NCBI GenBank assembly: GCA_963726255.1
Contig: CAVSBL010000002.1
Location: 864,001-928,000, forward strand
Direction: 5' to 3'
Length of the DNA: 64,000 nucleotides
DNA from: Candidatus Bathyarchaeota archaeon
GTDB lineage: Archaea; Thermoproteota; Bathyarchaeia; 40CM-2-53-6
The notes under the pieces were generated by a model. That model searched no databases and was not told the DNA's origin. It was given only the letters and a program-made list of their open reading frames with translations. The position numbers were made by a program, and so were the translations under genes. Shown here piece after piece: positions 1 to 64,000 of this stretch (positions are counted from its first letter, which is position 1; each line of letters opens with the position of its first letter).

Positions 1-252
1 AGAAAAGGGCATGTCATTTCGGTGGCAGTTATGCCGAACTTCAGGAACCTGGGAATTGGGAACTCGCTTGTGGAACAAGCGTTATCGGCGCTGTCGGCAC
101 ACAATGCTGATGAGTGTTACTTGGAGGTCAGGCTCAGTAATACGGAGGCCATCAATCTATACAAGAAAATGGGGTTCGAGGTCGTCCGTACGATTCCCCA
201 CTACTATTTTGATGGTTTCGACGCCTACGTCATGGCGAAGGCGCTCAGCTGA
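1..252 (+). CDS. RimI/Ard1-like GNAT N-acetyltransferase, 5'-truncated by the window edge
   Basis: Frame open from base 1 (RKGHVISVAVMPNFRNLGIG...LEVRLSNTEAINLYKKMGF...YYFDGFDAYVM); typical RimI/Ard1 motifs. Confidence 0.9.
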   Translation, partial: RKGHVISVAVMPNFRNLGIGNSLVEQALSALSAHNADECYLEVRLSNTEAINLYKKMGFEVVRTIPHYYFDGFDAYVMAKALS

Positions 253-290
253 CTCCCCAACAAGCCAACGGCGACACCCACTTGTGAAGG

Positions 291-1650
291 TCATCGCCGA
301 ACAGGTTCAGGGTGTATCGTTACGATTGCATTGTTGATCTTCTGCCTGATCCCTTCTTCGATACGTGAAATCATCGCGTGTATTTCTGAGATAGGTGCGT
401 CGCCGGTGAAAAGGCAGTGCACGTTGATGTGTAACTTGTCGCCGGTTGTATAGATCGTGATCGCGCTGATTTGAAGTACGTCTGGGTAACCTTGAATCAC
501 GGACCTAATCTTCTCGGCTACGTATTTGTCGTCAACCAATGCGCCCCTCGCACTTTCAGCCATCGATGGTTCAAGGTGGACTGTAACTTGGCGAACTTCC
601 GGAACCGATTTTTCAATCCCTCTTTCAATGGACTCTGCTATCCCATGCGCTTTCTCAAGGGGCAATGAAGGGTCAACCTGAACGTGAAGCGTCACGTACA
701 ACCCGTTGCCAATTCTGCGTCACCGATAGATTGTGAAGCCCCCGGGCACCTTCGACTTTCCCGGTTGCGTCTCGGATCTTCAATTCAAGCGGGACGTCCC
801 ATTCCAGCGGTTCCAGATGAATCAAGATCGACGATTTGCCGAGAAGTTTCCCAAGGTTGTTTTCAATCTTTGAAGCGATTGTATCTGCATCTTTGATTCC
901 CGCGAATGGTGAGACAGCCACCACGGCATCGACGTACGTTACTTCCCCGACACGCCTGGCACGGAGTTCCTTGATTTTGAGCACCTCGACAGTTTTGCGG
1001 ATTTCGCCCATGATTGATTGAACAAGTTTTCCAGATACGGCGTCACTGAGGTCGAGTATCGATGCGTAGATCAGTCGAGTGCTCAGATAGCCGAGCATCG
1101 CTGCGAGTGCGAGTGAAATAGCTGTGTCTCCAATCAGGTAACCAAAGCTGACCAACGCCAAAGCAACGAACACGAGTGAGGTCGAAAAGAAATCCGATAT
1201 TGCATGGTAAAGGTCAGCGCGGACCGATAGGCTTCCGGTTTTCAATGCGACGGTCAAAACTCCCATCCTTATGATGTCTATGCCGATCGTGTAAGCGGCC
1301 GCAGCATAGCCCAACGCACTAGGGTGAATCACACTTCCAATGCTCAATCGAAATGCGGCTAGGGCTACGATGCCGATCGCTAGGATAAGTAGTATAATTC
1401 CGCCTACGAGAGCGCCTAGTGATTCGAATTTTCCATGGCCGTAAGTATGGTCTTCATCTGCAGGTTTCAAAGATAAGCTCGTCGCGAGGAGCAGGATCAA
1501 AGTCGATAGTGCATCAAATGAGGCGTGGGCGGAATCGCTTAGCAGTGCTAAGCTTCCGGTATGGATTGCGGCGAAGCTTTCTACCACTATTACTGAGACG
1601 ATTCCGACTAGAGACACCTTAAGTGCTCTAGTCTTCGTGATCCTTGGCAT
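291..1650 (-). CDS. Cation diffusion facilitator (FieF-like) with repeated C-terminal ZT-dimer domains; one-base frameshift near 710
   Basis: SLALLSDSAH, PADEDHTYGHGKFE, HAISD; three IHLEP/VHLEP/IHPEP-ending domains across ORFs 673..1650 and 291..701. Confidence 0.85.
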
Positions 1651-1719
1651 CGATGTAAACGCGAATGGGTCGAAGGTTGGCGGGTTTATGGGTTTATCGG
1701 AGAATTGCTTGTTCGGAGG

Positions 1720-2364
1720 TCATCTGATACGGTAACTCAAGGCCACGCCGTCTCCCAATGGAACGATTATGCTGGACAGCCTCGGGTCCCCGAAAATGCG
1801 TTTCGTGTATTCCATGATGCCGCGTACACCTTCCCTCCCCACGTCGCCTCGAACAGTCGCACCGCTCCATAGCATGTTATCTGCCAAGATTGTGCTTCCG
1901 GTTCTAGTCAGTCTCAGAGCATGATCTAAGTATGCGGGATATTCGTCTTTGTCGGCGTCAATGAAGACTAAATCGAATGGCCCATTCATATTGTGAAGCA
2001 TGTCGAGGGCTGGGCCACGATGAATCTCAACGCGTCCTTCCAGACCAGCCTTTCCTATGACATTCCGGAGAACCTCTACGACTTTCGGGTTGACTTCAAT
2101 TGCGTGCAATGTTCCCTTATTGCCCATGCCTTTCATGAACCAGAGCGCGCTGTAGCCGGCACCAGAACCAATTTCGAGGACACTTTGAGGGCTAGTCATT
2201 CTGGCCAGTAACTCAAGGAAGCGACCTCTTGTTGGATCGATTGGAAAGACGCCCTGTTCCCTCAGTTCCTGCGATTTCCCATAGACCCATTTCTGAAGCC
2301 TAGAATCTTCCCCAACGAGCCGTTGGACATAGCCCAAGACTTCTTCGTACTCCATTAAATCCAC
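1720..2364 (-). CDS. O-methyltransferase (YrrM/CCoAOMT family)
   Basis: VLEIGSGAGYSA, FDLVFIDADK, ADNMLW, PLGDG. Confidence 0.9.
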   Translation of the reverse strand: MDLMEYEEVLGYVQRLVGEDSRLQKWVYGKSQELREQGVFPIDPTRGRFLELLARMTSPQSVLEIGSGAGYSALWFMKGMGNKGTLHAIEVNPKVVEVLRNVIGKAGLEGRVEIHRGPALDMLHNMNGPFDLVFIDADKDEYPAYLDHALRLTRTGSTILADNMLWSGATVRGDVGREGVRGIMEYTKRIFGDPRLSSIIVPLGDGVALSYRIR

Positions 2365-2472
2365 CTAGCAACAATCGTCGTAGAAACCGCAGTTCCTGCA
2401 TCTCGACCTGGCCTTGCTACCCGAAACGAACTCAAGAGGACCACCGCAACTCGGACAGCTCGTAAGCTCCAT
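2365..2472 (-). CDS. Tiny Zn-ribbon protein (35 aa)
   Basis: MELTSCPSCGG...CRNCGFYDDCC; abuts the methyltransferase start. Confidence 0.6.
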   Translation of the reverse strand: MELTSCPSCGGPLEFVSGSKARSRCRNCGFYDDCC

Positions 2473-2586
2473 ATCTATCCCAATTGACCCCCAGTTTGAA
2501 AACTCCGCATTCATAAGAATTAGTTCCGACGGTGCGGCGGAAATATTATCTTGCTCGTCCGCATTTGTCATTATTGCGTGAACAGG

Positions 2587-2955
2587 TTGGTTAAGAAGTG
2601 CTCAGCCTGCGGAGCCGAGAACAGAAACGAAGCCAATTACTGTTTGAAATGCGGGCGATCAGTCGTAATTCGACCTGCCCACTTTGTTCGTGAAGCTGAG
2701 GCTCCTTCCGCTACTCAAGTCCTGCCCATTGGACGGCCGGATGGATGCGTTTACCATCCGTGGCTTGCGAGTCAGTTCAATTGCTCGATGTGCGGCGTGC
2801 CGATTTGCATGAGCTGCGTACGGTACGAATATCGAAGTGTCTACTGCCCAGTCTGCCACGCACGCAACTTCCCACCCAGGCTTACCGTGCCGTTCGTCCG
2901 TGGACCGGCCTTGCTCTACCAAAACTACCCCTACTGGCGCAAAATCCTTAGCTGA
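2587..2955 (+). CDS. Zn-ribbon plus B-box-like zinc finger protein
   Basis: CSACG...YCLKCG then CVYHP..CSMCGVPICMSC...YCPVC; TTG start. Confidence 0.75.
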   Translation: MVKKCSACGAENRNEANYCLKCGRSVVIRPAHFVREAEAPSATQVLPIGRPDGCVYHPWLASQFNCSMCGVPICMSCVRYEYRSVYCPVCHARNFPPRLTVPFVRGPALLYQNYPYWRKILS

Positions 2956-2980
2956 TTCGGGAAGCCTTAGCTCCAGAAGC

Positions 2981-3226
2981 CTACCGACTGGATTTCGGCC
3001 TGATGAAGAAGTAAAGAGTAATTATCCCTGCAAGTGCTGTAGGCAAGTACACAATCATAACTTCGAAGTCCAACGCCAGGAATGCGCTCTCCAACAGGCG
3101 CATGCTTAGGATGCAGACGGAGACTACTAGCAGGATCAAGAACGCGAAAAGCCAGAGCCTTCTCTCGTCCTCTGAATTTGGCGAAGCTGCCAAACTATAA
3201 TTCCGCTTCTTCACGTTCGCCCTCAA
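2981..3226 (-). CDS. Small two-TM membrane protein (start uncertain)
   Basis: Two hydrophobic segments; co-oriented downstream of rpoK. Confidence 0.5.
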   Translation of the reverse strand: MRANVKKRNYSLAASPNSEDERRLWLFAFLILLVVSVCILSMRLLESAFLALDFEVMIVYLPTALAGIITLYFFIRPKSSR

Positions 3227-3497
3227 GAAGTGTTTTGAGCGGAATGTTCATGCTGGTCCCGTCGGGCAGTGCTCTTCGAATACTAATCGGAAGCGCACCT
3301 TCTTGAAGTTCAAGTTCGGCAAGTTCTATGGGGGACTTGATTGACTCGGGTACGTCCAAGAGTACGGGGGCGCCCATGGAAATTTGTAGAGCTCGCGCAC
3401 CCACGATCCGAGCACGTTCAAAACGTGTTAGTTTTTTCGGACCGATAAGCTGAATTGCAGTTTTCCTATGACTCGCCTTCTCCTTCTTCTTTGGCAC
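3195..3497 (-). CDS. rpoK: RNA polymerase subunit Rpo6 (K)
   Basis: LTRFERARIVGARALQISMGAP...ELQEGALPISIRRALPDG. Confidence 0.97.
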   Translation of the reverse strand: MPKKKEKASHRKTAIQLIGPKKLTRFERARIVGARALQISMGAPVLLDVPESIKSPIELAELELQEGALPISIRRALPDGTSMNIPLKTLLEGEREEAEL

Positions 3498-5130
3498 TTT
3501 CTTCGGGCCCCTTGGGCGCTCCGCCTTGCTTCGACTTTGAGGACGCTATGATATCGTCAATCCTCAGGATCATCGCAGCGGCTTCGCCAGCGGATTTCAG
3601 AGCTTGTACCTTTACTGCGAGGGGCTCATAAACTTCGAGTTTTGAGAGATCCGCTACGTTTCCTTTGAATGGATCAATACCTACCCACTTTGCTTTGGCG
3701 GCTTTGGCTTGGTGCTTCGACCTCACTTCCATTAGAGAGTCAATTGGGTCCATGCCAGCGTTTTCCGCTAGGGTCATTGGAATAACCTCCAGTGCCTCCG
3801 CGTAGGCTTGAACTGCCAATTGCTCCTTCCCCGACAGCTTTTGAGCATAACCCCTGAGCATTCTGGCCACTTCGGCCTCAGGAGCTCCTCCACCCGCAAC
3901 CACTAGAGGTTCAACAACGACATCGCGTACAACGCATAACGCATCGTGAATAGCGCGCTCCGCTTCATCCACCACCCTTTCAGTCCCGCCCCGAACTAGG
4001 ATACTGACGGCCTTCGGGTTCCTACAGCCTTCCACAAACGTCATCTTATCATCAGAAACTTTCCGTTCCTCGACCAGATTCGCCCGTCCCAGGTCGGAGG
4101 ACTTCAAGTCTTCGAGTTGTGTAAGGATTGTTGCGCCTGTCGCTTTGGCAAGGTTCTCCATGTCCGATTCTTTGACACGCCTAACGGCCAATATGTTCTT
4201 CTTGGACATGAAATGTTGCGCAACATCGTCGATACCTTTCTCGCAGATGACCACGTTGGCCCCGCTTGAGGCAATTTTGTCAACCATTTCCCGAAGGATT
4301 TTCTCCTCCTCGTCGAGGAAGCTTTTCATCTGATTCGGGTCCTTGATGTTGAGTTTAGCATCGAACTCGGTCTTCTCTACCTCCAACGGGCAATTCAGCA
4401 GAGCAATGTGAGCATTCTCGACGCGGTGGGGCATTCCCGGGTGAACGACTTCCTTATCGAGCACAATACCCTGAATCAGTGCAGTGTCGGTGAGTGAGCC
4501 GCCAGGCTTTTTTTCGACCTTGATGTCATCGATATCAGCTTTGAAGTCGGTATCCGACTTTTCAGTCACCTGTAGAACGGCCTTCACGGCAAGCTCCGCA
4601 GCGAAGTCCTTGTGTTCGGCCAGCAGTTTGCTCGCGAGGGCAACTTTGGCGATTTTCTTCAGCATTACTTTGTCAGTGGGGCTGACTTTCACGGCGATCT
4701 TCCGTAGGAATTCAAGTGCCTTTTCATTGGCAATCTGGTAGCCGTCAACGATCACTGTTGGGTGGACATCCTTGTCCATCAAGGCTTGGGCTTTAGATAA
4801 TAGCTCGCCAGCGAGAACCACTGCCGTAGTGGTTCCGTCTCCCACTTCGTCATCCTGTGTCTTAGCTACTTCCACCATCATTTTTGCGGCAGGGTGTTGG
4901 ACGTCCATCTCGTCAAGAATCGTCGCGCCGTCATTGCTGATGGTGACGTCCCCAAAACCATCGACAAGCATCTTATCCATCCCTTTGGGGCCAAGGGAGG
5001 ACCTGACCGATTCTGCAATCACCATTGCGGCCATAATATCTGCATGCTGAGCTTCTCGGCCTTGGGTGCTGGAAGTTCCTTCTTTGAGTATCTGTGCCCG
5101 TTGCCCACCGATAATTGCAGACAAACCCAA
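3466..5130 (-). CDS. ths: Thermosome (group II chaperonin) subunit
   Basis: [36 protein letters not shown]. Confidence 0.97.
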
Positions 5131-5492
5131 AAGCCTCCGCTACACCGAGCAACTCTCCAACAAAAACAACTTCATATAAGGCTTCTGTTAGCCGGCCTTG
5201 GTACCTTGGCGTTTGGTCGGTTGGCTGGTTTTGGCTGTTACTTATCGTTTGGTGAGGGAATTTGGACGGGCTCCTCCACACCGCACAGGTGACGGAATGA
5301 CTGCGCGTTCACAGTACCTCTAACGTCTTCACCTGGATTGCTATACAGTTCTACTTCGATTTTCCCAAAACCGAAAGGGTGTTTTCACCTCGGCCATTCC
5401 CCATTTGCCATTCCATCCATTCCCTGCCATGTCTAGAAACACTTTTAGATGGACGTTCGAGTAGCAGCGAACGCGGCTTCGGGACGATTATC

Positions 5493-6611
5493 GTGCGCGA
5501 CTTAATCCGAATAAACCAGCCCATTATCGGCAAAGAAGAGATTGATGCCGCGACTGAAGTCTTGAAGAGCGGAATTCTGACCGAAAAGAGTGGGATGGGC
5601 CCTAGAGTCCTTGAATTCGAGAAGGACTTCGCGCGTTATGTTGGGGCCAAGCATGCTGTGGCTTTGAATACTGGAACGGCAGCGCTTCATACTGCCGTGC
5701 TGGTCGCGGGCGTTAAGTCTGGAGATGAAGTAATCATCCCGTCATTTACATTTCACGCCACGGCGGAAGTGGTCCTGATGGCGGGGGCTGAACCAGTCTT
5801 CGCGGACATAGACCCAGACACATACACAATAACAGCCGAGACCGTCGAGGCCGTAATGACGCGGAATACGAAAGTGATCATGCCGGTTCATTTGTACGGG
5901 TTGCCAGCGGATTTGGACCCCTTGAAGAAACTTGCCAGGGAACGCGGGGTTACCTTGATTGAGGATGCGGCGCAGGCACACGGAGCGGAGTACAATGGGT
6001 CGAAGATCGGGTCTATCGGTGACATGACCTGCTTCAGCATGTACGCGGGTAAGAACATGACCACCGGCGAGGGGGGCATGGTCACAACGAACGATGACGA
6101 CTACTCCGAAAGGTTACGTATGGTTAGGTCCCACGGCGAACAACGCCCCTATTGGCCAGTGACCGTTGGAAACAATTACAGGATGACTGAACTGCTTGCT
6201 GCGGTGGGAGAGGCGCAGTTGAAGAAACTCCCCTCTTTCTTGGAGCGTAGAAGAAAGAATGCTCAGTTTTTCGGCGAGAAGTTTGGGGTTCTCGGAAAAG
6301 TGGTGCCCCCGAAAGAGCCTGAGGGTAGGAAAAGTGCGTGGTATCTGTATACGTTGAGGTTGCGTGGGGCGAATGCTGGGAAACGTAACAAGGTTATCGA
6401 AAAGCTTCGGTCAAGGAACATTGAGGCGGCGGTCTACTATGAGTCCCCGTTGCATCTCCTACCGTTGTACCGCGAACGATCTACTTCACGCCGGCCTCTA
6501 CCTGAGACAGAGAAAGCTTGCAGGCAAGTCTTCTCCCTACCGGTGCACCCGAAGCTCGCAGAACCCGAGCTGGAATATATTTTCGATACAGTGAAGCGGG
6601 TTCTAACGTGA
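5493..6611 (+). CDS. DegT/DnrJ/EryC1/StrS PLP aminotransferase
   Basis: IEDAAQAHGA, FSMYAGKNMTTGEGG, SLPVHP; GTG start chosen. Confidence 0.93.
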   Translation: MRDLIRINQPIIGKEEIDAATEVLKSGILTEKSGMGPRVLEFEKDFARYVGAKHAVALNTGTAALHTAVLVAGVKSGDEVIIPSFTFHATAEVVLMAGAEPVFADIDPDTYTITAETVEAVMTRNTKVIMPVHLYGLPADLDPLKKLARERGVTLIEDAAQAHGAEYNGSKIGSIGDMTCFSMYAGKNMTTGEGGMVTTNDDDYSERLRMVRSHGEQRPYWPVTVGNNYRMTELLAAVGEAQLKKLPSFLERRRKNAQFFGEKFGVLGKVVPPKEPEGRKSAWYLYTLRLRGANAGKRNKVIEKLRSRNIEAAVYYESPLHLLPLYRERSTSRRPLPETEKACRQVFSLPVHPKLAEPELEYIFDTVKRVLT

Positions 6612-7031
6612 CTTCTGGGTTACCAGAATAGGGACCGAACGCAGGATTTCATCCAAAGTCGGCCTCGTGGTTTCCCGAATCTCGTAGCCGACGCGAAGAG
6701 CAGGCTTAGCGATGTTTTGAAAATTCTTTCCTCATCCCGTAGAACATGACATTCTTCATCCTTCTTCCATGATTGAGTTGAGCATGGTCATCGTGTTTCG
6801 AGTGACCATTTTCAGGTGACCAAGCACTTTGAGCAAATCTGGAATGAGAACGTGGGTTTTGCCTTTTTCCGCTCAAGGAGAGATCTCGTCAACTATTATG
6901 AGGATCTTGGCACCGTTAAACTACGCAGAAGCGCTAAAGGATGTAAAATGATCAGCTGCACAATTAGCTGTGACGACGATGCCTTTGCCATGCAGAGAGC
7001 GCCGAATCCAGAACGGTGGAATACTTGCCTA

Positions 7032-7061
7032 GTGTGTGCGCACCACTAGACCCACACACAC
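7032..7061 (+). repeat. Dispersed 28-bp imperfect palindrome (reference copy)
   Basis: GTGTGTGCGCA-CCACTA-GACCCACACAC; related copies at 8313, 8721, 34522, 35555, 45684, 47500, 49256, 59274, 60201. Confidence 0.9.
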
Positions 7062-7064
7062 TGA

Positions 7065-7111
7065 GACGACGGTTCAAATCCAGTCGCCCGCACCACCATG
7101 CCCACACACAC
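7065..7111 (+). repeat. 47-bp direct repeat copy 1 (tRNA-3'-end-like segment fused to the palindrome right arm)
   Basis: GACGACGGTTCAAATCCAGTCGCCCGCACCACCATGCCCACACACAC, identical to 7681..7727; variant at 7131..7161. Confidence 0.95.
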
Positions 7112-7198
7112 ATTTTTACGAACGATGGGCGACGACGGTTCAAATTCCGCAGGGCACACCAGAAACGCTTAAGTAACGAAAATGCACGACGCTTCGGC

Positions 7199-7618
7199 AT
7201 GAAAGCAATAGCCCTTTTCTTCCCCTTGGCTGCCTTCGTCGTCTTCGCTCAGGGCCTGACGGGAGCGTATACGGTCCTAGCCTTCTACGACTTCGGAGCC
7301 CACATGACCACTGGCTACGTGACAGGCATCTTCGCTCTGGTAGCTGTGATTCTGGCCTTTGCCGCGAAACCGAAGTACAACGCGCTGCGATACTCGTCAG
7401 TGGTCTTCTTCGCGCTCGTTGTCATACAGGGCCTCATAGGGTTTTCCGCTGAGACAAGCGACGAGATCGTGGGCATCCACTTCATCAACTTTCTAGTACT
7501 CTTCGGCATTTCCATCGCCATGGTGTTCTACGCCTTCCGATGGAACAGGATGGGAAGTGCCACCCAGCGGCAAAGCGACAGAGCGGCCGCCAGGCGGCGT
7601 AAGACGCGTACACGGTAG
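7199..7618 (+). CDS. Four-TM membrane protein with conserved-looking His residues
   Basis: MKAIALFFP...QGLTG...H...QGLIG...GIH; lies between the 47-bp repeats. Confidence 0.75.
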   Translation: MKAIALFFPLAAFVVFAQGLTGAYTVLAFYDFGAHMTTGYVTGIFALVAVILAFAAKPKYNALRYSSVVFFALVVIQGLIGFSAETSDEIVGIHFINFLVLFGISIAMVFYAFRWNRMGSATQRQSDRAAARRRKTRTR

Positions 7619-7680
7619 TAATAGAGAGACCGATATGACTAGTGTAGGTGTGCACACGCACACTTCTACTAACGAAGAAC

Positions 7681-7727
7681 GACGACGGTTCAAATCCAGT
7701 CGCCCGCACCACCATGCCCACACACAC
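7681..7727 (+). repeat. 47-bp direct repeat copy 2
   Basis: Exact match to 7065..7111. Confidence 0.95.
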
Positions 7728-7784
7728 GAAAACGACCACAAACGACGTTTCACCATAAAGCGACCGCCGGGAGTCTGACCCGTT

Positions 7785-8237
7785 TCATGCAGTATGAGGT
7801 TTCTGCCGAAGCTGCCGAAGTATGCTCCCCATGTCGAATTCTGCCCATTCCTCAACAATCCTTCCTTCCTCGATACGGGATATATCGATGAACGCAAACT
7901 TCGTTCGTGCTCCTGTGGACGGGATGCTCTGATACTCGCCTGTGTGATCTGCGTACATTTTCACACGACTTGCTACTCTGTCTCCTTCTGCTATCTGATC
8001 CTCAACGGTCGTGCGTATGTTCGAGAAAGCATAGAAGAAGAACATCTCATCATGCTTGCGACCAGTCGAGTCCATTGGCTCACCCCCACCTGGAGGATAA
8101 TATGCGTGCTTTGGGGCTAGGAACGACCAGACTGTATTCGCATCTCCCGAATCGTACGCTTTGAAATACGCTCGGATCAGGGTTTTGTTCTGTTCTCTTC
8201 GATCTCCTTCATCTTTCTGCAACTGTCTTGTCTTCAA
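7785..8237 (-). CDS. SnoaL-like ester cyclase (NTF2 fold)
   Basis: EDQIAEGDRVASR...HTGEYQSIPSTG...IEEGRIVEEW..D. Confidence 0.9.
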   Translation of the reverse strand: MKTRQLQKDEGDRREQNKTLIRAYFKAYDSGDANTVWSFLAPKHAYYPPGGGEPMDSTGRKHDEMFFFYAFSNIRTTVEDQIAEGDRVASRVKMYADHTGEYQSIPSTGARTKFAFIDISRIEEGRIVEEWAEFDMGSILRQLRQKPHTA

Positions 8238-8312
8238 ATACCTAATCCAACATGAGACCCGTCAAGTTAACAGCTTCAATGCCTGAATTCGATGCCCACA
8301 TACAAGCATTTA

Positions 8313-8340
8313 GTGTGGGTCCAATGGTGCGCGCACACAC
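8313..8340 (-). repeat. Dispersed palindrome copy (minus orientation)
   Basis: Reverse complement GTGTGTGCGCGCACCATTGGACCCACAC. Confidence 0.85.
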
Positions 8341-8459
8341 TTCAGAACGGTCCAGAGTGCAACAGGAAAGATTGTATTCGCGCGCTTAGATCAATCCGAC
8401 GAGGCTTTGATTTGGCCAGACATGAATGGCAGAGGAAACGAAAAAGAATAGTAAGCCAG

Positions 8460-8660
8460 ATGGGGCCGTCCGAAATCAAGATGGATCTAAATGAAGCCGC
8501 AAGACGTGCGGAGGCGTTCGCCAAGAGCGAGTCGGATCAGGCAGCGGTCACGGACAAATATGAAGATGCGGACTATTACGTTATCAAAGGCGTTTCCCCA
8601 AGCGGCGAATGGACAGTTATGTTCGATAAGAGAAACGGGAGAAGAGCATTCCCTCCATAA
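8460..8660 (+). CDS. Small hypothetical protein
   Basis: MGPSEIKMDLNEAARRAEAF...WTVMFDKRNG; lies between two palindrome copies. Confidence 0.55.
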   Translation: MGPSEIKMDLNEAARRAEAFAKSESDQAAVTDKYEDADYYVIKGVSPSGEWTVMFDKRNGRRAFPP

Positions 8661-8720
8661 ATGCGCGATTTTCGTGCATGTCGCACCGACCGGTCGTCCG
8701 CCGTCGTTTTCGTTTGTTTT

Positions 8721-8748
8721 GTGTGTGTGCGCACCACCATGCCACACA
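8721..8748 (+). repeat. Dispersed palindrome copy
   Basis: GTGTGTGTGCGCACCACCATGCCACACA, preceded by a CCGTCGTTTTCG module. Confidence 0.85.
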
Positions 8749-8971
8749 TAGAAAGACTGGTCCGCCTAAGTCTAAGTGAGCCTCTCGGCCGTCATGCCTC
8801 CTGACCTTGTAGTCAGTCGTCGGGGACCATCTGCACGGTCGCTGAGCACGATGCAATGCGTAATGCACCCGATGTTGGGTGCAATGCACCCCCTCAAGAT
8901 AGTGCGGACAGGAGCGCGTGTCAGCATTGCCGGCGAATATCGCTCTCTCTCAGAGCATTTCGCCTTGCATG

Positions 8972-10369
8972 CTAGTTGAAGCGTTTGCTCAAGAGCTCTT
9001 CTAGGTTCGGCGACCCCAACTCCTCGAGCTCATATCTAGCGCGAACCGCTGGTTTGTTCAAGTTCATCACTTTCCGCAGGTCAATTGGAGTTCCCACAAC
9101 TACAGCGTCACATGGTGTGGCGTTGATTGTTTCTTGGAGCTCTTTGATCTGGTGTTCACCGTAGCCCAACGCAGGTAGCACATTTGCCAAGTGCGTGAAC
9201 TTCTCGTATGCTTTTTGGATTGAGCCTACGGCAAATGGTCTCGGGTCCACAATTTCACTTGCGCCAAAGGTCTGAGCTGCTATGGTACCCGCTCCATACG
9301 GCATGCCTCCGTGAGTGACCGTTGGGCCGTCTTCGATCACGAGAACGCGTTTACCTTTCACGATTTCAGGGTTATCAAGTGTCACGACCGAAGCCCCCAT
9401 GATTATGGTTGCCTTTGGATTGACTTCTTGGATGTTTTTCCGCACGGTCTCGACATTTTTCGGGTCAGCCGTGTTAACCTTGTTTATGACGACAACATCA
9501 GCCATCCTAATGTTGGCTTCTCCAGGGTGATAGGTAAGCTCATGGTTCGGTCGATAGGGGTCAGCTACGACTATTTGTAGATCTGGTTTGTAGAAGGGTA
9601 GGTCATTGTTGCCGCCGTCCCAAATGATTACGTCTGCTTCCTTCTCGGCTTCGTGTAGAATACGTTCATAATCAACTCCAGCGTAGATCACCATACCTCT
9701 AGCTACGTATGCCTCGTATTCTTCGCGTTCTTCGATTGTACATTGGTACTTGTCAAGGTCTTGGAACGTGCCAAAACGCTCACAAATCTGCTTGGACAAG
9801 TCACCATAAGGCATCGGATGCCTTACAGCGACAACACGGTAGCCTCGATCCTGCAAGATCTTGCAGACTTTGCGGGATGTTTGACTCTTACCACAACCCG
9901 TCCGCACAGCGCAAATCGAAACCACAGGCTTCTTTGACTTGAGCATAGTGTTGGACGCACCCATTAAGCGGAAATCAGGTCCGGCAGCGATGACCGCTGA
10001 ACCCTTGTGCATCACATATTCGTGCGATACATCGCTGTACGCAAAAACTACCTCTCCGACTCCATGTTTTCGAATAATGTCCAGTAATTGGTCTTCAGGG
10101 CGTATTGGAATTCCCTTTGGATATAGTGAGCCTGCCAGTACACGGGGATAAGTACGACTCTCTATTCCTGGAATCTGAGTCGCCGTGAATGCCACAACTT
10201 CATACGCCTTATTGTGGCGGTAGAACACGTTGAAATTATGAAAATCTCTACCCGCGGCACCCATTATGACAACTTTTACAGGAGAATTCTTCGGTGAATT
10301 TCTAATTCTTCTGGATGACTGACGAGTCTTCCGCGCACGATTTGGCTTCTTCATAGACATTCTCAGCAT
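8972..10369 (-). CDS. Cyclic 2,3-diphosphoglycerate synthetase-family GTPase (start uncertain)
   Basis: MGAAGRDFHNFN, AVRTGCGKSQT, RHPMPYG, WDGGNND, EDGPT. Confidence 0.88.
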   Translation of the reverse strand: MLRMSMKKPNRARKTRQSSRRIRNSPKNSPVKVVIMGAAGRDFHNFNVFYRHNKAYEVVAFTATQIPGIESRTYPRVLAGSLYPKGIPIRPEDQLLDIIRKHGVGEVVFAYSDVSHEYVMHKGSAVIAAGPDFRLMGASNTMLKSKKPVVSICAVRTGCGKSQTSRKVCKILQDRGYRVVAVRHPMPYGDLSKQICERFGTFQDLDKYQCTIEEREEYEAYVARGMVIYAGVDYERILHEAEKEADVIIWDGGNNDLPFYKPDLQIVVADPYRPNHELTYHPGEANIRMADVVVINKVNTADPKNVETVRKNIQEVNPKATIIMGASVVTLDNPEIVKGKRVLVIEDGPTVTHGGMPYGAGTIAAQTFGASEIVDPRPFAVGSIQKAYEKFTHLANVLPALGYGEHQIKELQETINATPCDAVVVGTPIDLRKVMNLNKPAVRARYELEELGSPNLEELLSKRFN

Positions 10370-10558
10370 TCAGCGAACGGTTCCACTCAATTCGTGTTAC
10401 CTGTTGGGCGGCTAGAAACCGGTATTAGTTATCCTTTTTGTCGGAAAACTACACTTTTGGACGTATTTTGGCTGAAATGGAAGGGCACGCCCAACTTTAA
10501 AGAACAGAAGGCGAAAAGGGATTTTCCACAGATCAATGGTTTTACTGAGGAAAAATTC

Positions 10559-10977
10559 ATGTCTACCAGTTCTTCACCGGCTCCTGAACCTTCTGTTAAA
10601 CCACCGGAGAGCGACGTAAGTCGTTACAAGGTTAGGTTGGTTGTGGAGGATTACGGCGCGGCCGAGGGTGAATTGATTCGATTTCAAAGCCCAATCACTG
10701 TTGACAACTTGGCGAAAGCATTACCGTTCGAAGGTCGCGCGGCAAGGTGGAAGGAAGAAATCTATTTTGAGACTCCTGTGAAGTTGGGGGTTGAGAAACC
10801 AAAGAGCAACGTTGACGTTGGAACTATCGCTTACTGGCCCATGGGCTCGGCGCTGTGCATCTTCTACGGTACAACGCAGCCGTATAGCCCTGTCAATTTA
10901 GTTGGAAAAATCACAAGTAACCTGGAGTTGTTCGCAAAATAAAGAGTGGCACGAAAATACGGGTTGAGAAAGTCTAG
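10559..10977 (+). CDS. Cyclophilin-like fold protein (DUF369/TM1367-like); apparent one-base deletion in the A-run at ~10937
   Basis: WKEEIYFETP, IAYWPMGSALCIFYG, PVNLVGK; restoring one A gives the tail IKSGTKIRVEKV*. Confidence 0.8.
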
Positions 10978-11306
10978 GCTGCAGCCAACTTGTAGACTTT
11001 GATCCTCGCATTACCGCCGACAGATTTCACCATTCGGCGACGTTCCAGCTCCTCGAGGATATCCCTGGCAACACTGATCCTGACGTTGAACTGGGAAGCT
11101 ATGGCGTAGGGTGTGAGCGCACCCATCTTAGAGAGTTCACTCGTGAACTTGGCGTCTTCGAAGTTCGGAAGCCCTATTCCTGCGGTCTTCTTCTCGGCAA
11201 CGGTCTTACCCTTCGATTTCTTTGCTGGTTCAGGCTTCTTAGCAGCGTCTTGCTGAACCTGCTGCTTTTCCATTTGTGCTATGCTCTTCTTCTTGGCCCC
11301 ACCCAA
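10974..11306 (-). CDS. rps25e: 30S ribosomal protein eS25
   Basis: MGGAKKKSIAQMEK...LTPYAIASQFNVRISVARDILEELE; TTG start. Confidence 0.93.
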   Translation of the reverse strand: MGGAKKKSIAQMEKQQVQQDAAKKPEPAKKSKGKTVAEKKTAGIGLPNFEDAKFTSELSKMGALTPYAIASQFNVRISVARDILEELERRRMVKSVGGNARIKVYKLAAA

Positions 11307-11545
11307 TAGAAACCACTGGTAGCCGGCTACAAATGCAGCTAGATAAAAATCTTGGTCTAGGAGTTGACATATTCCAAGTAATGTGGCCGAGGGAATCGGC
11401 CCATTGAATCCACCGCCGTTCCATGTCCAGAGCGAGTATGGAACATGTTCCAGAATGGCCGATAGCCAGCAGCGTGCTGGCGCATCAAGCACGAGGCTCC
11501 TCCATTGGATAATGGACCGGTGTTAAGCTCGACAGAATAAGGCGA

Positions 11546-12250
11546 TTATTTGGGGAAAATTGGCATGTCCTTCACGTCGACGATTTTTGCGTAGAAGAAT
11601 TTGGCGTCGCTTGTGCTGTTTGAGTATTCAACCTTCTCGCCAGTGGGTTTGACGGCGATATATTTTACGAACCCCTTTTCAGGTGCCTCGTCTTGGGACA
11701 CGTAGAAGAAGACTGGCAGCGCGTCTGCTTCGTAGTAGTGTTCAAAGGGAATGCACGTGCCGATAATATGTTTCTTTCCTCGCATGAAATGCCACAGCGG
11801 GAACAACGTTCCTTCCCTTACTGAGAGCGGGAGCAAGATTCTAGCGATTGACTTGACGCCTTCAACCTCTGCCAGCATAGGGTGCGGCAGCTCTGGTGAT
11901 TCGCCGTCTAAGCTTTTCGCAAACGCTTCTGGCAAGGTTTTCAACTCCACGAACGAGGCGTATCGGAAACGAGTGTCATCCACGTCGTCGGTGAACATCC
12001 ACTCTTCGCCCTTCACTGAGTCGCTTCTGTACGCGAGGAACGCCCTGGGCGGAGTGTCAGAATAAGCGTAGGCAAGTATTGGGATGTCTCCTTCCCAGTA
12101 CATGTAAGCGGTAAACAATCCCAAGACATGCTTTCCTTTATGCTTGAAGTACCATAGGATTTGTGAGCCGTCGGTCAAGGCAAGTGCGAGCCGCACGAAA
12201 GCCTGCATATCTGTAACATGGACAGGGACTGGCGGCTTGATCGACTCCAT
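11546..12250 (-). CDS. Hypothetical protein made of two tandem ~115-aa homologous domains
   Basis: WYFKHKGKHVLG...PILAYAY...FRYASFVELK vs WHFMRGKKHIIG...PVFFYV...FFYAKIVDVK. Confidence 0.8.
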   Translation of the reverse strand: MESIKPPVPVHVTDMQAFVRLALALTDGSQILWYFKHKGKHVLGLFTAYMYWEGDIPILAYAYSDTPPRAFLAYRSDSVKGEEWMFTDDVDDTRFRYASFVELKTLPEAFAKSLDGESPELPHPMLAEVEGVKSIARILLPLSVREGTLFPLWHFMRGKKHIIGTCIPFEHYYEADALPVFFYVSQDEAPEKGFVKYIAVKPTGEKVEYSNSTSDAKFFYAKIVDVKDMPIFPK

Positions 12251-12741
12251 CTAACACACCGTTTCAGCTAGACACAGGGTTAGGAATAATTAAGCTTGCG
12301 AAGGGCCAATTTCAAACGATCGTCCTCTACGATGAGGACAAAATGTCCGAGGACAAGAAGGTCACTGAATCAATCTACCAACTAATCAGCGGCCCAAGGC
12401 TCTAAGCGAACCAAGTAGCTCAAATCCCCAGACCAACAGAACACTCCTCCGGACTTTGCGACACGCGGCCCCGTTACAAAGGCAAGTACCAACTTACCGG
12501 CGAAACGGTGTCATTTCAACCGCCGAAAAGGCATCATCTCGCCCGCGAATAGGCTACATTTCACGTCTGCATCCCCCCTGGTCTGGAGGCGGAGGTTGCT
12601 GCCTCTATCCCCGGGCTTAGTCCATGGTTTATCCTGGGAATACTCGTGGTAATCGGTGCGGAGAAATGCTGCGTCAACGGAGACGAAGGATCAAGCAAGC
12701 GGTGAACGAATTGATTCCAAGAGCTATTGGATGCGAGCCAA

Positions 12742-13488
12742 CTAGCGAAACAGATCGTCTTCCTCGGGTCTGACCAGGTCGCGAGCTGAACCCGTCCCGT
12801 GAACGTAATCGACGCCTTTGATGATTGCGACGGGCACCCCATCGCTCTTTCTCATGGCCAATTCAGCTGCCGAGGCCAATTCGTCGGCTACCGCCATTTG
12901 GGTAACGTTGAGAACGTAGCTGAACATATCTTTGGATCCTCTATAATCGACGATAGGTGGCAACCCATCAACACCAATCGCCACGTTCACTTGGCCAATT
13001 CGCCAGGCGCGGCCGAAAGTGTCTGAGATTATCACACCCACATCGACTCCGGTTAGCTGTCGAATTCGTTGCCTTATTTCGCCAGCTGACTTGTCGGGAT
13101 CCACAGGGAGTACAACGACCGCATCCGGATCTTCGACGTTGGACTTGTCGACGCCAGCGTTTGCACAGACGAACCCGTGTTCAGTCTGTACGATAATGTG
13201 GGGGCCCTGCAACCGCACGATCTTCGTGCTTTCTCTAAGGATGGTTTCAACGTGCCTAGGATCTTTCCCGCTGGCCTTCGAGATTTCCTCAGCCTTTGCG
13301 GAGGGCGTTATCGTCTTCAGGTTGACGACCCGCCCCTCAGCCTTTGACACAATTTTCTGAGCGATCACTACGATGTCATGCTCAGAGATTTGCACGCCTT
13401 CCTCTTTGGCGGCCTTAACAATTTGATCGGCTATGTTATCGCCGCGTTTGATGAGCGGGATTTTCCTAAGCCCGATTATTTGAATCAA
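12742..13488 (-). CDS. cofE: Coenzyme F420-0:L-glutamate ligase
   Basis: QKIVSKAEGR, CANAGVDKSN, ISDTFGRAWR, ADELASAA, EDDLFR. Confidence 0.93.
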   Translation of the reverse strand: MIQIIGLRKIPLIKRGDNIADQIVKAAKEEGVQISEHDIVVIAQKIVSKAEGRVVNLKTITPSAKAEEISKASGKDPRHVETILRESTKIVRLQGPHIIVQTEHGFVCANAGVDKSNVEDPDAVVVLPVDPDKSAGEIRQRIRQLTGVDVGVIISDTFGRAWRIGQVNVAIGVDGLPPIVDYRGSKDMFSYVLNVTQMAVADELASAAELAMRKSDGVPVAIIKGVDYVHGTGSARDLVRPEEDDLFR

Positions 13489-13493
13489 GGTGT

Positions 13494-16052
13494 CTACCCG
13501 CCGAAGAAGGATTCCAGTTTTTTCACGCCTGCCAAATCCTCGAATTCTACCCCTAAAGCGTCAAGTACCTGCTCAAACGTGCCGCGTATGTATTCGACGT
13601 ATTTCTCCGAATCGACCTCGTCGAGTCTCGCAAGTTGCACCGGTTTAACTCCGGACTCACCCCGAACTTTCACGAAGGAGATGATGTCACCTGGTTTCAT
13701 TTCAGCCCCGGCTTGCTGTAATTGCCTAGCCGCTTTGACATGCTGCGGGGTGGTTTTGGTGTAATGTTCTGGGGTTCTGCTCATCATCATTGAGAAGGCC
13801 AGCTCATGGAGCGTGTATTCCTTGCTTCGCAGCTTCACGAGGCACCTTTTCACAATTTCAGTGATTTTGGTTTTCGCTATGCCGATGTCTTCTGGGGATT
13901 TGACTTCGCTCAGAGTTGAAACCATTTGGTAGAAAGCGGTATGCAAGAACTCGGGTATGTGCCTCTTTTTCCCAGTCAAACCTTTGATATCCACGCTTCC
14001 ATCAGGGAGCACGCCGAAGTAGTTTTTCTTCCTTGAGCTTAGGGCTAGGTAGCGGTAGTTCTTGTCAATCTCTAACTCCATTCTCAGTTGGTCGCGGGAC
14101 CATTCAATTAGTCTGTTTAGCGCCTTCGTATCTTGGCCTTGTAGGAATATGGAATCTGTATCCCCGTAAAAAACCTCCAAGTCTAATTCCTGAGCCTTCT
14201 GCAATGCTTGGGTTATGACGTGGCGGCCTATTGCTGCTGTAGCCTCGGCGACAGGAGGGCAATACAACGCAAAATTGTCAGCCCCGAACACGCCGTATGA
14301 TGCGTTCAATTCGACTTTCAAAGCGTCAGATACGATTTTGTACCAACTTTGCACGTTTCTTGGTAGGGTACGGTCCTTTGACCTGACTTTGTACCTGCCA
14401 ACTCGAAGATCCCTAAGCGAACCGATCAGTAAGCTCTCGAGCCCCCGTTTCTTCTTGCAAACCCAGTGTGGGGTTCCTGGAACCAGGTTTGTCTTACAAT
14501 CATCATGCGGGCACCGAACAGTCTCATAGCCGAGGTTCCAGACTTTAATGATCGAAGGGTACAGAGACGCAAAGTCGAGGACGGCGACGTTAAAGTGCAC
14601 GCCTGGCTTGGGCTCTACAACGATGGCACCTTTGTACTTCTTGCCTTTAATGACCGCTTCTGTTGTCGTTTGCCCTTTGACCTCAAGAATTTCGTCCCTT
14701 CTGGGTATCAAGTATCCGCGCTTGCGGTGATGGCAGAACATTATGCTTCGAATCCAACCCGAGACGCCCTGCCTCGAGACATCATCCAAAGTCATGTAAC
14801 TGATCCTCGAAATCGCTGTCATCAACTTCAGGACCAAGTCTTCATTGAATGAGGTTAGGTTGAGAACGATTTCGGAGTCACGGTAACAATAGGCCGCCAG
14901 TTGTCTGTAGGATGCTTTCGACACTGATTCTATCTCCACCTTTGGAGTGCCGATCAGCGCTTCACCGACAGCGTCCAACGTGTTCTCGCGGTATTTCTGG
15001 CCGAATGCGTAAATCTGAATGGACCTGTTGAAGAAGAACTTGTAAAGGTCTAAGTGAACCCCATACCTGAGAAATGCAACATCTCGTCCCAACTCAATCG
15101 GAATTTCTTCATTCCTGAAACCCAACCTTTGGGCGCGATGGTAGAGGTACTTGAGGTCGAAATCGTCGCCGTTGAATGTGACTACAATAGGATATTCCAA
15201 GAAGTTTTGGAAAAGGGCTAACAGCAACTCCACTTCAGAATCAAAGAACTCTAGTTTAACAGCTGGAGGCAGCGGAGATTCTCCATCTGATATCCCCTCT
15301 CTGCGAAGTAACAGAACCCGATTCACTCCATCTGACCCCACAAGGCTTGCGCAAATCACCTGTTGTTCCGATAATTCCGGATCGGGGATGCGTGACTCCA
15401 CTGTTTGGTGTACTTCAATGTCGACTGCAACCCTGCGGTACTGCGGCACGGGGCATTCGAGTAGCCTTGTCCATTCCTTGGCGAGCTCTTTGTATTCATC
15501 AGATTCTTCTTGAAACAGTCCTTCAATTTCCTTACTTGCTTGCTCTGGAAGTTCGTACTTGACTGGCGTGAGGCGTTTCTCTTTGAGTTCGTACATCATT
15601 CCGGGTTCGAGGCCGCGGTCGTAGATGTAGTTCTCGACATACTTTATGTCAGCCTCCCAGGCAGTTATCGAGTCTCGGATGGACCCAGTGGGCTTTCCGC
15701 CGATTGTTAGGGGGTCTTTCGCAACGATTTTCGTCACCCTTACCTGTTGGCTTCTGAGTGCATCAAATTTCTCTTCCTCTTCGAAATGGTCGAAGCCTAG
15801 GTTCTTTGCCACTGCATCGACTTTCTGAAGTTCGTTGATCGGTTGCTTGCTGTAACAGTAGGGCTTGTGGCCGGAATCATCGAACCAGAAATAGATCTTA
15901 TGCGACTTTGGCTCGTAAAGGCGCAGGAAACACTTCTTGAGGCCCCCGTCATAACCTATGGAGATTAGGTACGATGGTGGAATTGTCGGAGACGCTGCGG
16001 GAGAGAAAAGCAAGCTCTGCCGGTTCAGAAGCGGCTTCGGTGCTGGATTCAC
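13494..16052 (-). CDS. polB1: Family B DNA polymerase (PolB1 type)
   Basis: Exonuclease DIE, TFNGDDFD, YCYRD; polymerase DFASLYPSII, NASYG, YGDTDS, KKNY; PolB1-type N-terminus GHKPYC. Confidence 0.95.
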   Translation of the reverse strand: MNPAPKPLLNRQSLLFSPAASPTIPPSYLISIGYDGGLKKCFLRLYEPKSHKIYFWFDDSGHKPYCYSKQPINELQKVDAVAKNLGFDHFEEEEKFDALRSQQVRVTKIVAKDPLTIGGKPTGSIRDSITAWEADIKYVENYIYDRGLEPGMMYELKEKRLTPVKYELPEQASKEIEGLFQEESDEYKELAKEWTRLLECPVPQYRRVAVDIEVHQTVESRIPDPELSEQQVICASLVGSDGVNRVLLLRREGISDGESPLPPAVKLEFFDSEVELLLALFQNFLEYPIVVTFNGDDFDLKYLYHRAQRLGFRNEEIPIELGRDVAFLRYGVHLDLYKFFFNRSIQIYAFGQKYRENTLDAVGEALIGTPKVEIESVSKASYRQLAAYCYRDSEIVLNLTSFNEDLVLKLMTAISRISYMTLDDVSRQGVSGWIRSIMFCHHRKRGYLIPRRDEILEVKGQTTTEAVIKGKKYKGAIVVEPKPGVHFNVAVLDFASLYPSIIKVWNLGYETVRCPHDDCKTNLVPGTPHWVCKKKRGLESLLIGSLRDLRVGRYKVRSKDRTLPRNVQSWYKIVSDALKVELNASYGVFGADNFALYCPPVAEATAAIGRHVITQALQKAQELDLEVFYGDTDSIFLQGQDTKALNRLIEWSRDQLRMELEIDKNYRYLALSSRKKNYFGVLPDGSVDIKGLTGKKRHIPEFLHTAFYQMVSTLSEVKSPEDIGIAKTKITEIVKRCLVKLRSKEYTLHELAFSMMMSRTPEHYTKTTPQHVKAARQLQQAGAEMKPGDIISFVKVRGESGVKPVQLARLDEVDSEKYVEYIRGTFEQVLDALGVEFEDLAGVKKLESFFGG

Positions 16053-16221
16053 TTCAACGGGTTTTTCGATGAAGTAGCTTTCAAGTGTCTTCGCCGTGTG
16101 CAGGCCTCCGGAAAACCGCCTAGGATGCTTACTGTTCCTACTAAATAGTATTGCAATCTTTGCAAACCTCCCTGACAGAGTACTACCGGTGCAGTTATGC
16201 TCGCACTAAATAACTGCGCAG

Positions 16222-17568
16222 ATGAATAGCGCGCAAGGTGCTGGCGTGGCCCTGATGAAAGATTCGCTCGCCGTAGCAATCGAAGCTCTCAGCTGGATGG
16301 CCTACACAGGCCTCGGCGAAAGAACTGCCCTATTCAGAGCCGCTGACCAGATGAAGGTCAAGGACTCGGCTGAACTTCGCCAAGCGCATAGATTGATTAT
16401 GGAAACGACACGATTCCAGAACCGACTTGACTACCTGATTTCACAGGTAGTCTCCAATGAAGAGATTGCGCGCGTTCCTCATGGTATAAGGAGCTTCTTG
16501 AGAATTATTGCTTACCTCAAGTACGTTCAAGGCGCGCGGCAAAACGACCTAGAACGTCAGGTAGGCTTGGCCAGGCAAATCCTAGGTTGGAAGGACTTAC
16601 GCTCATACGAGACACAGCTCGCGATAATTGTCGCCGGGGGAGCAGTTCGGCACCCCGCCTTACCCGAGTCCATAGGACTTTCGCTGGAAACATGCCACCC
16701 ACCCTGGTTTGTCGAGCGGATCGTGAACGTGTTCGGGAGAAGTTTCGGTCTCCGAATCTTGCAAAGAAATTTGGAACCCATGCTTTCGTACTTTCGCCTA
16801 AACTCGCTGAAGCCCGTTGACGAAGCTCGCGCCGGCTTAATGAGCGGAGAGGTAGGAGATTTGGTTAATGGAGTTGATGGAGTTTTCCGCTCTGATAGGA
16901 AAGGCCGACCGTCCCGGCTCGTCGAATCTGGCGCGGTGGTGGTGCAAGATCTTGCGAGCATTACTGCTGGGCTCGTAGCGTCCCCCAAGCCTGGGGATGT
17001 TGTCCTCGACATTTGCGCCGCACCAGGAAACAAAACAACCCACCTTGCTGCCCAGATGCAGAATAGAGGCCAAATCTATTCGGTCGACATTTCCAGTCGC
17101 CGCCTTTCTTATTGGATGAGGGAAATGGCGAGATGCGGCTGCGAAATAGCAGCGCCCATTCGCACCGACGCGAGACGACTCCCCTTCAGGACTGAGGCAA
17201 ACGTCGTCCTCGTCGATCCACCATGCTCAAACAGCGGAGTATTCGCGAGAAGCCCCGGCGGGAAATGGAAACTAACGCCTGCGGGCGTAAATGAGTTCGC
17301 ATTGAGACAATACTCGATACTTCAAGCGGCAGCCGGCTATGTAACGTGGGACGCCCCACTCGTCTATTGCACCTGCAGCATTTTGCCTGAAGAGAACGAA
17401 TTCGTCATCGATAGTTTCCTGAGGAGAAATCCGGACTTCAAATTGATCCCGCAAACCCCATTCTTAGGTTCGCATGGATTGTGGGGGTTCGACCTGTGCC
17501 AGAGGTTCTACCCGCACTTGCATGAATGTAATGGGTACTTTATAGCGAAATTGAAGAGAACGGGTTAG
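16222..17568 (+). CDS. RsmB/NOP2/Sun RNA m5C methyltransferase
   Basis: QDLAS, LDICAAPGNKT, VDPPCS, YCTCSILPEENE. Confidence 0.93.
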   Translation: MNSAQGAGVALMKDSLAVAIEALSWMAYTGLGERTALFRAADQMKVKDSAELRQAHRLIMETTRFQNRLDYLISQVVSNEEIARVPHGIRSFLRIIAYLKYVQGARQNDLERQVGLARQILGWKDLRSYETQLAIIVAGGAVRHPALPESIGLSLETCHPPWFVERIVNVFGRSFGLRILQRNLEPMLSYFRLNSLKPVDEARAGLMSGEVGDLVNGVDGVFRSDRKGRPSRLVESGAVVVQDLASITAGLVASPKPGDVVLDICAAPGNKTTHLAAQMQNRGQIYSVDISSRRLSYWMREMARCGCEIAAPIRTDARRLPFRTEANVVLVDPPCSNSGVFARSPGGKWKLTPAGVNEFALRQYSILQAAAGYVTWDAPLVYCTCSILPEENEFVIDSFLRRNPDFKLIPQTPFLGSHGLWGFDLCQRFYPHLHECNGYFIAKLKRTG

Positions 17569-18470
17569 TGCTTCCTTGACTTCTCAGCCTTCGAGATAAC
17601 TTCGAATATTAGTCGGGCGGCGGCTACGGCAGTGGCACCCGAATCGTAGTTTGGACAGACCTCCACAAGGTCGAACCCGACCATCTTCTCGTCAGCTACC
17701 GCTGTGGTTAGGGTGATGAGTTCCTCTGGAGTTAAGCCGTCGAATTCAGGGTTCGATACTCCGGGTGCGAAGGCTGGGTCCAGAACGTCGGTGTCGATGG
17801 TTAGGTAAGTGTGTTCGAACTTGCGAGTGAATGTCTTCACCCGTTCCGTGGCTTTGGCCAAGCCTAGTTCTCTAATCTCCCAAGGGGTCATCTTCTCGAT
17901 TTTTCGTTGCGCAATGAAATCGACTTCTTCTTTGCAGAGGGCTCGCACGCCGCACACAAGAACGTTGTCTGCACCAACAATTTCCGTAATACGTCTCAGA
18001 ACTGTTGCGTGTGACAACTTCCCCCCGCCGTATTCGTCCCTCAAGTCTCCGTGTGCATCGAAACTGATTACTCCAACAGGTTTCGGCAGGCTGCGAACTG
18101 GGCCTTGGGTAATCGTGTGTTCACCACCGATGATAACTGGCATCTTTCCCACGGAGAGAATATCTTTCGTAACCTTAGTCAGCCGGTCAAGCGTTTCAGA
18201 AACGTTATCGACGACGTGAAGGTCTCCTGCGTCGTGTATTGGAACATTTTCGATGTCAATGCCTGTTCGAAGGCTGTAGGTTTCAATGTTCAGGGATGCG
18301 TCGCGAATCGCTCTTGGCGCAAAACGGGAACCCGCCCTAAAGGTACTTGTATGATCATACGGCACACCCAGTACCACGTATCGCGACTCGTCTAACGGTT
18401 TTGAGTAACCTGAAAAATCGTCGACCTTTGACGTGTGAAAGCTCAGATTCTCTAACAAATTCCGTATCAC
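17565..18470 (-). CDS. speB: Agmatinase
   Basis: GGEHT, FDAHGD, SHAT, DTDVLDPAFAPG, DLVEVCP. Confidence 0.93.
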   Translation of the reverse strand: MIRNLLENLSFHTSKVDDFSGYSKPLDESRYVVLGVPYDHTSTFRAGSRFAPRAIRDASLNIETYSLRTGIDIENVPIHDAGDLHVVDNVSETLDRLTKVTKDILSVGKMPVIIGGEHTITQGPVRSLPKPVGVISFDAHGDLRDEYGGGKLSHATVLRRITEIVGADNVLVCGVRALCKEEVDFIAQRKIEKMTPWEIRELGLAKATERVKTFTRKFEHTYLTIDTDVLDPAFAPGVSNPEFDGLTPEELITLTTAVADEKMVGFDLVEVCPNYDSGATAVAAARLIFEVISKAEKSRKH

Positions 18471-18526
18471 TTCGGACTGGCAAAGCTTTATGGCACATGT
18501 TCAGGCGTAATAAGGCCTCCCAAAAT

Positions 18527-18985
18527 TTGGCGGCGGAGAGATTGACGGAAAAGTTCAGTGAACGGACGGTGGGCCTCTGGGTGCCCCTAGGATTCTATGC
18601 GATTGGCGGAGTGTACATGCTGGCCTTCTGGGGCCTGTTCGATAGGGCCGCGTACCATCTCTTGGTTCTTGGTGGCATATCAATAATCATCGCTGTTGCC
18701 TTGTACTTCATATCGCGTTGGGCCTACTGGCTTGGGATTTTCACCTTCCCGTTGCTGTTCGCTCTTTTTGCCTACGCGATTGCGTTCTCGGTTAATGTTG
18801 TGGGATGGGATCCGAACATCCCGAACGCCGTACTGAACGCATCGATGGTCGTTTACCTCGTATTCCTGACGCTGTCATTCCTCCTGTTGATTGACAGAAG
18901 GAATACGCTCAAAAGCGACAGGATACTCGACATGCTGCACAAACCACTCGCGGCACCGTCAACAGAGAAGCAGACACAGCCGTAG
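18527..18985 (+). CDS. Four-TM membrane protein
   Basis: Four hydrophobic segments; fills the gap between speB and the GT2 gene. Confidence 0.7.
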   Translation: MAAERLTEKFSERTVGLWVPLGFYAIGGVYMLAFWGLFDRAAYHLLVLGGISIIIAVALYFISRWAYWLGIFTFPLLFALFAYAIAFSVNVVGWDPNIPNAVLNASMVVYLVFLTLSFLLLIDRRNTLKSDRILDMLHKPLAAPSTEKQTQP

Positions 18986-19050
18986 ACTGCATATCAAAAC
19001 GAACGTTTTCGCACGCAACTCCCGGCACGAATAACGAAGCCTATGGGCGA

Positions 19051-20382
19051 TTAGTCTCCGCTCATATGCGCCCAACTTTCTGCTGCATTCGGAATTGAAC
19101 CAAGCTTGGGTGTGCGGTAGAAGTACGGCGTCCGCGAAAATAGGCCCTCAATGACGGCCTTTGTATTGCTAAGAAGCAGGCCATAGACAAGTGCACCCAA
19201 GTAGCCGAGGTGTAGTAGCCGCCTGGCTTTTGTTATGCCGAGTTGCGAAAATTCAGACAACGTAACCCCAGAAGCGATGAGGGGAGCGCTGTAGATTACG
19301 AGCGAGAGAAAGAAGGTTAACAGTGCGACCTGGTACCTCCAGAACCCCATCAACCAGAAGGATGGAGGAAAAATCGAGTAGTACAACAAGGCGACAACAA
19401 CGCCTATGATCGTCAATGGGCAGATGAAGTAAGTTCCTAAGTGCAGCAAGGCTTCCATTTTCTGAAAGAAGTTCAGGCGGTCGCTGCGAATGATTGAGCC
19501 ACCGTATTTCCTCAAGCATTCAGAGAAGCCTTTCGCCCAACGGAATTGTTGGTGCCTCAAATTGTCGAAGCTCGGTGGAATCTCGCCTGGGCACACAACC
19601 GTGGGGACGTAAATGTATCGCCATCCTTTCAGGTGCAACCTTATTGATAGGTCGAGGTCCTCTGCAAGCGTGTCAGAACTCCACCCGCCCGCGTCCTCGA
19701 TCGCACCCCTTCTGAAAACTCCGCATGTCCCGCTGAAATGTGCAAGTAGGTTGCCGACGTACCTAGCCCGCTGATCTACAAAGGCGTAAACATCTATTCC
19801 AAGGGAAATGGCTTTGGCGATCCAGGAGAACTGGCCGTCAAGGTAACTCCACCTCGATTGCACAAACGCGACCTTCTCATCTACGTAAAGGTAGGGAATC
19901 ATCTTCCTCAAGAAATCTCGAGGAGGGACATAATCCGCGTCAAAGAGGGCAATGAATTCGCCGTCACTATTCTCCATCGCCAGCTGAAGAGCGCCGGCCT
20001 TGAACCCGGTCCGGTCCTCTCGATGGATTAACTTCACCAAGCCAGGAAATTTGGCTTCAAATTCCCGAGCAATCTTGGTCGTTCCATCCGACGAGTCGTC
20101 TACTACAACTATTTCGAGCTTATCGCGCGGATAATCGAGTTTCGTACAAGCGTCGAGAATGCGTTTCGCGACGCCTTCCTCGTTGAAAAGTGGCAGGTGA
20201 ACCGAAACCTTCGGCAACGAATCAAGGCTTGGAGGATCCGCAACTTTGCTCCTTCCCCTAAGGGACAGGATCGTTAGGACCCAGATGTTGAAGGCATAAA
20301 TCGAAATTAGGCCCGTGACCATCGCAACCAGGAACAGCACTAATTGCTGTAGGTTGGTCAGGTTCGCTGGAAACCAATTCAT
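19051..20382 (-). CDS. Processive GT2 glycosyltransferase (cellulose synthase-like)
   Basis: DDSSD, FKAGAL, FDAD, LAED, QQFRW; C-terminal TMs. Confidence 0.92.
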   Translation of the reverse strand: MNWFPANLTNLQQLVLFLVAMVTGLISIYAFNIWVLTILSLRGRSKVADPPSLDSLPKVSVHLPLFNEEGVAKRILDACTKLDYPRDKLEIVVVDDSSDGTTKIAREFEAKFPGLVKLIHREDRTGFKAGALQLAMENSDGEFIALFDADYVPPRDFLRKMIPYLYVDEKVAFVQSRWSYLDGQFSWIAKAISLGIDVYAFVDQRARYVGNLLAHFSGTCGVFRRGAIEDAGGWSSDTLAEDLDLSIRLHLKGWRYIYVPTVVCPGEIPPSFDNLRHQQFRWAKGFSECLRKYGGSIIRSDRLNFFQKMEALLHLGTYFICPLTIIGVVVALLYYSIFPPSFWLMGFWRYQVALLTFFLSLVIYSAPLIASGVTLSEFSQLGITKARRLLHLGYLGALVYGLLLSNTKAVIEGLFSRTPYFYRTPKLGSIPNAAESWAHMSGD

Positions 20383-20459
20383 AAAGGCCGACTTCCAAAT
20401 GACGAAACGGTTCGTAGCGTAACCTCAACGGGTATAAGGCTTTCCAGACCGTTGAACTG

Positions 20460-21620
20460 GTGAAAATTGTGAAACTAGAGAGAAAGGCGTCCGAGAGGAA
20501 TCGACAAATCAACGTTACGATGTTTTCATCCGAGTATCCGCCGTGCTGGGGCGGAGTGGGCAAACACGTCCAGAACCTTTGCAGAAGGTTGCAACATTCC
20601 GTCAACCTAAGGCTCATCACCGCCACTTATGGACGGCCCGTTGAACAATTCGAAATCAACAACCTCGCGCGGCTTCGAGCGCGAAACTTCCCTCTCCTGC
20701 TCGCTCAGTATCTTTCGGGCCTGAGGTTCGTACGATTGAACGGGAACGAATTAGTCCACATCCACGTACCACATGCCTTTCTGCCCAGAAGGAGGAGACG
20801 AATTGTTTCGACTTTCCATGTGGTTTGGGCTGACTATTCGGATGCCCTTCGCCGTCAGCGGCCGATGTCGGTTTTTGATTTGCAACTGGCCGGAATGAAT
20901 CGCAGACTGATCATCGCTGAGAAGAAACTCGCTGACAGTTCCGAAGCCGTGATTGCGGTTTCGCAGAGCGTCAAGCATGAACTCGTTTCCCGGTATGGCA
21001 TTGACCAAGACAAGGTGCATGTTGTACATAATGGAGTGGACTTAGGGAAATCGCAACCCTCACGAAAACGCCAGAATATCTTTCTGTATATTGGTAGGCA
21101 AACGGCACACAAGGGACTGCCTTACCTCTTACAAGCATTCGGAAAATTCGCACGCAGCCACCGAAGATACGACTTAGTGATTGTGGGCGAACGCTTGGAA
21201 GGCGGCGTCGACCCATCGCTCATACGCTTATCGAACGAACTCGGCATTCGTGATAGGGTCAAGTTCGCCGGCAGACTTTCCGAAAGGCGTACGTGGGAAA
21301 TCCTTGGCCGGGCTAGGTGTCTCGTTCTTCCGTCCCTGGCTGAAGCCTTCGGCATGACTGTGTTGGAGGCGATGGCTTCAGAGACGCCTGTAATCGCCAC
21401 TCGTGTGGGTGGAATACCAGAAGTTGTCCGCAATGGGCGCAACGGGCTACTCGTTCCCCCAGGTGATGCCGACGCTCTGTCGGAGTCTATGGAGCGTATC
21501 GCCTCGGATTCGCGGCTCCGACGCAACTTGGCAGCGGAGGGTAGAAGGAGTTGTGCGCAATTCACTTGGGATGAGATGGCGAGAAGGACGATTAAAATCT
21601 ACGCCGAGGCGCTGTCGTGA
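20460..21620 (+). CDS. GT4 glycosyltransferase
   Basis: EYPP..GG, HNGVD, PSLAEAFGMTVLEAMAS, GGIPE. Confidence 0.92.
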   Translation: MKIVKLERKASERNRQINVTMFSSEYPPCWGGVGKHVQNLCRRLQHSVNLRLITATYGRPVEQFEINNLARLRARNFPLLLAQYLSGLRFVRLNGNELVHIHVPHAFLPRRRRRIVSTFHVVWADYSDALRRQRPMSVFDLQLAGMNRRLIIAEKKLADSSEAVIAVSQSVKHELVSRYGIDQDKVHVVHNGVDLGKSQPSRKRQNIFLYIGRQTAHKGLPYLLQAFGKFARSHRRYDLVIVGERLEGGVDPSLIRLSNELGIRDRVKFAGRLSERRTWEILGRARCLVLPSLAEAFGMTVLEAMASETPVIATRVGGIPEVVRNGRNGLLVPPGDADALSESMERIASDSRLRRNLAAEGRRSCAQFTWDEMARRTIKIYAEALS

Positions 21621-21743
21621 ATGGTTATCTAGCCTTGGCCAAACAGCATTCTCGACATGGCCTCTAAACCGCTTCGTATGAGGGGATCGAGGCGTAAAAT
21701 GCGCCGAGGGTTACCTTCGCTTGGCACCGTTTGGCACCACCCC

Positions 21744-23885
21744 TCAACGGGTGGATCCACCCTCTTCCTTGTGGGCGGCCTCCTTCGCTTTGACGACCAC
21801 TGTTGCCGCCGGTTTCTTGGCTTTCAGCTTGTCCACGAAACACTTAGGGCATGAAACCAGGGGGCGCCGCCCCTTCGACTTTACCTGTATTAGTTGAAAA
21901 CCGCACTCAGAGCACCGTTTTTCCGAGAGTTTTAGTGCCCCGAACTGTGGCAAAGGCAATCCGAATGTGCAGTTCTTCGCCCATTTGCCGGCGCAACCGA
22001 TGAACCGCTTTTTCGTCTTCGGGTTTCTCACAACTCTTAGCGCTGACCCGCACTGTGGGCATAGCACAAACAATGTCACCGACGCCAGCGACATGTCTCT
22101 GATTATTACCGTGAGCTCTTTGCCAACCTCTAGCTCCTTCGTCTTCAGGTCCTCGATCACGGGCTTCAGATAGGCAACAGTTTCCAGAACGACGGTTTCG
22201 CGGGTTTGTTTTCCGACTTCAATTTGCTCCATCTTGGTTTCTAGTTCCCGGGTGAAAGTTACATCAATCACTCTCGGGCAATATTTCCTCAGAATTTCTG
22301 TGACTCTGAATGCTAGGGGGGTTGCGGTGATTTGCTCTCCCTTCACATACCCGCGCTTGTAGAGAGTTTCAATTATGTCGGCGCGTGTTGCCTTCGTTCC
22401 GATCTCCGCCTCCTCCATTGTTTTCAGTAGGCTGCTCGCGTTGTAACGAGGGTGAGGTTGAGTGTACTTTTCCTCCAGTGAGAGCGTGGCCATTGTAACT
22501 TGCTGTCCCTCCTTCAACGGAGGCAGGGTAACTTCTTGGAATTTCGCGTAAGGCCCGTAGAGGTCGATCCATCCCTTCTCAAGGATTCTTGAGCCACGTA
22601 AGAAGAACAGATGCTTACCGACTTTGACCGTAGCCTTCTCGCTCTGTTTTGTAGCGGTCTTGCCGAAGGTGGAAAGAAAACGCCTTACGACCAGATCGAA
22701 GAGCTTCTGCCCCCGGGCGTCGAGTTCCCCTCTTGGGACGGCCCCAGTTGGGTACACCGCCGGGTGCGCTGGATCGTCCTTCTTTCCGTCGTTGGGGCGC
22801 AAAATTCCTGAGGCCAGAAGGCTTGACGACTCAGAGCGATAAGCACCCATCTTGCAGAGCGCTCTCAGGATTTCTTCGTAGTTGATTGAGGGAGGAAGCT
22901 TTTGGCTGGAGGTTCGCGGATAGGAGATTAATTGGTCTAAGTAGAGGCGTTCTGCGACGCTGAGCGCGATACGAGGAGTGAATCCAAAATGCCTGTACGC
23001 TTCGCTTTGAAGTGCGGATAGGTCAAATGGAGTCGGGGGCGACACTTGGTATGTTTTGGATTCAAGTTTCTCAATAACTCCCTTTTTTCCTGCGCAGTCT
23101 TTGACCACCTCCTCGGCATGCGACTTTGTATCTAACCGCTCGAACTCGTATTCAGCTTCGATGACCTTGCCGTCAACGTCGAATCCGGCCCTCAGAACCC
23201 AGTACGGTAATGGGACAAAGGTTTCGATTTCCCGTTCCCTGTCAACGACAAATCGTAGAGTTGGTCCTTGCACTCGTCCTGTGCTAAGGGTTGAATACCG
23301 GTTGCCAGCTTTGAGCGCAGATTGCGTAAGTGCGCGGGACAAATTTACGCCGTAGAGCCAATCGACCTCGTGCCGACACATCCCCGCGAAAGCGAGCGGA
23401 AAATCAAGCTCTGGCAGTGCTTTAGTGTACGATTCACGCAATTCCTTGACTGTAAGGGTTGAGAACCTCATTCGACGCGCTTTCTTGTCCGCGCCGCCAC
23501 AAGCATACTTGAGTATCGTATACCCAATCAGAGAACCCTCAATATCGTAATCGCATGCGCTGATGAAACGGTCAGCCTCTTTCGATACTTTCGAAATGGC
23601 TTCTATCCATTTCTCCTGTCTTCCTTGGCCGCGTTCCGCTAGATGCTTGGGCTTCCACGTAAGGTCCCAGACCGGGTACTGTGAACGTACCTGGGTTCCC
23701 TTGGCGGATACTGCGTATAGGTGGCCCAGCGCTGAGCAAACGAGTATGCGATCACCTGCCTCCTGGACCTCGAAGAATGGAACGCCACCCACGTTGATCT
23801 TCTTCGGACTCTGGTCGCGCGCGAGAGCCTCCGCCACGTGGAGCGCTGCATCCGGCTTTTCAGTTACGATGAGAGTTGTTGCCAC
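21744..23885 (-). CDS. topA: DNA topoisomerase IA with C-terminal Zn ribbons
   Basis: TEKP, DYDIEG, GRVQGP, ISYPRT, GTKATR. Confidence 0.96.
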   Translation of the reverse strand: MATTLIVTEKPDAALHVAEALARDQSPKKINVGGVPFFEVQEAGDRILVCSALGHLYAVSAKGTQVRSQYPVWDLTWKPKHLAERGQGRQEKWIEAISKVSKEADRFISACDYDIEGSLIGYTILKYACGGADKKARRMRFSTLTVKELRESYTKALPELDFPLAFAGMCRHEVDWLYGVNLSRALTQSALKAGNRYSTLSTGRVQGPTLRFVVDREREIETFVPLPYWVLRAGFDVDGKVIEAEYEFERLDTKSHAEEVVKDCAGKKGVIEKLESKTYQVSPPTPFDLSALQSEAYRHFGFTPRIALSVAERLYLDQLISYPRTSSQKLPPSINYEEILRALCKMGAYRSESSSLLASGILRPNDGKKDDPAHPAVYPTGAVPRGELDARGQKLFDLVVRRFLSTFGKTATKQSEKATVKVGKHLFFLRGSRILEKGWIDLYGPYAKFQEVTLPPLKEGQQVTMATLSLEEKYTQPHPRYNASSLLKTMEEAEIGTKATRADIIETLYKRGYVKGEQITATPLAFRVTEILRKYCPRVIDVTFTRELETKMEQIEVGKQTRETVVLETVAYLKPVIEDLKTKELEVGKELTVIIRDMSLASVTLFVLCPQCGSALRVVRNPKTKKRFIGCAGKWAKNCTFGLPLPQFGALKLSEKRCSECGFQLIQVKSKGRRPLVSCPKCFVDKLKAKKPAATVVVKAKEAAHKEEGGSTR

Positions 23886-24116
23886 TTAGGCCTCGCCTTT
23901 CTCGCGAAGGTATTGGATGACAGATTTCACAGCGCGGCCTGTTTCTTCTTTTTCCTCAAGCTTGTCGAAGTATTCCCTTTTGGTCAGATTGCCGCCGTAG
24001 GTTTTGCTCCAGGCGGGGTACGCGTTTTCGAGGTTAGAGCGGGCTGCTTCGTGGAAGGGGCAGAATTTCGATGGCGGTTGCCTCGCCGATCCGCAGATCG
24101 GGCAATTATCTGCCAT
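23886..24116 (-). CDS. Small Zn-finger protein abutting topA
   Basis: MADNCPICG...FCPFH; stop is adjacent to the topA start. Confidence 0.75.
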   Translation of the reverse strand: MADNCPICGSARQPPSKFCPFHEAARSNLENAYPAWSKTYGGNLTKREYFDKLEEKEETGRAVKSVIQYLREKGEA

Positions 24117-24195
24117 ACTGTTTGCCGTCGTGATTCGACCATCGCTAAACGGCGACGGAGCCCTTTTAGGCCTTATTGCCTCGACTTTGCGAGCT

Positions 24196-24756
24196 TCACC
24201 GCAGCTTCCGAGGTCGCCTTGCAATCCTTGCACATGCCCAGGCGACAACAACCATGGCCGCGGTGGCGAGGATTTGCGATATGGAGTACTGCCAAAGTGG
24301 GTCCAGGGTCATGATCGACTCTTGTGCGTTCAGCAGTGACCGACCCAGGCCTAGAACTTGGGGAAGACTCCGCCCGACTTTACTCAGTTTGGCCCAGAAC
24401 CAAACAGAACCAACAAGGTAAGGAACGTACAGAACCAATACGAAGGCCATGACTGAGAGAACGATTGCCCGCATCAAACGAGCGCCCGCGAGCGGGTCAG
24501 TTTCGGGTCCGGCTCGCCGAGGAAAAATCTTCGCCGAGACCTCGAACCAAGCGATCAACGTCACTAAGAAGACACCGATGACGGGCAGCCATTGAATTGG
24601 AAGAGCGAATTTGAAGCCGCCGACCTCTAAGGTCTGTATCTTGACTTCGAAGTTGTACGAGGTAATGTAAAACATGTAAAACCAGTCCAACGCGGCGATG
24701 ATCAGTGAAATTCCTAGCACGACAGGCGACTTTGCGCGGTAGATGCTTGAGGCCAT
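24196..24756 (-). CDS. Membrane protein
   Basis: About four TM segments, ATG start. Confidence 0.7.
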   Translation of the reverse strand: MASSIYRAKSPVVLGISLIIAALDWFYMFYITSYNFEVKIQTLEVGGFKFALPIQWLPVIGVFLVTLIAWFEVSAKIFPRRAGPETDPLAGARLMRAIVLSVMAFVLVLYVPYLVGSVWFWAKLSKVGRSLPQVLGLGRSLLNAQESIMTLDPLWQYSISQILATAAMVVVAWACARIARRPRKLR

Positions 24757-24862
24757 GAACAGACTTCCTAAGCGGTTGTGTGTGTTACGGTTTTGGTACC
24801 GTAACGGCCTATTGCTATAAAGAATATCTTAATCGAGCCGCATACTAACAACAAGAGCCTGA

Positions 24863-26497
24863 TTGAATTTGGGGACCCGTACGAAGCTCGAGGTCGTGGG
24901 CCGGGGAACATGGCTCGACATGGTTGCCCATCGGGTCCTTCAGCGCGAAGAACAGCTTGGTAGAAAAGTCGACGTGTTGAGAACGGAGAGCGGCCTGGGA
25001 GCTTCAGGAATTCCTCACATCGGCAGCCTAGGCGACGTGATTCGGGCTTACGGGGTTAAGCTTGCTCTCGATACCCAGGGAAGAAAGGCGGAATTCATCG
25101 CCTATTCCGACGACTTGGACGGGCTGAGAAAGGTTCCCTCTGGGATGCCTGATTCGCTCAAGAAGTATCTGGGGCACCCAGTGTCAGCGATCCCGGACCC
25201 ATACAATTGCCATGAGAGTTACGGTTTGCACATGAACTCTCTGTTGAGGGAAGCGATGGACAAGTGCGGAGTTGAGTACGTTTTCCATTCAGCGACAGAG
25301 GATTACAGAAAGGGAATATTCACAACGCAGATTCGGAAGATACTGCTCGAAGCCGACCGTGTCGGGAAGATTGTGAAGGAGGAGGTTGGGCAAGAGAAGT
25401 TTACCGCGGCCCTGCCATACTTTCCTATTTGTGGTTCCTGTGGAAGGATCTACACGACACGAAGCCTTGAGTTCGAACCAGGAACGGACAAGGTTCAGTA
25501 TGTCTGCGAAGGCGGGTCGGAGATTAAAGGGCAGACGCTCCAGGGATGCGGCTACAAAGGCGAAGTAGACTTCAAAGAAGGCCGTGGAAAGGTCCCATGG
25601 AAAGCCGAATTCGCTGTTCGCTGGGACGGATTGAAGATAAACTTCGAGGCACACGGCAAAGAGCTCATAGATTCAGTTCGAATCAACGACAGAGTATGCG
25701 AGGAAATCTTAGGCTCACCCCCACCGTACCATGTCCGCTACGAACTATTCCTCGATAAAGGCGGCAAGAAGATTTCTAAGTCGAAATCAGCGATTGATGT
25801 AATGACGCCGCAGACTTGGTTCAAGTACGCTCCTCCAACATCACTCAATTTGCTCATGTTCAAGCGCATCACTGGGGCGCGTAGCGTCGGAGTTGAAGAC
25901 ATACCGACCTACGCGAATGAACTGGACTATCTGGAACAAATCTACTTCAATATCAAGAAGGCGAACGATGAGAAGGAAGGCGCGAAACTTAGAGGCCTCT
26001 ATGAATACTCATGGTTCCTGAAACCGCCCTCTGCCCCTGGCACCCACTTACCGTACAATCTCCTCGTGTACTTGGTGACAATAGCGCCGCCTGAGAGGAG
26101 AAGGGAATACGTTGAATCGAAGCTTCGCGAATACGGCTACTTGAAAACCCAACCGTCATCCGATTTCCAGCAGAGACTAGACTATGCGGTGAATTGGGCG
26201 AAGGACTTCACTCAGATACCTGAAACACGAATGGCGATCACCGGCCCCCAGAAGTTGGCGATTGAAGACCTCATCTCGGTCGTTAAGTCGGAGACTGACG
26301 AAAGGATTATTCAAAATTCAATATTCAACATCGCCAAACGTTACTCGCTTGACCCACCCGAGTTTTTCAGACTGCTCTACACGATTCTACTGGGTTCCCC
26401 GAAAGGGCCGAGGTTGGGCCCATACATCAAAGCTATGGGAAGCGCGAACGTCGCAAGCGCTTTAGAGAGGGCAATCGAAAATTCCAAACAAACCTGA
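24863..26497 (+). CDS. lysS: Class I lysyl-tRNA synthetase
   Basis: SGIPHIGS, DDLDGLRKVP, EAHGKE, KISKS, GPRLG. Confidence 0.96.
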   Translation: MNLGTRTKLEVVGRGTWLDMVAHRVLQREEQLGRKVDVLRTESGLGASGIPHIGSLGDVIRAYGVKLALDTQGRKAEFIAYSDDLDGLRKVPSGMPDSLKKYLGHPVSAIPDPYNCHESYGLHMNSLLREAMDKCGVEYVFHSATEDYRKGIFTTQIRKILLEADRVGKIVKEEVGQEKFTAALPYFPICGSCGRIYTTRSLEFEPGTDKVQYVCEGGSEIKGQTLQGCGYKGEVDFKEGRGKVPWKAEFAVRWDGLKINFEAHGKELIDSVRINDRVCEEILGSPPPYHVRYELFLDKGGKKISKSKSAIDVMTPQTWFKYAPPTSLNLLMFKRITGARSVGVEDIPTYANELDYLEQIYFNIKKANDEKEGAKLRGLYEYSWFLKPPSAPGTHLPYNLLVYLVTIAPPERRREYVESKLREYGYLKTQPSSDFQQRLDYAVNWAKDFTQIPETRMAITGPQKLAIEDLISVVKSETDERIIQNSIFNIAKRYSLDPPEFFRLLYTILLGSPKGPRLGPYIKAMGSANVASALERAIENSKQT

Positions 26498-26548
26498 CCT
26501 CTTTCGCTCCCAACAATTCTTTAACCACAAACCGCAATCACCCCCCCT

Positions 26549-26679
26549 GGGCCCGTAGTCTAGTCAGGATTAGGACGCTGAGAGACTCACAACAGATCTC
26601 ACGTAAGCCTGCGGACAGGTACCGCAAAGACCTGACAGCAAGCCGGAGGTCCGGGGTTCGAATCCCCGCGGGCCCGCCA
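26549..26679 (+). tRNA. tRNA-Arg(GCG) with two introns: 26581..26606 at 29/30 and 26615..26640 at 37/38
   Basis: Acceptor GGGCCCG/CGGGCCC-G-CCA; T arm CGGGG-TTCGAAT-CCCCG; splicing both BHB motifs yields CTGGC-CTGCGGA-GCCGG. Confidence 0.9.
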
Positions 26680-26817
26680 CGTTTCTTGGGGTTGCGAGAA
26701 GTGAAAATCTTGACCTCTCTTTCCAAGTATGTTTGGGAGTAATACTTTCGACAGGTTGAAAATCATACGATTACTTTTATTCGCAGACCGCCAATTCACA
26801 ACTCGTAGTGTGGGTAA

Positions 26818-26913
26818 ATGAGCAAGTCGGACGGCCTCGAGGAACTAATGTCCCTCGGGTCATACCAGAAGAAAATGTCTAGATTCAAGAAGCTCATGAG
26901 CCTCCTGCTCTAG
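26818..26913 (+). CDS. Possible 31-aa peptide
   Basis: MSKSDGLEELMSLGSYQKKMSRFKKLMSLLL*; no recognised family. Confidence 0.3.
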   Translation: MSKSDGLEELMSLGSYQKKMSRFKKLMSLLL

Positions 26914-27091
26914 ACATAGGGACTCTAAGCTTCGCTGTAGCCCACACCCTAAACCCTAGAGCTGCATTCCGAATTTCGTGAACCTAAGCCTGATTCAAAG
27001 TTACGCCAGAATGACTTCAAACAACAGCCAAATTACATGTACTGAAACTGAAAACTAGAACGTAGGGAGAAGCCCGAAAAAGGCGGGCCGA

Positions 27092-27268
27092 TTAACCTCG
27101 CATGGCTCGCATGTAATTTTGACCAGGTTTACGGCCTAAGTCAAAGCGTTTCTCGGAATTCCGCCTAACCCTCATCTTAGGAATCAGGGAGTGGCGTTCG
27201 CGCGCCGGGACCTTGGGGGTTTGGGAACGAACCTTCCCAGCCTTGGTCAATGATCCGTGAGTTGGTAA
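27092..27268 (-). CDS. rps30e: 30S ribosomal protein eS30 (absent from the ORF track; TTA at the start position)
   Basis: Manual translation (L)PTHGSLTKAGKVRSQTPKVPARERHSLIPKMRVRRNSEKRF...; GGAGGTG SD upstream. Confidence 0.93.
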   Translation of the reverse strand, partial: LPTHGSLTKAGKVRSQTPKVPARERHSLIPKMRVRRNSEKRFDLGRKPGQNYMRAMRG

Positions 27269-27460
27269 CCCTTACACCTCCGCTGCCTAGGAGCGAAAGG
27301 GATTGCCATCGTATATAGTCTTTTCACACTCATCAACCAGTCCCCAAGAACTGCCCCGTAGACTGTTGCTTCATCGGTCATGATTTAGGCAACTTTGGTT
27401 GCGCTGCCCTGCGACGATTTTGACAACCCTTAAATTCACTCGAGGCCGGCGCCTACAGGA

Positions 27461-27619
27461 ATGGGTGCTACGTTGAGTCGTTGTTCCGGTTTTATGTGTG
27501 TAAGCCCTGGGCATTGGACTTGTTCTGAATGTGGCCACGAGTATTGCTTCTTCCATGCAACAACCCATGGCCACGAGCAGCGATCTGTACCTGAACAGGT
27601 TGTCGCAGTAGGCGCGTAG
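27461..27619 (+). CDS. AN1-like zinc-finger microprotein (52 aa)
   Basis: MGATLSRCSGFMCVSPGHWTCSECGHEYCFFHATTHGH... Confidence 0.6.
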   Translation: MGATLSRCSGFMCVSPGHWTCSECGHEYCFFHATTHGHEQRSVPEQVVAVGA

Positions 27620-27635
27620 ATTCCGCGCAGCCCTG

Positions 27636-29098
27636 TTAGGCTAAGGCGAATTGGTTTTCGAAAAAGTAACGCGTCGCCCCAAGTGTTTGAACCTCTAATG
27701 GCCTAACGTTCACTACGAGCGGAAAGTTAGCTACGACATCTCCAATCACTAAGCAGCGGTGCGGCGGCAAGTCGCGCACAATCATTCTTATCGTGTCCGC
27801 GTCTACCTTAGCGACTTTCGAAACTATCTCCAAATCATGTTCGTTGCTGAAGTTGAAGAGAAAAATGTTGTCGGCCTGGCGGTATATGCTACTCTGAATC
27901 GTGTCTGGTTGGTTGGTGATGAAGGTGGTGAACAAGCCTAGGTGCCGCATCCGCGTGACTACATCGTCCCAGTATGTTTCCCGGAGGTAAAGGTGGGCTT
28001 CTTCAGCGAACAGGAATAGCGCCCGCAGCCTCTGACTCGAGAGGAGGTCCGTGAGTTTGCTGATCAGCAGCTCGACTGTGATTCTCCGAAGCGCCGAATA
28101 CTGATCTTTCATGTTTACGATGAGAGCGCAGCCGTCGGCGTGGTTCCTGAAAACATCTTCAAGGTTAAGGGCAGTTCGTGCATCGTCCGTAAAGATGCCT
28201 GAATCTTCAAGTGTGTTGTACCTAGCTTGAAGGGCGTCCTTGATGCTTTCATGGCAGTCGAAGCTCGCGATTGCTGCACCTAGGCCGCTCATTGTGAGTT
28301 GGTTCTGTTCTTCGAGCTCATGCCAAATGCGGGCGAATACACGCGCCGAATTCTCCGGCAGCGAAAGGGCGTAGATCAGCGTCCCAAGGAGCGTACTCAA
28401 GCCGACTTGCTTCAAGCTGAACCTCAGGTTCAAGCCAGGGATCAAGGAAATGATCTTGGGTGAAAGGTGCATCTGCCGGCCGTCCGGCGTCTGTCCCAGG
28501 TTCACGTATTCTCCGTTGACGTCAAGGACGACGATGGGGGCACCCTCTTGTACCAAGCTGGTCACGAGAAGTTTCGTAAGGTGCGACTTACCCGTTCCCT
28601 TCCGCCCCGTAACAATGTTGAGCCGGCCATCCAACGCGCTGAGGTCGGATGACAGGTGGCGGATTCGACGCGTAGAGCCTAGCTCGAAAGAATGCTTCGC
28701 TGCGAGGGCCTCGATAAGGAATTTTGGCGGCATCACTTCAACCTGGGAGTGGTTTCTTGAAGGCAGCCAGGAAACGTCTCGACTGATTCGGCCCTCTTCA
28801 AGTGCTCCCGTATCTTTCCTAGAAGTAACCTCGTATCTTTGAGAACTGTGATTTGAGAAGATACCTTGAACGGGTCAACCTCGTCACCGGAGAGTGAACC
28901 CTCTGATATGCCATCCCGGAGAAGGTCTTCCAGGATGCCCGGGATGTTTGCGTATTCAATGTCGATTATCTGAACGATGAGAGAGCGTTCCTTGATCTTG
29001 TCGGTGATGAGTAAGTAGTCGCCTTTCTCCACTTCCTCCTCGGGGAAGCAGAGAAGTTGTATGCTGTCCCCTTCTTTGCGGAGGATTTTCAATGCCAT
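27636..29098 (-). CDS. HerA/DUF87 ATPase; one-base frameshift near 28818
   Basis: HAS-barrel-like N-terminus (ORF 28733..29107) joins GRKGTGKS Walker A, LFAEEAH Walker B, RMRHLG, TNQP. Confidence 0.87.
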
Positions 29099-30204
29099 GC
29101 CTCCCAAGCGGTCCCGAACGGGCCGAAGAGCGACCGGCGCAAGGCCAGTTTCGGTATCAGTTGTACGCCATAACGCGCGGCCGCAAAGGCTTGCATTGCT
29201 AACACGTCAGTGGCCGTGAAAGTTGAGATAATGTGTGCCATTCGGAGGGTTTCAGGATAGCCTTGGTCAACGATGTCCGTACCCGCCAATTCGCGAAAAC
29301 CCTTCATTGTTTCAGGTATCGAGATTCCCCGGTCCACATCCATTCTGAACGGGAACCCTGACCTTGCAAGCTTGCCAACGAACACACGGCCTAGGAAACG
29401 GACCGGGTACGGGGGAAACTGATCGGTGACTTGTTCGTCAACTCCCAAGATGCAGGGTTCTGACTTGCCCTCGAGAAGTTCAGTCAGCGACCGATTGTTG
29501 ATTCGCAGTTTAGTTTTCTTAGAGATGGCAATTACAGCACTTCCAGCTCGCCGGGCGGTTTCGAGGATTCGTTCGAGGTCCTTCGAGGGATTGTCGGGCG
29601 TCCCCGCGGTCAGCGAACCGTCAAGCAGGATGAACCCGTCCGCAATCGATGTACACGCGTTGAATTGCAGCCACCGTTCCAGAACGTTTCGTATTCGCTT
29701 GAGAAGGCTGTCGACATTTGGCTCGCCAGCGAAAGGCGGTAACCCTAACCCTGCGAAATCCTGAGAAGCGGCCAAATTGTTGTAACCGATTGAAAAGACG
29801 AGCGGCCCATACCTCACGTACCTGTAGTGTTTACCCTCAAGTATAACAAGGGCTCCCCTTACCGCGCAAAGCGCGCCGTCGACCATCTCGCCGAGCTTAA
29901 TGGTGGAGGTATCGACCGCAACAACTGGCCGAGTTGACGGTATTGGTTCTAGCCGAACGAGCTGCTCGTCGTCGAACGCGTTTAGTTCTAGCGTGGAGGC
30001 TTCGGCGCCGTCGTACTCTGTGGTAGCTAGGTCGGGCGAAAGGACGGGGTCGGTGTAGATGAGGTTGCCCCTTATGCCTTCGATTGAGTGTCGGCAAAAT
30101 TCGATGAAACGCTCTGGTATAGCTCCGCTGAGCGAATCCTCCTCGTAGAGAAAGTTACTTATCCTCTGTTGCGCATTCGAGGTTGGGTGGGTGCGGCGGT
30201 TCAT
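29089..30204 (-). CDS. nurA: NurA-family nuclease
   Basis: VAVDTS, ILLDGSL, ISKKT, GYPETLRMAH; overlaps the herA start. Confidence 0.85.
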   Translation of the reverse strand: MNRRTHPTSNAQQRISNFLYEEDSLSGAIPERFIEFCRHSIEGIRGNLIYTDPVLSPDLATTEYDGAEASTLELNAFDDEQLVRLEPIPSTRPVVAVDTSTIKLGEMVDGALCAVRGALVILEGKHYRYVRYGPLVFSIGYNNLAASQDFAGLGLPPFAGEPNVDSLLKRIRNVLERWLQFNACTSIADGFILLDGSLTAGTPDNPSKDLERILETARRAGSAVIAISKKTKLRINNRSLTELLEGKSEPCILGVDEQVTDQFPPYPVRFLGRVFVGKLARSGFPFRMDVDRGISIPETMKGFRELAGTDIVDQGYPETLRMAHIISTFTATDVLAMQAFAAARYGVQLIPKLALRRSLFGPFGTAWEAWH

Positions 30205-30299
30205 TTCACTCTCGCCCCCTATGCGGTGGGATTCCCCCGAATCTCCCGCAGCCGCCGCACCACTCCGTTATGAGTGGCATGAGTTTACGAGACACCCCG

Positions 30300-30815
30300 C
30301 TACTGTGAGGTACCCCCTTTCGGAGAAACGCTGGATAGAGAGTTCTCCAGATCCATCAGCCCTTTCGAGGTGGCTCGATATTTCCCCCTCTCCGCCCGAT
30401 CGATAAGTCCGGATTTCTGAAGTTCGACTATAACGTTCCTAATCGTCTTGGGCGCCTTGCCAACCCCGGTGGCGATTTCCTCAATGCTAAGCGAGTCCCC
30501 GTCACGCTTACCCATCTTACCCGCCAAGTGAGCCATGAACAGAACAATCAAAATCGCCCTTTCGGCAGGGAGACCGTTTCTAACCAGAAGGAGCTGGCCC
30601 GTGTTAGTCATCTTCGCGAAATCGGAAATCTTGTCAGCCAAACCGGCCAGGTCAGGCACGTACACCAACTTCCTAGCCAGGTCGTAGGCTGGAACTGCTT
30701 GCGAGAGGAATTGAAGAATCTGCGGAACAATCTCTTCGACCGAACCGCTTCCATCGTAACGCATACCGTTTACTTCAATCTGAACCGTGATTTGCATGGT
30801 TTCGGCTTGCGTCAT
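30300..30815 (-). CDS. Winged-helix protein (paralog A)
   Basis: LSIEEIATGVGKAPKTIRNVIVELQKSGLIDRAERGKYRAT. Confidence 0.8.
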   Translation of the reverse strand: MTQAETMQITVQIEVNGMRYDGSGSVEEIVPQILQFLSQAVPAYDLARKLVYVPDLAGLADKISDFAKMTNTGQLLLVRNGLPAERAILIVLFMAHLAGKMGKRDGDSLSIEEIATGVGKAPKTIRNVIVELQKSGLIDRAERGKYRATSKGLMDLENSLSSVSPKGGTSQ

Positions 30816-31354
30816 GGTTTGGAGCTCCCAGCTTCCCGCTTCAGTTTAGGAAGGACTTGAGTTTGGAAAACGTGCAAGCCGAGGGTGGTGGCTCTGTACT
30901 CACCCTTTCCCTTCCTCTCGGCCAAGCTTTCGCCGCAGAGTTCACTCAAGCGACCTGCGACTGTACCTGCAGTTTTCTTGCTTGATGCGATCAGATCTGC
31001 GGATTGAACGAAGTCTTTGTCGGACCTTCCGAGCATTTGCGCAATTCGCGCCTTCGCAAGGTGGAGGAGCATGAGTTCACGGTCCGCGAGGCTGTCAACG
31101 GGGACGGTGACGACGAGCCCCTCTGGGGTGAGTGCGAGGACGCCTTCGCACGCTTTGGCCAGTTCGTTTAGGTCGACTGATAACGCGAGGTGGGACGCGA
31201 GTTCGAGTTCAGGGATCGCTTTGGTCAGGAATGTGAAGACTTCTTTTGCGACTTGCTCGGGTTGGCCTGTAATCTTCTGCTCGAGGGTTCCGTACTTGAT
31301 GGTAACCTCTATCGGCAGTCCTACCCTTGTGAGCTGTTGTTGGCCTTCAGACAA
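30812..31354 (-). CDS. Winged-helix protein (paralog B)
   Basis: TVAGRLSELCGESLAERKGKGEYRATTLG; 4-nt overlap with paralog A. Confidence 0.8.
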   Translation of the reverse strand: MSEGQQQLTRVGLPIEVTIKYGTLEQKITGQPEQVAKEVFTFLTKAIPELELASHLALSVDLNELAKACEGVLALTPEGLVVTVPVDSLADRELMLLHLAKARIAQMLGRSDKDFVQSADLIASSKKTAGTVAGRLSELCGESLAERKGKGEYRATTLGLHVFQTQVLPKLKREAGSSKP

Positions 31355-31414
31355 TTTAGTTTCACTTCACATTCATTCCTACACTCTATAAAAGCTTTGA
31401 AGTGCAGAATGAGC

Positions 31415-31503
31415 CTGCTAGGTGTTACTCTGGTAGAGGCTGTGTTTTTGTGCGTAGGTGAGCAAGATGATGCTAGAAATGATGGTTCTGCTAGGTGTTA
31501 CTC
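31415..31503. repeat. Perfect 16-bp direct repeat in the divergent intergenic region
   Basis: CTGCTAGGTGTTACTC at 31415..31430 and 31488..31503. Confidence 0.85.
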
Positions 31504-31589
31504 ACCTTCGACTCTGGCAAGTTCTGATGTGCATGGGCTCTGTTTTCGAACATTTTAAAGCTAGACTGTGCAGCATAGTCTGTTCAGCC

Positions 31590-31856
31590 TTGGACTATAA
31601 CGTACTGAAACTACGGATCTTGCGGTTGCTTTCGAAGACTGGGCCGGCGGATAGCAACTCCCTTGCAAACACGGTCATGGACACCAAGGATTCTGCGATC
31701 GATATTCATGCGCTTAGGATGGCTTTGATGCGTTACTACAAGCAGGGATTGTTGAGGCGTGAAAAGGCGGGCGGGATTTTCAGGTATGCGCTTACTGAGC
31801 GCGGAATTCAACGACTACGTTGGCTGGAAGGCCAGGCCGAGAAATCAAAAAGATAG
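31590..31856 (+). CDS. Small winged-helix DNA-binding protein
   Basis: ALRMALMRYYKQGLLRREK...YALTERGIQRLRWL; TTG start chosen. Confidence 0.8.
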   Translation: MDYNVLKLRILRLLSKTGPADSNSLANTVMDTKDSAIDIHALRMALMRYYKQGLLRREKAGGIFRYALTERGIQRLRWLEGQAEKSKR

Positions 31857-31881
31857 AAACATCGAACCCGGGGCGCCAGGA

Positions 31882-31938
31882 GCGTTATTAGTACTAATAG
31901 TATGATTAGGGCGTTATTGTGCTAAAAGTCATATTAGG
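31882..31938. repeat. Two tandem imperfect ~28-bp AT-rich repeats
   Basis: GCGTTATTAGTACTAATAGTATGATTAGG / GCGTTATTGTGCTAAAAGTCATATTAGG; the first contains the palindrome TATTAGTACTAATA. Confidence 0.7.
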
Positions 31939-31939
31939 C

Positions 31940-32437
31940 TTACGTGGTTGGGGGCCGGAGTTTGGGCAACACATCTTGCCTTATCCATTGCATTCCGGCG
32001 CCGGATAGTGAGTAGCGTCCTTGCTCTGCGATGAGCTTCCCCTCCTTCCTCAATTCGCTCACGTGCGCCCGGACAACGTTGTCCTTCACCGACTTCCAAC
32101 TCGTACCCAGTAATTCCATCAGCTTAGCATCTTCGACGGGTGATGGGTTACTGCCGTACAGAATTAGGCCGATGGCTTCCTTCGCGGAAATCCGATCGAA
32201 CGGTACCGTGAAATGCAATTTTCCATCCGGAGTTGTTTCAAGAATCCCCGCTAGCTCTTCCCCTGGAACGATGGAATCAACGGATTCGGCTGCGCCGCTC
32301 TGCTGAGAGAGAGTTGATGCGGTTGGTTGGGATTGGAGGAGTTCCTCAAACTTGCCTTGAACATATTCAAAGTCCCCTTCCAATTCGACTTCAAAGTTGC
32401 CACGCCGAATCTTGAACCTCAACCTGCGTTCTGACAC
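31940..32437 (-). CDS. Winged-helix protein (paralog C)
   Basis: FEVELEGDFEYV N-terminus; VRAHVSELRKEGKLIAEQGRYSLSGAG. Confidence 0.8.
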   Translation of the reverse strand: MSERRLRFKIRRGNFEVELEGDFEYVQGKFEELLQSQPTASTLSQQSGAAESVDSIVPGEELAGILETTPDGKLHFTVPFDRISAKEAIGLILYGSNPSPVEDAKLMELLGTSWKSVKDNVVRAHVSELRKEGKLIAEQGRYSLSGAGMQWIRQDVLPKLRPPTT

Positions 32438-32513
32438 GAGCCACGCCTGAGGCTGGAGTGGCGGGGATGGGTATAAAAAAGGAAGGTGGAGGCAGGTTCT
32501 GTTAAGACTTCGG

Positions 32514-32720
32514 GTGATTTATGTCGGTGTTAAGCGTCGGGTGCTGGCTGGCGTGTTGAATGACGGTTACCCACTTGTTTTCTCCCTCGACTTGAATACC
32601 CGCCTTCGGCAATTCGGACTAAGTGAAGGCGACCGACTAGAATGGAAGATGCGGGCTCAAGGTGGGGAGATAGTTATCTTTGTCAAGCCTCGTCAATCGA
32701 ATCCATCAAAGCCGGAATGA
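32514..32720 (+). CDS. AbrB/MazE-like small DNA-binding protein
   Basis: RQFGLSEGDRLEW...GEIVIFVKP. Confidence 0.55.
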   Translation: MIYVGVKRRVLAGVLNDGYPLVFSLDLNTRLRQFGLSEGDRLEWKMRAQGGEIVIFVKPRQSNPSKPE

Positions 32721-32735
32721 GAGGAGGTGAGTTGA

Positions 32736-32963
32736 ATGGCAATTTCGTTACTTTATGATTTGATTGTTCGTGCAATCGTCATCATTGCTCTTACCGACAC
32801 AATCATATTTTACCTGATATCGGTAAACCACGTGAAGATAACGAAGATACTGAAGCTGAAATTCGGCTATGGTGTACTGACGCTCTGTGTCATTGTTGTT
32901 ACGCTGATACCGCTCATCATTAACATTTGGTTCGTCCTATGGAGATACGGCGTGCTGAAATAG
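32736..32963 (+). CDS. Small two-TM protein
   Basis: Strong SD GGAGGTGA upstream; two hydrophobic helices. Confidence 0.7.
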   Translation: MAISLLYDLIVRAIVIIALTDTIIFYLISVNHVKITKILKLKFGYGVLTLCVIVVTLIPLIINIWFVLWRYGVLK

Positions 32964-33086
32964 GCGCAAGACCCGATGCTTAACAGTGAAAACATCACCC
33001 GTCAACTTAACAGAACCTGGAGGCACGGATACGCTGCCTATTCCACTCGTCCCGAAATGCTTCCGAAAGAAAACTGGGGTGGCGAA

Positions 33087-33638
33087 TCAGAGCAATAGAA
33101 GGATACCGGCGATCACCGCAAGAACTGCGCCGATCACGAACCCTCCGCCAATCAAGAGACTAAAGAGCGCTGTTGGAAAGATGACGAACGCTGCCATTAC
33201 CCTGAAACCAAGCATCATCAAGACAAGCGCCCCTAGCAGTACCAACCCTAGCATGATGCCAAGAATGAAACCAATAGACCCGAGACTTGCGAGCCAAGGC
33301 AAGTAGCTCCCCCAAACCGCGAAGAAGGCGGGGGATAGAAGCGCAGCACCGTTTGTGAATATCAGCGCTGCTGCAATGCCGACCAGAAGGATGGGAAGCC
33401 ACTGTGACCTGAAGAAGCTTGGGAAGAACGGGCCGTACCATCCAGGTTGCGCTGCCCCGGGATATGCGCTCACCACAGTTGGGGCCATCTGCGGAGAAGG
33501 AATCACATGGTAACAGTTCGGACAAAGAGTGAGAGCACCGTACGGTTTACTGCACGACGCACATGTTCCGCGCCCACAACGACTACAGACTCCTACAGCA
33601 GGTAGGTTCGGATGGTAAAAACACGTGTACGAGCTCAT
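33087..33638 (-). CDS. B-box-like Zn finger plus multi-TM membrane protein
   Basis: CFYHP..CSRCGRGTCASC...LCPNC; hydrophobic C-terminal half. Confidence 0.8.
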   Translation of the reverse strand: MSSYTCFYHPNLPAVGVCSRCGRGTCASCSKPYGALTLCPNCYHVIPSPQMAPTVVSAYPGAAQPGWYGPFFPSFFRSQWLPILLVGIAAALIFTNGAALLSPAFFAVWGSYLPWLASLGSIGFILGIMLGLVLLGALVLMMLGFRVMAAFVIFPTALFSLLIGGGFVIGAVLAVIAGILLLL

Positions 33639-33861
33639 GGAACAAGCCTAGTTTCAATCTCCTGTACATTCCACATCGATTCTTGATTCTTCGACACAAT
33701 TTAGTGTCAATTTCAGTGCCACTCAACGGCCAAGAATTCAACCATCTCGAATAACTTTCCGCACAAGTCAAAAAGGCCCTAGGAGGCGCGTGATGAGTCT
33801 AAAGTAACCCGTAAATAATCGCCGAGCCGCGATTCACTGAAATTTCGCTGGTGGTGACTTC

Positions 33862-34065
33862 ATGGATAAAGCGCTTGTCTTAGCAGGAGTTTTCTTGAGT
33901 CTGGGTGGTCTTACAGGGCTGATTTACGGCGCCGGCATCAACCTACAGGGAATGATGGCACGAGGGGCCACGGACTACTCGTTCATAACGACATACATTA
34001 CAGAATGGACTTTCGTCCTGATCGCAGGCCTAGCCCTATGTGCATCAGGCCTTCGGCGCAAGTAG
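33862..34065 (+). CDS. Small two-TM protein
   Basis: SD GGTGA upstream; two hydrophobic segments and a basic tail. Confidence 0.65.
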   Translation: MDKALVLAGVFLSLGGLTGLIYGAGINLQGMMARGATDYSFITTYITEWTFVLIAGLALCASGLRRK

Positions 34066-34521
34066 TGCGAACAGATCCGAGGAGACATTGAACACGCTCC
34101 TTGAATCGTCTGGACGATAATCAATTAGTGGCGAAGGGTTTCCTGAAGGCATACAAAACCCAGACGATAAGGCTTCCATAGAGGAGAAGCGTAATCTGTG
34201 CGGAGTGCTGTACGAGGAGCCCAGTGAAACCCAACTTTCATCGTTGCGGGGTTCGGGGCGTAGTTTGATAGGTAGTTCGCATATAGAGAATTTAGAGTAA
34301 TGAAAACATGTCGTTTGACCCCCCAAGAATGGCTGCCAGCGCACGCTTGCGGAGGTGGGTAGGGGAATGGTGCAGTCTCCTGGGTCAAACGAGCTTGATT
34401 TTGCGGCTCGCGCTCATGCCCGGTCAATCATGCGTAATCAGTTTGTCATGTAGTGGTGCGACCATTGTGGCTCACTACCATTCCAAACAAAGACCCTTCC
34501 GAAAATATAGCGTAGCTTCAC

Positions 34522-34550
34522 TGTGTGTGCGCACCACTATAGCCACATAG
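34522..34550 (+). repeat. Dispersed palindrome copy
   Basis: TGTGTGTGCGCACCACTATAGCCACATAG. Confidence 0.8.
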
Positions 34551-34581
34551 AGTAGTATCCGAACCTCCCGCCTTTCGGTCA

Positions 34582-35445
34582 TCAGTCTCGAAGGAATTCT
34601 CTGAGTGTCTTCAGGTAGTTTTCCTTCTCATCCCACATTGTGAGGTGCCCGCTATTCTCAAAGACTACAAGCTTTGAGCCAGCAATTCCTCTGTGGATGG
34701 TTTCCGCGACTTTCGGGGTGACTTCATCGTACTTGCCCACCGTCACCAATGTTGGGACCTTGATCTCCCGCAGCCGAGCGGTGATATCCCAGTCTTTCAG
34801 GTTCCCAACGATCGTGAATTCGTTAGGTCCATTCATCGTCCAATAAACTGGTATGCTCATATCATCGAATGCCCGTTTAACTTCGTCAGGCCAGTCTGGT
34901 AATCTGCAAACGAAGTTTCTGTAGAAAACCTCAACAGCCTTTAGGTATTCAGGGTGCAAAAAGGCGTAGCGCGCCTCATACTTGACGAGTGTGTCTCGAA
35001 CATCTCTCGGCAGTGTCGCTTTGAGCCGGTTCATTTCCGCAATTGTCTCTGGGATACTCGCCATGCCGCCTGCGATAATGAGTTTCTTAATGTTGGTCTG
35101 ATACCTCAACGCATACTGTAGTGCCAGCGCCCCACCGTAAGAACTGCCGAAGAGATTGACTTTGCCGAGGTTCATAGCCTTCCGAAAACCTTCGACCTCT
35201 TCGGCGCCATGCTCGATCGTGAAGAGGGATGTGTCCTTTGGCTTCTCCGACGCTCCGACGCCTAACTGATCATACATGACTACCTTGAGCTTGTCATCTC
35301 CGAGTTCACCCAGCGACAAGAGATATTGGTGGGTTGCTCCTGGGCCGCCATGCAAGCAAAGCAGAATCTCCTCTCCAGTTCCGAAAATCTTGTAGAACAA
35401 CCTGAACCCTCTTACTTCGACAAACCCGCTCTGCGGAGAAGTCAT
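34582..35445 (-). CDS. pip: Proline iminopeptidase family (tricorn factor F1-like)
   Basis: LHGGPG, YDQLG, GSSYGG, MNGPNEF, GKYDE, SGH. Confidence 0.9.
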   Translation of the reverse strand: MTSPQSGFVEVRGFRLFYKIFGTGEEILLCLHGGPGATHQYLLSLGELGDDKLKVVMYDQLGVGASEKPKDTSLFTIEHGAEEVEGFRKAMNLGKVNLFGSSYGGALALQYALRYQTNIKKLIIAGGMASIPETIAEMNRLKATLPRDVRDTLVKYEARYAFLHPEYLKAVEVFYRNFVCRLPDWPDEVKRAFDDMSIPVYWTMNGPNEFTIVGNLKDWDITARLREIKVPTLVTVGKYDEVTPKVAETIHRGIAGSKLVVFENSGHLTMWDEKENYLKTLREFLRD

Positions 35446-35554
35446 GACCAGATCCTTGGATTATCTGGCACTTACATCTCTAAGTTAGCTGTTTTGGCGA
35501 TGTCAACCGTATCTGCGTCTCAGACAGATGCTGCGTAAGGTAGCAGTTCTGGTT

Positions 35555-35584
35555 ATGTGCGCACCATTAGACCCACACACACCA
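35555..35584 (+). repeat. Dispersed palindrome copy
   Basis: ATGTGCGCACCATTAGACCCACACACACCA; 1 mismatch to 60201..60230. Confidence 0.88.
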
Positions 35585-35898
35585 GAATTCCGGATTCTCA
35601 AAGAATCATGGTCTGGGTCACGAAAATGGAGGTCGGCTCAAGGTTTGCCCAAACTAGAAATCGAGAAGGCTGAGGAACTTATCACTTGGAACACGTTCAC
35701 TCCACTATTAAGGCTGGACAAAGAGGCCAGTGAATTTCACCACCCAAGTCAACAGAACCGTCTTTCTTGAGGTCCAGCGAGGCTGATTCTAGCGCTGATT
35801 CTTCGTCATGTGAGTAACAGATGGGCACCGAGCAGGGCGATATTCGCAATGTCTTTCAATACCCAAACCTTAGCGCGTTTAGCTAGAGTGTTCCGATT

Positions 35899-36423
35899 AT
35901 GCCAACCCCACTACCTGACGTTCAGATTCCTAGCGAGGTTCCCATCGCTATGCATTCCTTCTCTAATTACTTCAAGGGTTTCGAGAAAATTCCGGCTGTC
36001 AGGGAGATTTTCGGGCCGGAGACTGAGAAGGTTCTCTCCGAGCTTAGGGTCGAGTTCTTCAGCTCCAAGTTCGGGTACATGGGAGTCAGCGATGAAGACG
36101 GCCACCTAATCGTCAGCGCGTATTACCTGCGCAATGGCGACCCAGTAAGCAAGTACCTGGACGTGGTCCACGAGCTTGTGCACGTTCGACAGTTCAGGGA
36201 AGGGAAGCCGCTGTTTGATGAGAACTTCGAATACCATGACCGGCCGACGGAGCTTGAAGCCTACAAACATTCGTTAGGGGAAGCCCGCAGGCTCGGCATG
36301 TCCGATGCGCAGATCTTCGAATACCTGAAGGTGGATTGGCTAGACGAGGACGAGGTCCGAAAGCTCGCCCGAAACCTCGGCGTAACCCCGCCAAAACGAA
36401 CCCGCGGGGAACGCGTACGGTAA
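35899..36423 (+). CDS. Hypothetical protein with HEXXH zincin-like motif
   Basis: VVHELVHVRQ...PTELEAY. Confidence 0.75.
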   Translation: MPTPLPDVQIPSEVPIAMHSFSNYFKGFEKIPAVREIFGPETEKVLSELRVEFFSSKFGYMGVSDEDGHLIVSAYYLRNGDPVSKYLDVVHELVHVRQFREGKPLFDENFEYHDRPTELEAYKHSLGEARRLGMSDAQIFEYLKVDWLDEDEVRKLARNLGVTPPKRTRGERVR

Positions 36424-36544
36424 TGGCAAGGCACTCGAATGTTGAAGTGATCATTCGGGCGGTGTCTGTTTGAACACCAGTTCGATTGGGATATCTTTTC
36501 GTTTCGCGTTAAAGTAGTCTACAGCGTAGATTGCTTCAGGCTTC

Positions 36545-37006
36545 TTGGAAGGGTTGAGGAAAATTTGTGATGAACATGGTTGCCTGCTGATTTTTGATGA
36601 GGTCAAGACGTGCGGCAAATTCTACGGCGGAGCCGAGGACGCTTTCCATGTGAAACCGGACCTCAAAGTGATGGGTAAAGCCGTAGCCGGCGGGTTACCT
36701 CTCTCGGTATTGGCAGGAAAGAAATCCATCATGGAACAGATCATGCCCGGCCAAGTTGCGCATGCGGGGACGTTCAATGCGAACTGGCGTGATTTTCTCG
36801 AGGTAGATTTCGGTAAATGGTACACGATGTATGCTGCAATGCTCAACCGCGGCATCATCCCAATGGGCACGGGCCCTGATGAGCAATGGACAATTTCAGT
36901 CCAACATTCGAAGGAAGATGTAGAAAAGTATCTCGAAGCGTTCAAAGAAGTCGCTAAGGAAATCAGCCAACCCTCACAGGCGGTCCCGCTGGTCGAAGCA
37001 CTTTAG
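36545..37006 (+). pseudogene. Class III aminotransferase (GSA-like) remnant with an internal deletion
   Basis: LIFDEVKT, MGKAVAGGLP, HAGTFNAN fused directly to WRDFLEVD; N-terminal half absent. Confidence 0.75.
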
Positions 37007-37025
37007 CACCGGTATGGCGCCGCAC

Positions 37026-37823
37026 TCAACTTTCTATCTTATCGACGCGAGAGTCGACAACTTCCTTGTCTTGCTCGGGCAATTCGTACCACTGAGCTTT
37101 TTCCCCCACTGTTGCCCTGGCCTTCCAGCGAAGCGATTTTGGCACGCGTTCTATACGATTCCTGATGTCTTCAAGCCGCTTCTGCACGAGGGCCACCGAC
37201 TCTTGCTCTAGTTCGTATTTGGGCAAGGCGCTAAGGATTTTGTCCAGGTTGATCGTGAAGGTCTTGTAAATCCCCCAGTCGTCGCTGCAAAGTGCCGCGA
37301 GGTAAGCTCCGTTGATTGTCTCAGGCTTGTCAGAATCAGCTATTTCGTGGTCTTTAACCAGCGCTATGACGTCCCTGTACTCCCTCTCGGTTATCTCGAC
37401 CACCTGGAGTTTTGTAGCGAGTAGATCGGCTAACGGTATTGTGGGATTGTCAAGAGTCAGCCGATTCTTGAAATCGAATTTGTGACACATTTCGAAAGTG
37501 TCTAAGAAGATGTCGACCCGCCGAGCGTTCTCAATGTCGTTGAATATCAGACGCTTGTCCCCTTGGAGAGCGTTGAACCTGTCCCGAGGAATATATCCGA
37601 GTTCCGCGAAAAGCTTCTTTATGTCACGCGTTTGCTTCCGGAGAGCCATGAAGTCTATGTCGACGTATTTTCTTCCGAGCGATCTGTGAGTGGCGCTCGG
37701 GCAGTGAAATCGTATAGCCAAGCCGCCGAACAGCCTAAGCATTACGTCATTCTTAACCGCGGCATCTAGAACGCGTTGCGTCTCTTGTACGATGTCGGGA
37801 AGTGGCGTATGCCATTCACCCAA
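37026..37823 (-). CDS. Nucleotidyltransferase-like protein (paralog 1)
   Basis: LFGGLAI...RKYVDIDF, VDIFLD, LLATKLQ; homologous to 57010..57795. Confidence 0.75.
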   Translation of the reverse strand: MGEWHTPLPDIVQETQRVLDAAVKNDVMLRLFGGLAIRFHCPSATHRSLGRKYVDIDFMALRKQTRDIKKLFAELGYIPRDRFNALQGDKRLIFNDIENARRVDIFLDTFEMCHKFDFKNRLTLDNPTIPLADLLATKLQVVEITEREYRDVIALVKDHEIADSDKPETINGAYLAALCSDDWGIYKTFTINLDKILSALPKYELEQESVALVQKRLEDIRNRIERVPKSLRWKARATVGEKAQWYELPEQDKEVVDSRVDKIES

Positions 37824-37907
37824 TCTCTGCAGTGAGGACGGTTTGTATATACGATTGCGGGCCGGTCAAAATTGCTTCGGTTACAGATGCGCAGGTTTCT
37901 GTCCGGG

Positions 37908-38246
37908 TCATGGCGCATAACCATCTAGTATCGGTGTGACTTTCTTTTGCAGCTCTTCAATTAGCTCGGGGTCGTCGCGGTAGTATCGGTCGCGTATGCC
38001 TAGGATTCTTAGTTTGTTCGGGTCACACTTGAAATGGGTGTTAACGTAGTAGGCGTGGACTGGCTCCATCACTAGGACCAAGTCCGCCCACTCGATAAGT
38101 TCCTGAGTAAGAAGCGTCCCTTCCGGGTCGGGCATGACTCCGGCAGATTTCGCCTCCCAGCGGTCATGCCAACCTTGGAAGAGGTTTTCGGCGGTTGGGC
38201 TGCGTTGAATATTTGCCGTGCAAACAAACAGAACGTGGTGTTTCAA
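37908..38246 (-). CDS. Low-molecular-weight protein-tyrosine-phosphatase-like protein
   Basis: VLFVCTANIQRSPTAE, SAG, WADLVLVME. Confidence 0.85.
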   Translation of the reverse strand: MKHHVLFVCTANIQRSPTAENLFQGWHDRWEAKSAGVMPDPEGTLLTQELIEWADLVLVMEPVHAYYVNTHFKCDPNKLRILGIRDRYYRDDPELIEELQKKVTPILDGYAP

Positions 38247-38413
38247 GTTGGGTGCGACCTGTATCTTACCCTGTCCAGATAGGCGTCCGCCACGGCTCTA
38301 ATGTTCGCTTTGGTGGAAATGTGGAACTTTCTCCCTTTTAGACTTCTTCTCCAAGCCCCGTTAAATACCTAGACGGTTAATCTACTGCTGTTGATGTGTG
38401 GAGGTGAGTTGAG

Positions 38414-38500
38414 ATGGCGAAGAAACGCAAGGTCAAGATGAAGCTTGCTGAGAGTGGTCACGTTAAAACTGAGACCGGTCAAACCGAATACGTAGCATAA
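38414..38500 (+). CDS. 28-aa basic microprotein
   Basis: SD GGAGGTGA; MAKKRKVKMKLAESGHVKTETGQTEYVA*; followed by a hairpin and T-tract. Confidence 0.5.
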   Translation: MAKKRKVKMKLAESGHVKTETGQTEYVA

Positions 38501-38515
38501 GAGCCCTATCGATGG

Positions 38516-38538
38516 CTGGGGCTGTTGCCCCGGTTTTT
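38516..38538 (+). terminator. Hairpin plus T-tract
   Basis: CTGGGGC-TGTT-GCCCCGG-TTTTT. Confidence 0.5.
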
Positions 38539-38711
38539 CACTTCCTTCTTGTTAGTTTCCGGCTTACTTCTAGACGGAGATGGTGTCCCCTACTCCCAGA
38601 AGATGGGGTCGAGGAGACCCTTCCTTTTGGGATGTGGTTATTCATGTGCGAATGTATAGGGCAGCATCCACATTCAGTTGTTGGGTGGACCCCACCCAAT
38701 GGGAGGCGTGT

Positions 38712-39993
38712 TTAGGCGTAGGCTTCTTCGCCGTGCTGGCTCATGTCGAGGCCAGTGTCCTCTTCCCTGGGGCTTACCCTGATGGGCGAGAAGATATTGA
38801 TCACCCTCAGCAGCACGTATGAGCCTACGAATGCGAAACCCGCCACGATTACGATTCCAAAGAGTTGCACGAGGACTTGATACGAGTTTCCGTAGAACAA
38901 GCCGTTTGGCCCAGCCGCATTTATGGCCGTGGATGCGAAGAGGCCGGTTGCAAAGGTTCCCAACATTCCACCGGCGCCGTGACAAGCGAACACGTCAAGT
39001 GAATCATCAAGCGTAGTCCTAGCGCGCCAGCCCGCCACGAAATTGCATACGATTCCGGCAGCGAGGCCGATGATTATCGAAGGCATGGGACCAACGTAGC
39101 CTGAGGCCGGGGTAATCGTTGCCAGGGCGCATACGGCTCCAACAGAGATCCCTACAGCGGATGGCTTTCCCTTCCGCAACCATTCCGTGAACATCCAACC
39201 CACGGCGCCCCGCGGCTGCCGCTAGGTTCGTCACCACTAACGCGTTAACGGCGACGTTGTCCGCGGCGAGGGCACTCCCGGCGTTGAAGCCGAACCAGCC
39301 AAACCAGAGAATGGCTGCACCGAGAATCACGTATGGAATGTTGTTCGGCCGTTCATTTCTCCTTACTCCTCTCCTCCTGCCGATGACGAGGGCGGCAGCT
39401 GCGGCGGAAACACCAGCAGCCGTATGCACGACCAGTCCTCCGGCAAAGTCCACCACTCCCATCGCTCGCAGGAACCCACCAACGGCCCAGACCCAGTGCG
39501 CGATTGGGGCATAGATGAGAGTGACCCAGAGAACTACGAAAATCAGTAACGACTTAAATCGGATTCTTTCGGCGAAGGCTCCAATGATGAGCGCTGGGGT
39601 TATGGCTGCGAATTTTAGTTGGAAGGCAAAGTACAGCAGTTCCGGGATGGCTGAAGAGTAGCCAGGATTAGGTGCGTATCCAACATTATTCAAGCCTAGG
39701 TCGGCTAAGTTGCCGATAATACCTCCAACAGATGCGCCGCCCAAGGCGAGGGTGTACCCCCAGAGAGCCCACACGAGGCTGATTACTGCGAAAATTGCAA
39801 GACACTGCACAATCGTGGAGACGAGGTTCTTGAGCCTGACGAGCCCGCCGTAGAAGAAGCCCAAGGCAGGAGTCATTATCATTACTAAGGCGGTGGCAGT
39901 CATAACCCACGCAATGTCACCTGAGTTGAACATGTTTGGAGCACCGAGTTGGAGCGTCGGGTTACCGGGATGGTTGTATATTTGGTTAACCAT
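38712..39993 (-). CDS. amt: Ammonium transporter; one-base frameshift near 39210
   Basis: FFYGG, DFAGG.VVH, WFGWFGFNAGS, ITPASG, DDSLDVFACHG, QHGEEAY. Confidence 0.92.
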
Positions 39994-40150
39994 TCCAATA
40001 GTAATTATTCTAAATTGCATCCTGTTCAGCAAATTACTTGCATACTTCTATGCGGCCCAACTCAATAATCATTGGGCAGACCATCTTGGTGGGCCCGGCT
40101 TACACGTGTATAACAACTGCTAGACATCATTTTCTGAGGCTGCGCTATGC

Positions 40151-40669
40151 TTAGGGGGCTGTCTGGCCGGCGAAGGCGCCTTCATATTTGGTTGCTCCGC
40201 GTGCTTCTTCGATGATTACTTGGCATATGGCGGTGCCAGGGTGCAGCGCCAAGGGTAGCGGCGAGACATTCAGAATCTCCAGGACCACTTTACCTGTGCT
40301 GCCGGGTTGAATGAAACCGCTGCTTAGGTGGATTAGGAGGCCTAGGCGTGCGAATCGGGAGCGCCCCTCGATTCGGCCGCTCAGGGTCGATGGTAGGGTG
40401 AGGGTTTCCTCCGTTATGCCTTGCACAAGTTCGTTCGGCATGATGAGGAAGGAACTATTCCGCTCAACCTTCACGGCCCTAGTGAGCTGCTTGTAATCCG
40501 CATCCTCACGAACATGGAAAACATCACGAGTCTTCTCGAAGACGCGAAAATTGTCGCCAAGGTGAAGGTCAATCGAAGCAGGGCCAATCTGCGATTCCCT
40601 AAAGGGTTCAATTCTCATCGACCCATCCCTGATGAGTTTTAGAAGCTCATCCTTCCCCATAGTTGCCAT
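40151..40669 (-). CDS. dcd: dCTP deaminase
   Basis: GPASIDLHLG, GRSRFARLG, GFIQPG, LEI, ICQ. Confidence 0.88.
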   Translation of the reverse strand: MATMGKDELLKLIRDGSMRIEPFRESQIGPASIDLHLGDNFRVFEKTRDVFHVREDADYKQLTRAVKVERNSSFLIMPNELVQGITEETLTLPSTLSGRIEGRSRFARLGLLIHLSSGFIQPGSTGKVVLEILNVSPLPLALHPGTAICQVIIEEARGATKYEGAFAGQTAP

Positions 40670-40746
40670 TTCTGCTCACGATAACTAGGTCAGGATGATC
40701 GTTAAAAGCTGGGACAACAGGCTTGACGCGGGGCATTGCAAAAGGC

Positions 40747-41679
40747 ATGCTGGAGACGAAACAAGAATACCGTTCAATGGAATCCGTGACCCCAGCTGAG
40801 TACGCGCAGTTTGCTAAGAGAAATAAGAAGATCCAGATCGAGGAAAACGAGGTTCAAATTGGCAAGCCTTGGAGCATATCAAGCTTTGGCCCGCCTAAGG
40901 ATTACGCATACGAGACAGAAACCGTCTGGAGCTTTCCCGACCGCGGTAGCTGGGCTACGCACGTCGGAAACTACCGTGGCAACTGGTCACCATATATTCC
41001 TAGAAACCTAATTCAGAGGTTTACAGAGGTCGGAGATGTAGTACTGGACCAGATGTGCGGTAGCGGTACGACTCTCGTCGAATGCAAGCTTCTGGGCAGA
41101 AACGCAATTGGCGTTGATATCAACCGCGACGCAATAATGGTTGCATTGGACAGGTTGAACTTTTCTTTCGAAACCCTTGACGCCAAATATCCTAGTATTT
41201 CAATTGATACCTATGTCGGCGATGCAAGGAGATTGAATGCTCTACACGATCAATCTATCGATCTGATCGCAACACATCCCCCATACGCATACATAATTCC
41301 GTATGCTCCCCGCATCGAGGGAGACATTTCGGCACTAAGAAAACTGAGCGACTTCCTTAAAGCAGTCCGAGAGGTCGCAGATGAATCCTACCGAGTCCTA
41401 AAACCCGGAAAACACTGTGCGATTTTGATTGGCGATACTAGAAAACACAAGCACTACATTCCTATTTCGTACCGCGTTCTCCAACAGTTCCTCGACTCAG
41501 GATTCGTCCTCAGAGAAGACATAATCAAACGCCAATGGAAGACGAAGACCACGCGAGAGCGGTGGCGGAGTTCGAAATTAGATTTCTACAAAATCGCCCA
41601 CGAACACCTCTATGTTTTCCGAAAACCAGCCTCTGATGAAGAGAGACGGAATTTGAAATTGAGTTCGAAATGGTGGTAG
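40747..41679 (+). CDS. Amino (N6-A/N4-C) DNA methyltransferase
   Basis: LDQMCGSGTTL, THPPY, RVLKPG, HEHLYVFRK. Confidence 0.9.
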   Translation: MLETKQEYRSMESVTPAEYAQFAKRNKKIQIEENEVQIGKPWSISSFGPPKDYAYETETVWSFPDRGSWATHVGNYRGNWSPYIPRNLIQRFTEVGDVVLDQMCGSGTTLVECKLLGRNAIGVDINRDAIMVALDRLNFSFETLDAKYPSISIDTYVGDARRLNALHDQSIDLIATHPPYAYIIPYAPRIEGDISALRKLSDFLKAVREVADESYRVLKPGKHCAILIGDTRKHKHYIPISYRVLQQFLDSGFVLREDIIKRQWKTKTTRERWRSSKLDFYKIAHEHLYVFRKPASDEERRNLKLSSKWW

Positions 41680-41751
41680 GAGATGAGCAAGAGGCATAGC
41701 CAGTTTGAATCACCCAGATAGAGCGCGGGCAGAACATAGCTTGCTTGGAAT

Positions 41752-42903
41752 TTATGGTCCTTCGGAAACCGCCATGCTTTCTAGCGAAGGTAGCGAACGG
41801 CGAAATAATTCAAGGTTCAAGAGGAATGGATAGTCAGACTTCTCAACTTCCCTTTCTTTTCGTTCAAATTCGAACATTCCGCGAACTGATTTGGCCAGAG
41901 CGAACCATCCTAATCCGTCCGTTACATACAAGAGACGATACCGACCACGGCAAAGCTTGCGTAGCTCTTTGAAATGAGCGACAACTTCACGAATCTTGGA
42001 CATAGAAGTAGTGAAGTAGTTCAGCTCCACCACATACTGAATATGACGATTTGCCAGAAGAACATAATCGAATCTCTTGTCCTCACTCTTCCAAAGTTTC
42101 TCTTTGGTGTACCACCACCCCCTGCCAAGACGCTTGGCGGCTTTCTCCACTTCCCCAAGCTCAGTAATTCCAGATAACTTCGTAAATCGAACTCCCTCAT
42201 CTTCAAGGACATTCTCAATCCTGCGTGCTGCATAGTCTCCTCTGGCACGTTTCACCAATTCGACGTTAACAATTCGAAGGCTGCGACGCAGGGCAGGAAT
42301 GACCTGTTTGTCACGTATCAGTTCTCCAAGATCTTCCGAACCGAGTAGGAAGGTAATTATTCGCTCAGCCACTGAGGCATCATGCTCGATTCTAGACCGC
42401 CATAGTGGCCAGCATGACTTAACAGGCCCCGCATAACGCGAAACTGCTTTCTTGTATGAGGCTAGTTTCTCAAGATCCGTGGGCTGATGTGCAAATGACT
42501 CTCGCCTTAGCCCTACTCTAACTATCTGACTCTGAAATTGAGGATCACTGACCGCCACTGCCTCATAATATACAACCTCATTAAGTCGCGAGTGGTCAAA
42601 GAAGAAATTCACCAATTCCGTGTTTGTGAAGCGGATTTGACGATGCAAATGCATAAGCACCAGAAACAATGACGGTTCCCCTCGAAGGAGAGAGCTTAAT
42701 CTCTTCGCTAGGTTAGCACGGTCTTTTGCTGTTGACTCTTCGTCCTGAACTTTCTGGGCCATGATCCAAAATACTTCTTCGCTCCCGAAGACCTTAGTTA
42801 AGAAAATTGGAAAACTCCATGCGGATTTCTCAATAGAAGTTCCCTCTGCACCAAGGTCGAGCGTAGCGAAGAACTCGACTATCCTCTCTTCGATGTCGCT
42901 CAC
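41752..42903 (-). CDS. DpnII-like type II restriction endonuclease
   Basis: C-terminal KRFDYV...VELNYFTTSMSK...YVTDGLGW, a DpnII-family pattern; GTG start chosen. Confidence 0.7.
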   Translation of the reverse strand: MSDIEERIVEFFATLDLGAEGTSIEKSAWSFPIFLTKVFGSEEVFWIMAQKVQDEESTAKDRANLAKRLSSLLRGEPSLFLVLMHLHRQIRFTNTELVNFFFDHSRLNEVVYYEAVAVSDPQFQSQIVRVGLRRESFAHQPTDLEKLASYKKAVSRYAGPVKSCWPLWRSRIEHDASVAERIITFLLGSEDLGELIRDKQVIPALRRSLRIVNVELVKRARGDYAARRIENVLEDEGVRFTKLSGITELGEVEKAAKRLGRGWWYTKEKLWKSEDKRFDYVLLANRHIQYVVELNYFTTSMSKIREVVAHFKELRKLCRGRYRLLYVTDGLGWFALAKSVRGMFEFERKEREVEKSDYPFLLNLELFRRSLPSLESMAVSEGP

Positions 42904-43080
42904 GGCCAGGATCCCTGAACAAGAAGCTTGATAGTGGACAGTACCGTCACGCTGGAGAAAACACTTTCGACTGGACGCCGTCTTCGGGGAAGGCAACAAA
43001 TTCTTTGGACTGGAAGATGCTGAAAAGATACGAGCCTGCGAATACTTGTCTGTACTAATCTTGCTTTCGTGCAGTTGAAT

Positions 43081-43115
43081 GGGGCCGTAATCTAGCCTGG
43101 TCTAGGACATTGCGT
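43081..43115 (+). repeat. Partial copy of the tRNA-Gly 5' end including intron start (att-like)
   Basis: GGGGCCGTAATCTAGCCTGGTCTAGGACATTGCGT vs 61550..61584, 2 mismatches in 35. Confidence 0.88.
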
Positions 43116-43129
43116 GAATATGCTCAGGG

Positions 43130-43282
43130 TCAGCTCTTTCTCTTCTCCTTTTCCAATTCCTCACGGAGGTGTTTCAGAGCGTAGTTGATTGCGTGGCTGT
43201 AACTGCCAAACCTTAGGTCCTTAATCTCCTTGGCCACCCACGAGTAGAGCTCGTCCTCGAGCGTGATCTGAAGTCGCTTCAT
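43130..43282 (-). CDS. Ribbon-helix-helix (CopG-like) regulator, 50 aa (absent from the ORF track)
   Basis: Manual translation MKRLQITLEDELYSWVAKEIKDLRFGSYSHAINYALKHLREELEKEKRKS*. Confidence 0.85.
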   Translation of the reverse strand: MKRLQITLEDELYSWVAKEIKDLRFGSYSHAINYALKHLREELEKEKRKS

Positions 43283-43300
43283 TCGGAATCTAGGCTATTG

Positions 43301-43364
43301 TGTATACGTTAATGTTTTATGCTGAATTATACACCTATACAGAACTATACACATCATGTATACA
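43301..43364. promoter_or_regulatory. Cluster of TATACA boxes, probable RHH operator
   Basis: TGTATA at 43301; TATACA at 43328, 43336, 43346, 43359, between the divergent RHH and MTase genes. Confidence 0.6.
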
Positions 43365-45110
43365 TTTCATGAACACACTGTCAAGACCGAGCCATTCAAT
43401 TCGTTCACCCTAGAACACAGGATCCAAGATTACCTTTCTCACGAACTCCCTTATGGTGAGTACCACGGGTTCTCCGCCTCCATTGAAGGTTGGCCCAATG
43501 TTGCGAGACTGGTTCGACGACTTGCGTACGTTGCGGAGTTTTACGTTGCTACAGAGACACGAAGCGCGGAGGAGCTACTGAAGGAAATCTTCTCCGATGC
43601 GCTTAACCAGGTTAATGTCCAAACATTTGTTCACGGCAATCTTGTTGCTTTCCGTTTCATAACAAATCAGTACTTCCTAGAGAAATCTCAATACGTCTCA
43701 AAACTGAGCCGAGACGAAATTGAGGTTGATCGAAACATCGAGGCTCTAATGTCGTTCCCAGTAGAGTCAATATATCGAATACCTGCCAGTGCAACGATGC
43801 AGGTCGGAAAACGGCTTGAAGATTACTTTACAATTCGAGAAGAGCCCTCGCTGCATTTGACGCATTATTTGCATCCCTACAAAGGCAAGTTTCATCCCAA
43901 GATGATTCGGGCACTACTCAACTATGTGTACCCGGATGATAATGGCCTAGTCATGGACAATTTCGCTGGAAGCGGGACACTCCTTGTCGAAGCTGTACTA
44001 ATGGGACTCGATAGCCTCGGATTGGAAATCAATCCACTTTCAGCTCTAATGTCCCAAGTAAAGTGCGAAGCACTAAACTTTGAACCGAAAGAGCTCAGAC
44101 ACGCAATCGACCGCTACCTAGAGGCGCTTGAAACTCTCATCACCGAATACAAGACACTGCTCAACGGTGACACATTGCTTGTTCAAACCAGTGTCAACCC
44201 GACTGAAATAAAGGAAATCAAGCAACAACTTCCGAAGAAAGTCTGCGTATCATTCAATGATGAAATGTCAATCGACGCAGCTGTCGTCGCTCGGAACCTC
44301 ATTAGGACATATTTCCCCGAGAAATACCGGAACTTCCTATTGTTAGCAGTGAGCGGCACGATAAGCGATGTGGCACGGAGAACGAAAAAAGACTTCGTAA
44401 CGGCGTTAGAGGAGAGGGTGAACGACCTCTATTTGCGGATCTACTTGTTCCACAAGTTGAATGAGAAATTGAAGATCGACTTGGGTAATTCACGTTGTTT
44501 CGTCGGAGATACACGTGACATGGGAAGAACGTGCTTCACTCTGGAGGGCAAGCCCCTCAACGTTGAAGGAGAAACCATTGATGCTATAGTGAATTCGCCT
44601 CCATATTCGACTGCATTGGATTACATTAGGAACGATCTTCCCCAGCTTACCATACTTGGGCTCGTTCCGTCCCTAGAGCGTTTAGAGAAGGACATGATGG
44701 GAAACCCGAACCTCACATACTATCCTGCTGAGATGTCAGAGGAGATAAAGTCCAACGCGACTGAGTTCTCGACACTGCCAGAATACGCTAGGAACATAAT
44801 CAGACAAATTCTTGATGCTGGGAGGGTTAAGGAGGCAATACGTACTTACAAGTTCTTCAAAGACATGAGGCTAACTCTCAGAGAAATGCATAGGGTACTC
44901 AAACCAAACGCGAAGGCAGTCATAATCATCGGCAACAATCACTACAAACTGAACGGCGCGATTGAGGAAGTAAAGAACGATCTGGTGATTGTCGAGATGG
45001 CGAAGGAGGTAGGCTTCTCGCTCGACCGTTCAATCACCCGAAACCTCGAGAAAAGCATGTCTGGAGAGATTCGGTACGAATCAATAGTAATTCTACAGAA
45101 AACGAGGTGA
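43356..45110 (+). CDS. DNA methyltransferase (SPPY, likely N4-C)
   Basis: HPYKGKFHP, MDNFAGSGT, NSPPY, RVLKP. Confidence 0.9.
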   Translation: MYTFHEHTVKTEPFNSFTLEHRIQDYLSHELPYGEYHGFSASIEGWPNVARLVRRLAYVAEFYVATETRSAEELLKEIFSDALNQVNVQTFVHGNLVAFRFITNQYFLEKSQYVSKLSRDEIEVDRNIEALMSFPVESIYRIPASATMQVGKRLEDYFTIREEPSLHLTHYLHPYKGKFHPKMIRALLNYVYPDDNGLVMDNFAGSGTLLVEAVLMGLDSLGLEINPLSALMSQVKCEALNFEPKELRHAIDRYLEALETLITEYKTLLNGDTLLVQTSVNPTEIKEIKQQLPKKVCVSFNDEMSIDAAVVARNLIRTYFPEKYRNFLLLAVSGTISDVARRTKKDFVTALEERVNDLYLRIYLFHKLNEKLKIDLGNSRCFVGDTRDMGRTCFTLEGKPLNVEGETIDAIVNSPPYSTALDYIRNDLPQLTILGLVPSLERLEKDMMGNPNLTYYPAEMSEEIKSNATEFSTLPEYARNIIRQILDAGRVKEAIRTYKFFKDMRLTLREMHRVLKPNAKAVIIIGNNHYKLNGAIEEVKNDLVIVEMAKEVGFSLDRSITRNLEKSMSGEIRYESIVILQKTR

Positions 45111-45116
45111 ACAGCC

Positions 45117-45230
45117 ATGCCTGCGAGAAGTAAGAAGAAAATGCGCAAGGAGGATGTCGCAAAACTGGTTCATGAAGTCGTTGGAGAAGGTGAATTAGTC
45201 TTCATAGATCCAGAAGGAGTAGCCGGCTGA
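45117..45230 (+). CDS. 37-aa ORF coupled to the MTase, possibly a truncated gene
   Basis: SD GAGGTGA overlaps the MTase stop; MPARSKKKMRKEDVAKLVHEVVGEGELVFIDPEGVAG*. Confidence 0.4.
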   Translation: MPARSKKKMRKEDVAKLVHEVVGEGELVFIDPEGVAG

Positions 45231-45266
45231 AGATTCGCACGGTCTCGGTTATCATCTGCACGGCGT

Positions 45267-45638
45267 ATGGTGTTCACTGTGGCAGCGGGCGTCGTTTGTA
45301 ACTATGTGGCGGGTTGGTGTGCGAGAACACGACTAGATGACTCGCTTGATGTATTCGCCTGCCATGGCGCAGGTGGAATCTTGGGAACAATAGCGACGGG
45401 GATCTTTGCCTCCGCCGTCATCAATGCGGCTGGCCCCAACAGACTACTGTACGGGAACATGTACCAATTCATAATACAAGTATTCGGAGTAGTTGTCGTG
45501 GGATTTTTCGCCTTCGTAGGCTCTTACATGCTGTTAAGAATTATCAACGTCTTCACGCCCGTAAGAGTTAGTCGCACGGAAGAGGATGCGGGCCTGGACA
45601 TAACGCAACACGGCGACGAAGCGTACACAAACAAGTAA
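45267..45638 (+). pseudogene. amt: 3' fragment of a second ammonium transporter
   Basis: LDDSLDVFACHGAGG...QHGDEAY, colinear with the C-terminus of the 38712 amt; no N-terminal part. Confidence 0.85.
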
Positions 45639-45683
45639 TCATGAGGCAAGTTGAACTAAAGTCAAACAGATTCCTATTCTACT

Positions 45684-45700
45684 TGTGCGCACACACAAAA
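45684..45700 (-). repeat. Half copy of the dispersed palindrome
   Basis: Reverse complement TTTTGTGTGTGCGCACA. Confidence 0.6.
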
Positions 45701-45761
45701 AAATAAGTTGTAGAAGTATTCTATTTGTTGGCAGCTTGAAGAAAACGGCCGGTGATCTAGA

Positions 45762-46262
45762 GTGGAGAATGAACGCTCGGAGAAAGTCACCATTGACAGA
45801 GTTGAAAAAGATGAGTTGCAAAGCATTCTCGCGTTGCTTGATCAATGCGGACTTCCAAAAGAGAACTTAGAGCCTCATTTATCTACGACACTGGTTGCGC
45901 GGAACGATAGCAGGGTCGTCGGATGTTCAGTTGTGGAACTGTATGATGAATGTGCCTTGCTCGCATACGTCGCCGTTGAACAGTCATTCCAGAGACGAGG
46001 ACTAGGACAGCGCCTCACAAAAGAGGCACTAGATTTAGCAAAGCATCGTGGCGTCGGAACCGTGTATTTATTGACTGAAACGGCAGGCCCATTCTTTTCC
46101 AAACTGGGCTTCGAGTCTATCCCACGTTCTGATGTTCCACAGGAGGTTCAGCATTCATTCGAGTTTACCACATTGTGCCCAATTACCGCACAAGTCATGA
46201 GGACTTCATTGAAGGAAGAAATCGGTCACCAGCCCCATCCAGTTCAATCAAGAGAGAGATGA
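45762..46262 (+). CDS. GNAT acetyltransferase (ArsN2-like)
   Basis: QRRGLG, YLLTETA..FF.KLGF, EFTTLCP..A. Confidence 0.85.
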   Translation: MENERSEKVTIDRVEKDELQSILALLDQCGLPKENLEPHLSTTLVARNDSRVVGCSVVELYDECALLAYVAVEQSFQRRGLGQRLTKEALDLAKHRGVGTVYLLTETAGPFFSKLGFESIPRSDVPQEVQHSFEFTTLCPITAQVMRTSLKEEIGHQPHPVQSRER

Positions 46263-46391
46263 ATCCGCCACCAAGAATGACCCCTAGACTAGACTTCGGT
46301 TTGAATCCGAATCAGGTTCTAGCCAGATGTTCGCGGTCAAGATTTTTGTGCTTGAGTCGCGTCTCACGGATAGGAGTCTTCGACCAGTTCC

Positions 46392-47279
46392 ATGAACGCT
46401 AGATCCGTCGGGATTCTGTCTGTGCTTCTCGCGAGTCTTCTGTGGGCTTTGGAGCCTGTGCTTGCGAAGCGTTCGTATCAGAACTCAGATTTTCAGCGTA
46501 CTCTTGCCGTCAGAGCGATCCTCGTTACTCTTACGGCGTTGCTCTATGTTGTGATGACGAACAGAGGGAATCTTAGGATCGACAGACGCCAATTGTCGGC
46601 GCTTGTGTATGTTGCGTTTGCTGCGAATGTCTTCGGCGATATCGCATACTTCCTTGCTTTGACCCGAATCCCTGTAGTTAATGCTGTGCTGATTGGTAAT
46701 ATGCAGCCCATCTTCATAGTGATGATGGGGTTCTTGGTTCTCAGAGAAGAGAGGCTGAGCAAGTTTGACTACCTAGCGATCGTCGTTATGATGACAGCGG
46801 GAATTCTCATAGCAACTCGAAGCTTAGAGAACTTGATGGCGTTCAGGCTAGGAACGTACGGTGATTCGGTTGTGCTTTCAGCAACTGTCGCCTGGTCAAC
46901 AACCACTATCGCGTTTAGAAAATATCTGAAAGAAATGAACGCAGGCGTCGTAACGTTTTACGGCTTCCTGTTCGCTTCTCTCGTATTCGCAGCTTACCTC
47001 GTGTCCTCTTCAGGATTTAGGGCTGTGAACGTGTATCAGCTCATGATTGGGATTGTGGTTGGTATCGGCACGATTCTTTACTTTGAGGGCCTGAAGCGGA
47101 ACAAGGCTGCAGAAGTATCCTCTCTCGAACTCTCAACACCCCTCTTCGCCGCAGTCCTCGGCTTTCTTGTCTTGGGTGAGCTGGTCACTCAGATTCAAAT
47201 CGTTGGAATGTCTCTCCTCCTGATAGGAGTATTCCTCCTGTCGAGAAGAGAAGAACTAGTTCCTTATCGTTGTTGCTGA
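46392..47279 (+). CDS. EamA/DMT family transporter
   Basis: About ten TMs; QPIF...LREERL; TPLFAAVLGFLVLGE. Confidence 0.88.
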   Translation: MNARSVGILSVLLASLLWALEPVLAKRSYQNSDFQRTLAVRAILVTLTALLYVVMTNRGNLRIDRRQLSALVYVAFAANVFGDIAYFLALTRIPVVNAVLIGNMQPIFIVMMGFLVLREERLSKFDYLAIVVMMTAGILIATRSLENLMAFRLGTYGDSVVLSATVAWSTTTIAFRKYLKEMNAGVVTFYGFLFASLVFAAYLVSSSGFRAVNVYQLMIGIVVGIGTILYFEGLKRNKAAEVSSLELSTPLFAAVLGFLVLGELVTQIQIVGMSLLLIGVFLLSRREELVPYRCC

Positions 47280-47479
47280 GTATCCCCTCTTGAACTCCAT
47301 ATTCAAGAGGTGTGGCTCAAACGGAATGATTGCACGTCTAGCTGATTTGTCAAGCTCATTTTCGTGTGATTTCGTGTTCTTGTCTACGTATGGGGAAGGT
47401 AGGGTTGGGAGCGTTAGCGTGTTGCAAGCTTTCGCGTCCACGCAGTGAAACATTTTTCCCCGCGCTCACACCAACAAAA

Positions 47480-47515
47480 CCGTCGTCCGTCAGTCGATTT
47501 GTGTGTGTGCGCACC
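47480..47515 (+). repeat. Dispersed palindrome left arm with CCGTCGTC module
   Basis: CCGTCGTCCGTCAGTCGATTTGTGTGTGTGCGCACC. Confidence 0.75.
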
Positions 47516-47598
47516 TGACAGGTACTCATAATACACGAGTCGAAAATCATGCGTGCTGTTCAAATGGTGAAGGGAATAAGGAAATCGTGAGATGTAAT

Positions 47599-49137
47599 AT
47601 GACGCTGGTAATACACGGTTCAGGATTGACCGTTGAAGATGTTGTGCGCGTTGCACGTCATGGCGAAAAAGTGGAACTGCATCCCGATTCTATCAAAAAG
47701 ATCAATTCATGCCGCGCCATGCTTGAGAAAAAAGTTGAAGCTCACGAGGTCATGTACGGTGTCAATACCGGTATAGGCGAATTATCGGAGATAGTGCTCA
47801 ACGATAATCAGGTAAGAGATTTTCAGAGATATTTGATTTACAATCATGCTGCAGGTATGGGCGATCCCATGCCCATTGACTGGGTACGTGGTGCCATGCT
47901 CGGGCGCATCAATGTGCATGCACACGGGAATTCAGGTTGCCGCTTGGCGATTACTCAGACTTTGGTGGATATGTTGAACAAGGGTGTTACGCCTTACGTG
48001 TGCACGAAAGGATCTGTAGGTGCTAGCGGTGATCTAGCACCTATGGCGCAGATTGCTCTGCTCCTGATGGGTGAAGGGCACGCATATCACAAGGGTGAGT
48101 TCTTAGAGGGCCATGTGGCGATGGAACGTGCAGGCATCCCCATTCCCGGACTAGAGGCACGCGATGGTCTGGCTGCCATTAATGGTTCCAATGTGCTTAC
48201 CGCCATGTCGGCCCTAATGATATATGACAGCAACAATTGGCTCAAGCAGGCTGAAATAGCCTGTGCTATGTCGCTGGAAGCGCTGAAAGCCAACCTCAAA
48301 CCGTATCAAGAATTAATTCTTGAAGTTCGCGGTTTCCCCGGTGGCGTCCGCAGCGCGAAATCAATTCGTAAGGTAGTGGCTGGCGGTGACCTGTCTGAAG
48401 GCCGTTTAAAAGTGAAGGTGCAGGATGCTTATTCGATGCGTTCCACACCGCAGGTGATTGGTGCAGCACATGATGCGCTTGCCTTTGCCCGAGTACAGGT
48501 AGAGACGGAACTCAATGGTGTGGGGGATAATCCCATTTTCTTCCCGGACAAAAACCTCGTACTCTCAGGCGCCAATTTCCAAGGTTCGCCCGTTGCTTTG
48601 CCTATGGATATAGTAGGTGTTGCGGTAACGATGGTATGCGTACTTTCCGAGCGCCGCATGAATCGCCTGAATAACCCGGCGCTAAGCGTGGGGCTTCCGT
48701 CCTTCCTGATTAAGGATCCTGGCATGTTCTCCGGGCTGATGCTGAGCCAGTATACCGCTGATATGCAGATTGCAGAACAGCGAATCCTCTGTATGCCGGC
48801 TTCTATACAGTCAATCCCGGCTGCTGCCGACCAGGAAGACTTTGTTTCCATGGGCATGAACACCGCTCTGAAGAATTTCCAGATTCTAGACAATGCATAT
48901 GGTATTTTGGGAATCGAGTTCATGGCTGCTGCTCAAGCCCTTGACTTACGTAGAAAATATGAAACACCATATGAATTCGGAAAGGGAACACAAATTGCTC
49001 ATAACACGATCCGTAAACACGTCGAGTATCTTGATATCGACCGCCCGCTTTATCCCGACCACAACAAGATGAAGGAACTCGTCAAATCATGCGAAATCCT
49101 TGTGGACGTGGAGAAAGCCATAGGTTCCCTGGAATAA
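47599..49137 (+). CDS. hutH: Histidine/aromatic amino acid ammonia-lyase
   Basis: YGVNTG, MIO motif GASGDLAP, ING, QDAYSMR, DNP, QEDFVSM. Confidence 0.9.
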   Translation: MTLVIHGSGLTVEDVVRVARHGEKVELHPDSIKKINSCRAMLEKKVEAHEVMYGVNTGIGELSEIVLNDNQVRDFQRYLIYNHAAGMGDPMPIDWVRGAMLGRINVHAHGNSGCRLAITQTLVDMLNKGVTPYVCTKGSVGASGDLAPMAQIALLLMGEGHAYHKGEFLEGHVAMERAGIPIPGLEARDGLAAINGSNVLTAMSALMIYDSNNWLKQAEIACAMSLEALKANLKPYQELILEVRGFPGGVRSAKSIRKVVAGGDLSEGRLKVKVQDAYSMRSTPQVIGAAHDALAFARVQVETELNGVGDNPIFFPDKNLVLSGANFQGSPVALPMDIVGVAVTMVCVLSERRMNRLNNPALSVGLPSFLIKDPGMFSGLMLSQYTADMQIAEQRILCMPASIQSIPAAADQEDFVSMGMNTALKNFQILDNAYGILGIEFMAAAQALDLRRKYETPYEFGKGTQIAHNTIRKHVEYLDIDRPLYPDHNKMKELVKSCEILVDVEKAIGSLE

Positions 49138-49230
49138 AATATTCTTTCTAAACCATGCAGGTCCAGCTGAGAGTCCAATAAACTGCAGCTAATCGGAGAC
49201 TTATCGTAGCCCAGCTTGCCGATGGAATGC

Positions 49231-49280
49231 CCGTCGTCGTTCGTCGTTAGTAAGAGTGTGTGTGGATCTACTGGTGTGCA
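49231..49280 (-). repeat. Dispersed palindrome copy with extended arm
   Basis: Reverse complement TGCACACCAGTAGATCCACACACACTCTTACTAACGACGAACGACGACGG resembles 7651..7688. Confidence 0.8.
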
Positions 49281-49383
49281 GAGCAATTTGAACTCAACAT
49301 TGTCCGATACTGACCTTAACATTTTCTGTAAGATATGTGATATTCGAAGCGTGAGTCTGACGATAAAGGCTCGCCTGACGATC

Positions 49384-49442
49384 ATCCGGTGTTCGCGCAG
49401 TCCCGCATAGGAACCGCGGGGGTTCAAATCCCACCCCCGGCG
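49384..49442 (+). other. tRNA-Ser-like 3' half fragment
   Basis: ATCCGG-T-GTTC...GAAC-CGC-GGGGG-TTCAAAT-CCCAC-CCCCGGC-G; no matching 5' half upstream. Confidence 0.6.
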
Positions 49443-49545
49443 CTCTAGTACGAACCGCTCTATCTTGTTTGTTCCTTCCGATGCACTGTTGGAGGCTTTA
49501 CGCCTAGGCTTCATTGCGTAAGCCGGGAGTAATGACAATCGATCA

Positions 49546-50238
49546 TCATGCGCGCTCGTCAGGTACTATTTCACAGAATAGACTGGATTCGTCGACTTCT
49601 GTAATCTGCACGTCACCGATAAGGTCATGGGTCAATCTCGAGAAATCTTGAGAGCCGACAGTTGTCGCTGTGAACCCATCCTTGCACACAATGATTCCTT
49701 CCTTTGTCTTTTCGTAGTCGATTTCCCCCAATAATCCGGCCTGCGACTGAAGCTCGAACCATTTCATTCGATCTCCCCAGAACTTGTTTGAATAGCTCGA
49801 GAAAAGGATTACGCCCCTGAGCCTCGTCACTCGTATGCTTTCAGAGATCAGCGCTCGCTGGTCTACATGAAACGCGGAGATTCCGTTCTGAATGCAAACG
49901 ACACGATCAAATGTTTGATCACGATAACCGAGGTGCACTGCGTCCATCCGGGAAAGAGAGATATTTGAAATACCATGAAGGAAATTGTGAGCAAATTCTA
50001 AACTGGGAGCAGAAATATCAATTCCGGCTACCCATCTCGCGTTCTTTGCTAATTTCGGAAGAATCCGACCATACCCACAGCCTAGCTCTAATACCAGATC
50101 GGCGGGACGAATTTTCTCTAATACATGGCTCACCTCGGCATCGAGGTATTGTCTGACTCTTGGAGGTGCGATGTCGTACACCCGTTTGAGTTGTACAGCA
50201 GATAACTTATGCGAATAATACTTGCTCAGAAGAAACAT
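49546..50238 (-). CDS. Class I SAM-dependent methyltransferase
   Basis: VLELGCGYGR, GIDIS, MDA, FDRV. Confidence 0.88.
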   Translation of the reverse strand: MFLLSKYYSHKLSAVQLKRVYDIAPPRVRQYLDAEVSHVLEKIRPADLVLELGCGYGRILPKLAKNARWVAGIDISAPSLEFAHNFLHGISNISLSRMDAVHLGYRDQTFDRVVCIQNGISAFHVDQRALISESIRVTRLRGVILFSSYSNKFWGDRMKWFELQSQAGLLGEIDYEKTKEGIIVCKDGFTATTVGSQDFSRLTHDLIGDVQITEVDESSLFCEIVPDERA

Positions 50239-50517
50239 CCCCACAAAACGCAAGTCATTAGAACCCGAAAGCGTATTCGTTTTTCTCGTAACAAAAGCAC
50301 GATTTTCCACATTCCAGATTTCGGCTTTTGAGAGACGGGCCCACCGGCCCCACCAATTACGCCCCAAGCATCAGACAATACATACAACCGCGGGAAATAC
50401 TGAAATTGCGGCAATAGCGCTACGATGTCACCATATCGGCGAAAGTAAGCTGAACCCGCCATAAAAGGCGTATAGAAAGCCAGAGGCTGATAGCATTTTG
50501 CAGATTTACTCAAAAGC

Positions 50518-51267
50518 CTAAGGGAATAACTTGTACACAATCAAACCGATAGCCATTAGGTCTACGGCGAGCACGATTAGTTTAAGTGATTTCTCAGGCC
50601 TCGCCAAGAGTTGAGGTGTATTCATCGTTTGTCGAGTGCCGTCCGCAAACCGCACCTCAGTCAGGGAACTTCTCCGCCTGAAATCTTTGCACCAACGTGA
50701 CAGGTTGATTTCAATGCCCGCGGTGGCCGCCATGGCTAACGCAACCAGAACGGCCTCGCTTGTTACCGTCAATGCGTTAACGTAATAGCTTATCAGCGTC
50801 GGTAGCGCTGCCCACGAAAAAGCAAACCAGATGTCACTATGGAATGCCCCACTGAAGGCTTCAGTGTTGTAGGCGAAGAGGAAGAAGGTCTCCAGGATTA
50901 TGAATGCCAGAAGGGTCAATGGGGGCACGATCGAGCCGGACGCTGCGAACAATTCGAGCATACCATAACTCCCGATAACTACCGCTGCAACAAGTGGGAG
51001 CGAAAACAGAACAGTCAACTCACGTTTCCCCAACGCCTCTGTCCAGTGGCTTACGTGCAACTCATTCAAAGCGTGCGCAGACAGCCCAAGCCCGAGAAAG
51101 TATGCCACGAGGGTGAGAACGAGCCGATCTGGGTGGAGGTTGGGTGAGACCGATGCTCCGATTAGAACGAATGAAAGTACCATTGAGGTATACGGCAAAT
51201 GCATGATCGTGTAGAACTCGCGGAGCCTACTGCCGCCCCGCGCATACCAAGCCCCATTCGCTCTCAA
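50518..51267 (-). CDS. Multi-TM membrane protein, UbiA-prenyltransferase-like
   Basis: HLPYTSMVLSF, HALNEL, LFAYN, HSDIWFAFSWAALP. Confidence 0.65.
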   Translation of the reverse strand: MRANGAWYARGGSRLREFYTIMHLPYTSMVLSFVLIGASVSPNLHPDRLVLTLVAYFLGLGLSAHALNELHVSHWTEALGKRELTVLFSLPLVAAVVIGSYGMLELFAASGSIVPPLTLLAFIILETFFLFAYNTEAFSGAFHSDIWFAFSWAALPTLISYYVNALTVTSEAVLVALAMAATAGIEINLSRWCKDFRRRSSLTEVRFADGTRQTMNTPQLLARPEKSLKLIVLAVDLMAIGLIVYKLFP

Positions 51268-51374
51268 ACACCCACCCCAATCATCAGCCGAAGACCAAAC
51301 AGAACCAGTCTTTCCTCCGTCGTCATAATTGAAATATTGTTATGTGAATGTCTTTGGGCTGGCTTAGTAGCAAT

Positions 51375-51399
51375 GCGGCCGCAGTCTAGCTTGGTCTAG
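51375..51399 (+). repeat. Second partial copy of the tRNA-Gly 5' end
   Basis: GCGGCCGCAGTCTAGCTTGGTCTAG vs 61550..61574, 2 mismatches in 25. Confidence 0.75.
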
Positions 51400-51721
51400 T
51401 TGGTTGTTTTGGTGAGGTCTTAGCGGCTTTGTGTTCTGGAGGGGCCTAGACTACTTCGGTATCCGCTAGTGGGCTTTCGTGTACTTCGTAGCTTTAATCG
51501 GGGCTCGTAGGATCTTCAATGCTCTCATAATTGCCCAATCTTTCAGCAAGGCCTATGCCCATTTTCCTGGATGGCTCGTGCTTGTGTTGCTTTCCTCTCT
51601 TTTGGTTACGCAATTTCCTTCGGGCTTAAGACGAGTTCCCCTTCTTCGCGGGAAAGCAGGAGGGCGGTGTGGGGCAGCCAAAACAAGTCTTGAGGAAGAT
51701 GTGTGCGTTCCCTTGGCATTG

Positions 51722-52615
51722 CTATTTGCTTACTTTCCCTAATGTTTTCAGTATTGATTTGAGTTGTTCCAGCTCATTCGAGCCTGGTGGCATCAACGGT
51801 CCTCTCGGTTTCCCGCCGTGCTTTCCGAGCATATCTAGCCCGGCTTTCGACAGGGCGGCAAACATGCCAGTATCCTCGAAGAGGTTTCCCATAGGCAGTA
51901 GGTTATTGTACAATTTGCTCGCTCCTCCAAGATCCTTCTCAAGAACCGCGAGCTCGTAAAGTTCTGAGCACTCTCTCGGAAGGACATTGGCTGCAACGCA
52001 GATCCAACCTTTGGCACCCATCGCAAATGATTCAAACGCCAAGTTGTCAGCTCCGGCGAAGACGGTGAGCTTGTCATTCGTTAGCTGGCGGATTTTCCAG
52101 ATTCTAGTTATATCACCGCTGCTCTCCTTAACGTGTGTTATGTTCCGAAGTTTTGAGAGCCTCTCAATCAGTTCAGGTTTCATATCCACTTTGCTCGTGA
52201 ACGGATTGTTATAGATCATTATTGGAATGTTAACGGCCTTCGAGATGGCGGAGTAGTGTTGATAGATTTCCTCATCTTTCGGTTTACTGTAAAACGGCGG
52301 GACGATGAGCAAACCGTCTGCGCCCGCATCTTCAGCAAACTTCGACATTTCAACAGTGTATTTCGTCGAGCAGTGTGCCGTCCCAGCGAGCAGAGGGATT
52401 CTACCGTTGACTTGGTCAACTGCGGTCTCAATGAGTTCCTTATGCTCGTCAGGGTGGAGCGTTGCGAACTCTCCAGTACTACCGCCAACAACGAGCCCAT
52501 GAACTCTATTCTCGATGTAGAAATCGATGTTTGACCTGAATGCGTCGAGGTCAAGGTCTTCGTTGCTCTTGAACGGCGTCACCATGACGCAAAAAGTTCC
52601 TTCAATCTTCTTCAA
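51722..52615 (-). CDS. DapA/N-acetylneuraminate-lyase family aldolase
   Basis: GGSTGE, PPFY, IYNNP, VKESSGD. Confidence 0.9.
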   Translation of the reverse strand: MKKIEGTFCVMVTPFKSNEDLDLDAFRSNIDFYIENRVHGLVVGGSTGEFATLHPDEHKELIETAVDQVNGRIPLLAGTAHCSTKYTVEMSKFAEDAGADGLLIVPPFYSKPKDEEIYQHYSAISKAVNIPIMIYNNPFTSKVDMKPELIERLSKLRNITHVKESSGDITRIWKIRQLTNDKLTVFAGADNLAFESFAMGAKGWICVAANVLPRECSELYELAVLEKDLGGASKLYNNLLPMGNLFEDTGMFAALSKAGLDMLGKHGGKPRGPLMPPGSNELEQLKSILKTLGKVSK

Positions 52616-52726
52616 GACGAACGTACCCGGGCGACGTAGCCAGCCTCTTGCTATAAGCTTAATGTCAGAATCTCAAGGGAACTGAGAAGGACTCAGCATG
52701 AGCGGATTGCAGCAAAAGCAAACTGA

Positions 52727-53830
52727 TCACATTGAAGCGCGGTTCTCCTGGATGAGTTTCATGTCTGGGGTCATACCCAGCCCGGGGTCTGTTGGAACTT
52801 CAAGCGAGCCCCTTTCCAGCCTGATAGAATCCTTAACGGCCATCCTTTGAAATGCTAGCTCTGTGAATTCGCAGGCATAAGGCAGGTTTTCCAATGAAGC
52901 TGCGAGCTGCAGTTTCGCTGCGACTGCAACGCATGATTCAAGTTCCGTTCCAATGATGCACGGGATGCCCACCGCTTCTGCCGTTGTGTAGATGTCGAGA
53001 GAGTTCTTCAAGCCGCCAGCCTTAGTGATTTTAATGTTGATTATGTCCGCGGCTTCTGCTCTTGCAACCTTAATCACGTCCTGTGGAGTCCAGACGCTCT
53101 CGTCAACCATTACGGGGACACCCGTTGTTTTCCGTAGCCATGCAAGGCCTTCCAGATCCCAGCCGGGAAGCGGTTGTTCGATGTAACTGATTTCCTCACG
53201 CGCAAGGACCTTGAGGGCTCGGAGAGTGTCGAGGCGTGACCACCCTGCGTTTGGGTCGACTCTCAGTTCGATGTCTGAGCCTGCCGCGTCCCGAATCGCT
53301 TTGATACCCTTGACCTCATCATCGACATTTCTGCCGGCCTTGACTTTGATGACTTTGAAACCCAACTCAATGAGGCGGCGGGCTTCTCGAACCATTTCTT
53401 CGGGATCAACTATCGCTATCTCAGACGCAGCCTCTATGCTGGTTCTTTGTCTGCCACCTAGCAAGGTACTTGCTGGAACTTCGAGGGCTTTGCCCGCTAA
53501 ATCATAGAGCGCTGTATCGATGCCCGTCTTAGCGATGAATGCGGCTCCATGGATGGAATTCATGAGCGAAGTAGCCTTGCGTATGTTGAGCGGATCCTCC
53601 CCCAACAACTTTGGTCCAAGGTAATTCCGAATCGCAGCAGTTACCGTCTCCAATGTTTCTCCATAGAACCCCACAGTGACTGTGCAGGGAGCCTCACCGA
53701 AGCCAACTGTACCATTATCAGCGTCGATTTCGACGAGCACAAATTGCCCCGTCGGATAATCGGAATATGCATCACTGAACTGTCGCATCGGCACGCGGAC
53801 AGGGTATGCCTGAACTTTCGTGATTTGCAT
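52727..53830 (-). CDS. Enolase-superfamily enzyme (MLE/dipeptide-epimerase subgroup)
   Basis: KVKAG, RVDPN, IEQP, VDES, NIKITKAGG. Confidence 0.9.
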   Translation of the reverse strand: MQITKVQAYPVRVPMRQFSDAYSDYPTGQFVLVEIDADNGTVGFGEAPCTVTVGFYGETLETVTAAIRNYLGPKLLGEDPLNIRKATSLMNSIHGAAFIAKTGIDTALYDLAGKALEVPASTLLGGRQRTSIEAASEIAIVDPEEMVREARRLIELGFKVIKVKAGRNVDDEVKGIKAIRDAAGSDIELRVDPNAGWSRLDTLRALKVLAREEISYIEQPLPGWDLEGLAWLRKTTGVPVMVDESVWTPQDVIKVARAEAADIINIKITKAGGLKNSLDIYTTAEAVGIPCIIGTELESCVAVAAKLQLAASLENLPYACEFTELAFQRMAVKDSIRLERGSLEVPTDPGLGMTPDMKLIQENRASM

Positions 53831-54026
53831 AAGCTAATGCTTGTGCTGTGAATGTAAATTGCTTTTCGTTCGAACGAAAACGCGGTCGTTTTGCGCGGCT
53901 TCTGTTTGATTTCAGCCAATGGCCGCGAGCATCCGACCCGCCTTGGCATCAGGCCGGAGATGGAAGTGCTGGGCAAGCGAATAAGAGTCTTAAGTAAGAG
54001 TCACAGCCGTTTAAGACTGAAGCCGG

Positions 54027-54970
54027 ATGACACACCACGGCATCACCCGAATTCTCTTTTCCGGAGACGTCCACGGATCGGAAAAGGCGTTCATGAAATT
54101 CCTCAATGCAGGAAAAATGTTTCAAGCAAACGTTTTGATCCTTAGCGGCGATCTAACCGGCAAAGTTTTGATCCCGATAATACGCGACGGCTACGAATTC
54201 AGTGCCGACGTCCTGGGCCGAATACACACTGCAAGAACGGACCAGGAGTTGTCGGAACTTCAAAAAGACCTCAGAAACGCGGGTTACTACTATTTTGACA
54301 GCACGGCGACAGAAGTCGAGAAGTTGAACAACGACAAAGTTGAAGTCGACCGCTTTTTGCGAAATTGATGGATGAGAGGATTCAAAGATGGATTCAATTA
54401 GCCGAAGAGCGCCTGAAGGATACAGACATTCGATGTTACATTAGCCCTGGGAACGATGACCGCTTCTCGATTGACAAGATTCTAAGCGGCTCGGACTTTG
54501 TGATCAATCCGGAGCATACAGTCGCGCAGATCGACGAATATCATGAGATGATTACTTTAGGGTGGAGCAACCCCACTCCTTGGAACAGCCACAGGGAATG
54601 TTCAGAGGAGGAGCTACGCAAGAAGATCGAGTCCCTTGCCTCCAAAGTTGTAAACATGGATAACTGTATCTTCAACCTCCATTGTCCGCCCTACAACTCG
54701 CATCTTGATATGGCTCCCAAGATAGAAGAGGGACTGGAAGCATCAGCTCATACAATGCCCGTTGGAAGCACAGCAGTCCGCGAAGCCATTGAAAAGCATC
54801 GACCACTCCTCGGATTGCACGGTCACATCCATGAATCAAGGGGGCATGTAAAGATTGGTCGGACTTGGTGTTTCAACCCTGGGAGCGAATACACTGAAGG
54901 TATTCTGCGAGCTTACTTGATTAACGTAGACCAGAAAGGCGTCAAAAGCTATCAGCCCGTGTCGGGGTAG
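54027..54970 (+). CDS. Icc-like metallophosphoesterase; one-base frameshift at the T-run ~54355
   Basis: DVHG, GDLTG, PGNDD, HCPP, LHGHIHE, NPGS. Confidence 0.88.
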
Positions 54971-55309
54971 TGACAATCATCCAATCTTAAGCTTCGAAGT
55001 AGATCGTGCGGAGTGCACCAGAAAGATCCGCCTAGGTGTTTCTCCTCTGCAAAACTTGATATGCACTGATACCAGGTTCCATTTTATGTGACGGTTCAAC
55101 CTGCGTAAATTGAAAACGACCAATGTTACGGTTTGCATCGTAGAATAGGAAAATTCACTAAGATTTTGCCCAGCAATTCGACAGATCGTTAGAAGTGATT
55201 ATTCGATGTCTGAGTAACCGTTAGAGCGCGAATTTTTTTCGATCTTATTCTCCGTTCGCTATGGGAATTGTTAAATACATCAAAGAAACAACAAGCGCGA
55301 GGAAGGTTT

Positions 55310-56941
55310 TTGAAGAAAAGCTCTTCTTCATATTTTCTTAGGGAAGCAACAGGACTAGTACGAGAGTGGAACGTATCCGACGCCTTCATGTACTGCGTTC
55401 TCCAAGCAGCGGTACCCATATTCTTCGCCTTGGTATATGCGCAAGGAGCTTGGATGTTCCCTGCCGGCAACATGACTGCATCGACTCTTATCAGCGCAGT
55501 CGGAGCCAGCCTCACCGGGCTAATGTATGTGGCTCTAATCGCTATGATGCCTCGTAGCGGAGGCGATTACGTTTTCAACAGTAGAATCGTGCATCCTGCG
55601 TGGGGCATGATGGTCGCCGGTGGATGGACCATTGTTTGGCAGATAATATGGAATGGTGCGGTGATGCCTGGTTTCATGGCGACCTCAATTTTCGGACCTT
55701 GGTTCCTAACCTATGGAATGGTTTTCAATAACCAAGCGATGATTAGTTTAGGCAACTGGTTCTTTACGACCCCTGCCATCCCGGTGGTTATGCTTGCTCT
55801 ATTTGCCGTAGTCATCCTTCTACATGTGATAGGTATGCGTGGGTACGCTAGAGTCCAGTACTTCCTGTTCGCTTTGATGTGCGTTGCATTCATTATTCCT
55901 GTGGTGGTCTTGCTTGCGTTGGGACCGGCAGGTTGGAAAAGTGCATTCAACGAATTCGTTTCCCAGCAGTACGGTACGCAGGACGGCTATTCGGCGGTTA
56001 TCACGACTGCAGCCAAGTATGGGTTTGCCCCTTCAACTTCTATTGATTTCACGCAGACTCTGATGTTGATGCCCTTCATTTATACTCCCCTTGCCTTCTG
56101 CCAATGGATTGCGGAGAACGCTGGCGAGACCAAGGGTGCAGACAGTATGAAGGCCAATGCGAAGGCGATCTTAGGCTCGATCTGGTTCTTGGCGATCATA
56201 ATAATTGCGACGTCGCTCACCGTTGTCTACGTAATGGGTCAGAACTTCCTGGGTTCAATTGGTTACCTGTTCTTCCAAGGAGCACCCGAATACGCAAACT
56301 TCCTACCGCAACCTCCATACCTGTATTTCCTTGCTTCTATCGCCATCAGAAACCCTATAGTCATATCGCTCCTTTTCATCGGTCTGATAGCCAACAGTCT
56401 AAACATACCATATAACACGGCACTCGCCGGATCAAGGAATATGATGGCGATGTCCTTTGATCGCGTCTTCTTTGAGAAAGCGGCACACGTCAGCGACAGA
56501 TGGCACTTCCCCACCTATGCGGTGCTTGCAATGTACATTGTACCTGTAGCATTGCTTCCAATCTATCTTTTCACAAGCTTCTCGACAATCGTGGCCGGAA
56601 TCTCGGTTGGCGTCACTGGCCTCTTCATTGGCACAGGCATTTCGGCACTAATCGTTCCGTGGAAGCGCCCGGACATCTATAAGGCATCAGCAATTTCCAA
56701 ATACTCAATCGTAGGCGTTCCGCTGATAAGCATAATCGCATTGCTGTCTATGGGCTTTACCTCAGTCGATTTGTACATCTTGCTCTCAAACCCGGGTTTC
56801 GGTCTGATCAATGTCCCGTCTTACGTATTCTTGGCCGCCACCTATCTGCTCTGGGTGCCGGTCTACTTCGCCTTCAAGTGGTACAGAAAGAAGCAGGGTA
56901 TTGATGTCTCTCTTGCGTTCAAAGAGATACCGCCGGAGTAA
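55310..56941 (+). CDS. APC family amino acid permease
   Basis: FLREATGLVRE, MPRSGGDY, SR..AMSFDR, about 12 TMs, FKEIPPE. Confidence 0.92.
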   Translation: MKKSSSSYFLREATGLVREWNVSDAFMYCVLQAAVPIFFALVYAQGAWMFPAGNMTASTLISAVGASLTGLMYVALIAMMPRSGGDYVFNSRIVHPAWGMMVAGGWTIVWQIIWNGAVMPGFMATSIFGPWFLTYGMVFNNQAMISLGNWFFTTPAIPVVMLALFAVVILLHVIGMRGYARVQYFLFALMCVAFIIPVVVLLALGPAGWKSAFNEFVSQQYGTQDGYSAVITTAAKYGFAPSTSIDFTQTLMLMPFIYTPLAFCQWIAENAGETKGADSMKANAKAILGSIWFLAIIIIATSLTVVYVMGQNFLGSIGYLFFQGAPEYANFLPQPPYLYFLASIAIRNPIVISLLFIGLIANSLNIPYNTALAGSRNMMAMSFDRVFFEKAAHVSDRWHFPTYAVLAMYIVPVALLPIYLFTSFSTIVAGISVGVTGLFIGTGISALIVPWKRPDIYKASAISKYSIVGVPLISIIALLSMGFTSVDLYILLSNPGFGLINVPSYVFLAATYLLWVPVYFAFKWYRKKQGIDVSLAFKEIPPE

Positions 56942-57009
56942 CTGATCCTCTATCTTTAGATTTCTCGTACCGTTTTCCAACCGCCCTTTTGAGTAGCGAG
57001 ACGTAGCCC

Positions 57010-57795
57010 ATGCCTGAATCCAACATGGTTGACGAGGCAATGCGAATTCTAGAGATCGCGCGCAAGCGTGGGGTGGTACTTCGAGCTTTAGGCGGCATTG
57101 GCATAAGGTTAAGCTGTGATGAAAGCACAAAACCCGAATTTGCCAGAACCTACAATGACCTTGACTTTATCGGACACCGCGAGCAGGCTCAGCAGATCAG
57201 GGGGCTCTTCACAGAACTCGGTTACCTGCCGAGCAAGACATTCAACGCTCTTCACGGAAGAGAACGCTTGATCTTCAACGACTCGGATAACAGTGGACAT
57301 GTTGACATTTTCCTTGACCGTTTCCGCATGTGTCACACTTTCGATCTGATGGACCGCTTGGAGATTTGCGAGAACTCGTTGTCACCATCCGACTTATTCA
57401 TGACGAAGATCCAAGTGGTTGTGACTGCTGAAAAAGACTTCAAAGACTTAGTCTGCCTACTGGCAAGCAAGGAGATCGGTTGCAAGGACAATGCCCATGT
57501 CATAAATATCGAACATGTAGCGGGAATCTGCGCAAGAGATTGGGGAATATACATGACCGTGACGACAAATCTTGGCAAAACACTCGATTATCTGGCCAAC
57601 ATGCCATTGACAGACGAAAAGAAAAAAGAGATTTGTTCTAAGGCAAAGAAAATGATTGATCTAATTGAGCAGAAACCGAAATCTCTAGCTTGGAGGGCAA
57701 GAGCGTGCGTCGGTACAAAGAAACGATGGTATGACCTTCCGGAAGACAAGGAGAGAAAAATCGCGAGCCAATCTACAAAGGAGAGATCAGCATAA
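57010..57795 (+). CDS. Nucleotidyltransferase-like protein (paralog 2)
   Basis: ALGGIGI...RTYNDLDF, VDIFLD.F.MCH, TKIQ, DWGIY. Confidence 0.75.
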   Translation: MPESNMVDEAMRILEIARKRGVVLRALGGIGIRLSCDESTKPEFARTYNDLDFIGHREQAQQIRGLFTELGYLPSKTFNALHGRERLIFNDSDNSGHVDIFLDRFRMCHTFDLMDRLEICENSLSPSDLFMTKIQVVVTAEKDFKDLVCLLASKEIGCKDNAHVINIEHVAGICARDWGIYMTVTTNLGKTLDYLANMPLTDEKKKEICSKAKKMIDLIEQKPKSLAWRARACVGTKKRWYDLPEDKERKIASQSTKERSA

Positions 57796-57847
57796 TGGCG
57801 TACTGTTTAGTACTTCTTGCATACAAAATCTCAGATGACGAGTGGGT

Positions 57848-58048
57848 CTAGTTGTCCAGGACTTCAGAGTCTATGCGAGATTGAAATTCTCGGCTTAGCA
57901 TAAGGTCGCCGATCTTGAGTTTGCCGAAGTCTTTTCTGGCTATGGCATTGCTTGTTCGGCCTACCAGCATCATTCCTTCAACGCCTAGGTTTAGGATTCC
58001 CGCATTCTGATCTACTAGTTCGCCTGTGGCGGCAGCCATGATCGGCAA
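57848..58048 (-). pseudogene. Fragment of an ABC (nucleoside-type) permease
   Basis: AATGELVDQNAGILNLGVEGMMLVG, then unrelated sequence. Confidence 0.6.
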
Positions 58049-58070
58049 GGCTCTAAATTAGAAACCCACC

Positions 58071-58934
58071 TCAATTCAAAATGAATTTTCTTACTGTTTG
58101 AAGATATTCATCCTGTTCCTCCCACATCGGCAGGTGGGCACTATTTTCGAAAATTCTCAATCTTGAACCTTTGATTGCGTGGTGGATTCCTTGTGCGATT
58201 CTTGGGGTCACCTCATCATGCCTACCACCAGTCACTAGTGTGGGAGCAGTAATCTGTGAAAGGCTAGCCTTGAAGTCCAGATTTTTGAGGTTTCCAAGCG
58301 CCGTGAATTCGTTTGGACCCCACATCGTGAAATACACAGGTACGCTTGTTTCGTTCAGTGTCCGAGTCACTTCCTCTGGCCATTGTGGTAATCTACAGAA
58401 GAATTCACGATAGAACACGTCAACAGCCTTCAGGTATTCTGGGTGTGAGAAGGCCCACTTCGCTTCGTACTTCGCAAGAGTTTCCTGAACATCCTTAGGG
58501 AGTAATGTTTTGAGCCGGTTCATTTCTTCGACGCATTCGTGAGTGCTGACCAAGGCGCCAGTAACTATTAGTTTCTTAATGTTCTGTTGGTATTTCAGCG
58601 CACACAATAGGGCTAGCATGCCACCCCACGAGGATCCCATGAGGTTTATCTTGCCAAGGCCAAGGGTCTTCCTGAGTTCCTCGACCTCATCCACGTAATG
58701 ATCGGCTGTGAAAAGAGTGGTGTCAAGTGGTTTCTGTGATTTTCCACAACCAAGCTGATCATACAAAATGACTCTCAGATTTTCATCGCCTAGCTTTGCA
58801 AGGGGGAGCAAATAGTCGTGCATTGCTCCCGGTCCACCGTGGAGACATAGCAGAACGTTACTGCCTTTGCCGAAGACTCTATAGAAAAGTCTGAATCCCT
58901 TGACGATTACATAGGCGCCGTTTTCATTCTCCAA
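58071..58934 (-). CDS. pip: Proline iminopeptidase family (paralog 2)
   Basis: LHGGPG, GSSWGG, GPNEF, GRHDE, SAH; SD GGAGGTG. Confidence 0.9.
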   Translation of the reverse strand: MENENGAYVIVKGFRLFYRVFGKGSNVLLCLHGGPGAMHDYLLPLAKLGDENLRVILYDQLGCGKSQKPLDTTLFTADHYVDEVEELRKTLGLGKINLMGSSWGGMLALLCALKYQQNIKKLIVTGALVSTHECVEEMNRLKTLLPKDVQETLAKYEAKWAFSHPEYLKAVDVFYREFFCRLPQWPEEVTRTLNETSVPVYFTMWGPNEFTALGNLKNLDFKASLSQITAPTLVTGGRHDEVTPRIAQGIHHAIKGSRLRIFENSAHLPMWEEQDEYLQTVRKFILN

Positions 58935-59273
58935 TTCCCGACACCTCCTCTATGAGATCGTTAGCTTTCTCACAGGCTTCCATAGTCTGTTGGAGCTCGA
59001 ATCTGTTCCATTCGTCATACTCTATTACCAATGTGCGCCATCCGCTCGATCAAATCATTAGTCAGACTCACAATGAACTAGCCGTCTTTCCTTCCACTCC
59101 TACTACTCCTCATACAAAATAGTTTGACGGTCGATTCACCACTACGGATTCGTTGTAGCTGTTCCGAGCAATGAATATACCAAAACTAGCGATATTTCGT
59201 CTTTTCAGGCAATTTTTGTCCAGACTTTGATGCAAAGCGGGAAGATTGAAGAGATCACAAAAATAGCTCAGAC

Positions 59274-59300
59274 TGTGCGCACGACTAATACGACACACAC
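59274..59300 (+). repeat. Degenerate dispersed palindrome copy
   Basis: TGTGCGCACGACTAATACGACACACAC followed by GAAAA, as at 7721..7732. Confidence 0.65.
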
Positions 59301-59414
59301 GAAAAACCGCAAAAGACTTGAGCAACAGCCGGCGAATACGGATAGTGCCGGGTTGGGATTTGGGCCCGCGAGGCAATTCACTAAGATGCATGCTAGTTCT
59401 CGCACTAGTTCCCG

Positions 59415-60151
59415 GTGAGGAATCGTTTGCCTGATTCTCTTGCGGTCCCCATTCTCAGACAGCTGATTCCTAGTGGTATCGATTACGGATCTTCCTTGCT
59501 CATTGAATTCGAACCCGACTCGATGTGGTATGAAACTTCGATGAGCATCGCAGCTCAAGCAGTGCGGGAAGGAATAAAGACCGTTTATCATGTCTATGCG
59601 CATCTGCCCAGCGGGGGAGGGGTACCTTCAGTCGTTTGGGCTTAGACACCAGGAAGTTGGAGGAACAGGAAGTCTTCGAACTTGTCGACAGCTACACGGT
59701 TCAAACTGGAATCGGCGGACCAGAGAAAGAATACGCCATAACCAAGTCTCTCAAGCTCTCTGAAACAAGCATCTTCTATTCGCAGGCCCTCAAGAGTGGC
59801 AAGATCCCTAAGGATTGGAAACGCTGGTTACACGTGGATGACGACGCAACGATTCAGCTGAAATACAATTCTGAGAGTGCAATAATCGAATTCCAACGAA
59901 CCAGAGGGCTCCCTGTGTTGGCAGCGTATGAGGAGATACAGTTGAATCCGATCTTGAAAGGTGTCGCCTCCGCAGCCTTCTACAAGGAGATGGAGTCACT
60001 CTCGACCGGAGTACTGGACGTCAAGAGCGAAGAGAAAGAGGGCGCCATCGAGAGCTATTTGAGAGTGAGGGCCTTGAGGGGGAAGAAGTTCGACTCACGA
60101 TGGCACCAACTGCAGCTTCAGGATAACGGAGAGGTTGCACTTGCCGACTAG
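59415..60151 (+). CDS. KaiC/RAD55-like ATPase-fold protein with degenerate Walker A; frameshift at the G-run ~59612
   Basis: [43 protein letters not shown]. Confidence 0.75.
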
Positions 60152-60200
60152 TTTTCGTGTATGCCCCCAAATTCAGACTGCTGTTCAGGCCTCGATTTAC

Positions 60201-60230
60201 ATGTGAGCACCATTAGACCCACACACACCA
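60201..60230 (+). repeat. Dispersed palindrome copy
   Basis: ATGTGAGCACCATTAGACCCACACACACCA. Confidence 0.88.
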
Positions 60231-60469
60231 AGAACCGGAAATCCACAACCGGCGGTTCTTCACTTGATGTGGACCATTGGTTAATGAGTTGCACCTACTT
60301 GTGCGGCAGAATCTGTAGGTCGAAGCGCCCTCCACCGAATCAAGAGGAAGGAGGCGTTTCATTCCTACTCATGAGCATTTGGAGCACGGAGTACACGAGT
60401 CTTGAAACAGTGTGAGCACGGCCCAAGGTCCAAGTTTATCTCCACGTGCGAAACTCTAGCTTGGACCAA

Positions 60470-60958
60470 ATGCACGCAACTACACGCTGCCCTCGCTGCG
60501 GATACGTTCTAAATTACAACGGCTACGCCTACTACTGCAGTTTCTGCGGGTACCCTCAGACGCGCGAAACATTGGCTGGGGCTCTCTATTCTCTGGAGAA
60601 GCGCATAAGTGGCGGCGTTAGACGTGTTCTTGCTGAGCTCAAACCGAAGACCGCACAGATGGGCTACTACCCAGTTAGCGTTACCATGCAGGCTTGCACA
60701 AATTGCGGTCTCATCTTTCCGCGCGGCTTCCAACGCTGCCCTTCCTGCGGGACGCAGCGGCCCATAATGGCTCAGGGTACCACGACAACTATGCCTAGGG
60801 AAGCGACGGATCTTGACCGGCGAGTATTTGATTATATTAACTCTCATGGCGGGACGATCTCGATATCCCATGCGGCGCAAGACCTGGTTATCGATCAGGA
60901 ACTTCTACTTTCGTCAATCGAGCGTCTGAAATCCGCTGGTTACCTTACTCAATCTTGA
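60470..60958 (+). CDS. Double Zn-ribbon plus C-terminal HTH protein
   Basis: CPRCG..CSFCG; CTNCG..CPSCG; VFDYINSHGGTISIS...LKSAGYL. Confidence 0.8.
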   Translation: MHATTRCPRCGYVLNYNGYAYYCSFCGYPQTRETLAGALYSLEKRISGGVRRVLAELKPKTAQMGYYPVSVTMQACTNCGLIFPRGFQRCPSCGTQRPIMAQGTTTTMPREATDLDRRVFDYINSHGGTISISHAAQDLVIDQELLLSSIERLKSAGYLTQS

Positions 60959-61069
60959 ACGTCTACCCATAGGCGCAAGAGATGTTACGGCGGCCGTAGA
61001 GTTTCACCAAAATAAGTAAGCGTTAAGTGCACGTCAGGCTGCACGAAGGCAATTCGGTCGTTATTTGAC

Positions 61070-61393
61070 ATGATGTTCTGTGCGAAATGCAGTTTAGCTA
61101 TGTTGCCCATGCAAAAGGAAAAGTCGATTGTGCTAACGTGCCCAAAGTGCGGCCAAGAATCTACGCGCTCGAACCCATTAGTACAGAAATTTGACAAACC
61201 AAGAGAATCCATCGTCGTTATCGGTAATGAAGGGAAATCAATACAGACTCTGCCGAAAATGAAAGTTATCTGCCAAAAATGCGGGCATGGTGAAGCGTTC
61301 TACTGGATGGTGCAAACGCGCGGAGGCGACGAGGCATCTACACAGTTCTTCAGATGCACCAAATGCGGACGAACATGGCGAGAGTATTCATGA
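61070..61393 (+). CDS. tfs: Transcript cleavage factor TFS
   Basis: N-terminal Zn ribbon; QTRGGDEASTQFFRCTKCGRTWREY. Confidence 0.95.
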   Translation: MMFCAKCSLAMLPMQKEKSIVLTCPKCGQESTRSNPLVQKFDKPRESIVVIGNEGKSIQTLPKMKVICQKCGHGEAFYWMVQTRGGDEASTQFFRCTKCGRTWREYS

Positions 61394-61549
61394 AACTCGA
61401 ATAGTAGCTCATCCCATTTTCCCTAATCGATTCTTCTCGTCGGCATTAGGTGGGTGAAGAAACGCTAGGCACCCTGGGGGAGGACAAATGAACCAAGCTT
61501 ATTATCTGAAGTCGGAAAGTACGGTTTGCCTCACGAATCGTGAGGCCAT

Positions 61550-61644
61550 GCGGCCGTAGTCTAGCCTGGTCTAGGACATTGCGTTTACGCGTCCATTGGC
61601 CTTCCAAGCCAACGACCCGGGTCCGAATCCCGGCGGCCGCACCA
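61550..61644 (+). tRNA. tRNA-Gly(TCC) with a 17-nt intron (61580..61596) at position 27/28
   Basis: GCGGCCG/CGGCCGC-A-CCA; GGAC-ATT-GCGT..ACGC-GTCC-ATT splice motif; spliced TTGGC-CTTCCAA-GCCAA. Confidence 0.9.
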
Positions 61645-61721
61645 CTTCTTTCCGACTGAAACGCTCTCTCGTTTCCCAAAAGACTTAAACTGACTCATCT
61701 TTCAGCTATTGTCGGATCTAG

Positions 61722-62222
61722 ATGACCAGTCAACTCTCGCTTCAGCAGAATGCCCCCGCCGCAAGGCTTCATTTCAAATTGAATGGGAAGCCCGTTTCAA
61801 TTCGAGCGCCCCGGGCAAAAACCCTTCTTCGCCTGCTGCGCGAGGATTTCGACCTGACGGGTGCAAAGCCCGGTTGCGAAGCCGGTGAATGCGGAGCATG
61901 CACTGTTCTTCTAGACGGTAAACCAGTCACCTCATGCATGGTGCTCGCCGCTCAAGTGGATGGACGCGAGGTGACGACCGTTGAAGGGCTTTCGAGCGGA
62001 CGAAGGGTTGATCCAATAATTCAAGAGTTGGTGACCCAGGGGGCGGTGCAATGCGGATATTGCATCCCGGGTATCGTGGTCGCGGCCAGGGGATTGCTCA
62101 ACGAGAATCCTCACCCCACACTTGGCATGATCCGTCTCGCTCTTTCCGGAAATGTTTGCAGATGCGGCGGTTACTCAAAAATCGCGGATGCCGTCGCCAG
62201 AGTCGCACGCGAAGCTAGATGA
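61722..62222 (+). CDS. Molybdenum hydroxylase small 2Fe-2S subunit (CoxS-like)
   Basis: GCEAGECGAC, QCGYC, GNVCRC. Confidence 0.93.
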   Translation: MTSQLSLQQNAPAARLHFKLNGKPVSIRAPRAKTLLRLLREDFDLTGAKPGCEAGECGACTVLLDGKPVTSCMVLAAQVDGREVTTVEGLSSGRRVDPIIQELVTQGAVQCGYCIPGIVVAARGLLNENPHPTLGMIRLALSGNVCRCGGYSKIADAVARVAREAR

Positions 62223-63103
62223 CGGGAGGACTTCATATTCTCTACTCTCACGTGGAAGTCATCTCTCCCGAATCGGTCGTAGATGCGCTCGAAGCGCTAG
62301 ATCGTTACGGCGAAGACATTCGGATAGTTGCGGGTTCGACGGATATTTCCGTCATGTTGAAAGATGCGCACATACGGGAAAGCAAATTTCTCGACCTTTC
62401 ACACCTTGATGACCTCCGGTACATCAAAGTCGGAAAAGATGGAATGATCCATATCGGCGCTTTAGCAACCTACGGAGACTGCACCAGAAACCGCGTCTTA
62501 CGGAAGCGGGCTCGAATATTACTTGACTCAGTCGAGACGATCGGATCGCCGCAGATCCGAAATCTTGCGACGGTGGCTGGAAATTTGGGGAATGCCTCAC
62601 CAGCAGGAGATGCTCTACCTCCCCTATTCGTTTTAGACGCGAAAGTAGTGCTCGAGAGCAAGTCTGAAAAACGTGAAATCTCCATCGAACAATTCTTCTC
62701 GGGATACCGCAAAACCGTTCGTAAACCAAACGAGCTAATCGGCGAGATCAACTTTCATCCCATAAAACAGGGGGAACTCACATTCTTCAGGAAACTCGGA
62801 GTTCGTCACGCAAACGCGATAGCGGTCGCGAGTGTGGCCTTTTGGGGGAAAAGAGAGGAAAACACATTTAGCCAGACAAGGATTGCGTTGGGCGCCGTGG
62901 CTCCAACGGTAATACGAGCTAGGCGAGCCGAAAAGATGCTGGTGGGAGCAACGCTGACGCCCGAGAAAATGAGAGAAGTTGCCAAAACCTGCGCAGAAGA
63001 ATCCTCTCCGATATCCGACATTAGAGGGACTGCCGCCTACCGACGGCAAGCAGTCGAAGCGTTAACATACATAGGTCTCATGGACACAACTCGCGCATCG
63101 TGA
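62219..63103 (+). CDS. Molybdenum hydroxylase FAD subunit (CoxM-like)
   Basis: AGSTD, QIRNLATVAGNL.NASPAGD, SDIRGTAAYR. Confidence 0.93.
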   Translation: MTGGLHILYSHVEVISPESVVDALEALDRYGEDIRIVAGSTDISVMLKDAHIRESKFLDLSHLDDLRYIKVGKDGMIHIGALATYGDCTRNRVLRKRARILLDSVETIGSPQIRNLATVAGNLGNASPAGDALPPLFVLDAKVVLESKSEKREISIEQFFSGYRKTVRKPNELIGEINFHPIKQGELTFFRKLGVRHANAIAVASVAFWGKREENTFSQTRIALGAVAPTVIRARRAEKMLVGATLTPEKMREVAKTCAEESSPISDIRGTAAYRRQAVEALTYIGLMDTTRAS

Positions 63104-63160
63104 GACTGAACAAGCCTCGCATTACAATCCGAAGAGATCCTGTAGCCGAGTAAGGACGAA

Positions 63161-63724
63161 ATGAAGCAAATCATAGTGGCCATAACAGGAGCCAGCGGAG
63201 CAATCTACGGAGTACGCCTGCTCAAGGCGCTCAAAGACGCAAAAGTGACCGTGCACCTCACAATCTCACCCGCCGCAGAAATCAACCTCAAACTTGAAAC
63301 AGGAATGACAACAGACGAACTCTCAAAACTCTCCAAGCACGTCTACCCGGCAACCGATTTAGCAGCTCCCATCTCCAGCGGCTCCTTCCCCATTGATGGA
63401 ATGGTGATCGTCCCCTGCAGCACGAAGACATTGGCAGCGATCGCGAATGGTTATTCAGACAATCTGATTACCCGGGCCGCAGACGTAACGCTGAAGGAAC
63501 GACGAACACTGGTCCTAGTTCCCAGAGAAACCCCGCTGAATCAAATTCACCTCAAGAACATGCTAACACTGGCCAGGGCGGGCGCGATAATTTTACCAGC
63601 CAGCCCAGGCTTCTACCACACCCCCAAAAAGATAGACGAACTGGTTGACCATATCGTAGGCAAAATAATGGATGCCCTCCATATCGAACATAGTCTCTAC
63701 AAACGTTGGACCGGGTCACCTTAG
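63161..63724 (+). CDS. ubiX: Flavin prenyltransferase
   Basis: ITGASG, SSGSF, PCS.KTL, RAADV.LKERR, RETP, PGFY. Confidence 0.95.
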   Translation: MKQIIVAITGASGAIYGVRLLKALKDAKVTVHLTISPAAEINLKLETGMTTDELSKLSKHVYPATDLAAPISSGSFPIDGMVIVPCSTKTLAAIANGYSDNLITRAADVTLKERRTLVLVPRETPLNQIHLKNMLTLARAGAIILPASPGFYHTPKKIDELVDHIVGKIMDALHIEHSLYKRWTGSP

Positions 63725-64000
63725 AGATTTGACTTTGTCAAACACATCTAAACCTCAAAGGCTGATCGTAGACGCCCACGAGGACATTTCGTTCAATTCG
63801 GTCGTACTGGGGCGTGATTTTCTCAGCTCGGCTTATGATAAACGGGCCCGCGAGAGACCGCCTAACCCACAAGTGGGAACCGCAACCCTCGGCCTTCCGG
63901 ACCTGTTGCAGGCGAACGTCAGAGTAGTTTTCGCATCAATCTGGCCCGTACCCTGCGATTATCCAGACCTGAAAGTCACCCCATGCTACACGACAAAGAA

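Follow-up and report, generated by a model that had tools for sequence, protein, structure and literature searches.

Known casposons are rare and large transposons that encode a polymerase, and what makes them important is chiefly the hypothesis that they gave rise to Cas1 and the CRISPR repeats. In the excerpts of the literature used for comparison, it has been reported that casposases target TCAAATC located 8 bp upstream of a 14-15-bp target-site duplication (TSD) at a tRNA 3' end (PMC6614799), and that the 14-bp TSD starts with an invariant and essential CGCA, which makes up the final 4 bp of the tRNA (PMC4779613, PMC6977970). For M. mazei, it has been reported that a single target is left on excision, that tandems form and that engineered mini-casposons are mobilised (PMC10359463).

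The window (the whole 64,000-nucleotide stretch analysed here, from the genome referred to as G000) carries a dispersed 28-bp repeat with the features of a family-2 casposon target in these excerpts, namely a tRNA 3' end, CGCA at +1 to +4 and the T-loop motif 8 bp upstream. As far as the excerpts describe them, the family-2 casposons of M. mazei (MetMaz) and Aciduliprofundum boonei (AciBoo) share with it this target and a 14-bp segment starting with CGCA (duplicated in those casposons, a candidate duplication here), tandems separated by one shared copy of that segment, the use of both orientations, solo-end remnants, and a casposase of about 400 aa with a C-terminal domain. However, the candidate elements described here are mostly tiny and cas1-less with one or two unrelated cargo genes, about 50-60 junctions are present per genome, PolB is missing from the one complete Cas1 element examined, some elements carry their own leader and CGCA target, and the termini read ...GTGTG-3' instead of the ...CCC-3' given for M. 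mazei. The engineered M. mazei mini-casposons, as presented in the excerpt of PMC10359463, resemble them in having nothing but casposon ends and target copies around the cargo, a casposase in trans, one-target excision and tandems, but those are laboratory constructs, whereas the elements here occur naturally, in large numbers and in arrays. Integron arrays and pdif modules also hold single accessory genes between short conserved sites, with strain-variable content and an enzyme possibly supplied in trans; they differ from the present case, in which G000 has no tyrosine recombinase, cassette orientation is not uniform and the sites are composed of terminus, putative duplication and terminus. 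CRISPR arrays are similar in that a leader-adjacent target is duplicated by each Cas1-type insertion to give leader, repeat, insert and repeat, but here the inserts are gene-sized with fixed termini and the repeats are 14 bp. The dispersed motif is probably the footprint of casposon-type transposition catalysed by a casposase, a reading to which we give a probability of about three in four.

Anatomy and distribution of the repeat

The 28-bp repeat was confirmed as real, intergenic and far above chance. Its consensus is exact at 7032-7059 of the window, and copies with at most 3 mismatches occur at 8311-8338 (-) and 35553-35580, against an expectation of 0 from 100 shuffles. The 2.4-Mb G000 genome has about 54-60 copies; the genome-wide profile scan that had been proposed in the preliminary description gave 54 matches at E<=0.02, all of them on contig C2 and clustered. 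Of 18 other sampled genomes of the genus, 17 have the motif. Conservation of the core and the termini is strong throughout the genus and extends to a second genus, and the database records with the exact motif are labelled Candidatus Bathyarchaeia/Bathyarchaeota. The claim that all copies are intergenic was borne out for 48 of the 54 profile matches, which lie between crude gene calls on a contig with a coding share of 84%, but 6 were called inside genes; these 6 include over-extended ORFs, e.g. the GTG-start ORF 7016-7618. As had been described, the housekeeping genes are free of copies (zero profile matches between 8748 and 34520), the copies at 7089, 7642 (degenerate), 7705, 8721, 34522, 47498-47515, 49255-49280 (-), 59274 and 60201 exist, be they full, half or degenerate, and so does the copy at 45684 (-), which consists only of GTGTGTG plus CGCAC. 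The cargo genes (SnoaL, two alpha/beta hydrolases, GNAT, EamA, an aromatic amino-acid lyase and a weak KaiC-like gene) also agree with that description.

The repeat is laid out as 7-14-7: GTGTGTG forms the right terminus, CGCACCA-N4-ACC the 14-bp target segment and CACACAC the left terminus. Although 8 of 11 arm positions in the 7032 copy are indeed complementary, the previously assigned 11-6-11 geometry was not retained, because the truly inverted part is just 7 bp per arm and many copies have no left arm. Palindromy is limited to some copies, a point overlooked earlier. All full junctions have the inverted termini CACACAC...GTGTGTG and a 14-bp gap from GTGTGTG to CACACAC, and in some elements the ends are inverted, imperfectly, over a longer stretch of about 25-33 bp. 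In a second class of sites (16 of 60), the left arm is replaced by a leader resembling a tRNA 3' end, TCAAAT(C/T) plus 8 bp; the spacing from the end of TTCAAAT to CGCACCA is accordingly 9 nt in 20 of 21 leader-type copies. Since the spacing between T-loop and CGCA is set by tRNA structure, the coincidences that count as independent are limited to the position of the junction and the gap of 14 bp. The last three bases of the 14-mer (ACC) are conserved beyond the prediction of pure duplication and may therefore be part of the terminus, in which case a shorter segment would be duplicated. Inside 6 of 38 left termini, TTCAAAT, 9 nt and CGCA were found 36-52 nt into the element (25 of 5000 random 90-mers). 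The features of the window are collected in Table 1.

Table 1 Repeat sites, candidate elements and tRNA target in the window
Feature	Position	Strand	Remarks
Junction, exact 28-mer of the preliminary description	7032..7061	+	GTGTGTG 7032-7038; 14-mer CGCACCACTAGACC 7039-7052; left terminus 7053-7061
Leader-type site	7065..7111	+	TCAAATC 7074-7080; 8 bp 7081-7088; 14-mer CGCACCACCATGCC 7089-7102; left terminus 7103-7111
Mini-element, about 550 bp	7103..7652	+	139-aa 4-TM protein gene 7199-7618; boundaries inferred from termini (start CACACACAC, degenerate end GTGTAGGTGTG); unoccupied leader-like target inside at 7131-7160
Second 47-bp leader + 14-mer (7705-7718) + left terminus	7681..7727	+	100% identical to 7065-7111, a perfect direct repeat containing the 7089 and 7705 copies
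Composite cargo element	7719..8729	.	SnoaL 7785-8237 (-) and small ORF about 8460-8660; imperfect inverted ends; identical flanking 14-mers CGCACCACCATGCC at 7705-7718 and 8730-8743
Inverted junction (right terminus + 14-mer + left terminus)	8311..8338	-	Between SnoaL part and small-ORF part
Right end of array	8721..8749	+	Right terminus 8721-8729; 14-mer 8730-8743; degenerate left terminus
Junction with degenerate left terminus	34522..34550	+	Downstream of alpha/beta-hydrolase gene 34582-35445 (-)
270-bp G000-specific segment, absent from G033	35553..35822	+	Begins exactly with junction copy 35553-35580
Half-site: right terminus + CGCAC	45684..45697	-	Weak profile match, E = 0.39
Half-site: right terminus + CGCACC	47498..47515	+	G000/G033 homology resumes here; upstream of lyase gene 47503-49137
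Leader-type site	49255..49293	-	Sole copy with 7, not 9, nt spacing
KaiC-like cassette	59274..60230	+	Degenerate junction 59274-59302; gene 59636-60151; junction 60201-60230
Genuine tRNA gene	61550..61644	+	3' end CGCACCA 61638-61644; unoccupied target in G000, occupied in G033

Strain differences and candidate target duplications

The comparison genome G033 is 92-98% identical to G000. Homology breakpoints between the two lie within 20 nt of a site in 12 of 50 cases (1.3 expected, P about 6e-9), and they occur at every module edge of the site, not at one crossover point. The expectation that gene-content breakpoints coincide with the motif therefore held in part: on the strict list, 38 of 50 are away from sites, and so are the outer edges of the 2.2-kb island 6662-8869. 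The preliminary description had also suggested looking for alleles with a single "empty" site, and such an allele was found in metagenome contigs of runs X4 and X5 (two studies), which join 7061 to 8750 and retain the junction 7032..7061 as the sole site of a cassette-free allele. At the tRNA gene, the native flank follows in G000. In G033, the tRNA is followed by CTAG-ACCCACAC (0 mismatches), and the native flank is preceded by ...GTGTGTG and CGCACCA; the left 14-mer CGCACCACTAGACC and the right 14-mer CGCACCACTTCTTT agree in the first 9 bases only. The G033 equivalent of 49255..49293 is a right-terminus-type junction with unrelated DNA beyond, and the KaiC-like cassette is common to both genomes as one block (94.6% identity) in different surroundings.

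Of 31 candidate elements, 4 have identical flanking 14-mers (background 3.1%), and in the other 27 the flanks differ. The 4 include an 8.6-kb Cas1 element in a relative (G014:C3), which is arranged as a leader TCAAATC plus 8 bp, CGCACCACTATACC, CACACAC...Cas1...GTGTGTG and CGCACCACTATACC.

Recombinase and Cas1-family genes

No match to the tyrosine recombinase family PF00589 was found in G000, while the control matched in 14 of 14 genomes. Xer/dif and pdif sites were rejected, given 7 inverted bp per arm, a leader replacing the left arm in part of the sites and the lack of PF00589 in G000. Integrons were rejected for want of a tyrosine recombinase in G000 and of an orientation rule for cassettes, and no obvious attC-like folded site was seen. 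Serine-recombinase and IS200/IS605 (REP/RAYT-like) systems were not supported either: PF00239 exceeded its cut-off in G009 alone, a genome with 0 copies of the motif, G001 gave one sub-threshold match, and PF01797 transposases were found in G003 only.

Cas1 (PF01867) likewise had no match in G000, where tblastn gave nothing better than E = 0.38, and is absent from G033. It is present in 12 of 22 other genomes of the genus, with up to 11 matches and solo ORFs of 401-414 aa, and the second genus with the motif, g11, contains fragments of casposases. The best solved-structure match of a relative's Cas1 is 6opm_A, the M. mazei casposase (E = 4e-69, query 36-403 of 404), whereas the best CRISPR Cas1 structure reached only 4.5e-21. 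No Cas2 or effector genes were seen adjoining the 16 Cas1 loci examined, and no Cas2, Cas4 or PolB among the 10 Cas1-neighbour ORFs that were annotated, which are part of the long ORFs of these loci. The 8.6-kb element delimited by duplications contains no ORF >410 aa and thus no PolB. At 11 of the 16 loci, Cas1 has motif copies at a distance of no more than 5.5 kb. The junctions bracketing the solo Cas1 of G014:C8 are inverted, not direct, and the number of Cas1 genes does not follow that of motif copies: 25-47 copies but no full-length Cas1 are present in G011 (Cas1 fragments only), G013 and G017. Cas1 could simply be one more cargo of the variable islands.

Since G000 has neither a tyrosine recombinase nor Cas1, the acting enzyme must work in trans, and the elements of the window could only be non-autonomous casposons. 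The likely enzyme is a casposase, and we infer that it catalyses insertion and mobilises the cargo elements in trans. Because Cas1 is missing from both G000 and G033 and many sites differ between them, recent mobility needs an outside enzyme source or another process.

Proposed mechanism and rival explanations

In casposon-type transposition, the casposase would recognise a target resembling a tRNA 3' end (T-loop motif TCAAAT(C/T), 8-bp spacer, CGCA) and join the two element 3' ends, each ...GTGTG-3', to the two borders of the 14-bp target segment, and gap repair would then duplicate this segment. Repeated insertion into the same or a duplicated target would leave neighbours separated by one shared 14-mer, so that GTGTGTG, CGCACCA-N4-ACC and CACACAC, the "28-bp palindrome", would be a back-to-back element junction, and a site without left arm would be expected wherever the upstream neighbour is a tRNA or tRNA-like leader. 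Most candidate elements of G000 are non-autonomous units measuring between about 50 bp and a few kb; they lack cas1 and carry one or two cargo genes. Since some carry a leader and CGCA target copy in their own left end, arrays could grow away from tRNA genes.

It is unlikely that the sites are relic ends of transposons that have ceased to move, with genes now gained and lost through recombination, homologous or illegitimate, between the dispersed repeats of 30-60 bp. Breakpoints at every module edge, flanking 14-mers that mostly differ, the many fragmentary casposase genes of relatives, and the lack of casposase in G000 and G033 and of integrase in G000 (G033 has 2 integrase matches) are consistent with this reading, but the strong conservation of core and termini across two genera, the perfect duplications, and the full-length casposases of several genomes, with a mutual identity of 60-78%, argue against it. 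More improbable still is that tyrosine integrases acting at tRNA 3' ends move the elements and use the sites for attachment (att), with repeated integration giving arrays and integrase-less cassettes mobilised in trans. Here the core does equal a tRNA 3' end, an attB/attL/attR-like triad exists, PF00589 integrases occur in 19 of 22 other genus genomes, and the 47-bp perfect direct repeats around the 4-TM segment are what att duplication would give. An integrase with a neighbouring site, as sought by the preliminary description, was found on a viral contig, as a 363-aa protein about 270 nt from a leader-type site, and 3 of 20 homologues of it adjoin tRNAs ending in CGCACCA; however, no motif copy lies within 1.5 kb on each side at any of the 20 best integrase loci or the 20 homologue loci. 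The viral case is accounted for by the overlap of casposon targets and integrase att sites at one tRNA, already known according to the excerpt of PMC4779613. Integrases would also leave unexplained the inverted termini, the 14-bp gap and the Cas1 element with 14-bp direct repeats, and G000 has none. The earlier interpretation as an Xer/dif-type tyrosine-recombinase site was given up, in view of the lack of PF00589 in G000 and an anatomy of terminus, candidate 14-bp target duplication and terminus beside a tRNA-like leader.

That the motif travels with accessory genes as a regulatory signal or an RNA element (operator, promoter, terminator, small RNA or processing signal) is disfavoured and hardly credible. 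The copies are intergenic and around KaiC-like paralogues mostly co-oriented with the gene, but genome-wide neither an orientation bias nor a fixed distance to gene starts or stops was found; Rfam matches were tRNA only, no consistent hairpin was seen by eye in leader-type copies, and strain breakpoints sit on the motif.

Under the casposon reading, the earlier cassette idea stands as far as strain-variable accessory DNA bounded by sites and an enzyme in trans are concerned, but not with an Xer/dif or pdif/integron mechanism. The same integration chemistry appears to be put to a different use, with dozens of short, enzyme-less cargo units per genome; the units are arrayed beside tRNA-like leaders and coincide with gene-content differences between near-identical strains. 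Tentatively, and with somewhat more doubt than belief, they may form a casposase-driven cassette platform, in which natural mini-casposons, brought forth in large numbers by Cas1-type integrases of this Bathyarchaeia lineage, shuttle single accessory and defence genes into self-carried tRNA-like landing pads and build leader, 14-bp repeat, insert, repeat arrays, a functional archaeal counterpart of the integron and a living structural analogue of the proposed intermediate between casposon and CRISPR array. If confirmed, this would establish an archaeal cassette-exchange system comparable in role to integrons, the natural existence of non-autonomous casposons, and natural arrays that grow as an enzyme of the Cas1 family duplicates a short leader-adjacent repeat again and again, so that a step postulated for the origin of CRISPR arrays would become testable with real sequences and a tractable enzyme. 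Casposon junctions would also explain the assembly breaks at the repeat in genomes of this lineage.

Two classes of site and their distribution

The feature is real and abundant. The preliminary description had proposed a 28-bp dif-like palindrome of 11-6-11 geometry bracketing gene cassettes; its consensus occurs exactly at 7032-7059 of the window, copies with three mismatches or fewer lie at 8311-8338 (minus strand) and 35553-35580 (0 expected), and the other listed copies are present as full, half or degenerate sites. When the copies were printed with their flanks, two site classes became apparent. The palindromic class reads GTGTGTG-CGCACCA-N4-ACC-CACACAC, with a right terminus, a 14-mer and a left terminus. 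In the leader class, a leader resembling a tRNA 3' end (...CGACGG-TTCAAAT-N9-) replaces the left arm and is followed by CGCACCA-N4-ACC-CACACAC. By this 7-14-7 definition, the G000 assembly (the genome under study; 2.42 Mb in five contigs, the window being positions 864001-928000 of contig C2) contains 60 sites: 12 with right terminus, 14-mer and left terminus, 16 with leader, 14-mer and left terminus, 22 with right terminus and 14-mer only, and 10 with 14-mer and left terminus only.

The proposed genome-wide profile scan gave 54 matches at E<=0.02, every one on C2 and clustered; 48 were intergenic by crude gene calls on a contig that is 84% coding. The core pattern was found in 17/18 further genomes sampled from the genus (2-52 copies apiece), with 21 further copies in one genus of another family, while the reversed-pattern control gave 0-1 matches. 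A loose regular expression returned 698 mostly spurious matches and was set aside. Records containing the exact 28-mer are titled Candidatus Bathyarchaeia or Bathyarchaeota; two such contigs carry bacterial names (L060 and L061; Acidoferrum, Methylomirabilota) and are probably mis-binned archaeal contigs. Several contigs of the fragmented assembly of G033, a close relative, terminate at the motif or a few tens of bases from it (C80, C180, C198, C130), and because these ends coincide with motif copies, short-read assemblies are probably broken by this repeat.

A regulatory role as promoter, operator or terminator would be compatible with intergenic placement and was ruled out, since the 54 matches showed no orientation bias and no fixed spacing to gene starts or stops. 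A long MITE or IS body was likewise rejected, homology among copies being limited to about 45-75 nt. The tRNA-like leader could point to displaced halves of real tRNAs, and no Rfam family except tRNA was matched; this idea was excluded because genuine G000 tRNA genes, which encode CCA and mostly carry introns, have no CACACAC after them.

Cassette arrays and breakpoints

The array at 7-8.7 kb is resolved into modules in the table. A perfect 47-bp repeat (7065-7111 = 7681-7727) and one 14-mer sequence present in three copies argue for recent events here. The cargo gene annotations proposed earlier hold, and KaiC-like paralogues are recurrent cargo, flanked by sites in 5/12 cases. Genome-wide, at 6/38 left termini a TTCAAAT + 9 nt + CGCA target lies within the element itself, 36-52 nt in, an arrangement found in 0.5% of random 90-mers; with such internal targets, arrays would be able to spread beyond real tRNA genes.

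Features of the 7-8.7-kb array and of the restriction-modification cluster (window coordinates)
Feature	Position	Strand	Group
Junction	7032-7061		array
Left-end stub with leader	between junction 7032-7061 and 14-mer 7089-7102		array
14-mer	7089-7102		array
4-TM mini-element, 550 bp	7103-7652		array
Stub with leader	between 4-TM mini-element and 14-mer 7705-7718		array
14-mer	7705-7718		array
SnoaL element, then inverted junction, then small-ORF element	junction 8311-8338		array
Right terminus + 14-mer	8721-8743		array
N6/N4 methylase	40723-41679		restriction-modification cluster 40723-45110
DpnII-like endonuclease	41752-42999	minus	restriction-modification cluster 40723-45110
Second methylase	43356-45110		restriction-modification cluster 40723-45110

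Logan contigs from four metagenome runs (X2-X5) were aligned to window 4500-11500, and stretches without coverage in X3-X5 were left out of interpretation. In two runs from different studies, a contig joins 7061 straight to 8750; the one from X4 is 1,675 nt long, the other comes from X5. This allele has exactly one site and none of the three cassettes, which is the single empty site anticipated for a cassette system. X2 also carries a form joining 6659 to 8870, with 28 nt on its shorter side, and X5 a form without about 6777-8797. A joint 7060->8716 (side 21) and opposite-strand joints probably derive from other repeat copies.

The genome was also compared with G033, which is 92-98% identical across shared blocks. 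The island 6662-8869, with three cargo genes and all copies of the 7-8.7-kb array, is absent from G033; the empty position there has no motif, and the deletion edges do not coincide with motif copies. Homology breakpoints fall on window sites at 35553, 47502, 49280, 59274, 60227 and 61638, and on sites in other clusters at 438868/438882, 445378, 447147, 449628, 1839314, 1839860, 1840863 and 1359519. The coincidence of breakpoints with the motif stood in part. Measured against a strict automatic site list, 12 of the 50 internal boundaries are no more than 20 nt from a site, where 1.3 would be expected (binomial P about 6e-9). The remaining 38 are off strict sites; inspection by eye assigned five of these to the tRNA itself or to sites that are degenerate or half copies. 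Breakpoints are spread over every module edge of the sites and do not mark out a single crossover point. Both genomes have the KaiC-like gene together with the sites on either side of it as one block (59274-60227), in different surroundings. Among seven insert ORFs of G033 (C198/C180), six had no Pfam match, one was 3-demethylubiquinone methyltransferase-like, and none was a recombinase.

Several other features were observed in the window. G033 lacks a 523-bp segment (32495-33017) with 26-bp inverted repeats at its ends (32493-32518 / 32994-33019), which looks like an unrelated MITE-like insertion. The restriction-modification cluster belongs to the stretch 41680-47501, for which G033 has different DNA. 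A 345-nt inverted repeat of 72% identity (38718-39062 vs 45282-45626) maps to a gene for an ammonium transporter (39019-40032, minus) and to a fragment of the Amt C terminus (45267-45638).

The tRNA target

At 61638 of the G000 window, a genuine tRNA ends ...GGCGGC/CGCACCA and is followed by native flank. In G033, ...GTGTGTGTGTG/CGCACCA precedes the same native flank (comparison J9, at tRNA 61550-61644). As predicted from J9, the same tRNA is also found in G033 with CTAG-ACCCACAC behind it (0 mismatches). The two 14-mers at this G033 tRNA agree in their first 9 bases only. Junctions of tRNA and left terminus were found in up to 13/23 genomes at <=3 mismatches, the terminus being unconvincing in some (control 0). 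Target inventories based on tRNAs are incomplete, because ARAGORN called 35 tRNAs in G000 and the Rfam tRNA model only 18.

The first ~36 nt of tRNA 61550 recur as partial copies at 43080-43115 and 51373-51409 (95% and 73% identity), and the G000/G033 breakpoint 51349 is ~25 nt upstream of the latter. A split-tRNA explanation was ruled out, since both are simple pieces of a tRNA 5' end; their presence hints at older integrations on that side of tRNA 61550.

Candidate enzymes and the casposon match

The dif-like geometry had led to the expectation of an integrase with a neighbouring site. Tyrosine recombinases (PF00589) are present in 19/22 other genomes of the genus, with six tandem matches in about 12 kb of one contig (G013:C16:1240-12959), and viral contigs hold two leader-type sites, one adjoining an integrase. 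This is L078, a tailed-virus-like contig from IMG/VR in which a 363-aa tyrosine integrase with a C-terminal zinc ribbon lies ~270 nt from the site (13755-13777), beyond which is a KaiC-like fragment; for the other record (G036), Pfam gave nothing informative. Three of 20 genus homologues of the viral integrase adjoin tRNAs ending CGCACCA. The tRNA-like target may also serve the L078 virus. The expected association did not materialise: 0 of the 20 best integrase loci, and none of the 20 homologue loci, have the motif within 1.5 kb, PF00589 is absent from G000 (control positive in 14/14 genomes), and no right-terminus-type junction was found on viral contigs. Essentially no serine recombinase or Y1 transposase turned up in the genus.

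Cas1 occurs in 12/22 other genus genomes, often in multiple copies, as solo ORFs of 401-414 aa, and the motif lies <=5.5 kb from Cas1 in 11/16 loci. Its best solved-structure match, nearly full length and far above CRISPR Cas1 structures, was 6opm_A (E = 4e-69), the M. mazei casposase. No Cas2, Cas4 or PolB was found among 10 annotated Cas1-neighbour ORFs. Cas1 is absent from G000 and G033, and G011 has the casposase as fragments only.

According to published work, the A. boonei casposase targets a tRNA 3' end, with TCAAATC 8 bp upstream and a 14-15-bp duplication (PMC6614799). In M. mazei, the 14-bp duplication opens with an invariant, essential CGCA, which makes up the final 4 bp of the tRNA gene. 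A single duplication is common to tandem elements, both orientations and solo ends occur, and a tyrosine-integrase element has an att site that overlaps this target (PMC4779613, PMC6977970). Similarly, TCAAAT(C/T) + 8 bp precedes CGCACCA in 20/21 leader-type copies here, and the two termini are separated by a 14-mer that begins CGCA. The T-loop spacing is set by tRNA structure; what coincides independently is that the junction falls at tRNA nucleotide 70 and that the gap is 14 bp. Casposon-type elements offer the best explanation: the sites would be their junctions and targets, and most of the elements non-autonomous gene cassettes. Krupovic et al. (2019) describe mobile integrons as undetected in archaea, and engineered mini-casposons have been mobilised in M. 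mazei (PMC10359463). A literature search, with subscription journals and supplements outside it, found no natural, cargo-carrying, non-autonomous or PolB-less casposon arrays and no related work on casposons in Bathyarchaeota; casposon with "MITE" as a whole word was not found, and the "non-autonomous" usage examined concerned other contexts.

An 8.6-kb segment of G014:C3, another genome, has the structure of such an element. It starts with the leader GTTCAAATC + 8 bp, the 14-mer CGCACCACTATACC and CACACAC, and ends with GTGTGTG, the same CGCACCACTATACC and the next element's left terminus. It contains a 410-aa Cas1 ORF, an NT5C-like protein, a peptidase A4 and hypotheticals; since no ORF exceeds 410 aa, PolB is not present. 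Identical flanking 14-mers were found in 4/31 candidate elements vs a 3.1% background, including the window element 7719-8729 (flanks CGCACCACCATGCC), and most pairs differ. Later homologous recombination among repeats, an enzyme supplied in trans or a true duplication of less than 14 bp could account for such misfits, which also include the absence of Cas1 from G000 and G033 and its fragmentary state in G011, the 9-base agreement at the G033 tRNA, the unusually conserved terminal ACC of the 14-mer, and the inverted junctions that bracket the Cas1 gene of G014:C8.
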